Source: Owenia fusiformis (taxonomy: Eukaryota). Taken from it: a stretch of DNA of 64,000 nt. The stretch lies in assembly GCA_903813345.2 (NCBI GenBank), contig CAIIXF020000001.1, forward strand, positions 16,182,001 through 16,246,000. Reading direction: 5' to 3'. Made by a program: the position numbers and the translations under genes. Of the stretch, positions 1-64,000 are shown one piece after another. The notes below the pieces were generated by a model. The model was not told where the DNA came from, made no database searches, and was given only the letters and a program-made list of their open reading frames with translations. Numbering within the stretch: position 1 is the stretch's first letter; each line of letters opens with the position of its first letter.

Positions 1-3000
1 TAAGTGCATGTGTGCAGTATAAAGCCAGGTTGCCCTGTACCACCTAGGACAAAAGTATTTATATTAAAGTTTATTCAATTGTTATTTTCATGTAATGTTC
101 TGTATAGGCTAGTGAAACCTAACTAAATGTCTTATGTGAAGGTGCCAATTCTTTCATCCGAGCACTAATAACTTGCATATACTCTGCACTTTTGAAGAAC
201 ATGTTTAGGAGTAATTTACATATCTTGTACTTGTACGTTTTATGGGGTTTTCACCGCCTATATCTAATATCAGTAACAGGCTGATACTTGTACTGAATGT
301 ATCCGAAACTGTCACACATATACTGGTACCGTTAAAACAGTAATATTTATGCAGGTGTTTTACATATGGCCACCCACCCACCTGTACTGCTAGAGATACA
401 AATAAGAATGCCACGGTTAGTTTAACATATGGACCATGGGTGAACACCAACTTTAACCCTGAGAGAAAACCTTCCTCTTTTTCATCTACAGATATACCTA
501 TAATGAAATCATAATGCATCTTGTTCAACATGCTTTTATGAAAAAATGAGGATTTCTCAATACAATACAATACAGTACAATACGATACAATACAATGCAA
601 TAGTCCAAGTACAGTACGTCAGTACTATAGTATAAGCAATTTCTATTATCTGAGGTTTGCAAGTTGAAGCAATTTTTTTATCAATAAAAATTATTTTAAT
701 CAATCTATCAACAATAATTTTATCAATCAACATAGTATTTTGAAACTCAAATTCTTAATCACAAAAGTTTTGAAAAACAAAAGAGTTTTCATCATTGTAT
801 TTTAAATGGAATAGACTGACAGACTATAATTCACAATTTAATCATAATTCATTATTTTACAAACATATTATGATATTTTACTGAAGTGGAATAAAAAAAT
901 GTGGCAAACAAGACCTACTTTTATGTTCTTTGACTCCAAAGAAGACAAGACAACAGCAGATGAGATAGAAACAGCATGTTATAATGGCTGCCAGTATGTA
1001 GGACTTCTCCTGTAACACACCACATAAAAAGTACATTTTTAACACACACATTTGATAAAATATTGGTGACAGAGAGGGAGATTTGAATAATAAAAATGGA
1101 AATTTCAATGATCTTTTCTTTTTTGGTTGGAAGAAATCATACTAGTAGAAAGATATTCAGAGCATGTATTTTGGAAAACCTGTATGATCCTTACAGGACA
1201 AGAATACCATGTTTAAGAACAGGAATGTGATGTTTACAGGGCAGGACTCTGATATTTTGTCACCAGGGTCTAAGCGAGACATATTTAGGCACCTTTTGAC
1301 TTTATTTAATTACCAAGGCTTGGTTTAAAAAAAAGTTGACAAATATATTTCTTTAAAGGCAAAGCTCTGCCTTATACCTGGCTACACCCATACAACAGAA
1401 AGTACGAGTGTATGACAAAACTTTTTCTGTATTTAGCTAGAGTTAAGCACACACATTATGAGATACATAGAGCGTTACCTGAAGCAGTTGTTGTTCTGGT
1501 GAAACAGTGGGTGTCCCACCATTAGAGCTACATTCTGAGGCCACTCTGTATCTGTTCACCAGTGCACCCTGTATAGCAGTCCCCAGCACAATACCACCTA
1601 TTTCAGCTCCCATTCCTATAGAACATATGAAGAATTTGAATAAACCTTGGATATTTATTTGTTGTACTGTTCCACTATAATGTCACCTACCAAATTTCAC
1701 ATCACATACATACAGTTCAAACTATATAGACATATTGCTCAACAGAGAAGGTGAAAGATTGAGTACATGAGGGATATTGTATTACAAGCTGAAAGATACT
1801 GTCTCCAATTGATATGTGTATCCTATCATGGCAGAACACACACACACACAATATAATCAGGCCCGCAGCCAGGGGGGGGGGGGAGTTTGAGCAATCCACT
1901 CTGGCCAAAAATTCTCTTGAAATCATGCAGTTTTCACCATTCTGAGCAATAAAGGGCCAAAGTTGTCCAAAGTGAACTCCCCTGGAATTTTTTAAAAAGT
2001 GAACCCTCCCTTGGCAAATCCTGGCTACCGGCCTGATAATAGTATAATATACTCATAAATAAAATGAGAAAAAACAAATGTCTCTTGGACAGCAGTAATA
2101 ATAGTTTTCAGGCAATGTTTTATTTTCAGTATTAACTATCATGTAAACAGACCCATTGACTCTAAATGTTAATAATTTAAATAAAACTTCCATTATAATG
2201 GTCAACAAAATATACTTTACTTACTCAATGCAGTGGCCGAGTCCCTGTCTTTCTTATTATCACTGAGACACATGGTTAGTGATGTATACGGAACATGAAG
2301 GCACTGAAAATAATAGCATTTCAACAATGACTCATAACTTTAAAGAGGCAATAGTCTGATACAGCTTCCTGTGACTGTGAACATTACACCTCCTCCCAAA
2401 GTATGTATTTCCGCCAATTTTCCGGCCTAATGTTAGGAATAATACGCGAAGGAGTTAGATGAAGACTTGATTAAACTTTATTATTGAGTAATTGTAAAAC
2501 TATCACATCAATTAAAAAGAATGCAATAGATGCAGAAACATAAATGATTCTACAGAAGTCAAGGGCAAAGCCAGACATGAGCCAGGAGAGGCAACTGTCC
2601 CGCCAAAATTTAACAGAAATATACAGTAAAACCTGTCTTAGTGAACACGTTTCCTCAGCACATACTATACTGACTTCTGTATAAATTACCCTCTCTGTAG
2701 TGAACACCTACCAACACTGAACATTTTTTTTCTTGGCAAAAAAATGTTCGATATACACAGGTTTTACTGTAGTACTGTTATAGAGACATATTTTCAACTA
2801 AAATGGTGAAAATGAAGCCTGGTTGAGACCTCCTTTAACCTATTTTTGCCTTGCCTATTTTTGGATCCTGGATTCGCCCCTGACAGTAGGCATAAGCAGC
2901 TGTTATGTAAATAAATTTCAAATAAATAAATATAAGTGAATGATTAAAAAGAACAAAAAACCATATAATAAACCGTAGTTAGAAAGAAAAATCTTACTGA

Positions 3001-4522
3001 TAGAAAGCCATTAAAAAGGCAGTAGAAGACCAAGTACCATCCAACCTTCCCTGAGTTGTTAACCCCTGGTACATACCATAACATCAGGTATGAAACACAT
3101 GCAAATGGGGCAGAAAATAAAATCCTAAAATAATTAGAAATGTTACTACTACATTCAGTCCAATGCACAACCTTAGTTAGACCTTAAAATGCCTTATACA
3201 TGTAGATGTATCACCTATGAAGTATCACATTCTGTATACCACATGTTTCTGGGGAGCTTATGATTTTTGAATAGTACCTTAGACCTAGGATCAATAGACC
3301 CCTCCCCACATATAAATGAGCCATGTTATTACATTACTTCAAGTGATTTGTAAAGTTTTCTAAGGTTGTGCACTGGATTGGATTACTGTCCTATTAGAGG
3401 TATAATAAAAAAAATAAAACAGTGCTCTACAATTAAAATACAATGTATTACAAAGATGATTTAATAAAGTTTTTAAACTATGAATAAGAAAATATCAGAA
3501 TAAAAGAATATCATTAGTATGAAATATTATTTTATTTAAGTATTTTGAAATACTATAACTACTGTCCAAAGCATAAATAAATTCAAATAAGTAACTCTCA
3601 CCAACCACCCTTTTGCAAAACACACAGTAAACACTATTATATTATATTATGTTAGTAAAAACACAACAGAAGTTTAATGTGAAATGGAAAGTACATGTTA
3701 TTTGAAAATGCACAAAGCTGTGCTGGTCAATGAGAGAGTTCATAAGTATAGAAATATGTAGATGTATATATTACATAATTGGATAAAACTCTTAATTTGG
3801 TGCTCAAATCCTTGAGATCCTGATATTTCACTTAAAATTACTGTGTTTTCACAAACCTCAGACTTAGGTATGAAATTTAACAGAAAAAAGAACAAACTTC
3901 CTAACTATTAACTATTTTGCTCATTTATCTGGCATGTAAAAAAATGGTCAATATCTTTCCAAGTATGTGGCAATAAGCCGCATTGATAACACTTACCAAG
4001 GTCTGTAGCGACCAAATCTTGTATTGGTTCTACTGACTAAGAAACCACAGAGAGGGTCTGTAAAGGCATCCCATACTTTACCAAGGAGTACAATAATTGA
4101 GATAGAATATGGGTCAACCTGTTAAATAGAAAATTTCTGTACCAACAGAAAAGAATAATGTGTGACATATTGCAATCAGTTGTTTTACATGTATTTGTAA
4201 AATATATAATAAACATCGTCTAAGAATATAATGTTACACGCGCCTTGCGGAGTGCACGCACTAAAAAAGACAACAAACCACAAAAAGGTGATAATAGTTA
4301 AAATGCAATGGGATACAACTGTATAACAAAATGTTACAAGAATATAAACCCAGATCGTGAATGATCAATATACAGAGTACAGACCTGCGCAACCTCCAGT
4401 AAGAATATAGAAATAAAGAATCCAATGATATTGCTGGTCATCTGGAATGGTAACCCTCCAACCGCAAAGCAAAGTTTCCGCCATAATTTAAGTTGACCCT
4501 CTGGTAACAGCGACTGATTCTC
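1..4522 (-). CDS. MFSD2A: MFSD2A/B-like MFS (GPH family) transporter, partial. Exons in transcript order: 4385-4522, 3997-4118, 2998-3124, 2225-2303, 1479-1615, 919-1009, 382-485, <1-43. The 3' end lies outside the window and the start-codon exon is uncertain.
   Basis: GT-AG exons with compatible phases encode KLCFAVGGLPFQMT, WDAFTDPLCGFLVSRTNTRFGRYRPW, HVPYTSLTM, RMGAEIGGIVLGTAIQG, FFGVKE and VVQGNLALYCTHAL, which are typical MFSD2/MelB-family motifs. Confidence 0.85.
1858..2035. mobile_element. Small MITE with CAGGCC.G.AGCCAGG terminal inverted repeats
   Basis: Ends caggcccgcagccagg ... cctggctaccggcctg, with ATAAT on both flanks. Confidence 0.6.
2624..2769. mobile_element. Tc1/pogo-like MITE with TA TSD
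   Basis: ta|cagtaaaacctgt ... acaggttttactg|ta. Related relics occur near 20532-20710, near 25796, and at 36331/36846-38011. Confidence 0.7.
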
Positions 4523-5138
4523 CTGAAAACACAATACCCATCATAAGCTGCCATTGAGTGAGTGTTGCCATGGGGTAACACTAGAATTTACAATGTTCCA
4601 GATTCACCAGTTCACATTACTGAACACACCTGGCTTTAGAGTGACATGTGTGTTCTGTAAAAGTCCACCCAAAGAAGCATTTATCAAATGTAATAAGCCA
4701 TAATAAATAGAGCCTACATGTATCACACAGGAACTTGTAGCACTATGATATGAGATGCTTATGCCAGATCTGAGTCATTTACAGTATATGTAATTATACA
4801 TACACTGTACAGTTGGGGACATAAAGAATTGCTATAGCTATGAAAATTACATGCTGTCGCACATGTAATAAATTCTTACCTCAGTGTATTCAGTGCTATA
4901 TTTTCTCCGTCCTAGGAAGTCCAAATATAGTGGAATTTGTGTCCATAATGACAAATAAGAACTTAAAAAGTTGAAGTGGATATTCACATGTTAATGCCCA
5001 CTCTTCAAATGTTGAGGTGATTTTGGAGCCCGATTACGCTGCAAGGGGAGGATTGGCTCCCAGAATCCAACATGACACGTGCCAGCTTTCAAAATGCCGC
5101 ACCGACATTTTGAAACCTGTCACAAGTTAACTGATGTT

Positions 5139-5149
5139 GCATTGTGGGA
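5139..5149. promoter_or_regulatory. ZNF143/Staf-like motif (GCATTGTGGGA)
   Basis: Matches the Staf-binding core within a locally CpG-richer segment (about 5020-5280). Confidence 0.35.
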
Positions 5150-5369
5150 GTCAATCCTCCTTGGATTACAAACAGGGCGATAAAAACATTCGGTCGATTT
5201 GGTAGGGATTTATCCATCATTTGCAGGTATGAAGTGAACGGGAATTATTTTTCTACCACTTGGGAGAGTTTGAGACACGAAACTTAGAATTTAGCTCATT
5301 GAGACAACTTTTGATGGTTGAGGTTTAGTTTTGTCCCCCACTTTATAAATGACTCAGATCTGACATAAG

Positions 5370-7947
5370 TAAATACTGACATTGTAAATACTGCAACCTG
5401 CTTCAAGGGAGCCCCATCAATTTTGGACGTCATACTAACAAACAGGAGTCAATTATTCACACTTACAGATGCCTATGACACTGGGCTAAGTGATTTTCAT
5501 CACTGTGTATTCACAGTCCTGAAGGGCTTTATACCACCAGCCAAACCCAGGACTATAACATACAGGAGCTACAAGTCTTTCGATCCCGAAGCTTTCCGCG
5601 ATGATCTGAAAACTACTCCTTTCCAGACTTGCAAAGATTTTGAAGACGTCGATGACACATATAATTCCTACAGCAAACTTCTAGTCAATCTAATTGACAA
5701 GCACGCACCTTTGAAAACCAAACGATCTCGTAAAAAGGAGGTGCCTTTTATGAATGCCAACTATCGCCGTGCTATACGTAAGAAAGCTCATCTACGTAAG
5801 ATCTACTACTCTAACCGATCCACACGAAACTGGGAATCCTACAGGAAACAACGGAATTATTGTACATCTCTTCGTAGGATCTCAGTCAACAATTATTTTT
5901 TGGACAAGTGTGTAAATGGCCCGAAAAATAAGGATTTCTGGCCAACTATTAAGCCTTTTTTGTCTAATAAAGGCGTTATTTCTAATAACATCACACTACG
6001 TGAAAATGGGAAAATTATACATGACAATTCTCAAATTTGTGATATTTTCAATGACTACTATATAAACATTGCTACCTCTATTGGATCTGATATCACGACA
6101 CCAGCTAATTTAAACCCTAGTGTCACTTCAATAATCCATAATCATCCAAATTGCTCTACATCTCAGTTTAACTTTGAACCTGTGACAGTTGATGCTGTCC
6201 AGCATAAACTTCGAAACATGAACCCAAGGAAAGCAACTGGGGAAGACAGGATCCCCCCCAAAATCATCAAAATTGGAGCTGACATTCTTGCTCATACACT
6301 TACACCTATTGTAAACAAATCATTAGTGTCTTCCAAATTTCCTTCTGGCATGAAGCCAGCTGAAGTTTCTCCCATTTATAAAAAGAAGGACGATCTAGCT
6401 AAAGGTAACTACAGACCTGTGAGTATCCTGAACTGCCTATCTAAAGTTCAGGAAGGTATTATTTTTGATCAACTTACCTGTTATTTTGATAATATTTTAT
6501 CGCCACTACTTAGCGCTTTCAGGAAGGGGTATAGCTGCCAGTCTGTGTTACTAAAATTAGTCGAAGACTGGAAGCTTGCCCTTGATAATAACAAAGTGGT
6601 AGGTACAGTGTTAATGGACCTGTCAAAAGCGTTTGATTGTTTACCGCACGATATTTTAATAGCCAAACTTACTGCCTATGGAGTTAGCGACTCAGCTACT
6701 TCTCTCTTGAAAAGTTACCTATCTGACAGGCCACAGAGAGTAAAAATTTCAAATTCAACAAGCTCATGGCAGACCATATTGAAAGGTATCCCTCAGGGAA
6801 GTATTCTTGGTCCCTGTCTCTTCAATATCTTTATAAATGACATATTTCTAGCCTTGAAGAACTGTAATTTATATAACTATGCTGATGACAACACAATCTC
6901 TGTGATTGGTGAAAACAAACAATCAGTTCTTCAAGACCTGGAATCACAGTCTTCTCTTGCCATCAACTGGTTTAATCAAAATAAAATGCTGGCAAACCCT
7001 GATAAATTTCAGGCTATGGTGTTACAACGTTCAAGGATTAACTCCAATTTCCTCCCAGATACTCTAACTTTTGGCAATTCTTCAATTCAAACAGAGCAAT
7101 CTGTGAAGGTCCTTGGAGTAACCCTTGACAACAAGTTCACTTTTAATGATCACATTAAAGAATTATGCATTAAGGCAGCACGTCAAATCAATGCCCTTAA
7201 ACGGCTTTCAAATTTATTAGACATGAAAAGTCGCATGACAATATTTAAGGCCTTTGTCTTGTCACACTTTAATTATTGCCCGATAGTATGGCACCACTGC
7301 GGCAAGACAAATGCTCTTAAACTGGAAAAGCTCCAAGAAAGATGTCTCCGTTTTGTTTACAAGGACTATGAGTCTGATTATGATACTCTTTTAGACAAAT
7401 CAGGCCTGCCCACCTTAACTCTAGGTAGACAAAGGCAGATAGCAATAGAAACTTTTAAAATCATAAATAATCAGTCTCCTAGTTACCTTAACGACATGCT
7501 TCAGGAGCGTACATCTAGTTACAATTTACGTCACAAAAATACTCTAAATGTTCCATCTTTCAATACTGTAACACATGGCAGACACTCTTTTAGAGTTGAT
7601 GCATGCTTTATATGGAACAATCTACCCAATGATCTCAGAAGTTGTGTATCTCTTACAGAGTTCAAAAAACTAATTAAATCATGGAACGGTGAAAACTGCA
7701 AATGTGCAATATGTAAATGTAAAATGTAAACCTTTCAGATTCTCTGTGCCACTATGTAAATGTATTTTAGTATGACATATGATTTTTTAGTATTTATTTA
7801 GTATTTATCTTGTTAACACTGTTACATGTTTTAAAATTTTATTTTAAAGATTTCTATGTCTATATGTCGGTCAATAGCGCTTGCGCTAATGTTTATTGTA
7901 CAAAAATTATCCGACTTGAAATAAATATTGATATGATATGATATGAT
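5370..7947 (+). mobile_element. 5'-truncated non-LTR retrotransposon (CR1/L2/Crack group LINE)
   Basis: TSD ATAAG at 5365-5369 and 7948-7952, AATAAA at about 7920, and an (ATATG)n tail. The insertion splits one arm of a pre-existing inverted repeat, which confirms the boundaries. Confidence 0.92.
5423..7729 (+). CDS. LINE ORF2: C-terminal end of the AP endonuclease plus a complete reverse transcriptase; uninterrupted but lacking its 5' end
   Basis: DVILTN...GLSDFH (APE end), NYRPVSIL, DLSKAFD, GIPQGSILGP, YADD, VLGVTLD, C-terminal CxCxxC. No stops in 768 codons. Confidence 0.95.
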   Translation: MDVILTNRSQLFTLTDAYDTGLSDFHHCVFTVLKGFIPPAKPRTITYRSYKSFDPEAFRDDLKTTPFQTCKDFEDVDDTYNSYSKLLVNLIDKHAPLKTKRSRKKEVPFMNANYRRAIRKKAHLRKIYYSNRSTRNWESYRKQRNYCTSLRRISVNNYFLDKCVNGPKNKDFWPTIKPFLSNKGVISNNITLRENGKIIHDNSQICDIFNDYYINIATSIGSDITTPANLNPSVTSIIHNHPNCSTSQFNFEPVTVDAVQHKLRNMNPRKATGEDRIPPKIIKIGADILAHTLTPIVNKSLVSSKFPSGMKPAEVSPIYKKKDDLAKGNYRPVSILNCLSKVQEGIIFDQLTCYFDNILSPLLSAFRKGYSCQSVLLKLVEDWKLALDNNKVVGTVLMDLSKAFDCLPHDILIAKLTAYGVSDSATSLLKSYLSDRPQRVKISNSTSSWQTILKGIPQGSILGPCLFNIFINDIFLALKNCNLYNYADDNTISVIGENKQSVLQDLESQSSLAINWFNQNKMLANPDKFQAMVLQRSRINSNFLPDTLTFGNSSIQTEQSVKVLGVTLDNKFTFNDHIKELCIKAARQINALKRLSNLLDMKSRMTIFKAFVLSHFNYCPIVWHHCGKTNALKLEKLQERCLRFVYKDYESDYDTLLDKSGLPTLTLGRQRQIAIETFKIINNQSPSYLNDMLQERTSSYNLRHKNTLNVPSFNTVTHGRHSFRVDACFIWNNLPNDLRSCVSLTEFKKLIKSWNGENCKCAICKCKM

Positions 7948-8540
7948 ATAAGCATCTCATATCATAGTGCTGCAAGTTCCTGTGAGCCTATAAGGACACT
8001 AAATTTTCGATATTATTAGATTTGAGAAATGAAATAAGATGATATTTTGAGAAATGAAACTGAAAGTAGACACTGGCAATGCAATGATCACAAGACAAAT
8101 CAAAGTGCAGTCCAGGAATTTTCTAAATAATTAAAAATTGACAAATATAATTTGTTTTCAAGTAATTTCAATGAGCTAAGACAATGGAACATAGTATTTT
8201 CATGTTATGTGTCAGAAAAAAACATCATGTTTTCAACTGAAAGACCTATTTAACACTTATAAAGAGAGAAAATTAAAAAGTTGAAAAACTTACATCTGTT
8301 TTCATTTTTCTCCTTAACTATTACAAAACGAAAACACCACCCTTTTTATGATTTTTCTTGAAAGTTTTCTTTATTATGAATATATATTACTGTAAATATA
8401 AAAGATAGTAAAATATAAAATTAATTGATTGATCAAAATGCTTTTTGAGCTTAAATTTATAACATTTATATTAGATTCGTTTCGAGATAAAATCTACCAT
8501 TTAGATCAAGTGTTATTCAGGTTAAAGGTCGCTAATTTGT

Positions 8541-8549
8541 TTTCCCGCC
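8541..8549 (+). promoter_or_regulatory. E2F-type site (TTTCCCGCC) upstream of the UHRF1 ATG
   Basis: Consensus E2F motif about 90 bp before the ATG. UHRF1 is an established E2F target in vertebrates. Confidence 0.5.
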
Positions 8550-8635
8550 AATTGCTACACATGGAAGGGGACACTGTTTGTTGACAGTGGATTTCTTCGT
8601 TATTTGTGGCTTGATTTCTATCAAATTGTGTCAAA

Positions 8636-11600
8636 ATGTGGATACAAGTTCGATCATTCGATGGCAAGAAGCTGATACGTGTGGATGGCCTGTCGAAGCT
8701 TACGAAGATCGAGAATTTGAGAGACCAACTTGTTGATCAATTTGAAGCACAACCAGAACAACAGCGATTGTTCTTCCGTGGCAAACAGGTAAGCTTATGT
8801 TGTTGTTAACTTTATATGTTCACACATATGTAGTAGGATATCTCAAGTTAATGATAACTTAAACATATTTTGCAAAATCGAATAATGGAAAGGCTACCCA
8901 CAAATATGCCACGCCCCCTTTTACTTCAGCTCCTGTCCTGATGTATGCTGACCACTGTAATGTGGGTCAAATGTTGCATGGGCCTTTAAAGATGTTGCTC
9001 AGATTAACAAAAGTTTGCAAATTTGCATTTCATTTCTATGTTTTTCTAGCGATGATACACATTCTTCTGCTGTATTTGCATAATTAATCTATTGCGTCTT
9101 ACTTTTTAGTTGGAAAATGGACATTCCTTGTTCGATTATGGTGTGGGGATAAACGATGTCGTTCAGATAATGGTCAGAAAAGCTGTTGCTATTGTTAAAT
9201 CTGACGAAAATTCTGAAGGCAGCAGTGGAGATGAAAGCAGTCATTCTAACAAGGAGAATAGCGAGGTATTTCCCTGCAGAACTTGTTATACGCAGTGAAG
9301 GTCAATATGACCTGGGCTTGTTAAACCATCACGTTTATTGGATAACTTAACGAATTATGTCAAAGTACATTACTAACATATATTATAGAGGTCATATTGT
9401 TATTTTGCTTTGTTTCACTAGTTTGTAGGTAAATTTGAATTCAGTTCTAGATTTTTCATTAAGATAAATTCAGTTCAGACCATACTTGTATACTAGGTGG
9501 TTTATCAACCAGTTTAGCCACATCCTGAATGCATCTATAAAAGCGCCTAAATTTTGGGTAAACAACTGTTACACGTGTCAATTGAAAGTCAAGGCAGTCT
9601 TTGTGTTTGACCTCTAGCTCAATGTTCACCTTTTTAAATCATGATCACTAAAAGGATCGAAATGCGTACTTATAGTAATATATTTCTTGAAGTTGCAAAA
9701 ATGTAGATTTTCATTGCATATGATTAATCTCAAACACGTTAAGTAATGTTTTATTGCACTTGAAAATTGCTATTTTGTCGTCATTTTTGGCGATTGATGG
9801 GTTGATCTGCACTTTTTTAGAGACTCTAAAAATGAAATTGATGGAAATTTTCAAAAATTGGTTCAGGTTAATTTGCCATTCAATATTGGTCTTGTATGGA
9901 ATCAAGGTCAATCTAAATTGATAATGTTTTTGATAAATTCAGGCCTATTTTCAAAATCTCATAATTTGAGAAGCTCTGCTGAGTAAATCTCTACCCTTAC
10001 TCCAAAATGGGGAATAGACTTATTTTGACAATTTCGGACTATCACTTGAGAATAATACCTGAGGAGAACATTGTACATGATATTGTATCATTTCAAGGTT
10101 GGGAACTTGGTTGATTATTCATGCATTCTAAATGAATACAGTTTGTGTAACTTTATTTTCAGCCGAATATCCCAATACCAAAGACCCCTGAAAAATCTGG
10201 TGCAAAACCTGACAGTCAAGACAGTGGCTTTGGCGATGACCTTGAAGGTGCTACATACAAGGTAGAAATAAATATTTTTAATCTTACAATTTATTTCACA
10301 CAAAAAAAAATATTTGAAAAATAAGTGAACTGATTCATGTATATAAAAACTACTAGGTGAATATTTGGGCTGAATTTTTGTACATGATTTTCTGACCGCC
10401 GGCAAAATTTTAATCCTAAAAATTCACTAGATTGGTTATATTACCCTGATTGACTATGTGAATCCACGCCTTATGAATCTCCAAATATTAGATTTAAATA
10501 TTGAGTGAACTTTCCAGTTGGGTGATGTGATTGATGCAATGGACTGCGAACAAGGGGCATGGTATGAAGCAGAAATCACTAAGATCTGGCGTGGCAAACC
10601 AGATGAGCTAAAGGACAAGTATGAAGAATCTGAAATTAAAGTTAAAGACAACAAACCAAAGCAAGAAGACAAATCTGAACCTGAAAAGGTGGATGAAAAT
10701 GCAAATCAAGAAAAAGACAATATCAAAGATGATGATAAAATGGAAACTGATGAAGTTGAGAAAAACAATGAAATTAATGAGAAATCGAATGAAATAAATG
10801 AGAAATCAGATGAGAATGTTGATGGTGTTAAAGACAATAAGATTGATGACAGTGCGTCTGATGTCTCTACCTCCAGCAAGCAATCTACCTCCTTAGACAT
10901 TGTGAATAATGATATCACACTTACGAAAAATCCCATTGATGGATTCATTTATCAAATAAAATATGACGGGTAAGTTATTCTCTTATTACATGTTTATTCC
11001 CATTCCAACAGTTCAACATGTCATCATTTTTTATGTCACCACCATAAGTGTTTACATATTGATATGATCTTCAACTTGCGACTTTGTTAGGCAGTTGTGA
11101 TTGACAGTTGGTATCTGTAACAAATGGTAGGTGGTGACATTTTGCATGTAAATGCCTTGTCTGTTGTATGTGTTACAGTGTGAAAAATCTGAAAATTACA
11201 TATGACTTGAATACGGCATGCAAACTCAATATTTTTGATGATATGAACAGAGCAGTCCTGTCTTGCCATTGTCAAAATGACTTCAAAATTCCAATCAAAA
11301 ACTAATGAATTTAGAGAATATTTTTTTTATAATTTTTGTGTTGTGGATTGTATTGCTTATAAACAGTTTTCAGAAAAGCCGGACGATGATGGATTATTCA
11401 GATGAATTAATTAGTCACTTAGTTGTTAGTTGTCCTTTTTTTCCATAGTTTGTAACCTATTTTGATTCATAAGGGGGGTGGCATATATGACGATGGTTAT
11501 TGTCATTTTAATGGCTAATTTTAAAGTCACTTGTTATTTTCATGGACACGTAACTCATTCTACATTATGGTCTCCATCTTTCAGTTTTTGTACAGAGAAC

Positions 11601-14600
11601 ATAATGTACCTAGATTATTGAGAGCAAATAATTTTCTGCAATGTATGAACTTTTAGAAAGATCATTGACCTCTTAAAGGTCATTGATTTTTTAACTCTTA
11701 ACCATGTCAGGGGTTTCATTGGCAATGGCAGCAGACAACAGTTGTTTTCATAAAATTGCCTGTTGTTTTTTAGGGATTTTTCAACTTTACCATGTAAAAT
11801 TATGATTTCCATTAATTTTGCCTGTTGTTTTCATTAAAAGCCTGTTGCGGGAAATTCTAGTGAAACCCCTGCATGTAAACCTTGTGAAAACAACATGGAA
11901 TTCCATTTGCAAACCTGTTAAAATTCAAAAATTAATGGAGGGGGGGGGGAGTAGCCGATTTCTGCAAGGAAATTCAAGAAACCTGGAAGATTTATTTTTT
12001 CATGAGAAAGTTTACGAATAAATCGTTAAATAGATAGGTGCACAGTATTACTAAATCTGTTAAGTATTTTATAAGTTCTTCTTTGGTGCGAGATTTATTT
12101 AAAAAGGCGAAATGCCTACAATGTGCATAAGTCAGTTTTTCTTAGGGCCGTGACATTCAACCGAAATCGGTCCCAACTGCAAACTTTTGCTTGAATAACA
12201 GTATTTGGAACTTTCATAATATGTTTTGAAGGGTTTCGGAATAAACATTGGAACCTTACCTACTATTGGCTTAGTTCAGTGTTTCCCCGATAATGTTTCC
12301 TTCAAAATTTGTCAAATATGCATGTGTATTAGTCGCATAAATATAATAAATAGTGATGATTATGCCAAGACACTGTCCTGTCAACTTATCAAGTAGGTTC
12401 GTTCCTTTTTATCACACCCAAAGGTGCTATATTGTAATCAGTAATCAGGCGGGCGTCCCGAATAATCTTGTCTACAGGTTTCCAGCCAAACCGTTTGAGG
12501 GATTCATTTGAAATTCTCAGGGATGTTTCTACCTATGAAAGTTTAGAACTGATTAGTTTTTCGGCATTCTGGGTAAATGTTAAGGTGGCCATTTTGGATT
12601 TTCCGTCCTAAAATCTTGTCTGAGGTTTCTAGCCAAACCATTTGAGGGATTCATTTGAAATTCTCAGGGATGTTTCTACCTATGAAAGTTTAGAACTGAT
12701 TAGTTTTTTGACATTCTGGATAAATATTAAGACGGCCATTTTGGATTTTCCGTCCTAAATTCTTGTCTGTCAAGGCTTGTCTACAGGTTTCCAGCCAAAC
12801 CGTTTGAGGGATTTAATTGAAATTCTCAGGGATGTTTCTACCTATAAAAGTTTAGAACTGATTAGTTTTTCGGCATTCTTGGTAAATGTTAAGGTGGCCA
12901 TTTTGGATTTTTCGTCCTAAAATCGTGTCTGTGAAGGCTTGTTTTAAAAAATAAAAAAGAATTTCCTATTGAGAGCAATGTTAAATTAAAGCATTTTTTT
13001 TAAAAAATAACTAAACGGTCAATTTTTTTCAGGAAAATCTGAATTGTAGAAAAAAGCTGATACACTGTGAAGTAATACCTTAAAACGTGTCTCTTGAGGG
13101 TTGTTTACAGGTTTCATGGATTCATCCTAAATAGAGATGTTTCTAGGGAAAGTTCAGAACTGATAAGTTTTTAGGCAGTCTGGGTAAATGTTAAGGTGGC
13201 CATTTTGAATTTTCCATCCCGAAAAGTGTATTCTGTTCAAGGGTGCGATTCTGTTCACCCTGTGGCTTGTTTGTTCCTTTTCATTTGTGGTCAGAAAGTG
13301 GTTCCAAAAGTTCAGATTCCATGAGACAAAGTTCCAATTCCGATTCTGGCACAGCCCTAGTTATTTTTCTACCATAAAGCAGGAGTCCAGAAGTCTACAC
13401 GACCTGTTATAAATACTAACAGATGGCATTATCAATATATGTCATTACTGTTTTTTAAAAATTATTTACAAAACGTGAAGAAATAATCAAATTTTAGAGT
13501 GAACAGAAGAGGCCGGGGGAATGGAGGGGGTGGAGTTATTCACTAGTTTACATCCCCTTTTGTTCACTCTAAAATTTGATTTTTCTTTTCAGAGAATTTT
13601 GGAACTCATTTTTAAAATACAGCAGAGATTCATTTGTCATTGATTACTTAATCTATATGTATTTATTACAGGCTTTGTAGACTACCACTAAAAAAACTTG
13701 CACGCTGGTGGCATTGCGCCTTCTTTCATAGACATTACACCTTAGAAGTGTATCAATTATTCCCCATACCATGCACCTATTCATTTTGCAATTTATTCAT
13801 TAACTTTATCTTGAGAAAATAAATCATGCAGATATGTGGAATTTTCTAGCAGAAATCGGCTACTTCCCCCTCGTTCATTTTTTTTTTCTTTCTTATCACC
13901 GGATGTGTTTATGAACACATGGAACTGCCTTATGGTGAGTTCAAGTCAGGTAGGTCAGATATCCTTACTTCATTTTTGCCTTCATATTTTCTTTGGCTTG
14001 TGATATTTTTCACTTTGGAGAGTTTCATCCACATATTTTGAAGAGGAAATGAGGATGACCTTTTTATCGCACTTTGAAAAAGTGCTATATTGTCGTCGTC
14101 TTGTGCTGTTGGGCGGGCGTGCGGGCGGGCGGGACATAAACCAAATCTTGTCATCAAATTTCCAGGATAACTGCTTACCTGTTCAACTTGAAATTTTTAC
14201 AGATGCAAGAGCAGACTAGTACCAAGATCTGATTAGGTTAAGGGCATGCTGGGTAAACTATGTGGCGGCCATTTTGAATTTTTCAACAAATCTTGTCATC
14301 AAAATTCCAGGAAAACCACTTATCCGTTCAACTTGAAATTTTTACAGATGCAAGAGCAGACTATTGGCAAGATCTGACTAGGTTTTGGGTATGCTGGCTG
14401 AATTACATGGTGGCCATTTTGAATTTTTGAATTTGGCGGCCATTTTGAGTTTTTCAACTTGCTCCAAATTGACCAAATTTTTTTTTTAAAAACATCTACA
14501 AGTTCTCAGAAGTTCAAATCTGACCTTAGATTTCAGATTTCACCTTTCGTTCACCTTCAGTGACCTTGAAAAGGTCAAAAAAGTTGATTTTCTAAATTGA

Positions 14601-17600
14601 TATTTTGGATTTAAATTTAGGTCAGCTTAATTACAAAACACCTACTGAGGTCTGAAAAAGTGAAATTTTCAAGGTCGAAAGTCAAGGTCATTAAACTAGG
14701 TCACAAATGATGTTATCCAAGTTTCTCAAAGTTTGAGACTACAAATCAATTCTTGTCATCAAAATTCCAAGAAAACCGCTAACCTGTTCAACTTGAAATT
14801 TTTACACATGCAATAGCAGACTAGTGCCAAGATCTGATTAGGTTAAGGGCATGCTGGGTAAACTACGTGGTGGCCATTTTGAATTTTTCAACAAATCTTG
14901 TCATCAAAATTCCAGGAAAACCACTTATCCGTTCAACTTGAAATGTTTACAGATGCAAGAACAGACTATTGCCAAGATCTGATTAGGTTTTGGGTATGCT
15001 GGCTGAACTACATGGTGGCCATTTTGAATTTTTCAATTTGGCGGCCATTTTGAATTTTTCAACTTGCTCCAAATTGACCAAATTTTTTTTTTAAAAACAT
15101 CTACAAGTTCTCAGAAGTTCAAATCTGACCTTAGATTTCAGATTTGACCTTTCGTTGACCTTCAGTGGCCTTGAAAAGGTCAAAAAAGTTGATTTTCTAA
15201 ATTGATATTTTGGATTTAAATTTAGGTCAGCTTAATTACAAAACACCTACTGAGGTCTGAAAAAGTGAAATTTTCAAGGTCGAAAGTCAAGGTTATTAAA
15301 CTAGGTCACAAATGATGTTATCCAAGTTTCTCAAAGTTTGAGACTACAAATCAATTCTTGTCATCAAAATTCCAAGAAAACCGCTAACCTGTTCAGCTTG
15401 AAATTTTTACACATGCAATAGCAGACTAGTGCCAAGATCTGATTAGGTTAAGGGCATGCTGGGTAAACTACGTGGTGGCCATTTTGAATTTTTCAACAAA
15501 TCTTGTCATCAAAATTCCAGGAAAACCACTTATCCGTTCAACTTGAAATTTTTACAGATGCAAGAACAGACTATTGCCAAGATCTGATTAGGTTTTGGGT
15601 ATGCTGGCTGAATTACATGGTGGCCATTTTGAATTTTTCAATTTGGCGGCCATTTTGAATTTTTCAACTTGCTCCAAATTGACCAAATTTTTTTTTAAAA
15701 AAACATCTACAAGTTCTCAGAAGTTCAAATCTGACCTTAGATTTCAGATTTGACCTTTCGTTGACCTTCAGTGGCCTTGAAAAGGTCAAAATTTTGATTT
15801 TCTAAATTGATATTTTGGATTTAAATTTAGGTCAGCTAATTACAAAAGACCTACTGAGGTCTGAAAAAGTAAAATTTTCAAGGTCGAAGGTCATCAAATT
15901 AGGTCATAAACAATGTTATCTAAATTTTCCCAAAGTTCAAGACTACAAATAAATTCTTGTCATCAAAATTGCAGGAAAACCGCTAACCTTGTCAACTTGA
16001 AATGTTTACAGATGCAAGAGCAGACTAGTGCCAAGGTCTGATTAGGTTTTGGCCATGCTGGGTAAATTGCATGGTGGCCAGTTTGCTCTTCAAAGTGCGA
16101 TATTTATCACTGTGTGTCTTGTTACAATATGATAAATCATAAACAAATGATAAAATTATTAAGAGAAGAAACACAATAAAGTTCATAAAATCCCTGGAGG
16201 GGAGTGTATGAAACGTTCACTGGGATCTATATGGAATATGGCAAAGACGTCAATATAATTTTCATCAACATGCTGTATACACCCTAACATCACAGTGATT
16301 GTTGTGTTAGTCATGTGTCCCTAAGTAATGTCCCTTTGAAAAGAATTAACATGTTCATTCTTTTTATGGGACACAAAGGGACAACCGATAGACAATGTCC
16401 CTTGATGTCCCATGGAAATGTCCGATCTTGTCCATTCATGTCCCATTAAAATATTTTACTCTATAGCTCCCTTAATGTCCCATCATGTCCTATTGGTGTG
16501 CAGATAGCTGTACAAGCCTCCAAACTCAGAGTAGATATAATACTTTATAACTCTACTTTTTTAGGTATGAGGATGATGGAGATAATAAATTAACAAGTCG
16601 ATATATCAGACCACGTGCACGGAACAACATCAAATTCACAGATGTAAAAGTTGGAGATAAAGTGACAATAAATTACAATGAACTTGATGAAGATCAAAGA
16701 GGCTTCTGGTACGATGCAATAGTCACGAGAAAAACTGATACACGAACAAAGAAAGAATTATTCGCCTCTATATTTGTAGGGTAAGTAGAAAATATGAAAC
16801 TGTGGAGTCTATAAAAAGTACAAATAATTGTAATATACCATATGGTATATTTTTTGTTGATACCCTACTAAAATATGTTTCTTGATGGCAGTCTGTCTCT
16901 CTTGAACAAATAATTACCTGAAATACATTTTTCACTGGTTGTTCCAGAACTGCAGCCAGTGTTCGCCTGGACAACTGCAAGGTGCTGTTCATTAATGAAG
17001 TGATGTCCATAGAGCAACCAGGATCACAACTGAACATCAACACACACGGGGCTGCAGCCTCACCAGTCAAACGTAAGAACAAAATATAAATTTTTACTCT
17101 GCACTTGAGGTTCAGGCCATATGAAATTCAGATCTGTGAAATCAAAAGAGAAATTAAGGTTGAATGTTTAAAGGGACATTAGATAAGTAGGTTAATTTTG
17201 AAACACCTTTGCTGCATCATTATACATGCATACACGTTTCTTTAACCTTCTGCATGCTAACTTAATTCAGCAAATATATCCCACGCGACTGACTTATTTT
17301 TCAAAGAGTGCAAAAATGATATGCCTGGACTAAATAATTAATATCTCAATAACTACTGAATGAATCTGGATAAAATTTTCACAAAGAGAAGATACATTGG
17401 CCTGGCTCATGAAAAAAATGTTCTCATGAATTTTTTACATAAATAAACAGGACTGGGCATAAATATACCATGAATACTCCTCCAGAATCCGCCGCTTCGC
17501 CCCTGTGGAGATTCAACGTCTGGTAAGAATCCAAAACTGAATTTGCAGCGATCGAATGTTCATTTTTCAGTTCAGAAAATATTCTAGTTTCTATTTTCGA

Positions 17601-20600
17601 TGACCATTATCGGCTTCCAAGAGCATAAAGAGCTCGAAATCGCGATTCATTTCCTCCACATGTTCGTTGTGATCGTATTTGGCCGCCATTTTGTATGATT
17701 TGTTCACTAAAAACGACTTAAACAATGTTTAAATCGTTGAATTGAGAAATATTTTTCGAAACATCGCCATTTCTAGGTCAACAGGAAGTCCCCACGTAAG
17801 GACTAAATAAATCGGGCAATCTGATTGGATCATAAGACCGGCGGGAAAAAGTTAAGTTTTTGAAAGTTTAAATTCGACTGGAGTCGCCGGCAGTTGCCCG
17901 GGATTGTTAAGCACGGGCGACTACGCTCGCCGGTAGCATGCTAAAGGTTAAAGGTTTTCCATGAAAATATGAATTCCCTTTCAATTCATACTTCTTACAC
18001 TGCTTTTCCCACAAGCTCTACTATTAATGTCTCCAGGCACAAACAAAGCAGAGTATGACCATTGTCTACAAATGTTTCCAGGCATAAACAAAGCAGAGAA
18101 TGACCACTGCCTATAAATATTTCCAGGCACAAACAAAGCAGAATGTGACCACTGTTTAGATAACAAGAAGAAGAAATGTAAGTTCTGTGGCTGCCAGACA
18201 TGCGGTATTAAGAAGGATCTTGATAAGACATTACTATGTGATGAGTGTAATCTACCATACCACACATACTGTGTAGACCCACCTGTCAAACTAGAGGATA
18301 TACCTGAAGATGAAGACTGGTAAGAACTAAGTATATCGTGTCTTGAAGCAACTGATCGCTCATTACAGACTAAACATTACTTTGGAAGCAAAAGAGATAG
18401 CATATACCCGGAGTTGATAATACATGAAAAATTGCAGTTTCTAGCTATTAATCTAAATTGCTGATATAGGAGGAGCTGATGGGTGGATGTCAAAAATGAG
18501 GATTCGTAACAAAGAAATAATTGAATCTGTTTGATGAAATGCTTGGATCCAGAAAACCTCTGAATGTAAAAAATAAGAGGGGATAACCCCAAAGAAAAAT
18601 GCAAAGAATATGAATTATTCAAGACTCCCTCAATCATAATTTTCTGTAAAATTAAAAGGTACATGTATGTAAAATATATTGAATGTCAATGTCCAGGTAC
18701 TGCCCTGTTTGCCGCAATAACACAGATGAGGTTATCAAGGCAGGACAGAAGCTGAAAGAGAGCAAGAAGAAAGCTAAGATGGCATCTTCTACTACCACCT
18801 CAAACAGAGACTGGGGAAAGGTAAGCACCTCCTGTCATACTGCTTTTTGTGAGATTCGAAAGAAATGTCTCAAATTCTCAAGAAATGGATTCTAATCAGT
18901 GTTTACATATGTCCAAGTACACATACGAAATGAAACGATTTTTGTAAGATCTAAGAATCTTTTTTCTATGGATGAACCAATACCTGATGATGTGATATAT
19001 TCTTTGACTTGATAGAATTCAAGAGAATGACAGATATAGCAGGCATCTGTTTTACTTTGTGCATTAATTTTGTTATTTTAATTTTGCATAATTTAGGGTA
19101 TGGCTTGTGCCGGGCGTATGAAGATCTGCAACACCGTACCACCCAATCACTTTGGACCAATACCTGGGGTAGAGGTTGGAAGTACATGGAGGTTCAGACT
19201 TGGTGTAAGTTATCTCAATACCCTGTCACTGTTCTTTTATTTTTTTTGGGGAACACTGTTCAGTGATCTCCACAGGATTTTTTCTCAAATGGGTGCAATA
19301 TTCTCATTTTCATAATTCAGACCAAAATTGGTCAAAAACTGCCAATTTTTCATGATTTTTCTCATTTTCAAGTGGGTGCAAATGGATTTTCAGGTGGGTG
19401 CAAGCCTATTTCCAAAATCTCAGTTGGGTGCTGCGCCCACTTGCTTAACCCTTTCACGACGATAGGCTCCATATGGAGCCCTATTATGTTATACCTTTCA
19501 GGACGATAGGCTCCTTTTGGCACCATTATTTTTATTTATATACATCAATGAAATGACAATATCTCCAGTTCTATTCAGTATTTTTACACCAAATTTTGAC
19601 AAGTTGTTCTTATGTGATAATCCTTACTAAAAATTGTATATCAGTGATGAAATCCAAGGTATAGGTCCCAAGGCATAGGTATTTTGCAGTTTTCCCCTAA
19701 AAAACACTCTTACTTATCCGTCACTGGGGACAACATTTTCCTCTTATATTCACGTCGGGAAAGGGTTAAATACTAGTGAGATCGCTGATGATTACTCAGT
19801 AGGGCTGTGTACTTAAAAACTTTGCTTAAGGTTGCTCATAACAATGATTGAATCAGTGGACTCAATGATTCTTGAAATGAATTTGAGAAATTTTTGAAAT
19901 AAATATGTGATTTAATATTTTGACTTGCAGGCTAGTGAAGTTGGTATACATCGGCCCCATGTGGCAGGTATACATGGTAGAGATTCCGAAGGGGCCTACT
20001 CTGTGGTGCTAAGTGGTGGTTATGAGGATGACACAGTAAGTTTGTAATTCACTGATTTACACAGTAAGTTTGTAATTCACTGATTTACACAGTAAGTTTG
20101 TAATTCACTGATTTACACAGTAAGGTTGTAATTCAGCGATTTAATTATAATTTGATATGCACATTTTTTAATGTTAATAGCCTATCTGTCATTTCCATTT
20201 AAGATCTCTCAATTTTCAAGAAATTGGCAGTCTGGGTGTCGTGTAATTGTAAATATATATGGAACTCACTGCGGAAGGTAGATCAATTGTAAATTCCATG
20301 TTTGTAAAATATTTGAACATATGTGACCACAAAGTCAAAATAACAGATACACTACTGTATTTTTAAATGAATATATTTCTGCATGTAGGATAATGGGGAT
20401 GAGTTCTTCTACACTGGGAGTGGTGGTAGAGATCTTTCAGGAAACAAGAGGACAGCTGAACAGTCATGTGATCAGACCCTTACCAGAATGAACAGGTAAT
20501 CAGTTTACATTATCTGAGTATTTAAACATGGCAGTTAAACCTGTCAAGTTGAACACCTCAAGTATAACATCTTTTCTAAATTGGACACTTTATAGTCCAG

Positions 20601-23600
20601 TGGCCCTTTGACTTCATCTTAAACAGTCCTCTTTTAGTAGATAGTGTATAACCTAGGTCAGACACTTTTATGTGGGAACCAAGAGTGTTTCACTCACACA
20701 TGTTTAACTATGCTATCATTTGATATAAAAAATATAGAAAAGTTAAGGAAGCTACGAGTCCTGACTCCTTTAAAAAAACAATTTATCCAATGATGAAATA
20801 ATAGTTGTACGTTCAATCTATACTAGCGTTTTTTATGTCACCACTTTAAGTGGTGACAAATTGTTATAGTCTCCAACTTTTTTGTGGTCAGTGTCTGAAA
20901 CAAATGGTAGGTCATGACATTTTGCATGTTAATGCCTTGTCTTGATTTAGCACAGCATTCACCTGATTTGATGCCCAGGAGGTTGCTATGATTTTAACTT
21001 TATATTATTTCAAATCAAAAATCCCTGTTCTACTTGAACGTTCCATAGATTCTGACATTGTATTTATTTAATGTTTAGAGCCCTAGCGAGAAACTGTAAT
21101 GCTCCTATAGATGATAAGAAAGGTGCTGAAGCTAAAGACTGGCAGAAAGGAAAGCCCCTGCGTGTTGTTCGCAATGTTAAATGTGCTAAACATTCCAAGT
21201 ATGCACCTGAAGAGGGCAACAGATATGACGGCATATATAAGGTAGGTATTGTATGTAATGTGAGTGTATATTTAAGACAAGTAAAGACTCTGTACAATGT
21301 ATGGTAAAACCAGTGATCTCTCTTGTCAGCAGCTAGGTACTCTAAATTCCTTAAAACAGCATAATTATGCAAGCAATCTCAAAATTCTTAACACATTTTC
21401 TAACAGGGTACAAGGTTATTCCTTCATTTGTTAATTGAATTTTGAAAAAAATGTTGAAAATTTTTAATTTTATTTTAAAAGATGTACGGATGTGTATCCT
21501 AAAATATGTATGAGAAAAGGTTAAGATTATAAGAAAGTAAAAGAAAAATTTCTTACACCATATTGCTACCCAAGTATTATCTATTGCATGATTTACATTG
21601 TCACAGGTTGTTAAATACTGGCCAGCTAAGGGCAAGAAGGGATTCATTGTGTGGCGTTATCTTATGCGCCGTGATGATCCTGTACCAGCTCCATGGACTA
21701 AGGCAGGCAAGAAACGAATTGCAGAACTTGGCCTAACAATCCAGGTAATTATCCTCGTAACATCAAATTAAGCTATTTCCCATATTCCTTGTTGCATGGA
21801 AATCAATCATGATTCAACAGTTTTGATGCAAAGGTTTGTGGAAAATTGGAAAGTTTGATAGATTAATCGTAAGTACTCATTAGGTGCCCTCAGTTGACAT
21901 ATTTCTTTTCTAAGGAGTTGGGAGTTTTTTTAGCAAAAGTAATTCATTATTAGAGACAATTTAAACTGTTGCAGCATTGAAAACATTGGATATTGAGATG
22001 GGTTAGGGAAAGTGATAAATATTTCAAAATGGAGCATCATTGTCATGATTTGTTGTATATGTGCTCTTCCCTTCCAGTACCCTGAGGGATACCTTGAGGC
22101 CCAGGCTGAGAAAGAGAAACAGAAAGATGCAGAGAAAGGTGGCAAGGGCAAGGGAAAGCGTAAGAGAGGCAGTGACAGTGAGAGCAGTAGTGAAGGTATG
22201 ATCACCAATCACTAATGGTGTAATTTTTTTCATTAACATTTAAAGTACCCTTGTACATTGTTCAATAAAATACAGTAGGAAAATGAGTATTACATTATCG
22301 ACAAAAAGTTAAGGCACCATACTAACAGAACAAACATAATGTCTTCAAAGACATAGACATCTCTCGAAACAGTGCGATCCAGATATTTTCAAATGATAGT
22401 TCTGGTGTGTTCGAAGCTGTCTTCAGTGTACTTGACCACCAGCATACTCTGAAAAAGTATGTAATTTATCATAAATATTCCATATATTGGTCAAACTTTT
22501 ATTGGCTGTTTGTATGTTTCATGTAGATGAGCCTGCCAGTATTAATAAAAGCACCCCTAGTAAGGCAAGTACCCCTAAACGCAAGAAGGTTGCTGCTTAC
22601 AAGATCAATCCGGACACTGCTAAGCTAATTGCACAAGATGAACAGAACAAGAAGGTCTGGGATGAGGCAATGAAGTTTACCAAGGAAGGGGGACAGGTAG
22701 AGATCAATCTCATTTATCATTTCACTGAAAAAAATGAACACACAATCCAACCTATTTCATGACATGCTTACTTCCATTATTTTGAGTAATTGGCATTTCA
22801 TCACTAGAGAATTCCTCTTCAAATATGTATAATAGCTGGATGTAATACTTGGAACAGACCTTATCATCATTATAATCAATTATATGAAAGTTATTATTGA
22901 TTAATTTATGTTTACCGGATTGAAGATATGTGTATAAATCGATAATCTGTCAATTAGCATGAGTTGCAGTTAATATATGTATATAACATGTATGTTTGTT
23001 TTAGGTGTTCCTGCGTAAAGTGGAAGAAATGTTTGGCTGTATATGCTGTCAAGATATTGTATGTCGCCCCATCACTGTCAAGTGTTTGCACAACATATGC
23101 AAGGTAAACTATTCTGTAGTTGTTAGGAATTGTTCATTTGATCCAATCTAAGGTAGTTCTCTTGCTATAACAAGATGAAACAATAAACATGTGTTCTACT
23201 GTAAGTCTAAAATTGTGCTACATGTTTCACATAGATATCTATTTAATATACAATACTGTGTCTATGTGTAACTAATTATCTGGTTTGATTGCAGGAATTT
23301 ATACTGTTTGTGTATGCAGTTGCAAGAATGTATAATGTCTGTGTATGATTGCAGGAATGCATATTGTCTGTGTATGATTGCAGGAATGCATATTGTCTGT
23401 GTATGATTGCAGGAATGCATATTGTCTGTGTATTATTGTATGTTTGCAGGAATGTATACTGTGTATGGTGGCAATAATGTATCTCTGTTTATGGTTGCAA
23501 GAATTAAAATGTCTGATTGCATATTGTCTGTATGGTTGGATAATTTTATAATGTCTGTGTTTGTTTGCAGGACTGTCTGAGCAGGTCATTCAAGGCAGAG

Positions 23601-23717
23601 GTGTACAGTTGTCCTGCATGTAGGGAAGAACTTGGGAAGAACTACAGCATGGCAACCAACAAGCCCCTCACTGCCGCACTCCAGGCCCTCTTCCCAGGCT
23701 ATGAGAGTGGGCGCTAG
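8636..23717 (+). CDS. UHRF1: E3 ubiquitin ligase UHRF1 (UBL-TTD-PHD-SRA-RING). Exons: 8636-8788, 9110-9265, 10163-10261, 10518-10969, 16565-16780, 16948-17072, 18127-18319, 18697-18820, 19097-19204, 19931-20035, 20389-20495, 21079-21241, 21607-21744, 22078-22195, 22527-22696, 23005-23103, 23571-23717
   Basis: [10 protein letters not shown]...QRLFFRGKQ (UBL); GAWYEAEI and RGFWYDA (TTD); [14 protein letters not shown]...WYCPVC (PHD); [10 protein letters not shown]...VLSGGYEDD...[14 protein letters not shown]...[12 protein letters not shown] (SRA); CICCQ...HNICKDCL...CPACR (RING); ends LFPGYESGR*. All junctions are GT-AG and in phase. Confidence 0.97.
11030..11160. mobile_element. Short dispersed HINE-like repeat; further copies at about 20829-20942 and 47942-48073
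   Basis: Shared ttatgtcaccac...aacaaatggtaggtggtgacattttgcatgt(t)aatgccttgt in three places, with TT-rich ends and a subterminal inverted repeat. Confidence 0.65.
11709..11871. mobile_element. Small MITE (CAGGGGTTTCA ... TGAAACCCCTG)
   Basis: 11-bp perfect terminal inverted repeat. Confidence 0.5.
12143..13359. mobile_element. hAT-like MITE (TAGGGC.GTG ends) interrupted by a HINE-like element at 12406-13271 carrying about 150-165-bp tandem repeats
   Basis: Outer TIR tagggccgtgaca / tggcacagcccta. Inner element tttttatcacaccc ... gggtgcgat ... cttgtt, with repeated units aatcttgtct...ggccattttggattt. Confidence 0.6.
14061..16123. mobile_element. Helentron-associated (HINE/DINE-1-like) element with a satellite-like core of about 3.2 x ~600-bp units
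   Basis: 5' TTTTT, subterminal IR atcgcactttgaa (14066) / ttcaaagtgcgat (16089), (GGGC)n microsatellite, unit starts near 14146/14751/15356/15954, 3' cttgtt. Confidence 0.75.
17246..17947. mobile_element. piggyBac-like non-autonomous element with TTAA TSD
   Basis: ttaa|ccttctgcatgcta ... tagcatgctaaagg|ttaa. Confidence 0.75.
18032..18156 (+). repeat. 3 x 45-bp tandem repeat spanning the UHRF1 exon 7 splice acceptor
   Basis: tccag|gcacaaacaaagcaga...gacca.tg, with units starting at 18037, 18082 and 18127. Confidence 0.9.
19449..19765. mobile_element. piggyBac-like MITE with TTAA TSD, nested in an older CAGTGATCTC...GAGATCGCTG element (19261-19787)
   Basis: ttaa|ccctttcacgacg ... cgtcgggaaaggg|ttaa. 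Confidence 0.8.
20031..20142 (+). repeat. 4 x 28-bp tandem repeat spanning the UHRF1 exon 10 splice donor
   Basis: (acaca|gtaagtttgtaattcactgattt)x4. Confidence 0.92.
23280..23580 (+). repeat. About 29-bp minisatellite built from the UHRF1 last-exon acceptor
   Basis: Units tgtatgattgcag|gaatgcatattgtctg, ending in the real acceptor gtttgtttgcag|gactgtctg. Confidence 0.85.
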
Positions 23718-26700
23718 GCAACTCACTCACAGGATACAAGAATAGGCGCTAGGCATGCTTGTCAACCAACACATGGTGTACACTCTAAGTAGATACTATG
23801 TCAAGCTTTACATGCTGTCAATCTTGCTAAGAGGCAATTGTGTAAAACTTAGGAATGATCCAAATCCTTGAATATGTGGACTGAGATAAAGAATTAATAT
23901 ATGACAGTAATGCTTATCTGAAGAACTAGGCCTGGATGAAAGGTTATTAGGAAGAATCAGAGACACTACGTGCGGAAGATAAAATGCTACTTTGCTAATA
24001 TGTGCCGCTATATAGACTGATAGAGACCTAGATGAATGTGAAATGTGACTTTGTAGAATGTTTATTAATTCTGCATTAATGGAATTACATTTTTCGTGCC
24101 AATATCCCTTACATAGCCTTCATGTAACATTCGAGAAGTTTTTATTAAAATATTTTTTGAAACTGAATTTTTTGAAGTTCAATGTCAACTGAAAAGATAT
24201 ACCCGTTACATATTGAAGTTTGGAATAGTGAGAATCGTGCTATTCATTGTTCAAGCATTAACTTTTTCATTGTTCAATTTGTCATTATTAACTATTTATC
24301 TTATGAATTATGTATTTTATTTGTTTCCATTACTATTTTATACTAATAACCAGGGATTTCTCAAAATATTTTTAATGAAATTCTTCAATGTTATGGTGTG
24401 TCATTGTATGATATCATAGTCTAGAACAATAGATCAATAATTTTTAATTTCGAATGCTTTAAGAAAAGTACCCCATATAATTCAAATGCCATGATTAGTA
24501 TTAGAGTGAAAAAAGCATTAATTCAATGAATATTATGTTGTACCAATGTGTGTTACATAACATGATATGACAAAATTTATGTATCGAGAGGTAATTTCTC
24601 AAAAATATGAATTAAGATTATTAATATTCAATAATGTAACATATATTTACCAATATTAACATCAAGGAAGACAAATGTGATTCCAGCAAATGTGTTACAA
24701 TTTTTTCAAAAAATTAAATGCAAATGCAATATTCTTGTCGAATTGAAATCCAGTTGAGAATAATGTAATAATGAATCAGACTCAATCAGCAGGATATGCA
24801 CAAAGAGAGATTGGTAAGAATTCAGTGAAAAATTGCGCACAAACTGAGAAAAATAACTGCTCATATACAAAACTGCACAGTGCTTTTGCATACAACCTGT
24901 TTGTTGATGTGTAAATGTCCTCAGTAGTTATGTGAAAAGGAACATGCTAAAGTTAGTTCAGTTGTTTTTTGTCATTGCGATATAACTGGATATTAGTTGA
25001 GGGGTTATAGGTGTTGCTATGGCAACCATATGCTTCTTTGTTATCGATTTGTATGTAATACGCTCAGCAATTGATGAATGCTTCTTATCAATCGGGTTTC
25101 TACAGGCTCAATTTTACATTAACAACATTAAATGTTTAATAAAAAGACTGTGTGTAAGGGTGTCAATTTGTTTGTAATTTCAAATTGTAAGAGTTGAAAA
25201 TACCCAAATCAGAGTAATTATGAACTAGTTTCAGAGAATTTGTAGAGGCCTGATTAATAAGATTTAATATGAAGTACTTAGAGGCAGTGATGTATGTAAT
25301 AAATGTTATAGATTTAGAAAATGTATATTGTAAATAATTCTTATACGTCCAACAACTGACCAACAAGATGCTGTAACCATAAAAACACGATATGTTTGCA
25401 TGTTTAAGTATTAAATTGTGTTTCTGATGTGTTCCATAGAATTAATATGTTATTTTTGTAAGTCATTTGAAAAGGATGTTAGCCATATGTATTTTTTACT
25501 ATATTTTGTATACAGTAGTTTTTATAGCAGTTACTCATTTGTTTGTTGAATACGAAGGAATATCTTCAACATTCTATTGTTGCTGATAAAATTAAAAATT
25601 GTGACAAAATAGATTTTCATTAGGAGTTAATTTTAATGATTTTTTGAAAGTCTAAAATTTTGTATATATATCTAGGTCATTAAGAATCTAATATCTGTTT
25701 TTTTAAATGTTAGGTATGTAACTTTGCTTGTTTAAAATTTATGTGACAATAGGAAATCTGCAGTAGACTTATGAATTGAAGAATTGAATCAAGTACAGTA
25801 AAACCCATCCAATCAGAATGCTACTGGGACCAACCCAAAGTGTTCAAATTGACAGGTGTTCACATTCTATGTTCTATGAGATTAAAAAAAATGACAGAAA
25901 AGTGTTCACTTGTAGAGGTGTTCAGACTAGGGAAGTGTTCAGCTATACAAGTTTTGTTGTACCAAGTATAGATCTGGGATAAATATAATATTAGATATTT
26001 TAATCCCAGATATAGCAGTATATATATATGTTCAGGAGGCCCCTCAATTGTGTTCATGTTGCCATGAAAGGCTTATTATATATTAATCACTTGTAGATGA
26101 AATTCTGAAGTTATTGTTATGCAAATGTATGTAACAATGCACAAATAGTCTACTAATAAAATATACAAAACATATTCTATGTATTCTGTATTGTATTTCA
26201 TTTTCTTTTATAAGAATTTTGTTGATAGGTCTCAATCACTGAGGCACAAATTGTTAAGGGGTCACTTCAAAACATGCCGTAATCCCAACTCAATATTGGT
26301 CAAAGTTTCTGAAAATCAGTGAATGTGACTTTGTAACCTTTTACCCATTCCCAAACCTCAAAATGTTGGTTTGCACATGTGTTAAGTGGCGACCCCCTGC
26401 TATTTAAAGTAGGTGTTCTTTGTTTCAAATGCTGTTAGTATTTTGCAATTTTATCAAGGATATAACCGGAGTTTGACGAGAATCAAATTTTGACGCTTAC
26501 TCTAGGTAAACACAATCCCCTTTTATGTTACCCTGATTCAATAGTTCACAAGGGAAGTTTTTAAGTTTTTTTCAGGTATTATATAAGTAAATCATATCTG
26601 CCAACCTAAGACCAAAATTTTGTGGTAGATTTTTTTAAAATTGCTGTATTTTAAGAGTTTGGTTAACTAAAAAAATCATGGCAGAAAGCATTCCTTCAAG

Positions 26701-26856
26701 TGGCAGTCCAAACACCAACTGCCACTTGAAGGAATTCTTTCTGCCATGATTTTTGTAGTTAACCAAACCCTTTTGTACACAGATCTTTATTCCGAATGCA
26801 ACAAAAATATGACACGCCAGCTTACTTAGATAAATACGCAATATCCTGATAACCAC

Positions 26857-27270
26857 AGACCTGCCGATATCTATTTATATTCGGGTCGGTAAAGGAATAT
26901 TACGGGGACAGTACAGGAAGACTTAATTTTTCAGCATTTCCCAACAATAACGGGAGTTTTACGGCAGTTTGAACAAAAATACTGTTGATTTTAGCATGCA
27001 GAAATATGGTAGATTTTCAAAAATTTACGGTCGATTTTCAAAATGTTACAATAGATTTTAAAAAATTTACGGTAGATTTATGGCCGTTCTCATGGAAAAA
27101 AACGAGTTTTTAAAAAAAATTTACAGTCGATTTCGGAAAAAATACGGTAGATTTTTTTACGGGCATTTTTAGGGGAAAAAATGGTATTTTTATGGTAGTT
27201 TGTCTTTTTTTTACGGAAAACGAAAAATTTATGGTAGATTCCCGTAAAAATACGGTAGGTTGGCAGGTAT
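26857..27270. mobile_element. MITE with CA.ACCTGCC ends and internal tttacggtagattt repeats
   Basis: cagacctgcc ... ggcaggtatg, with many internal short direct repeats. Confidence 0.5.
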
Positions 27271-27549
27271 GTAAATGGCTGTAACCTAGAGGATGATGCG
27301 GTGGTCAAAAATTCATGAGGAAAAAGTACAGGTGCAATGTTCTGGACATTAACAATTCACAATTGTGTACTGGAGCATAACACACATATATCTACCTCCT
27401 CCAATAATAAACATACCATAAGTCTTAACCAGCAATTTATTTGAGTCTTCATAATAATGACTTTTGAAGCCATAAACACAGCATTTCCCTATAAAATATC
27501 TCCTTGTCCAATGTGCGTTAATTCCTTATTGTACTGCTAATGTTTTCAT

Positions 27550-30500
27550 TTATTTTTTACTTTCTTCAGTTTTTTCTCCACCAAGTGGTGATTTTAATAC
27601 TTCATCAATAAGTCCAAATTCTTTAGCCTCATCTGGACTCATAAATCTGTCCCTTTCTAAATTCTTCTCTGAAAATAAAGCATGTGACATTAGATAAGAT
27701 TACATCAGTAGTAATAGGGGTGGAGGGCTATAGCTTTGTCTAGATATTTGTCAGGACTTCCTTCACATACAGTTGGCTCAACTGAATTACATTAGTTAGT
27801 TCATCATGATCTGAAAGCTGGGATGCTAGAAAGGTTGCATACTTTACATCATATTTCATTAGCTGAGATAGAGAGGTAAACTCCTTTACCTATTAAATCA
27901 AGAGGTTGAGATTTTCTTTATACACGAAGGTTGAGAGGTATGTTTTCTCTTGTCTATTATATCAAAACGTTCAGGGATGGGTTGATATTTTTCTCACTAT
28001 TATTTCAAGGGGTTGAGAGATGATTTCCCTAACTGGTATATCAAGGGGTTGAGAGGTATGATATCCCTTACCAGTATATAAAGGGGTTGAGATATATGAT
28101 ATTGAATGATTTCCCTTACTATTAAATCAAGGGGCTGAGAGGTATGATTTCCCTAACTAGTATATCAAGGGGTTGAGAGGTATGATATCCCTTACTAGTA
28201 TATAAAGGGGTTGAGATATAATATGATATTGTATGATTCCCTTACTATTAAATCAAGGGGTGAGAGGTATGATTTTCTTTGCCTATTATATCTAGGGGTT
28301 GAGAAGTATGATTTCCTTACCAGTATATAAAGGGGTTGAGATATATGATATTGTATGATTTCCCTTACTATTAAATCAAGGGGTAAGTGAGAGGTATGGT
28401 TTCCCTTACTATTAAATCAAGGGGTTGAGAGGTATGATTTCCCCAACTAGTATATCAAGGGGTTGAGAAGTATGATTTCCTTACCTATTGTTTCAAGAGG
28501 TTGAGAGGTATGTTTAACATAGAGTTGATTTATTTGTTTTTTCATCTTAAGAATCTCCTCAGCCTGTATCTGTATATCTGTTGCTTGACCCTGCAAAAAC
28601 AATTGAGAATAATCAATGAAGTTTTTACATTAAAATACGTTTTGTAATTTGACATTTGAGTAGACGTAAAGTGATGATATTAAATCCCAATTAATGGTCA
28701 AGTTATTGTACCATTCAAGTAAAACAGAAAAATATTTTGCCTGAGAAGGTCTCAAGGTACAGAACTTACAGCTGTCTGGCTGCCAATGGCAATCTTTTCA
28801 CTCTTGCCAATGAACTTGGAAAAATGAGTTGCCTATTGGACAGTGGACTCAATTCCAATATTTTAATTAGACAATCATGTTTTCAACTTTTAGTCATGAA
28901 CCTTGGAAGGTCCGTATATCATGTCGGCACCATCTTCTGAGGGTACAATATTTTCAGTATTTCCAATTTCCATGGCATACAGTTTTATAATTGTTTTTCA
29001 AAATTCTATTAGAAGTCATAACAGGTGATATGATGGTGTCAATAGAAAATGACATCACTTGAACTAATCAGATCACTGGGAATTTCACAATCTTTGAATA
29101 ATATATCATATCACTCATTCAATGAATGGGAACATTAAGTGAAATTCTTGCATTTAAGGTACAGCTGGAAAATAACATTTTAGGAAAAATTGCTATACCT
29201 GTACATGAAGGCATGTGTAATTTCCTTGCTTTTTCAGGAAAGTATCATTACATTGTCTTCTTTTAGTAAATCTGGTAAAAGTTCAATGGTCCCGAACTCC
29301 AGGAAATTCTGATTTTTCACACTTTCTATTTTTCCAAATTTTCTTTCAAAGTTCCCAGACAACACAGGAGCCACCTGTTGTTTTTGCTCCTTTCTACCAA
29401 TTCTTGAGAATGAAATAAAATGTCTTTCCGAACCTTGTAGGAACAAAATAGCATGTACGACATGTTTTTAGACCTCTCAATATTATAGTTATACAAAGGA
29501 TTTTTGGTTGATTTTAAAAAAGTATTCAAAAAATTAAAACAAAATCCCCCCAAAATAGATAAAAATCAAGATAAACCTTTTATTTCATTAACAAGATACT
29601 TTTTTAAAATCAACCAAAATTTCCTTTGTGCAATTACAATATTGAGAGACCTAAACATGTTGTGTTTATGTCGTTTTGCTCCAATGAGGTTCGGAAAGAT
29701 GTTTCATTTCACTCTGGAAACATGATACAAAGAACAAAAGAAGTGTTTGATGTGTTAAAAACAATATAGATGAAAGTATATATGATACGACGTCAGATAC
29801 TGTACATCACGGCGTAACAGTGTAATTGTTCATTTTACCGACAAAATGCAAAGATTTACGCGATAAATATGCGCAATGCTCCTCCAAGTAATTGCAAACG
29901 TTTTAATATTCGTGGAATCTTCTTAAAAACTTCAAGTTTTGTTCAGATTAATGTGCGCTTCAATACAATTCTATATTCAAAAAGGTTGTGTCACGATATA
30001 CAGAATTAGAATCACCAGAAAGTAGACATTTCAAACCCTACCCGTTTTCTTCTTTGTCGCGCTTTTCGGCCCTGCGCTCTCGTTGTCGCACCGTCTTTCT
30101 AGACTCTTTCACAATGCCCCTTGTCATATTCAACAGATAAACACAGACGGGAACATATTAAGGATTGTTAAATGCATTATTTGTAATTTATTTTAACTCG
30201 AATATTTAGTTTTATTTATTTAAAGCAATGAATAATAAAGGAGAACATATAATACGCTAACGGCGTAACGTCTTATTTTGTAAAGGCTTCACTTGGGGTT
30301 GCGGTGATAAAACGATGTCTATCTCAATATAGAACTGGTTCAAATTAAATGAAATTAATTGTATGTAGTAAGGGGTATATTTAAAAGAACATGCTGAAAC
30401 ATCGGAAAGTTTTGAATGTTTATCCCTTAATTAGAAATATTTGAACTCAAAAAATGAAACGTAATTTTGTGAATTTTTCACATGGCTTCACTTCATATTT

Positions 30501-33500
30501 CTTTCAATATATACTTCTTACAGACTGAATTTTAATCGAAATGATATAGTTTTTTGATAAAAATATAGAATATGATATGCCCTTCAGGAATCAAAAAAAG
30601 AATAATTCACCTTTCAAACGATTTAATGTTTAATTGATCAAAACATATATCTTGTTTTTTGAAATTCTGCCTGTCGACACTTTTTGTGCATAAATATAAG
30701 CGTTAAGTTAGCATTGTTATATTATGACGTCATCACACAGAATCTGTTTGTCTTTTCCAAAATGGTGCATTTAAATATTGCGAAAATTTGAGAAAGATCC
30801 GTTGGGAAATGAAAAAGTTATCTTCATTTTTCGTTTAAAATTAAAATCACTTTTCTTCAAAATGTTACAGTCGACACCCGGTTTTAGCATAGAAAGTCGC
30901 ATAATACGGCTTGCGTGATTCTCATTTAAAAAGTCCCAAATCAGTTATTTGGAATTCTGATAGGCAAAATATTTCATGGACATACGTGTTCAACTGATGA
31001 CGAAAAATTGTAGAAAAATATGATTTTGCTGTCGAGATATTGCGGTTTTAAAAGTAAGTACGCATTAAAAATGCAGTAAAATGCCGCGATGTACAGTATC
31101 TGACGTTGTATCATATATATTTTTCAAATTATATTGTTACCATTCAAAAGATGACCATTAAATTGACGATGTGTTAAATTTTTAGATTTTTTCATGACTG
31201 GTTTAAGAGAAACGTGTGTTCAAAAAGTTCTCCACTCCTTTATTGATCTTAACATTTATTGTAACTAGAAACTTTGAATTATATTGATGTTATACTCTTA
31301 GCTATATCTGTTGTTCTCAGTGCATTATTGATCTGTTTTTAACTAGGCAGGGATCCTTAAAAAGAGATAACTTCTGTTCTCCTTGCATACTTTTATCTAG
31401 CAGTGCCTCGGGAGAATACCACAGAATGTTACAGTATATAGTAGTTTGTTCCTGAAATATGAGTGGATGAAACTGCTCCACCTTCATGTGAAATACATCA
31501 TAACAAGTAATGTATTTTCTAATGATATAAATACAACACAATGCAATATCGCTGTCAAGGAAATAGTGATTGATTTTGGTGTTTTTACCTTTTATAAAAA
31601 TGTCAAAATAATTATTATCCATAATGATTTCCTATAATCAGTAAAGCTTATTGATAAGTATTATTGGTAGCATTGTGAAAGGGCTGAATAGATATTTCTC
31701 CTCTAAGTTTGGAACATTTTTGTTTTGTTAATACTAGTCAGCATGGGTTTCAGAGTTATGACTAATGAAAGAATATGCCTTGTCAAGGACAGAGCTTTCG
31801 AGAATAAATAGAGATTTTCCTATATGAGGTTCAGGATATTGGGATTATCCCGAGCCCAATATAATATATCCGCCCGAGGGCTGTAGGTCCCGAAGGTAGA
31901 TATATAGAGATTATCCTATATGAGGTTCAGGATATTGGGATTATCCCGAGGCCAATAGGTCCCGAGGGAAGATATATTATATTGGCCAAGGGATAATCCC
32001 AATATCCTGAACCGACTATAGGATGATCTGTTTATCCCATACCAATCACATTGTTCAATTGTTGCAACCAATCGTGGAATTATTTTAAAATATTCATGTC
32101 CAGTTTTTTATTCTTGTCCGTAGCCGGATTTTCCTGTTCAAATATTTGATTATTAACGGGGCATACTGCTCCTTCCCTTCTCTAAAGCATCAAACAGATC
32201 GCGATCGATTGTTTGCGTTTTTCTCCATTGTCGTTTACAGTATGCGAACGTTACAAAAAAGAACCAATACGGGAACAGCGATTATGACGTAGCGGGCAGA
32301 TATACTATATCTGCCCGCTTGGAGCGGGACGTAAAGCTATATCTGCCCGCTGATGAAGATATAAGTTTTTACAAACCGACTTTATGTACCCGTAACACGT
32401 CCAAGTATGGGATAAATTATATTGTCCAAGGGATAATCCATATATCCTGACCCGACTATAGGATAATCTGTTTATCCCATACCTATCTTGGTCATCTGGT
32501 TCATATTGTTCAATTGGCCAGAGTTCAGAAAATATCCAACCGGCAACTGTGGTTTTGAAAATGAACCAATATGCGAATGGTGATAATGATGGAGCGAGCA
32601 GATATAGTATATCTGCCAGCTACGTCATAATCGCAGTTCGCAAATTGGTTCATTTTTTGTAACGTTCGCATGATAACTGTAAACAACAATGGAGAAAAAC
32701 GCAGACAATCGCAATCTGTTCGATGGGAAGGAGCATCCTGTTATAGTGTTAATGATCAAAAATTAGAGAAAATAAATGTGGATGAATAAAATACTGAAAG
32801 AACAGGAAAATGCGGCCATGGCCAAGAAAACAAAACCACCCTTGGTATACGCAGCTAACGAAAATTGACCGGTACGGGTCAAAAGCTGGACCGGTACGGG
32901 TTAACGGTTTTATTTGAATTTAAAACAGCCATAACTTGCTCAATATTGACTTCCTCGTGTCTAATTTGAAATATATGATGCCTCCCGATGCTTTTAAGTA
33001 CCCCAATTTTTTACAGATTTTTAAACGGACCAAAACTCTCTAAATGCGCATTTATGCTCTTTTCTCTCGAGAACGACTGTCTCATTTTCACGATAACTTT
33101 TATTTAGTACTTCTAACATATAAGATCTATTTTCCCCCATCAAGGAATGATGTAAATGACATGCTATTTACATCTTGTGAGTTTCAATGACGCGCATCTG
33201 ATTTTATAAAAAATGCCAAACTTTGTGACAAAGAATTTCCTCCTGCTTGCAGCGAGAAGACGGACCGGTTCGGGGCAATCTGCTTGTAGCGAGAAGACGG
33301 ACCGGTTCGGGGCAATAGCTGATGAAATTCTTTGTCACAAAGTTTGGCATTTTTTATAAAATCAAACGCGCGTCATTGAAACTCACAAGATGTAAATAGC
33401 ATGTCATTTACATCATACCTTGATGGGGAAAAATAGATCGTATATGTTAGAAGTACTAAATAAAAGTTATCGTGAAAATGAGACAGTCGTTCTCGAGAGA

Positions 33501-36500
33501 AAAGAGCATAAATGCGCATTTAGAGAGCTTTGGTCCGTTTAAAAATCTGTAAAAAATTGGGGTACTTAAAAGCATCGGGAGGCATCATATATTTCAAATT
33601 AGACACGAGGAAGTCAATATTGAGCAAGTTATGGCTATTTTAAATTCAAATAAAATAGTTAACCCGTACCGGTCCAGCTTTTGACCCGTACCGGTCAATT
33701 TTCGTTAGCTGCGTATACCAAGGGTGAAAACTAGACATGAATATTCTAAACTATTTCCACAGTTGGTTGAACTTTCTGAACTGTGAGATGACCAAGATTG
33801 GTATGGGATAAACAGATGCAGGATATAGGGATTATCCTTTGGGCAATATAATATATCTACCCTCGGGACCTACGTCCCTCAGGCAGATATATTATATTGG
33901 CCTCAGAATAATCCCAATATCCTGAACCTCATATAGGATAATCTCTATGTATACATATGTAATGGAGCAAAATAAGCAAGATGAATATTGAAATGTGGCA
34001 CACCTGCGTGGGAACCTCTCGATCTTGAGTGTCATGCCTTACTGCAATAAAATCTCAAGCATGATAAGCTGTATTGTTAGTACCTCAGTGTGAATACTCG
34101 CATCTGATTGGTCAATTAGCGGTCAACATTTTTGCCTGTACCCCACATGTGCATCATGGGATATCATATTGTTGACCGCATTTGTTACTGTACTACACTT
34201 GTGAATTATGGGAATATGACGTCATGATGTTCAAAGAAAAACATGGCAGACTGACGTTTTTAAACATTGATGAATGTGATATTTTGACTTTGTTACTAGA
34301 CAATAAGGATAGCCAAAATACAAAGAGAAACATAGAATTAACATTAACTATACTTAATGAGTATGCAGTGAAGTGCTGAAAATAGAGAATTTAGCTACCC
34401 CTTCCTACTTCAGATGCGCGATTCGAACCAGGAGAAAAATAGTGAAATGTACAAAATAAGACTTTTCAAATGCTAAAATGGGGCATTGCACGAACAATTC
34501 GTAGATTAAAAAGTAGATGAGGTTACCCCGCGAACACTTGAAATAATCAAACAATATTTTCATTGATCGATGATTGTCGTCTACAAGTGTGTTATTAGTT
34601 TCTTCTGACTAACAAAACAATTGTAGACCTCTTCATTCAGTCAACCGACAAAATCATATACCTCGACTGTAAACCTTGAAACTACTGTTGACCTTGACCT
34701 TCGGTCTCTGTCAACAGTAGTTTCTCAGTTTACAGTCTCGGTATACAATTTTGCCAGTTGACCTCTGGAGAGGTCAACAATTGTATACTGTAGAAGCAAC
34801 CTGGTTACCAAGTTCATTACAGAAATCTATGGGGGTCCTCTATGGCATTAAGTATCACAATGCAATTAAATAGGGTAAACATGAGATTTAAAAGCTCAAT
34901 ATAATAGGGGATCAATTGAAAGAGGTTATTAGCCTATTTGATATTCCAGATCAAATGAATTCTGTTAATTTTTCAACATTTTCTTTTGTATGTTGGGGAG
35001 ATGCATCAAACTTGGACGTTTGGGATTACTTCATTGTAGGGCTATTTTGTCGCTGTAGGATTATTTTGACCATGGATTCATATTTCCAGGGTCAGCCATC
35101 TTGGATTAAAATCTCGCCAATTGGAGATTTTGATTTATTTTGAAAAAACAAAACATGGCAGACTGTGAATTTAAAATATAAGCCAATGTCAAAATAGCCC
35201 CATGGTCGAAGTAGGCCAACGATGAAGTAACCCCATACAGCAAAGTTTGACGCATATCCCCTAAAGCTAAGACACTTACAGCAGCTTGGCCTGATGGTTG
35301 GTGTATCATCACCCTTGAGTTTGGTAAAGAATGTCTCATCCCAGGCTCCCCTGCGCACAGGAGGAGTGATCCCATACTGCATGCCTGCCCCACGCACCAT
35401 GTAGCAATTGGTGGCAGGACATATTGCATTGTGTCATATATTCCTAAGCCTGCGGTCACAGAGCCACCTGCAAATATTATGAACAACAATATACATGTAC
35501 ATGAAGTTAAATGTAAAATCAATCTAGTTACAGCTTGTAATGGCTTGTATCAAGAGCCCGAATAAGAGTTCCTCTTTGAAAACAAGCAATTTGATATTCT
35601 TGTTTGGGAAAAAGGTGGTTTAAATGTGTTCTCTGGTTTAGATTTTCCCCTGATGGTGCCATGATATTTTTTTAATCTACATTCTAAAGTAGCCTGCTAA
35701 CAACTGAATTGGCTGCTTTTTATTTTACCGAAGTTGATTTGAGAATTACACCAATAGAAGTTATAACATGTATGAATCTATAAATATTGATGAAAACAGC
35801 AATCGACAAAAGTTACCTCATAGGAAACTATATGTTTGAGAGCAATAGCCTTGTAAAACCAATAAAAAATCGGTAACCAGAAACTTTGTCTTTTAAGACC
35901 GGTGATCAAAGACAATCGTTGAAGATGAAAGAACCCAGACAACTGATATGCTAATATTCTCTTTCGAGTCATTCTCAAAATTATGAATCTTGCAGAGTAA
36001 ATTGGCAAATCAAAACAAAAAAATGGGAAGGAAATGGGTTCAACTGTTGATACTAGACATTTGTGTGTTATTAACATATGCAGAAGTAATAAACATTAAT
36101 TATGAGAGGGTTGAGAACATTACGAGGATTGGAACAATATTTGAAACTATGACCGTAAATGGTGATTACACAGAATGTATGTTTGCTTGTGTTCGACGCA
36201 ATGTGTCATGTGTGGCATTTACTGTACGTACAGACGATGGAGTAACATTTTGTGACCTGAATACTGAGATGATTTGGGATGACCCTCCTGTTGAAATGAA
36301 CAATAGTGACCACTATGTCAGAAGTAAGTACAGTAAAACCTGTCTATGTAGAACACCTTTGGTACCTCTAAAAAATGTTCCACTTGGGAGGTGTTCTCAC
36401 GGGGTACCATCGAAATATTTTGGCAGAGAACGACATTTTACTAAGAAATGGCAATAATTTAGCACAATATATTTTTTAACTAGAGTTCTACTTTGATTTT

Positions 36501-39500
36501 GACAAAAGTAAGTATTCCATGCAATGGCTATTTCATTCATGAGTTTGTAGGAATTCTGTTGGAACCCAGTTCTGATCAAGTACGAAGTTATTGAAATCGG
36601 CGCAGTTGGACTTTACTCCGAAAGATGGTTTTTCGATTATAACTTTTTACAACATTTAAGTATAGACTTTTGAAAATAAATACAGAATAGTCCTTATATT
36701 ATTGAATGATTCTGTTATTTCTGATTCACACGGCTCTGATTTGTTTAATTAAAAAAAAGTTTTAAAAATATTACTTAGGAACGTAACCGGAGTTGGGAAC
36801 GTAACCGGAAATGAACAATAGTGACCACTATGTCAGAAGTAAGTACAGTAAAACCTGTCTATGTAGAACACCTTTGGTACCTCTAAAAAATGTTCCACTT
36901 GGGAGGTGTTCTCACGGGGTACCATCGAATAATTTTGGCAACGTACCGGAGAACGACATTTTACTAAGAAATGGCAATAATTTAGCACAATATATTTTTT
37001 AACTAGAGTTCTACTTTGATTTTGACAAAAGTAAGTATTCCATGCAATGGCTATTTCATTCATGAGTTTGTAGGAATTCTGTTGGAACCCAGTTCTGATC
37101 AAGTACGAAGTTATTGAAATCGGCGCAGTCGGACTTTACTCCGAAAGATGGTTTTTCGATTATAACTTTTTACAACATTTAAGTATAGACTTTTGAAAAA
37201 AGTACAGAATAGTCCTTATACTATTGAATGATTCTGTTATTTCTGATTCACACGGCTCTGATTTGTTTAATTAAAAAAAGTTTTAAAAATATTACTTAGG
37301 AACGTAACCGGAGTTGGGAACGTAACCGGAGCAGATCTAGATCAGTTGAATTATATAATTTAAAAAAATAAAATATATGATTTAAAGCATATATATTAAT
37401 AAATACGCATTCGAACAATCCCGTATGTTTTTAAATTAGTATATGTGCTTTAAATCATATATTTTAATTTTTTTGATTAAATAATTCAACTGATCTGCTC
37501 CGGTTACGTTCCCAGCTCCGGTTACGTTCCTAAGTAATATTTTTAAAACTTTTTTTTTAATTAAACAAATCAGAGTCGTGTGAATCAGAAATAACAGAAT
37601 TATTCAAAAGTATAAGGACTATTCTGTACTTTTTTCAAAAGTTTATACTTAAATGTTGTGAAAAGTTATAATCGAAAAACCATCTTTTGGAGTAAAGTCC
37701 GTCTGTGCCGATTTCAATAACTTCGTACTTGATCAGAACTGGGTTCCAACAGAATTCCTACAAACTCATGAATGAAATAGTTATTGCATGGAATACTTAC
37801 TTTTGTCAAAATCAAAATAGAACTCTAGTTAAAAAATATATTGTGCTAAATTATTGCCATTTCTTAGTAAAATGTCGTTCTCCGGTACGTTGCCAAAATT
37901 ATTCGATGGTACCCCGTGGTTCTACTAATAGAGATTCATATAACATTAAGTCAGTCCTCAGATTCGGAAGTGTTCTACTTACAGAGGTTTTCCACTTAAA
38001 AGGTTTGACTGTACTTGTCTTAAAATGTTGAAAATCATGGCGGAGAATTATCCATTTCATTTTATTTATTTATTTTTTAATTGGATTTTTACACCTCAAA
38101 TAAAAACTCGCCTGTTGCCTGGTAAAATCTTGCTAACAAGATTTTACAAGAATTGAGGGAAGAATCAGAAAAAAATCAAAACTTGTCCAATATATGACCG
38201 AAAATCCATAACATTTTCACAAGAATGATGGTTCCCATCAAAATCGGTCATTCTAATCGTACAGTTTGTGTCACTTTACTTTTCCGAAGGCAGTAAAGCT
38301 CAGTATCGATACCCCATCACCCCCAAAATTGATTGATTGAGTTTCTAAACTGACATTGATCTTTTGATGCCTTTTATTAATTACATTTTAATAGGCAATG
38401 TGTTCAAAAGCTGTTTCTTCAATTTGAATATTTTGGGTTTTGAAATCTGTGCTCAGAATCAGCATGTATTTTGAATTTATATCAATTTGAGCAATGAGTA
38501 ATACTTGCATTGCAGGGTTTGAGTGCCAGAACGGAGGAACACGAATACTAGGCAGTTGTCAATGTGTTAATGGTTACTATGGCAACCGTTGTGAATTCAT
38601 CATAAAAGGTAGTTGTTATTTCTACTAAACATTCAAAAAGGAAACAATACTGTATAAGTGGTATTTAATATGAATGGTTAATTTGCCGAATGGTCAAATT
38701 TTATCATTCTCCTAATTTCAATTTTCCTAATGATATCCATTGGATAACATTATGAAGATAATATCTCTGACATTTAATTTTCCTAACCTGGCAAAAATTA
38801 GGCAATAGACAAATTAAATGATTAGGCAAAATTACCATTTATACAGTATAGCAAATCAGCTTTAAAATTGGTCATCACTTTGTTGTCTTATTTCAGATTG
38901 TACTGAGATGAAACTATATATTAAAAAGAATAGTGGATATTTCTGGGCACAACTGGCAGGGTTTGATAACCCTTACCAAATATTCTGTTCCCATACTTTG
39001 ATGAGGGTCTACCTTAAAAATCGGTTCTATGATGCTACTCTCTATAACCTCACCTGGCAACAGTACAAACAAGGGTACAACGAAACCCCCTTAGTGAACT
39101 CTTTTATTGGCCTTGATAACCTGCACAAGCTTACCACAAATCGAGCACATGAACTCCAGGTAAGTCACCCTAAATATTCACTGCAGACTGCATGAGTGAT
39201 GATCCCACAATGTACTTTGACTTTTACTGGGCAAAAGTAAACAACTTAGTGTATTTATTACATGTACATGTAAATAATAAGAACCATTCTGTATCCTTCA
39301 TATATATTAACTAAATGGTTATTTTGTTTAGGTGCTTTTACAGCCTTGTTTTCATATATATTAACTAAATGGTATATATTATGGTTAGGTGCGTTACAGC
39401 CTTGTTTTCATATATATTAACTAAATGGTATATACTATGGTTAGGTGCGTTACAGCCTTGTTTTCATATATATTAACTAAATGGTATATATTATGTTTAG

Positions 39501-42500
39501 GTGCGTACACAGCTTTGTTTTCATATCTTAACTAAATGGTATATATTATGTTTATGTGCGTACACAGCTTTGTTTTCATATACAAGTATTAACTAAATGG
39601 TATATATTTTGTTTAGGTGCGTATACAGCCTTGTTTTGGGGGTCTCTGTCCGGTCTATTTGTACTACTTTGCTAGTATCAATGTTTCTTCGGAGTCTGAT
39701 GGATATCAACTGAACATTGGGCCAATCAGTTCACAACGTTGCGCAAATCACCACTGCCCAAATGATACAGTATGGGAACCATATGCTAAATCTGCTAATC
39801 CACTTGAAGCAATGAATGGGATGAAGTTCTCTACAGTGGATGTTGATAACGACATATCCAACAGCACACACTGTGCAGAAGAGTATGGAGGGGGATGGTG
39901 GTATAAGGACTGTGCACGATGTGGAATGAATGCTACTGACATCATACCTACATATCCAGGCACAGAGCATATATGTTTACCAGAGGTTATATACAAGACA
40001 TGCTCACATCCCTACTGTCAGCGTGTAAAAGTAACATTATATATTAAGATAAATTAAGTATATCCCAAGATAAGATGGTCAATTTTGAACATATCTCACC
40101 ATGCATCTGTATGGCAAACAACTATTTGGGAAGCATGGATCCAATGCGAGTAAAGTTATTATATGGAGCTTGAAATTGTCCTTTGTGGTAATTTAAGCAA
40201 TTCAGAGCATAGTGAACATCTTGAATAATGGATTTGAAACAATTGTACGTACATTGGAATGCATTTAAAGGGCCATTCCTTGCCAGACCATTTCTCTCTT
40301 GATATGGTAGCTATAACCATATACATGTACATATACTCGTATATATGTGGTATATAATTATATATATACATTCCATGTTAAGCAAAATAGATGCGACTAG
40401 ATGCGAGTAGATATAATCTTGATTTATGTCATTAAATATTCAAAATTCAGTCAAAGTGATATCATATTTGAAATCTACAAGTAAAAGTACATCTAGAAAT
40501 ATGGTTTTTTTGAAAATGTGATTTCCAGTTTGGGGAGATTCCCCATAGGGCCCATGTTATAAACACAGGCTGATATCGAAAGATTTGTCCGCTGTGACGG
40601 AGCATGCTATTTTTCATAAAAACACTAAGAATGCTTCACGATTTATTTTTTAACTCATATGTTTCGTTATATCAAAGATAATTGCTTACTCCATGCAATG
40701 GATATATCATTTGCGTGTAACCTTCATAGTTATGCTGAAACTGTGTGTAAATATTATCGTGTCACTATATCGTGCCATTAGAAAGTTAAACAAGAAATGG
40801 TACATTTTGAAGTATGATACTCCAGCGCCATTTTCAATAGCTTTTCTTCCCAGCGTAATTGGACTTCAAACAGAAGTGAAAGTTACCCGCAAATGATATA
40901 TCCATTGCATGGAGTAAGTAATTTTGTATGGTATAACGAAACATATGAGTTAAAAAATAAATCGTGAAGTATTCTTAGTGATTTATGAAAAATAGCATGC
41001 TCCGTCACAGCGGACAAATATTTCGATACCAGCCTGTGATAAAATCACAAAAAATTAAATATCTTTTCTTGTGTTGGACAGATAACATTTTCTTTAGCTG
41101 GACATATTTTGATTTGCATAAGTATTAGATACATGATGGTGATATGAAAATTGAACCGCTAAAACAGATGAATATTAAGTTTAAGGGAACTTTCTCCTAT
41201 ACCCGCCATGCTATCTGACCCGAAAGAGCCACCTGGTGGTGAGACTGGTAACTACCTACTCGCATCTGAGTCATTGTAGTGCTCATTTCCAGTAAGCTGC
41301 CATCTTTTAAGCTTTCATACATAAAATGATGTCATCGATTCTCATCTTGTATAACCTTGTCTATAACAGCATAGGAAAGTAGCACAAAATCACTTCTAGA
41401 CAAGTGGTGCTTACTTTCTGAGCAAAGATATTTTCAGGGCTTGTCAACTTAGAAGAAGAGATTTTCAGAAGGATGAAATCTTTATATGAAGCCTTTAACA
41501 GTTTAAGTAAACTTATTCTTAAAAATGTATACATGTGTGTATACAGGGTGTTCCGAGGGTATGGTATCCCCCATAGGCAGACCTATACCATTGTCTCCAT
41601 AGTATGTGTCAAATATCATTTTAAGCTAATCCAAAGTTACATTGATTTGCCAAGTATCATGGTTCAACTCAAATGGGAAAAAGTTATAGGCATTTTAAAA
41701 CTTAGTGTTTGGTGAAAATTGAAGTTCAGTTCAGTATCCTGAAAAAAAACCTGACCTGAATGTGACCAAAAATATGGGTGCTATCGTCAAAGATAGAATG
41801 GATAGAGTCGGGAAAAGAGAATGGTAAAGGCAGATACTCCAATGGAACTCTTCTAAAATGCCTTAAAAAGGTTTTATGAGGATTACAAAACCCCACACCC
41901 CTATTTGAACTGGTTTAAGGACATGTCTGAAAAGAATTGCTACTGTGAATATGGCCAAGGGACACACACACTTTTAATTTGGTGTAAAACTGAACTTAAA
42001 TTTTGGCCAAACACCTAATTTCAAAATACCTGTAACCTTTTCCCATTTTTCCCATTTGTAAGTTGAACCATGATACTTGGTCAAATCAATGTAGCTTTAG
42101 ATAAGCTTTATAATGATATATGACACATACTATGGAGACATTGGTATATGTCTACCCAAGCGGGACCCATACTTTTGGGACACTCTGTAGATATTGGTTG
42201 GTACATGTTGACTAACCTGGACTATTTATGTACATGTGTATAGGTTTTCTGTCACTGTCTGACTGTAGGAAGAGCAGCTGAGCAACCACTAGACTTGCAG
42301 TGTCATCTGTTATCTAAAAAAGTGTATGACGATTAAGTCCACTGTTAAACAATATGCACTATGTGGCAGGTCAGGAGTAATACCCCATAGCATCTCTTTT
42401 AACAAAAGTGATGCTTGAAAACCATGTATCATCTCAAAATCAACTTTTTGCATCTTTTTTAAAACTTATTTTAGAGTGATAAAATGTGAATTTGATATGT

Positions 42501-45500
42501 CATTTTTTTATCTTAGTAAATTCAGTTGGAGCACATACTTAAATTCTCAAGAATGTGTTGTGAAGAAACCCATGTTAATCCAAAATGAAAAAAAAATTTA
42601 ATGTAATGAGCTAAAAGTGAGACTTATAGATCTTTTTAAGTGATTCATTTCTAATAACTGGTACTGTATAATGTACATGGAGTTCATGTACTAAAGTAGT
42701 AATTAATTGAAACAATCATGTGTCATACGACAATTTAAAAGTAGTGCCAGACATATAGAGCGACTTTGACAAAAACTGACTCTTATTAAGTATTTGTTTT
42801 CCTCATATCATTCCTTGCAACCTTTTTTCTACATGTCTCAAAAAAGTTCATAGTACATATGTATGCAACGAAATACAGATATTTCAACATTTCTTTCTCA
42901 AAAACATAATGTGGATAATTCTTATCTCCCAACTGACAACCTTCACATTCTTCATGAAATTCCAGATTTGTTCATCTCAAATCTGAAAGAACTTCATCAT
43001 TTCAAATCATCTCTTTTTCAAATACTATATTTTGAAATATAGGGACTGGTTGAAACATCTTAAATTTTCCTTAAAATTTTGTCATCCTCTACATGTCTGG
43101 TACTAGGCTTAATGAAATAAATATAGAAGTTAGTTTTTATCTTATATTTTGCCATATAATAAATAACACTGAACAAATGTCCATTTATTTTGTCCAATAA
43201 CGTGCTATATTCCAAATGCAGCACTGAGTCACACCGGAATAGCCTGACTACGGTAAAGTCAGATTAACTGTTATCACAAATGGCAGACATAACCGTCGCT
43301 TCAACTGTTTAGTCTGTTTAATCACTTGGTCCTCATTTCATGGGATATTATCGTCGCTAATTATGTGCATGGATTAAGCTCTTGTGATAATGTATCATAT
43401 GAAATCCCATTTTTGATCAAATTGGGTTGTGAATCGCCACAATATAGCGTCTTCAATATCGTCAATGACAACGGAATCTGAATTTGAGTAATTCAGAAAG
43501 ACAACGGCATATGGTAATTACAGTGTCCGTTGTCCCGTATCTCATTTTGATCGGTTAAATTAAAGACTTTATTTCGATGGTAGAACATCATTAACTGTAC
43601 AATGAGTATTAGACTCTTTGATTGATTAATGTTTCAAAGGAATTTAGTCTAGGTGCTCTATTAAACAAACAGTTCATGAAAATCTAATCGAAGTGACGGT
43701 TATATCCGCCATTTGTGACAACGCTATCTGACTTTACCGTTGTTAGGCTATTCCGGGGTGTGAGTGCAGCTAAACTTTACTCAAGTCTTTTGCTTTCAAC
43801 AGAAGTGTATAAATTGTCTTGAATGGTCCTTTTTCAATATAGCTTTTAAATCTTGTTTAAGTCACGTTTTTAATGAGATTTTAGAAGATCTGTATTTATA
43901 ACTATTAAAGACAAACATTTTCTTCTATTTGATGGCATATTTGAATTTTCTATCAAAACAATGTTTCATTACTGTTATAAGGATCATAATTATAATGTGA
44001 AATCACAATCCAAATGTCAATAAGATCATATAGTTACATTCCAAAAGTGTTTTAAGTTGAGCCAAATGGAATTACTTATTAGACCATGTAATTAAGTGAC
44101 TCTTCCCAATACATTACCAATTACCATGTATTCAAGCATTTCTAGCCTGCTACTAACACCCATGATGCCATCTATTTTCCCATTTATATGGAAAACGGTT
44201 AATTTATAATCCTGTATTCTATAAAATAATTCTATGTAATATTCCCAATGTGTTTTCATAGAAGCAAATAATACTGACAGATCAATGAAAGCAACAAGAA
44301 ACTTTAACTTACTGGTCCCATGACACAAATGATGCGATCTTTCAGTAACCTGGAATATATATCATAGGCTCTCTCTCCTCGTCCTGTCTGTTCAATCACC
44401 ATAGGAATCAATGGACTCATACATTGTGCAGTGTGATGTATCTCACGACCCTGTGAACATGTTGCAGTTAGCAACTTACCAAGCCCCTGGAAATATTTAA
44501 ATACTTCATAATTCTCAACTGGTATAAACTTCTTACACCAAGTAGAGTAGATCTTATGAATAGTATGGTAAACAATAACCATTAAATTTGTCATAATTAA
44601 CTAATTACTAGTAGAAGTGATAAATGTTGATAAATGACCATCATGATAAACCATGACATCTCTGAGATCATGTTCAATTGAAAATTAGCTTACACTAAGC
44701 CCCTATCAGGCAAATCCCTTGAATGTCCCGCGATATCCCGCAAATTTAAGTGGATATCCCGCAAATTTAAGGCATTTTGTCTAAAAAATCTATCCCTCTA
44801 TGAAGTCTTTGGTGGTTACCCTGTTTAACTGTCCCTAAATTAGCTTGTTTGTCCCTCGAAAAGTCCCACGTAGCCTTGTAGAAGGCTTTAGCATTTGTTG
44901 ATTTTAAAAATTTGGATATTTGTTTCCAAATGTAAAGCCCTGCAACATCCCCATTGGAAAACACTCGATTTCATCTGCGATAAATTACATGTAATTTGTA
45001 AGATAAATACTACTTAATACTTTGTGATATTTCCGTGCTCAACTCAAAGAATACCACTGTTTCTACCATCCTGCTATGTCAATCTGTATCCTAAATAATA
45101 ACTAGAGTCATAAAATGAATTTCTTTCCGAGTTACATTTTCAGATGTCTTTCTTCCTTCCCGACATATTGTTAATATGTAGCAATTGGTAATTTCCGGAT
45201 AGTTCATTTGAATATGTTGAAGAATGGAAATCAAGAACGGAAAATGATCATAGCTTTACTAGATTAAGACAAATACAAAACAATCTAGAACCAAACTATG
45301 GCTGTACTCAAGAAAGATTCCTGGTCTTCTTAAATATGCAACTGTTATAGCAAAGTTTCTAACTATTCCACTAGACCCAAATAAACCTGAGCTTTGTGAA
45401 TATTGTGGAGCACTAGAGGGAGACATTATCTCACACAGAGCAGCAATGTGCACAGAAACTGCTCCAGAACGAAACAATATGCTAAATAGAATCACTGTGG

Positions 45501-46381
45501 CTACAGGTCAGTCTGAAGCTGGGATTTTTCTCAGAGAATTCGTTATTCAGTGAAAGGCATTTCTTGTTTTAGCGACTGTGTTAATTTGAAAACGATAAAC
45601 ATAGTGTTGCCTTACTTTAGCAATATAATTAAAAACTCTAATGTAGAATTAAACACACCATTCCAATAAGCTATAACTGTTGAGTTATGACGTGCAATTA
45701 AAACCCCAGAGGTGCAATTTTTTACTTGCTTTTAACTTTGTAAACTTTTATTTTTATTTGTTTTGTTTATATTTTGTTCTTTCTTTATTACGTGTATAAA
45801 TGTTGTATAAGTTTTGGTTATTGTTGTATTGTTTGATTGATTTATGTTTACATGTTTAATCCATTTTATTATGGGAATAAAAGCGACATAATAATAATAA
45901 AGCGGCTACAAGGCTAGGTAAAATCGTGCAAATTATATTTGATCAAAATTTGGCCTATCCTATTAGTGGAATCATGTAAATCCCTTAAATCTCCCGCGAA
46001 ATCCCGTTAATTTAGTTGGATGTCACACAAAATCTCACAAATTTTGGGCACTGGGCCCAAGAAATCTGTCCCGCAAGAAAATCTTTGGGGGTTGACAGTA
46101 CTGGATGAAAAAACAGATGAAGCACAAGAATGGCAACTATCAAAAAGTAAGTTCAATTTTCTATTCTTTGGAGACATTACACTATCAGATTCTATGTTCG
46201 CCGTTGTCGGAAAGTTTCATAATCTGTAATTTTTGAATGAAACTGGAGTCCCACTGAAAATCAAAAACACTAAAAACCATGATAAGAAGAGCAAAAGTAA
46301 GATCAGTGGTATAGAAGCAAAGAAAAGTTGTAGGTGTTCTATACATAGGTGTTTACTTACGCTTATAGACCGTCTAAGCAT
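27550..46381 (-). CDS. CLPP: Mitochondrial ATP-dependent Clp protease proteolytic subunit. Exons: 46361-46381, 44313-44486, 42217-42313, 35280-35467, 28485-28590, 27550-27668
   Basis: MLRRSIS presequence-like start; [38 protein letters not shown]...[15 protein letters not shown]; catalytic Ser (ACSMGS), His (MIHQPSG) and Asp (LERDRFM). Phases are consistent and there is a polyA signal at about 27437-27442. Confidence 0.96.
27880..28512 (-). repeat. Minisatellite (about 38-50-bp units, about 15 copies) made of the last ~28 nt of CLPP exon 5 plus its donor site
   Basis: The minus-strand unit catacctctcaaccccttgat...gtaagggaaat matches the exon end CAT ACC TCT CAA CCT CTT GAA ACA ATA G|gtaagg. 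Confidence 0.9.
29783..31113. mobile_element. Non-autonomous DNA transposon with ~31-bp TIRs in a TATA context
   Basis: tata|tgatacgacgtcagatactgtacatcacggc ... gccgcgatgtacagtatctgacgttgtatca|tata. No ORF. Confidence 0.75.
31808..33948. mobile_element. Foldback element, probably Crypton-derived, with a nested palindromic insertion
   Basis: Long terminal IRs (tagagatt.tcctatatgaggttcaggatattggga...) and ccgaggg..gtaggtcccga hairpins. Both arms carry a decayed [19 protein letters not shown]-like coding remnant. Confidence 0.6.
32837..33726. mobile_element. Palindromic MITE with CAC...GTG ends and 5-bp TSD AAAAC (Transib-like)
   Basis: Near-perfect inverted arms of about 400 bp, a central 37-bp direct repeat, and TSD at 32832-32836 and 33727-33731. 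Confidence 0.9.
34065..34790 (+). mobile_element. Degraded Crypton-type (tyrosine-recombinase transposon) remnant
   Basis: Broken frames give [36 protein letters not shown] and DAR...[19 protein letters not shown], resembling the N-terminus of CryptonA/DUF3504 proteins. There is a terminal hairpin at about 34630-34785. Confidence 0.6.
36023..40057 (+). CDS. Secreted fibrinogen-related domain protein (signal peptide - PAN/Apple-like - EGF - FReD), nested antisense in CLPP intron 3. Exons: 36023-36323, 38516-38608, 38897-39159, 39617-40057
   Basis: Hydrophobic leader; [16 protein letters not shown]...FCDLN (PAN); CQNGG...[13 protein letters not shown] (EGF); DCTE...TWQQYKQGY...[11 protein letters not shown]...[13 protein letters not shown]...[14 protein letters not shown] (FReD). 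Phases are consistent. Confidence 0.88.
36294..37329 (+). repeat. About 515-bp tandem duplication including the FReD exon 1 end, its donor, a Tc1-like MITE end and the left arm of a palindromic element
   Basis: gaaatgaacaatagtgaccactatgtcagaagtaagtacagtaaaacc occurs at about 36293 and about 36808. The copies are nearly identical and the first has short deletions. Confidence 0.9.
36913..37918. mobile_element. Palindromic MITE with CAC...GTG ends and 5-bp TSD GTTCT (Transib-like), inserted in a Tc1-like MITE
   Basis: gttct|cacggggtaccatcgaataattttgg ... ccaaaattattcgatggtaccccgtg|gttct, with arms of about 490 bp. Confidence 0.9.
39298..39637 (+). repeat. 6 x ~57-bp tandem repeat spanning the FReD exon 4 acceptor
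   Basis: ttaactaaatggtatata...ttag|gtgcgt.acagc.ttgtttt, with AG at 39330, 39387, 39443, 39499, a mutated copy at about 39554, and 39615. Confidence 0.9.
40564..41038. mobile_element. Palindromic MITE with CAC...GTG ends and 5-bp TSD ATAAA (Transib-like)
   Basis: ataaa|cacaggctgatatcgaaa ... tttcgataccagcctgtg|ataaa, with arms of about 150 bp or more. Confidence 0.88.
41544..42187. mobile_element. Tc1/mariner-like MITE with TA TSD; a short relative at 49112-49163
   Basis: ta|cagggtgttcc ... gggacactctg|ta, with long diverged internal inverted arms. Confidence 0.7.
43230..43760. mobile_element. MITE with CAC...GTG ends and 5-bp TSD TGAGT (Transib-like)
   Basis: tgagt|cacaccggaatagcctgactacggtaaagtcagat ... 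atctgactttaccgttgttaggctattccggggtg|tgagt. Confidence 0.88.
44689..46103. mobile_element. Partial copy of the CCCGCRAA-rich element (see 50455-51643), interrupted by a LINE remnant
   Basis: 44689-44869 and about 45940-46103 match about 51288-51643, ending gggggttgacagtactg. Confidence 0.7.
44883..45901 (+). pseudogene. Decayed 3' end of a non-LTR retrotransposon
   Basis: Frameshifted [20 protein letters not shown].../...[21 protein letters not shown] (CCHC-like), a T-rich 3' UTR, AATAAA and a (TAA)n tail. Confidence 0.6.
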
Positions 46382-46570
46382 GGTTTAAAACAAATATTAA
46401 TAATTTTGTAACTTTCTTTGCAAAATGGGCGATAATAAGTGAAGTTCTAAAGTCACGTAATATCACGAGAGATCTCGTGGCTACCAAGTATGGCTGACGC
46501 GGATAAACAAAATATGAAGAAACACTCTTTTCACTTATAGTGAATTATTGTTGCATTGCGGAGAGTGAGT
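46382..46570. promoter_or_regulatory. Probable bidirectional promoter between CLPP and the + strand coiled-coil gene
   Basis: CLPP ATG at 46381 (-), a palindromic cacgagagatctcgtg at about 46464-46479, local CpG enrichment, and a + strand donor gaga|gtgagt at about 46565. Confidence 0.5.
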
Positions 46571-46921
46571 AACTCAAATTATACTTAAAATGCATGTTGT
46601 ATAGTTCAGGCACACACTGCTATTACATTTTTATAATCTGGTGTTGTCATGTCGACGTTATTGATAGAAGAATACTTTCAAATTTTCAGACCAGTGAAAA
46701 TATTCAGAAATATTTTCAATTTTCTTCAATACTTCATTATCAAGACTTGGAAAGATCAATTTAATTTATATTATTCAGCAATAAGATCATCTTACTGACT
46801 GAATAATATAATAATTGATTTATATCTACTTTGACTTGCAATACAAGTTGTGGTTTAGTTTCTAGCACAGGGGTTTCTAGTTACTATAGTAACTTATGTA
46901 GGCTACCCATATATTTACTAA

Positions 46922-47487
46922 GGGCAATCTACAACTGATTCAGTTCTTTGATCGGTTCTCTGCGCGTATTTTCTGCGCATCTCAAATTTGATTGGTTGCT
47001 TTTTATTGTACATGCGCAATGTTACTCACTTTGAGAGCCATGTTAGATTTTGAAACTTATCAAAATCCACATAACTTTTGCAGGAAGTAAGCGCGATGTT
47101 GATAGAAAAAAACATGATAGAATTTACCCAGAAGACATTATGTTCTCAGTTTGGGCCCTTTTGCCACATTAATATAAAGCAAATTAATATGTTTCGCCCA
47201 TACATTTAATTTTTATGTATTTGCCGCCGCAGTCTATCATCATCCTGAATATTCAACATACAGAATGACCAGTACTCGTACAAAAGTGTATGATGGATTA
47301 TTGAAGGTTTAATTACTACCTGGGATTGTGGATGTACATGTTAGGAAGGTCCTAAATTATTAAATAGTTTTGTTCACAACATTAATGATGGTGATTGGAC
47401 TATAATGGGACACTGCAAGGTATCATTGGAAGCACCTTTCATTGTTGCGCATGCGTAAAAGTGAACCGAATCAGTTAAAGATTGCTA
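46922..47487. mobile_element. MITE with imperfect TIRs (possibly PIF/Harbinger-like)
   Basis: gcaatctacaactgattcagttc ... gaaccgaatcagttaaagattgc. Confidence 0.55.
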
Positions 47488-48152
47488 TAGATCCTATAGA
47501 GGCTAAAAGTGTTCATATTAGTTCAAATCTTTTTGATTGCTATTTTGAATTTACAATTTGGGTGACCTGGTGATTTTAATTTTAGACAAAAGCTGGGCGA
47601 AAGTTGATGTAATTTCAGTCGATGAACTATTCTCATACCAATTTTTAAAATACCATTACAACATGGTGGTCCACAGGCCATGATTTCTAGCCAAGTTATT
47701 GGGTAGCAACTCAAGTAAGATTATATGCATGCACTTATCCTTGATACAATTTAAGTTTGACTTAGTTTTGTAACTTGGCCTATTTTAAAGAAATGACATC
47801 CAAATATGAAAAATATTATGAAAGTCAGAAGAAAAGTATGTATCTTCCATTGCAATAACTGCGCCCCCCCCCCCCCTTGTCTTTATCCTTCCAAAGTGAA
47901 AAAAAATATTATGTGAGCCCTCTGAATGGTTATCCATGTTGTTATGTCACCACCAGAAGTGGTGACATAATGTTATAGTCTCCAACTTTTTTGTAGATGG
48001 TGCTGTTTGGCAGTTAGTTTTTGGCATCTGTAACAAATAGTAGGTGGTGACATTTTGCATGTTAATGCCTTGTTATTGCTAGTTTCACTTATTGAATTAC
48101 ACTCCATGTTTCCAGATAAAACATTGACATTACAATACTTGAGGCAATAAAG

Positions 48153-51100
48153 ATGGAAGTTACAGAAGAACCTGAGCAATTTACTCCCACTAATGACTCA
48201 ATGGAGACTTACCAAGATGATAACACACCTGGTTGGTAAGTATAGGAACACATGTACAATTCAAAAATGTGTGTGAGACCCCCTGCCCCCACATGGGGAA
48301 CAATAGGAATTTGACACACAGTATTGTCCCAGGGGGTGGGATTTCGATAAAATTTGACTCATTATGTTTTGCTTTAGAGCTTATGAAAATCTTAATAGAG
48401 ATCATTCATCTCACCTGAAATGGGGGCCATAAAACTAATTAAGATTATGACACAATGACAACTAATGGCAGCGGCAATAGAATACTATTTAGCACCTTGT
48501 AATATTTCAACATTTAGGGCAACAATTTAACTATCACAATTAGATTGTTGACTCCTCCCATCCAATGATATCAAAAATGTACAAAATGTAGCAAAATTAG
48601 AGCATATTTCTCAAAACAGGAAGATTTGAAGAGTATCAGAATAGTTGCTTGCAGGCTAGGGAATTTGCAATCTAAATTTTTGTCAAAATCCGCACCTGTT
48701 TCTGCATGGGGTCGTCTCACAAACCTTTGTGTGGTTCATATTAGAATAAAACCTATAGAGTATGTATGTATAATGTGTTCAGTCTGAGGTAAAAGCAAAT
48801 ATTACATCATACATTAATTGAATTAAGAAACAGATATCAGTATAAAATTAATTTTTATTACAGGACAAAGTCTAACATTGAAGGAGATGTAAACTTTGAC
48901 ACCCCTGGCACAGAAGAAGGAATGTATGATGATATACCCGAGGATGCGGATGGCATATTCTCTTATGATAGTGATCCCAATGACAATTTAGCCGACAGTG
49001 GCTCAGATTGTGAAGTGTGTAACAAGTAAGTTAAGATATGTGACCATGACACATCAAATTCTTTCCATTCTATAAAGATTGGAATGGGTCATCTTACAAA
49101 ATGCATGAATACAGGGTGTTCCAAAAATACCAGCACCAGTCCTATTACTTTTGGAAAACCCTGTATGTAAGCATAGGAGCCAAGGAAAGAATAAAGAGAA
49201 AATTACAAAACACGACTGCAAGAAAAAGGAAAGAGTCAAACAATACCTCAGTATCCCAAACTATGATCTAACATGAAGAAGCAATGTCTAACACCCCTCT
49301 CGCACCAAGACATGGAATTAAGAACAAATGAAAACAATATTCACTATCATCCTAGCATTTCATCCCCTATGTGCTTTATATCTTCCCTCATCCAATATAT
49401 CATCTTCATCACCAATTAAAGAAATGTACAATCGCAATCAATTTTCAAAAAGAGGTCATCGCAGGTTGGGATTCTATACTCATTTGAATGATATTCCTCA
49501 GAGATATATTAACAGAAATCTCTCATGATAAACCCATGGTCAGCATGATCTGATAACCTCAGTCAGATATCATATGGTCCCTCCATGTGCATAACATCTA
49601 TCTAATGCAGTAGTTTATCACACTATACCTCAACTTTTAATTCGTGAATATTGATTTAATGTTTCCATTTAATTTTTGTAGCAATATAGATGGCGACCAT
49701 CCTAAAACTCCAGATCAGAAATTCACACGCCAGGAACAGTTACGCATGATGCATCTCCGTAAATACCTTGATCAGCTCACGGAGAAAGTACTCAAGAAAG
49801 ATTATGCGGTTCAAAAAACTAGGTATGTTATGCATGGTGTTTTTTCAGATAGATGTCTCACAATTTGATAATCCATTTGATTAATATGTAGAACCATTTT
49901 ATCACAGACTTATAAAACAATTTTCCAAGGTTTGAAAATTCATTTATTGTTTGCGATTTGAAGGTGCAATAATTACACATTTCAATCTTGGTTAGATTAT
50001 GATTTTATACCTCAGGACAAATGCAACATTAATTAATTCACTGTTAAATAGATGTCACTGGATTAAATGCAATGATTTACCTGTGTTCCAAATGGGCCTC
50101 GTTCCAGGCCTCATCTAAACATTTGCTGTGCTAAAAGGGATGACTTTCGGGCCTTTTAACTGTGTTGAGTGAAATTAATTCATGTGGACAATGATATGCA
50201 CATACATGTTTGGTCTACTTTACAACCCAAATCCGGAATGATGAGTAGAATTAATCTTCATTTTCATCATTACTTTTTCAAAATTCAGTCAAAGTAACAT
50301 ATTTTAATTATTTTACTGAATGCATTGAAATGGTATGTAATGATCAAACTCAAAAAAGTTAGATGGCACTTCATCCAATAAATTTTTTGATTGTATGATC
50401 TGTAAAATGAAGCCCTCTGATTGGTCAGTTCTTGTGCTGTACCATTCTGTATTGCAGAGCTGTCAAGTGTCCCGCGAATGGCGGGATTTTCCCGCGAATT
50501 TGATCAAAATTTGGCTAATTCGCGTGTCCCGCAATGTCCCGCAAATGTCGGCTTTAACCTCCGCGAATTTTCAAAATTGTAACAATCCCCGAGGCTAAAT
50601 AATTGTGACTATCTTGTGATATGAGAAGCTAAGTTTTTTCGCTTTTGAGGAGTAAAGTTTACCTAATATGAAAAGTGCTGCAAAACTCCTAGTGCATCGA
50701 TCATCGAAGACTGCTTTTGGAAAGGGCATACATATACTGTGATTTTGATCCAAATAACACCATAGTTGGCTTATCAAGTACCTAGTATGCCCTTATTTGG
50801 TATCCAAATAAAGAGGAAGAGAGTGCATTTTCATTTTAATTACGAAAATTGGGATGTTTGTCACGAATAGTTCCAACGTTGGCCTTTTTACTACGCGTGT
50901 CACAGCGTGGCAAAGCCTTCATCTCATTGAGCAAATGTTAGCAAACGCGAGTTCCAATAAATGGACAATGATATTTCGAAAAGAAACCTGACTCTCTATA
51001 ATTTGATGTAGATTAATCGAACCCCTATATGAATAGGTACATTTTAATATATAACACTATGGGGGGGAGGGGGGGGGTAAATGTTTCATAGTAGGTCACG

Positions 51101-54100
51101 AACGCCATAAGTGCAAAGTATTGTTCAGAATTTTTGAATTTCGTGTTGGATTACGTCACACCTAAAGCGTGTTTTTTGATAGTTTAATAATATTTCTATG
51201 CGTATTGTGTAGAATTGTGTTGACGTTTACTAAAGTTAAGTGCATTATATTTGATAAATCAGTATCTGAAAGTTGATTTGAGTACTTTTACATTAAGCCC
51301 CAATCACGCAAATCCCTTGAATGTCCTGCGGCATCCCGCAAATTTAGGTGGATGTCCCGCAAAATCCCGCGAATTTAGGGCACTTTGTCTTTAAAAATCT
51401 GTCCCTCTATGAAGTCTTTGGTGGTTACCCTGTTAACTGTTCCGTAATTAGCGTGCTTGTCTTTCGAATGGTCCCGCGAAATCCCGCTAATTTGATCAAA
51501 ATTTAGCGCAATCACGCGAATCCCTTAAATGTCCCGCGAAATCCCGCGAATTTAGGTGGATGTCCCGCAAAATCCCGCAAATTCTTGGCACTGGGTCTAA
51601 AAAATCTGTCCCGCGAGAAAATCTTTGGGGGTTGACAGTACTGGTATTGCTACTGAGATTGTCCCGGTTGATCATCTCCTTCGCAATACAGAAAATATTG
51701 TTACAGAGTGGACAATCTCAGTAGCAATACAGAGGACCACACGATAAGAACAATATTGAATGATTTGAAGTGCAATACAGGATATATTCTGTCTCGATAT
51801 TTTGTGAATAATAATCTTATCCAAATCTTATCCAAAAGGGTGACTTTCTGTATGGTTGAATGTTTACTGACAATTCAGAAATATTAAATAATACAAATAT
51901 TTGCAAACATCCATCATTTTATTATGAATACTTGCAGCACAATACATGTCTCCATCTGTTATTAATTACAATTAAATGTACCATACTTCATCACTTGGAT
52001 AAATACTTGCACTGTTTATTAGGAATACATGCACTACCGTTACTATAATCAGTATATACCCACATGTGCAGTGGGAATCTATAAGCTCAGAGCAATGTTA
52101 GTCTGCTGTCTCATATTATAATACACCAACATCGTCATGATTATTATATTGATAAAGCAATGCTAGAAATTGATTCCTTTACAACATTGTAAATCATTGG
52201 CCATGTTAATATGTATTGATTAACACTAAACATTGAATACTCATTCTCATCAACACATGTTGTATGCACTACAAACTACTTAGACCATCTTACATAATAA
52301 TAAGGCATATACTTAACATAAAATACACGCAGTGTTCCTTAAAAATAATTTGACTTTAGTTTTGCATGTACATTGTAGTCTGCAGTATTGAGAAAACCTT
52401 TACATTTTTTCAGATCTGAGTTAAAAAATCAATTTTTACTTTCATTTTCATCAGAGCATCTGTAAATTGAACACTGTATGCAAAGCATTTTAAATGCAAA
52501 TCAGCTATGCTCAAAATGATCATAATTGGACGAACAAAAATCAGCTAAAAAAGCTTGGAGCATTTTGCTAATGCACATGTATTCATCTTGCTCTGATGTG
52601 CATTTGCATAAGGTATATGTTTCTTGTACATGCATTATATACGGTATGTTGTTTCTTGACTTCCTGCACTCATTTTGGAGTTTAGTATTTTAGCTTACTT
52701 ATTGAATCATTCTCCTCTTATACTGAACCTGTTCAACTAAAGATTAAAAAAAATCGAAATAGAATTTTCTAGAATAATTTGGCGCAATATAGAAGTTCAC
52801 ACTTTTATAATGTCTAATCCATTACCATTTATCTGACATTATATTAGCATGGTGATAGAAATTGAAGATAATCTCTAGTTTAAAATATTTTACATCAAAA
52901 TCATGTTTCATAATAGTTGCCATAAGTAGGCAGTATTGTTCACTTCAGAGAGGGTGATTTTCTGAATGCTCTTCACTATTAATAGTTAATTATTAGTAGT
53001 TTTATTTGCCAATAACTAGATAATAAATCTCGGTGCATCACTTCTGTCCGGTATCACCTTCATATAGGCACTGTTAATAAAATCTCACTATTGTTACATG
53101 TATTTATAAGCTTTTATGCAATGATTCCCAGAATCTGCAACAATGGTATGATTAGGTGGCGCTATTGCCAGTCCCCTGGGCCACATCATACGTTCACTTG
53201 TGCTCTCTAACTGTCCTACAAAGGTCCCTTCCATTGTGAACACCTTAACACTTGAGTCAGACCAATCACACACCAAGACATGGCCGTGAGGGTCAGCAGC
53301 GACTCCATTAGGACTCTTCAGCTGGAACTTATCATTGCCATTAAACTGGTTTAAAAATGTGCCATCTTTGGTTAAAACTTGTATTCGGTGGTTATCAGAA
53401 TCTGAGACTATAATCTCATCATTGGGGCCTACACACACTGCCTTTGGGAGCCTGAATTGTCCTGGGATTGACCCACCTCCTGTTTTACCTATAGTCTTCA
53501 GCACAGATCCTTTCCTCGTAAGGATGAAGATTTTGTGTTGGGCAAGGTCTGATGCAATGATATGTTGCAAGCTGTTGATAGCAACACCATGGACTTGTTT
53601 TAAGGATTTACTACTCACTTGCTGTAGGAGATGCCCCTGTGGCCCATAGAATGTTATTGTGTTGCATGATTTCAAGTTCCACATGTTCTGCTTGTATACA
53701 TAGATGGCCTTGTTGCATACTAGTTCATTAAGGCCAGTTGCAACTAAGGCACTTGCAGTAATCATTTCTGTTTGGCTTATTCGCTTACCTATTGGAAATG
53801 AGTGGAGGTAATCTCCGGATGCTCCAAACCACTGCACAGTATGATTTCCAAAATCTGCAACAAATATGTCGCCGTTTTTGCCTACAGCAACTGCTGCAGG
53901 GCCATCAAACTTCTTTGGCCCAATCCCCTGTTCTCCTACTTTCAACAGTGGATTATTTGGCTTCACTGTAAATGGGTTTTCAATCCGACTTGTGGTCTTC
54001 CCTTTGAAGTCTATGAACAGTTTATGTTTGCCACTCTTCATTGGCCTAAAGTGAAGATAGTATGCATCGTTACCTTCAGTGACTCTACTCTTGACATGTT

Positions 54101-57100
54101 CACCATTGGAATCCTTTATCATAACATTGATCTTTGCACCTTCTGGTAGGACCAGCTTGATGGAAGTAGCAAGGCAGGCTGTGGGGGGTTTGGCCTGGAT
54201 TGCCACAAACCTTCCCAGGTCTTTTACAGTAGTATCAAATAGCTCCTTACTAGTGGAAGCATCGAGTTGTAGAGAGTGTTTAGAATGCTGCCTCCTAGCA
54301 GCCTTACGTAATGCATCGGTCATATCATTTAGTGCGAGAGCATTGCTGGTTGTGTTAGATAAGATCTCATCTAAGATATTGTTCTGTAGTGCTGTGTTGG
54401 AGTTCTTCATTGCAATGTTAACATGGGTCGATAACTCCTTTATTTGGTTGAGATCACTCTGTACTGCCTCAGATTGACTCCCATATACTGCTTTGATTTT
54501 ATCCTTAATTATCTGACGTTGATTTTGGAGCTTTTGTTCAAATTCATCAAACAGGTCATTAATGCTTTGTGTCATTGACAGTTCAGTTGTAGCCATGTTG
54601 CTTAGCTCATTGCGTAGGCTAGTTATAGTATCATCAGCATCTACAACAACCTGCGAGGCTTGCCCTATCTGTTCCTGAAGGGTATGTTTGTTGTCAATAA
54701 GAGCTTGTTTTGTTTCAATAATCACATGTCCCTGTGTCTCATTATGTGCTCTTGCTGTGCAGTCTCTGCACACTGTCTCATTGCATGTCTTACAGAATAA
54801 CACCAGTCGTCTATCTGGGTGGACCTTGCAGTAATCTCCACCACCTTTCTTCTGTCTCTGTAAAGACTTTATATACACAATATAATAGTTTGTTTGTAAT
54901 TCATCAATGCCTCTCTCTCCCATGACAATCTTCTTACGACATGATGGGCAGTGGATAAAGTTCTTCGTGCCCAGTAGTCGTACAAGGCATGTCTTGCAAT
55001 AGCTGTGGCCATGTTGGCATGGGAGGAGCTTAGGCTGGTGCTCTCTGTCATCGTAGTCATGCATACATATCGAACAGGAGCTGAAGCTACCTCCTTCCTC
55101 TGCAACATCGGGGGAAAGTCTGCTCATTTCGTCACATCAGATCTTGACCTAGAAATACATATAATCATAAAATTACAATTTGGTAGAATATTTCTGTATG
55201 TCATTAAATCTATATCAAAAAGTCAGTTGTTATCAATATGCTGATAAAGAAGATTATGTACATATTAGCATTTTCTAAAGATATTATTTTTATCCATCCT
55301 TCATCTGTGTGCTATATGCTTGTTGAGTGTATACTCCATACCTTGCAGTGATAGACTGCTTCAACAACAAACTCAATATTATCATTTATATATACTGCAG
55401 ATGGATATAACATTAATAGCTGATGGCTTCTACTGTCTCATTATTTAGACATGATCCAGTGCTGCCTGTATTAATAATTGTGTGGTTTCATATTGTGTAT
55501 GAGACTATTTAATACCTGTATGATTAATCTTGATTTTATGTGTCTATGTTCTCATATGTCATTCCTAGCTTCTAGGTTTACTTTTATACTCTGAATACAT
55601 AGTATCACAGTCTACACCCACTAGAAAGAATCACGATTATTTGATCAGTTTTTTCATCTATAGACTCTTGTTTACAAAGACTCTTTTATTTTTGACAAAT
55701 ATGTGTACAGTAACTCAATTCAGTAAAAAATTAGAAAGATATGTTGTATTGAGATATGGCACAGCGACCTTATGGGGTATGGTTTTATTCAGTTTTATTC
55801 TTAGAGCAAGTTTACCATTCATGAAAGTTTGATTAGAAAAAGTTTAAGTTTATTTGCATTTTACGAGGATACCAGTGCAAATTATTCTTAATATTGTTGA
55901 ATATAGTGCCGGATAATTGGGTGATCAGATGCCTCACTGATTTTGGTTTTCTATCAAATACCTCTCATTCATTATATAAATTGCAATAATGAGGCAGGCA
56001 AGCAGAACTGTCACATGTAATATACTTCTCAAGCTGCATAATCCATTGTTAATGGTTATCAGAATTCTAGTCTTGATGGGGCTATGTAATGAAGGTGCAC
56101 TCTAGTTTATCATGTCCTCTTTGAGAAGGTTGCACTATTCCTTATAATTAGAAATGATTCACCAACCTTTACTGAAATTTTTAAAGAAATGTCAAATGTT
56201 GCATTCATCAAAATTATAAGGTTTTAAAGGGATCTTGCTTAGGCTGTTTAAAAAGATTGAATCAAATTTAGTTGTTCTAGACAAATGACAACTTTATATT
56301 CTCTCATCAAATGGAATTCAAGGGTATCATTGCTGTTAGTGTATTTGTTATTAAAGTCATACTTTGACGCAATATTGTTGTCTGCTATCATATACCATTT
56401 ATCATTCATGTCATGTTGATATCACTAGCCATTGTTTTTCCATAATAGGTAGTCAGCTTATACATCACACATCAATTTAGAAGACCTGCTTGATCAATTA
56501 ATTATTGAAGGGGGATATTTGCCATCGCTTACCATCAATAAAATATATAGTCCCATAACAATAGCACTGCAGATCTGTGTTTTTGCAATGTACAGTTCGG
56601 ATCAAAATGGTGAGTTCTCACACATCCCGTTGCACTTAAGACATACATATTATACCTGTCCAGTGTATGAATGTTTTCAAGTACATGCACTGCATGATCA
56701 TAATTTGGTTCATATTTATCCTTTTGTTAAGATCCTGGAACCCACAAAAGGACCCAGTGGCCTCATTAATATTTTGGCAACATTTAGATCTCAACTATAT
56801 AATGAATTAATTTCAAAGGATTTTGGGGTTTGTTATGATCTGTTATGACAGGTAAAATACTTTAAATCAGGATGTCTTTATAATACTGAACATAACTCCA
56901 CTTCATTTTTCGTCTACATGCAGAGCTAGATAACCCATGAATATTTTCTCAACTGAATTCAAACTATTCATTAACACATTGATAATTTTCATAGTGTATA
57001 ACAATTTATGTGAACTCATATTTTCATGGTCTTTCATTTTTGGGATAGAATTTTGTGTAAATGCTTTACGGAATCTATTTCTAAATCAACTTACCACCTT

Positions 57101-60100
57101 GAATATAATCCTGATTCATCTGTCACAAGTAAATCTCAACATACTCAAATGATTATAAAAACCACAAACCTATCAAATGAAATACCTTTTTTTCCTGCTG
57201 TTATAGCCTAATGATCTTATTTGTATCTAAGCTCTGTGTATGTGTACATCCATATGAATTTGAAAACTGAATTTGGTTATAAGTGCTTTATCCTTATTCG
57301 TGTTCTCATTTGTATTGACAAAAAAATACCCTAACCTTTTAACCTGGTTTTATAGGTAAATGCGTCCTTATGTGTTTATGTTTTAAGCCTCAGCCAATAG
57401 GTAACATTCTATTTGAATTAGTAATAGTTGTATGTTCATTTACATAGGATTTCTTTTATTCAGCATACCTGCTTCCTTTGTATACCAACAAGTACAATTT
57501 TGGATTTAAAGATTAGTAGGTTTCATTCCCTAACACTTGATTTAAGACCAAGCTATATACACATAGACTAATCTGTAATTACAGTTTTCTATACAATTTG
57601 ACTAGAAACCTTACTAATCCATATATCACTGTACTCCTCAAGGGCATACTTACTTTAAATCAATATATGATCTAATTCCCAGGTCTAATTCATTAAACAA
57701 ATGGATTTGTAAATGTTCTGTAACGGAACAAGATTTATTTTTGGATTAAACATTAGACATGTTCGAGAGAAGCAAATTGCAAACCAAGCACCTGCCATAA
57801 TGGTAGTGGGTGATATTGGTAGAGAGACTATTGACTCATATATGTCTTAAATTGTAGCATAATTTCTGGTTGTCCAAATGAATTCATATTTGAGTGGAGC
57901 AGCTGGGAAGATAAGTGGGTGGAAATCTAGGTCATTCCAACACCATCAAATAAATAAGAAAATGTCCATTGTCCAGTTTATGGATGAAAATCTAGGTCAC
58001 TGGAACCTTTTATCACTGATATTATGACCATTTTTAAATTTTATTTCAAACTGATATTTTTACAAAATCAGTGCAACCTCAGCTTACACTTAACATAGAC
58101 ATAAGTATTCTTTTATGAATTTGATTATTTGAAATAATATATGTAACATGCTTTTAACGAAACTGATTCATACATTTGTGGTTAACCATCATACCTAATG
58201 CATGTGTTGATTGGAGGTATTAAAGGAGTCAGTGAGGCGTGACCAATAAAGATACAAGTAAAATGACCTGGGGTAGATAAGTAATGATCATATTACTTAA
58301 AGTGTAACCATATTACCATGTGCATTTCTCATAATAATATGCTGCGAGTCATACTTACCAGTTATATGTGCCAATATATCTCTTATCTCTGTATTCATCT
58401 GATTTATATAATTAGACAAAGGCTGCCCATTGGCATTGGTTTAATTATCAAGGGACCAAGCCTGGTCCATAATTTACCTGCTTTGAATAATTCCAAACTA
58501 AAATGCCAATTAATCAGATTGGAACAATTTTCAGCTGCAACGAGACCAAAGTAAACTGGAGAGAAACTAACTAAAGAAGGAAACTCAAGAATATGTTACA
58601 TGTCAGATATCTTAAACATTTTTCTTCTCTGACATGTTTTACAGCCTTGTTCAAGTTCATGATTTTTAGGACGATTATTTTTGTGCATATTTAAAAAACA
58701 GTCATGAACCTGCTCAGCCCTCGGGTCACTGTTCTATAATAATTGACACGTCAACTCTGGAACTAACTTAAACATTTATAACTCTTTCAAAAATAAAATG
58801 TATTTCCTATGCCTGCAACTGAATATTTTTACTTGAACCTCCAGCTAATAAGTTCCAATGATCATTAATGTCTATTACTTTGGACCATAAAAAAGAACAA
58901 AGGAATTCATTGACTTAATTGTGGCTATTGTTTTAGTGTTTCCATTTTGTGTCCCTATTGCTACTCTTTTACATGTACAAATTGTATATGTATTAATTGT
59001 CTTTTTAAGAATTGGATTCTGTATCAAACCCTCAGTCTTGTTAAACATTTTCCTCCATACAAATAATGTCTCATTGTGATATTCGCTGAATAAATTGTGA
59101 CATGGTTCAATAGACTCACTAGAACCTACAGTAGCTTAGATGTATCATACAGGAGTAGATGATTAAGTTGAGGTAACTGAAGTTGTTGGTTGTCCTCCAG
59201 GATGAAGAAGAGATCCTTAGTTGTCCCATACAGGCTCTAATAGAATGGAATATACAACAGAACCATCAAGTACAGAAAGAATATCTAGTACCATTGTACC
59301 ATGTCCCTTAACTTGTTCTTCTCTCGTCAATTATTTATGCGCATTAGGTAATCTTACTGGTCAAGAACAAGGTAATGGGGTTTTACGACGAATAGTTGTT
59401 GTCAATTTTTAATATTTTTAGTTTTCATCAAATTAAACCAATTACCCAAATGCGAGTAGGCAGTTACCAGTTTCACCACCAGGTGGCTGATTCGGGTCAA
59501 TTAACATGGCAGGTATATAAGAAAGTTCCCTTAAACTTGAATATTATCAATGTAAGTGGCTCAATTTTCATATAACCCTTATGTGTCTAATACTTATACT
59601 ACTGAAAATATGTCCAGTAAAGCAAAATATTATCTGTCCACTAATTTTTAATGACGTAAATCAAGATTATTTCTACTCGCATGTGGGTTATTGGCAATGT
59701 TCAGCAAATATGTTTGAATTAATAGTAGAAGCAAATTGTGTTTTACAGCATGCATTCATACATTTGTGAAGGTCAATGAAAAGATAAATGTTACAAATGA
59801 ATAATAGAGAAGTTGGGGCATCAACTGTTTTATGGATGTTATATGTTGAGAAATAAATACTTTGTGAAATAATTAATTTAATTATACATAATGATTATGA
59901 ATACATCTGCTCATGAAATATGCCTGGTTTATTATATGTTATACATTGTAATTGTAATACATATATATTATAAGACCAGTATATTGTACACACAATATAT
60001 TATCACCTTTGAGTGAAGGGGAAGTAAAAAATCAATAGATAGTATTTGGTTTCATCAAAATTAATTGGAAGAATCCAGGGATGTCCCTTACAGTTATTGA

Positions 60101-62681
60101 GTTATCAATTGTATGGTTTTGTCTTTCCGTTTCATAAGCAATTTCAAAAAATTCCAGGGGGATTCACATTTGAAAAGTCCTCAGAATGATCAGAAACTGC
60201 ATGATGAAAGAGGGGGGGAAGGGGGGTCAAAGACTCCAATCCCACCTTGGCGAGGGGCCTGGTTACACAAACATGATGTATTGTCAATAAAAGCAGATGA
60301 AATCATCAATACAATTATTGAAACTAGACTTACTCAATTCAATTATACAAGAAAGATGATTTATAGAGATGAAACTCCTAAAAAGTGACAATGGAAGTAG
60401 GGTACCCCCATGAACAACTTTGGGAGCCTCAGACATGACATTATGATAGAATATCCCATGGTGGCAGCTGTTTCCTTACTTAAATGATACACAAATTGCT
60501 ATCAGACACTCTATCTAGTGATAGTGCATTTAATTTACAGATGACCTTCAAATTTTAATTAATGGCCAAAAATGAAGTCAAGTTAAAATTTCTTTGTTTG
60601 AGTGCACTAGAGGAATGAGATGCACATTGTTGTATTTAATTTTATAGCTACAAAAATGTCTTGGCCTAGCTCCACATATATTTTAAAGCATTTTATAATT
60701 TAGTTAAATACAGTATATACTTTGATTTTGACTCATTCTTTGTTATGACTTAAGGCAAAGTTTAGTCCATATATTTAACATGTCACCCCAATAAAGACGT
60801 TTCAGTGTCAAACACAGAGTACTCATTGTGTCCTTAAAATTCATTTAGATAGTGTCATCTCAGTCTGATATTTCCATGTTATCTGCATTCTAGGATGAAG
60901 AAAGGTTTTATCCTAGTTTGCAATGAGACTCCCAAACAAAGGCATTTTGGGATGCCAGGCATTGAAAGGAAAAATTGATTTTTATGACAGATAGATATTT
61001 AGGTATTAATTTCAAAATTTGAATATGTGAAAATGTTTGAATTTTGTTTCACAACAACCATACTCTTTTCCTTTAATTTTTCAACTGTTTCTTTTTCCTT
61101 TTTGGCACTTGCATAACATGCTTACTTACATTTACATGTACATTGTATATCATTAAAACCTTATTAAAAAGGTTACATAAGAATGTTCACAGCAATATAA
61201 TTGTTCCACTATCTCCCGAAACAGACAAATAGGTACATTTTCTTTCATTTGCATGGCAGAGTTGTGTATCCCTCATACTAAATTAGAACTACAGTAGTTG
61301 ATATGTAGGGGTAGAGCCTATATAACACTGAAAGAGTCAACAACTTTATGAATTGCCTGACCATGAATTTATGTGTGTAGACATGCATTTTGTTGCCAAA
61401 ATATAAATATAGGTATGATATATATGTCTGATGTGATGAGTAATACTCCAGCCTGATAAACCATTGAAAACATTATAACAATATCATGTATGCTAATATT
61501 ATATTCCACAACAAAGCAACCAGTATCACATGTTGACATTATTAATACAGTACACTGATAATTATGTTTTATGATAGACAATGAATGTGCCTGTGTTAAT
61601 AAAAAACATGGAACAAGATATTAACGATCTACAATGCCTTCTACAATGCTTCAATGGACAAATAATACAATAGTTTACCTTGATACTTCAGACGTTGATC
61701 CAATCAGCTCTATTGACTCCTTGCTTTAGTTCCTGATCTGTTTTCCTTGCTATGTCCATAAATATGTATGCGATTCACCTGTACATGCGTGTTATTGCAA
61801 ATATCTAAGGTACTGTCTCTGCAGTGTGCATGTATGTGTGACTCTCAGCAGTGTATTAATACAACCAGCCGTCCTGATTCTCATATACACATACTCATTG
61901 TATCTGATATAATATATTGTAAAATTATATTGATTGCTGGTTGGCTGCCTGTATGTGTTACATTAAAAAATAAACAGCTGCTAAATATAGTCACTGATGA
62001 TATTGCACATATTTATGTCAAATGGTATGTTCATCACTAAATTAATTTAGTGTTTGGTTTGTCAAAATGAAAGCATCAAATTAAACATATATAGTAATAA
62101 GGGAGTAGGTTTAGATAGAAGGGTCGATATGATATGTATGTCATCACATAAAAGATGAGAGAGGTATAGTTTTGAACAGTAGTATTGGGTTTCACTTGAT
62201 ATTTTTAAATAAGGATAATTAGGATATTATCAATAAGTATAATTGACTGTAATTTAGTAATGCATTTAAAAAATACATATGAAGAAATGTAAAACTCAAA
62301 TTGAAACACATAACATTAAAAATAATGTTAAAATTTTTTGATGTCCACTAGATAATTACTGCATTCTTTTAAAATTGTCCTTTATATGTAATCAGGGGGA
62401 TTGTGGTGTCAGGCATTTCTGTGAGAGACTGCATTTAGTAACCTAAATGGCCAAGAAATGAACATTCATGTTCACCTAAAAATGAAGCCTTGGTTTTTTG
62501 TTCCAACTCATCTTTACTTCAATTCTCTCTTGCCCTTACATTGGTTTGCAGGTTTTCTGTATAAATGTTCTAATAATTTCAGAGATGAGCTGAAGAAATG
62601 TCGAGAAAGGATCCAAGAGCTGGAGGAGGAGAGAGACACTGTCTTTCAGGACATGCAGAATTCTGAATCTGAGGAAAACAC
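48153..62681 (+). CDS. Uncharacterised protein with an acidic N-terminus followed by coiled coil, partial. Exons: 48153-48235, 48864-49025, 49682-49822, 62583-62681; continues beyond the window
   Basis: Phase-2 GT-AG junctions join MEVTEEPEQF...W/TKSNIEG...CEVCN/NIDGDHP...EQLRMMHLRKYLDQLTEKV...KTR/DELKKCRERIQELEEERD without stops. The start codon is inferred. Confidence 0.7.
50455..51643. mobile_element. Non-autonomous TIR element with many subterminal CCCGCRAA repeats
   Basis: gtattg|cagagctgtcaa ... ttgacagtactg|gtattg (6-bp direct flank), with a related partial copy at 44689-46103. Confidence 0.7.
53094..55127 (-). CDS. TRIM-NHL protein (RING, B-box, coiled coil, shortened filamin-like domain, NHL repeats; TRIM2/TRIM3-like), single coding exon, nested antisense in an intron
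   Basis: CSIC...PKLLPCQHGHSYCKTC...CPSCR; CKVH...FCKTCNETVCRDC...H...GH; NHL repeats FDGPAAVAV, FRLPKAVCV...SDSDNHRIQV and PNGVA. A 5'UTR splice acceptor lies at about 55148. Confidence 0.93.
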   Translation of the reverse strand: MSRLSPDVAEEGGSFSSCSICMHDYDDREHQPKLLPCQHGHSYCKTCLVRLLGTKNFIHCPSCRKKIVMGERGIDELQTNYYIVYIKSLQRQKKGGGDYCKVHPDRRLVLFCKTCNETVCRDCTARAHNETQGHVIIETKQALIDNKHTLQEQIGQASQVVVDADDTITSLRNELSNMATTELSMTQSINDLFDEFEQKLQNQRQIIKDKIKAVYGSQSEAVQSDLNQIKELSTHVNIAMKNSNTALQNNILDEILSNTTSNALALNDMTDALRKAARRQHSKHSLQLDASTSKELFDTTVKDLGRFVAIQAKPPTACLATSIKLVLPEGAKINVMIKDSNGEHVKSRVTEGNDAYYLHFRPMKSGKHKLFIDFKGKTTSRIENPFTVKPNNPLLKVGEQGIGPKKFDGPAAVAVGKNGDIFVADFGNHTVQWFGASGDYLHSFPIGKRISQTEMITASALVATGLNELVCNKAIYVYKQNMWNLKSCNTITFYGPQGHLLQQVSSKSLKQVHGVAINSLQHIIASDLAQHKIFILTRKGSVLKTIGKTGGGSIPGQFRLPKAVCVGPNDEIIVSDSDNHRIQVLTKDGTFLNQFNGNDKFQLKSPNGVAADPHGHVLVCDWSDSSVKVFTMEGTFVGQLESTSERMMWPRGLAIAPPNHTIVADSGNHCIKAYKYM

Positions 62682-63610
62682 GTAAGTCAACCTCATCACA
62701 TCCCCGAATCAATAGAAATTATTTTATGATCATTGATTAAATTGATATTTATGAGTCTGTTAGGTTTTATCACTTTTATTGTTGGGTGCTGTGTTGGGAG
62801 TACAGTGAAACCAATTGATGTAAACATTCTTTGTTGTTATGTAATTGTCTATTTGTTCCACTTTATCACTCAAGGTAGTTCCTCACTTCCAGAATTTTTT
62901 AAAAACAATCACTTAAACATGATTCTAATGAACTATGCATTCTACCATAAGATGTAAGTAATCCACATAAATTTTGAAAATTATTACCAATTTCATATTG
63001 GTTACATACATGAAAATTGTTGTGATGTGAATTTACCTTCAATGAGTTTAGCATATTAAAAATTGTCCACAATTGTAAGTTTTATTGTACATTGGGTGTT
63101 GCTACATACTTACATGTGCAAAACATCTAGACAGAACATCAATTACCTCAAATTGGGAGTTAATAGTTATGATCATGAGGTGCAAATATAGCTTCAGGCT
63201 ATCGGAAATTTCAGTGTCATAACCTTTGTCCATGCTTCTTGGTTGTATGATGTTGTTATTTTAATTTATCTTTATGATACATCAGATACTTTTTGAACAC
63301 ACTTATTTTGATCACTTCATGAGAGGCTGGAAAATGTCGTACTCTGTCAATATGTTTTATACCTAATACCAAAAGTCAGCAAAAAGGGTATCATTTAAAA
63401 ATATAAATATATTAATGCCAGTGACCAACTCCATGAAGTTCAACTGACATCTATATTTGCTGTACATACTTATAAAGATTAATAACTTATAATTCATGCA
63501 TTAAAAACATTTAAAACCCTATTGACATTTTAATATTGGTAAGTTTGAAAAAATTCCTTTTTGCTTGATATTCTCGAACAGAACACATTTTTAACATAAA
63601 TATGTATAAT

Positions 63611-64000
63611 AACTAGACCTTTTTAGCCGAGTCATCCAAAATAAGCCGAGTCATCCAGAATAAGCTGAGTCATCCAGAAAAAGATGGATGGATAAAATAG
63701 GAAGGTAGGATAGGATAGAATAGGAAGGGGCGATAGGATAGAATAAGAAGGAAGTATAGTATAGAATAGAATAGGAAAAAAGGATACGAGAGGATAGGAA
63801 GGAAGGATAGGAAGGAAAAGATACGAAGGAAGGATAGATAGGAAGGATAGGATAGGATCAAATAGGAAGGATGGATGAATTTTTCAATATTTTCTTTTCT
63901 ACTCTTGACTTTCTATCAGGATACTATCAGATCGATTTTTCCGAAATTTCAAAACGCCATAACTTCCGAACTGGAAGTTGGATCGAAATTTGATTTGAAG
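63611..64000. repeat. End of a HINE-like repeat with 3 x 20-bp repeats and a (GGATA/GGAA)n purine microsatellite
   Basis: aactagacc..., (agccgagtcatcca.aata)x3, purine tract at about 63675-63878. Confidence 0.6.

What the first reader, a model, noticed from the sequence alone, without database searches (positions are those of the whole stretch)
18032..39637. Recurrent tandem amplification of splice sites: six exon junctions in three genes
Most non-transposon minisatellites in this window are made of an exon/intron junction. They are the UHRF1 exon 7 acceptor (3x45), exon 10 donor (4x28) and last acceptor (about 29-bp units), the CLPP exon 5 donor (about 15 units), the FReD exon 4 acceptor (6x57), and the FReD exon 1 donor (515-bp duplication). 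In each case the array runs into the intron and keeps multiple intact GT or AG sites. The exon-proximal copy is the one giving the conserved protein, and the decoys I translated (UHRF1 exons 7 and 10, FReD exon 4 unit 2) hit premature stops. Possible readings: a junction-focused duplication mechanism, length-tunable unproductive-splicing (NMD) control, raw material for intron gain, or survivor bias under strict exon definition.
Basis: partly seen in the sequence, partly recalled or inferred. Interest (0 to 1): 0.8.

Follow-up and report, generated by a model that had tools for sequence, protein, structure and literature searches.

The report
Splice-junction "mirage" minisatellites in an annelid
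Short pieces spanning exon borders have been copied head to tail into the neighbouring introns of a marine worm's genes, a repeat type already known from lancelets and a few human genes that looks harmless here but is common and modestly over-represented at exon borders.

Summary
Five of the six features are real junction-spanning minisatellites (UHRF1 x3, CLPP, FReD exon 4). The sixth, the 515-bp FReD duplication, is mostly the arm of a high-copy foldback transposon. They are 'mirages', described in amphioxus, with human donor-side cases (F7, ABCA7); this scan noted them before in this genome and others. Spliced contigs from four runs use the exon-proximal sites at UHRF1 and CLPP; rare decoy use is untested. 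New here is a count in 766 dynein and myosin introns of the same genome (most likely Owenia fusiformis): 29 of 1,532 junctions carry such an array (15 donors, 14 acceptors). About 60% of that number is expected by chance. Units of 25 bp or more show a 2.2-fold excess (1.3-3.5), rising with unit length, but it leans on three genes and the cut-off was chosen after looking. Decoys are as strong as real sites and drift without coding constraint. Real-versus-decoy differences are often synonymous, like two alleles, though this did not replicate cleanly. Best reading: neutral duplications tolerated because splicing takes the exon-proximal copy, possibly seeded by recombination in exon DNA. NMD tuning is unlikely.

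The parts
8636..23717 (+). UHRF1 gene, 17 coding exons, 890 aa
   Evidence: Exon chain with GT-AG introns gives one open frame; PHD domain in exon 7; several joints seen in spliced contigs
18026..18160 (+). Acceptor mirage of UHRF1 exon 7: 3 x 45 bp (11 intron + 34 exon nt); real exon starts at 18127
   Evidence: contig pieces begin at 18127 in 4 of 4 runs; single place in the genome
20031..20143 (+). Donor mirage of UHRF1 exon 10: 4 x 28 bp (5 exon + 23 intron nt); real cut after 20035
   Evidence: joint 20035-20389 in 4 of 4 runs
23265..23575 (+). Acceptor mirage of the last UHRF1 exon: about 29-bp units, degenerate near the real site at 23571
   Evidence: (family D6); contig pieces begin at 23569 in 2 of 4 runs as listed
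27880..28513 (-). Donor mirage of a CLPP exon: about 15 units of 36-51 bp, higher-order 126-bp period; most decoy donors decayed or shifted by one base
   Evidence: joint 27668-28485 in 4 of 4 runs
28485..28590 (-). CLPP exon whose 3' end seeds the array
   Evidence: Translation; joints on both sides; neighbouring exon matches PF00574
36053..40057 (+). Fibrinogen-related gene nested antisense in a CLPP intron; four exons give an open 355-aa frame
   Evidence: PF00147 in exons 3 and 4
36293..37330 (+). 515-bp direct duplication carrying 31 exon nt and a second donor (after 36838); mostly a transposon arm, not a minisatellite
36394..37930 (.). High-copy foldback/MITE-like element: two direct arm copies and one inverted arm
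   Evidence: Sequence; 39 further matches listed among 40 scored of 2,662 candidates
39297..39637 (+). Acceptor mirage of FReD exon 4 (last exon): six 55-61-bp units; real exon starts at 39617
   Evidence: outside the stretch on which runs were laid

Best explanation
These are 'mirage' minisatellites: ordinary local tandem duplications whose unit contains one splice junction. (1, shown) A unit of about 30-260 bp holding an exon edge and one splice site is duplicated and expanded. (2, shown for the major transcripts of UHRF1 and CLPP in other individuals; inferred genome-wide) Splicing uses the copy continuous with the rest of the exon, the first donor or the last acceptor, so all other copies leave with the intron. 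(3, inferred) Duplications wholly inside exons are purged, so junction-spanning ones are the visible survivors of duplication in exon DNA. (4, shown) The decoys then drift without coding constraint and without a purge of GT/AG. (5, partly shown) Long units are 2-3 fold over-represented at junctions and are exon-rich. I infer that this comes from exon DNA, not from the splice signal: most likely unequal exchange or template switching between alleles in exons, which are the best-matching islands between polymorphic homologues, helped by longer visibility of a repeat with one copy held fixed by selection.
For: Exon-proximal use in spliced contigs of 4 runs from 3 studies. Frequency 29 of 1,532 junctions in 13 of 29 regions, 15 donors and 14 acceptors, too common for each to be harmful. 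Best decoy within 0.5 bit of the real site in 22 of 25 arrays; GT/AG kept in 135 of 142 decoys outside CLPP (CLPP corrected). Variants private to decoys fall on third codon positions in 28 of 80 cases, as for neutral drift. Excess: units of 25 bp or more 28 of 82 against 17.1 expected (P=0.002), 40 bp or more 25 of 46 against 13.4 (P=2e-4); units of 10-24 bp 2 of 89 against 4.9; multiplier rises 1.8-fold per doubling of unit length (P=0.03); held-out second-tier introns give 8 of 18 against 4.4 for 40 bp or more (P=0.044). More than half of the unit is exon in 21 of 29 (P=0.012). Real-versus-decoy differences synonymous in 21 of 27 in the first sample against 0.43 expected if both copies simply drift (P=2e-4). 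Amphioxus mirages do not disturb splicing and vary between haplotypes (PMC3087553, passages).
Against: All periods pooled show no clear excess (22 of 144 against 16.9, P=0.10; 30 of 199 against 23.6, P=0.09), and the length cut-offs were chosen after seeing the first data. Without the three richest genes the excess is not significant (14 of 60 against 11.9, P=0.28; 12 of 30 against 8.9, P=0.13). The synonymous bias did not replicate in the second tier (13 of 28, P=0.42) and is absent from the window's own arrays (2 of 9); later allelic recombination of the real exon explains it as well as an inter-allelic origin. The contigs come from individuals that may lack the arrays, drop rare forms, and only 15 of 167 joints were shown. 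Only two gene families were sampled.
Confidence: 0.62

Rival explanations
1. Pure chance plus survivor geometry: short introns (median about 330 nt) and abundant tandem repeats make junction overlap common, and there is no real excess.
For: About 60% of the observed junction arrays are expected by random placement (17.1 of 28). No excess with all periods pooled or after removing three genes.
Against: The excess sits in arrays of 4 or more copies and 90% or more identity, not in old ones.
Confidence: 0.2
2. A dedicated junction-focused mechanism: the spliceosome, R-loops or chromatin marks at exon borders direct duplication to splice sites.
For: Excess of long units at junctions; some arrays abut a junction within 15 nt (12 of 144 against 8.1 expected).
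Against: Breakpoints show no fixed offset: 3-119 exon nt per unit. The excess is modest, patchy among genes and absent for short units. The abutting excess is small.
Confidence: 0.08
3. Length-tunable unproductive splicing: decoy use sends transcripts to NMD in proportion to copy number.
For: Nearest decoy gives a frameshift or stop in 23 of 25 arrays and 8 of 9 more. In human ABCA7 a one-unit retention isoform with a premature stop exists (PMC5954066, passages).
Against: Stops and frameshifts are the default for such inserts; no frame preference. Two of five window arrays lie in last introns. CLPP donors are decaying. Arrays are young, scattered and occur in axonemal dyneins and myosins, with no shared regulatory logic. 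No decoy joint among the 15 best-supported joints shown.
Confidence: 0.06
4. The arrays matter mainly as raw material for new introns or mutually exclusive exons.
For: Model proposed for amphioxus globins (PMC3087553, passages). The genome holds whole-exon tandem clusters in a myosin and a dynein gene. Some units hold most of an exon (90 of 111 nt).
Against: Each unit has only one splice site; decoy exon parts drift neutrally; no gained intron was seen. This is a possible consequence, not a cause.
Confidence: 0.1
5. Assembly artefact.
For: No DNA run was available to confirm the arrays (one search listed none on record as DNA).
Against: Copies differ from each other (81-100% mean identity to the real unit, private substitutions and indels), and CLPP has a higher-order period.
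Confidence: 0.03

Closest known systems
Amphioxus 'mirage' minisatellites (Adh3, globins BflGb6 and BflGb9, troponin C, PGBD5). Seen: passages of PMC3087553 and PMC3902484; the original Adh3 paper was not available.
   Same: Tandem units spanning an exon-intron boundary, at both donors and acceptors, units 10-160 bp, many but not all keeping GT/AG, normal splicing apparently undisturbed, origin stated as unclear.
   Different: Here in an annelid, and counted across 766 introns against a null. The amphioxus reports are single-gene cases. Haplotype and somatic length variation, shown in amphioxus, was not testable here.
Human F7 intron 7 37-bp VNTR and similar donor-side cases (IFI6, CBS, LMNB2, PDGF as listed there). 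Seen: abstract and Introduction of PMC1557585.
   Same: First unit spans the donor; identical pseudo-donors follow; only or mainly the most upstream is used.
   Different: Those are all donor arrays, explained by 5'-to-3' scanning. Half of the arrays here are acceptors, where the last copy is used, which first-come scanning does not explain.
Human ABCA7 intron 18 VNTR. Seen: passages of PMC5954066.
   Same: Unit begins at the donor; use of the next unit adds a frameshift.
   Different: There, decoy use and length-dependent splicing were measured; here neither was shown.
Internal tandem repeats at exon-intron boundaries in human segmental duplications. Seen: passages of PMC2812944.
   Same: Minisatellites, with longer units than average, at exon-intron boundaries.
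   Different: Those change gene structure or create introns in young paralogues; here the protein of old conserved genes is unchanged.

Membership tests
Mirage minisatellites | Head-to-tail units that span an exon-intron boundary | tested here: met
   Five window arrays; 29 more in sampled genes
Mirage minisatellites | Occur at both donors and acceptors; many but not all copies keep GT/AG | tested here: met
   2 donor and 3 acceptor arrays in the window; 15 and 14 in the sample; 135 of 142 decoys intact outside CLPP
Mirage minisatellites | Regular splicing is not disturbed | tested here: inconclusive
   Major spliced contigs use the real sites at UHRF1 and CLPP, but they come from other individuals and drop rare forms; FReD not assessed
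Mirage minisatellites | Length instability between haplotypes | not testable with these tools
   No DNA run listed; one genomic match for the exon 7 array
Mirage minisatellites | Homogenised inner units with divergent edge units | tested here: met
   Seen directly in UHRF1 exon 10, UHRF1 last acceptor and FReD exon 4 (families D6, D11, D12); no tree built
Mirage minisatellites (FReD exon 1, 515-bp duplication) | Locus-specific minisatellite unit | tested here: not met
   About 415 bp are a dispersed high-copy element arm
Tandem exon duplication / mutually exclusive exons | Unit holds a whole exon with both splice sites and is under coding constraint | tested here: not met
   Exon part shorter than the exon in 19 of 19 first-tier arrays with a known exon length; decoy-private changes neutral
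Transposon-derived or Introner-like repeats | Unit dispersed elsewhere in the genome | tested here: not met
   No match for the five window arrays in about 0.85 Mb of other fetched DNA; genome search for the exon 7 array gives 1 match. One of 20 first-tier arrays was flagged by the mask
ABCA7-type splicing VNTR (regulatory) | Decoy use detectable and dependent on array length | not testable with these tools
   Only assembled contigs, no raw reads or genotypes

The most novel reading that the evidence does not exclude
Mirages are a genome-wide mutational signature of recombination between highly polymorphic homologues: exons are the islands where strand exchange can form, template switches there duplicate exon edges using the other allele, and an exon-definition rule that picks the last of many identical acceptors lets thousands persist. 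This would explain why they recur in lancelets, this annelid and (per unchecked scan notes) sea urchins, and give a natural library for 3' splice-site choice.
Probability: 0.28. Interest if true: 0.7.

Novelty: new member of a known kind. Interest (0 to 1): 0.4.

Why it matters
The class has been an anecdote from single genes with its origin called unclear. About 3.8 such arrays per 100 introns means any genome like this holds thousands, which can mislead gene prediction and read mapping. Half are acceptor arrays whose upstream decoys are as strong as the real site and inherit the original intron, so they are ready-made tests of how the last of several identical 3' splice sites is chosen. The unit-length dependence and allele-like differences give the origin question a concrete, testable form. 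As a locus, the window itself adds only more examples.

Tried and rejected
No RNA holder on record was listed; the four runs laid are guessed RNA or unlabelled contigs, so rare decoy use, levels and strand could not be read. FReD exon 1 had almost no cover in these runs, which says nothing about expression. A search for a second haplotype of the exon 7 array found one match only. GC preference as the cause of the excess: interior arrays have 33.3% GC against 32.4% background (P=0.35), rejected. Frame selection on unit length: not seen. Purge or special conservation of decoy GT/AG: not seen outside CLPP. Rows dropped: two dynein introns around a spurious 23-nt exon inside an array; 18 arrays flagged as dispersed repeats in the masked runs, with unmasked runs also given. 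In one search the CLPP site was off by one base, corrected; the FReD exons were out of frame, corrected. Thirty kinase loci were used only for the repeat mask. A heterozygosity figure for the species was not found in the passages read (10.1101/2022.02.05.479245), so high polymorphism rests on contig-versus-assembly differences and recall. Literature: seven searches showed no genome-scale count or enrichment test of mirages and no report in annelids; most subscription papers are not held and no supplements were read, so one may exist.
Full report
Setting. The window lies in a 499.5-Mb genome with about 12 large contigs. A myosin locus of this genome is 99% identical to a protein named Owenia fusiformis, so the organism is most likely that annelid. 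The finding covers UHRF1 (plus strand), CLPP (minus strand) and a fibrinogen-related gene nested in a CLPP intron.

Observation. Five arrays are real and each unit holds one splice junction: UHRF1 exon 7 acceptor (3x45), exon 10 donor (4x28), last acceptor (about 29-bp units), a CLPP donor (about 15 units) and the FReD exon 4 acceptor (6 units). The exon-proximal copy gives the conserved protein. The decoys of UHRF1 exons 7 and 10 and of FReD exon 4 give early stops. Two corrections: most CLPP decoy donors are decayed or shifted, and the 515-bp FReD duplication is largely the arm of a high-copy foldback element, so it belongs with transposon-linked rearrangements.

Splicing. Contigs of four runs from three studies, guessed RNA or unlabelled, join exons at GT-AG. 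They use 20035-20389 and 27668-28485 in 4 of 4 runs, begin exon 7 at 18127 in 4 of 4, and begin the last exon at 23569 in the 2 runs where that piece is listed. No decoy joint is among the 15 joints shown; 152 were not shown, contigs drop rare forms, and these individuals may not carry the arrays.

Is it more than chance? I fetched 15 dynein heavy-chain regions of 40 kb and 14 myosin regions, annotated them by spliced alignment to homologues (scripts 32-36, 52), and kept 560 confident introns after dropping 2. The null collapses each array to one unit and places it at random, junction-spanning or wholly intronic. All units of 10 bp or more: 22 of 144 span a junction against 16.9 (P=0.10). Units of 10-24 bp: 2 of 89 against 4.9. 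Units of 25 bp or more: 20 of 55 against 12.0 (P=0.006). Units of 40 bp or more: 18 of 32 against 9.6 (P=0.001). The cut-offs were chosen after looking; a trend test gives 1.8-fold per doubling of unit length (P=0.03). Masking dispersed repeats, limiting intron length and conditioning on the host intron keep the result; removing the richest gene weakens it (9 of 18 against 6.2, P=0.10). A held-out set of 206 less certain introns gave 8 of 18 against 4.4 (P=0.044) for 40 bp or more and 9 of 32 against 5.7 (P=0.09) for 25 bp or more. Pooled, 29 of 1,532 junctions carry an array, in 13 of 29 regions; the multiplier is 2.2 (1.3-3.5) for 25 bp or more and 3.3 (1.8-6.1) for 40 bp or more, falling to 1.3 and 1.7, not significant, without the three richest genes. 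So the phenomenon is widespread, chance explains about 60% of it, and a modest excess for long units is likely but not secure. The window, at about 10% of junctions, is a rich patch like the richest dynein gene.

Anatomy of the decoys. The best decoy scores within 0.5 bit of the real site in 22 of 25 arrays, 10 of 13 at acceptors. Donor and acceptor arrays are equally common (15 and 14). In acceptor arrays the original intron lies ahead of the first decoy, yet the last copy makes the protein; at UHRF1 exon 7 the real AG has only 11 intron-derived bases before exon-derived sequence. This argues by inference for exon definition, pairing each site with the nearest partner across the exon. Changes private to decoys are spread evenly over codon positions (28 of 80 third), so decoys are not under coding selection. 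Differences between the real exon part and the decoy consensus were synonymous in 21 of 27 first-tier cases against 0.43 expected if both copies drift (P=2e-4), in 13 of 28 second-tier cases (P=0.42; one diverged array gives 9 of the 15 non-synonymous changes) and in 2 of 9 window cases; pooled sample 34 of 55, P=0.004. Contigs from other individuals differ from the assembly by 0-3 bases per exon of 110-192 nt, the same order. Young arrays thus often look like two functional alleles side by side, which fits an inter-allelic origin or later allelic turnover of the real exon; I cannot tell these apart. Units are exon-rich (21 of 29 over half, P=0.012) with no fixed breakpoint offset.

Mechanism. 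Most likely neutral tandem duplication and expansion, tolerated through exon-proximal site choice, with fully exonic duplications purged. The long-unit excess is best put down to exon DNA: recombination between polymorphic homologues acting in exons (inferred; inter-allelic processes drive most human minisatellite mutation per the abstract start of PMC2599865 in the listing), plus longer visibility of repeats with one copy fixed by selection (my estimate, about 1.4-fold). A splice-signal-directed mechanism and NMD tuning are less likely for the reasons given under the rivals.

Known relatives. The class is the amphioxus 'mirage' (PMC3087553 and PMC3902484, passages), with human donor-side cases F7 (PMC1557585, abstract and Introduction) and ABCA7 (PMC5954066, passages), and boundary repeats in human paralogues (PMC2812944, passages). 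PMC10078293 (passages) catalogues human repeats tied to splicing but gave no such test in the passages seen. The term reached me through earlier scan notes on this genome, which also report cases in other invertebrates (unchecked). Seven paper searches showed no genome-scale count or enrichment test.

Verdict. A new member of a known kind. The locus is ordinary for this genome; the added value is the rate, the length-dependent excess and a testable idea about origin. Interest 0.4.

Noticed in passing
G000:C9:37986009-37994334 (minus): About 12 tandem copies of one myosin-head exon (PF00063 positions about 18-84), probably a large mutually exclusive exon cluster in a muscle myosin heavy chain gene.
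   Followed up: no
G000:C9:7082562-7087388 (plus), L035-L037: Three copies of a dynein AAA1 exon (PF12774 positions about 56-164), a possible mutually exclusive exon set in an axonemal dynein.
   Followed up: no
L142 (G000:C4:24495001-24505000), intron at local 2336-4030: One myosin intron is almost filled by a donor array (83 bp x 7) followed by an acceptor array (91 bp x 12); a nearby intron has a 260-bp x 4 acceptor array.
   Followed up: partly
L089-L092 (G000:C4:3085001-3125000): One dynein gene holds 8 junction arrays in 32 confident introns, while three others with 29-53 introns hold none: a strong local difference in rate.
   Followed up: partly
dynein and myosin regions: Twelve arrays start or end within 15 nt of a junction without spanning it, including one beginning exactly at the GT and several repeating the pyrimidine tract without the AG.
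   Followed up: partly
window 36053-40057 within 35470-44310: The fibrinogen-related gene (N-terminal domain, EGF-like exon, fibrinogen C domain) is nested antisense in a CLPP intron region.
   Followed up: partly
window 5369-7726 (plus): A 786-aa open reverse-transcriptase frame of a non-LTR retrotransposon (identity by recalled motifs) just upstream of UHRF1.
   Followed up: no
window 53097-55136 (minus): A single-exon 680-aa RING/B-box/coiled-coil/NHL-like frame (domains by eye), apparently inside an intron of a plus-strand gene.
   Followed up: no
window 14114-16085 and 12464-12942: UHRF1 intron 4 holds a 605-bp x 3 higher-order repeat with 145-bp subunits and a 147/162-bp repeat; both unit types recur in dynein introns, so they are dispersed elements.
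   Followed up: partly
window about 31830-33940: A roughly 2-kb nested inverted-repeat structure centred on a 37-bp x 2 repeat at 33243-33316, with very high contig depth: a foldback element.
   Followed up: no
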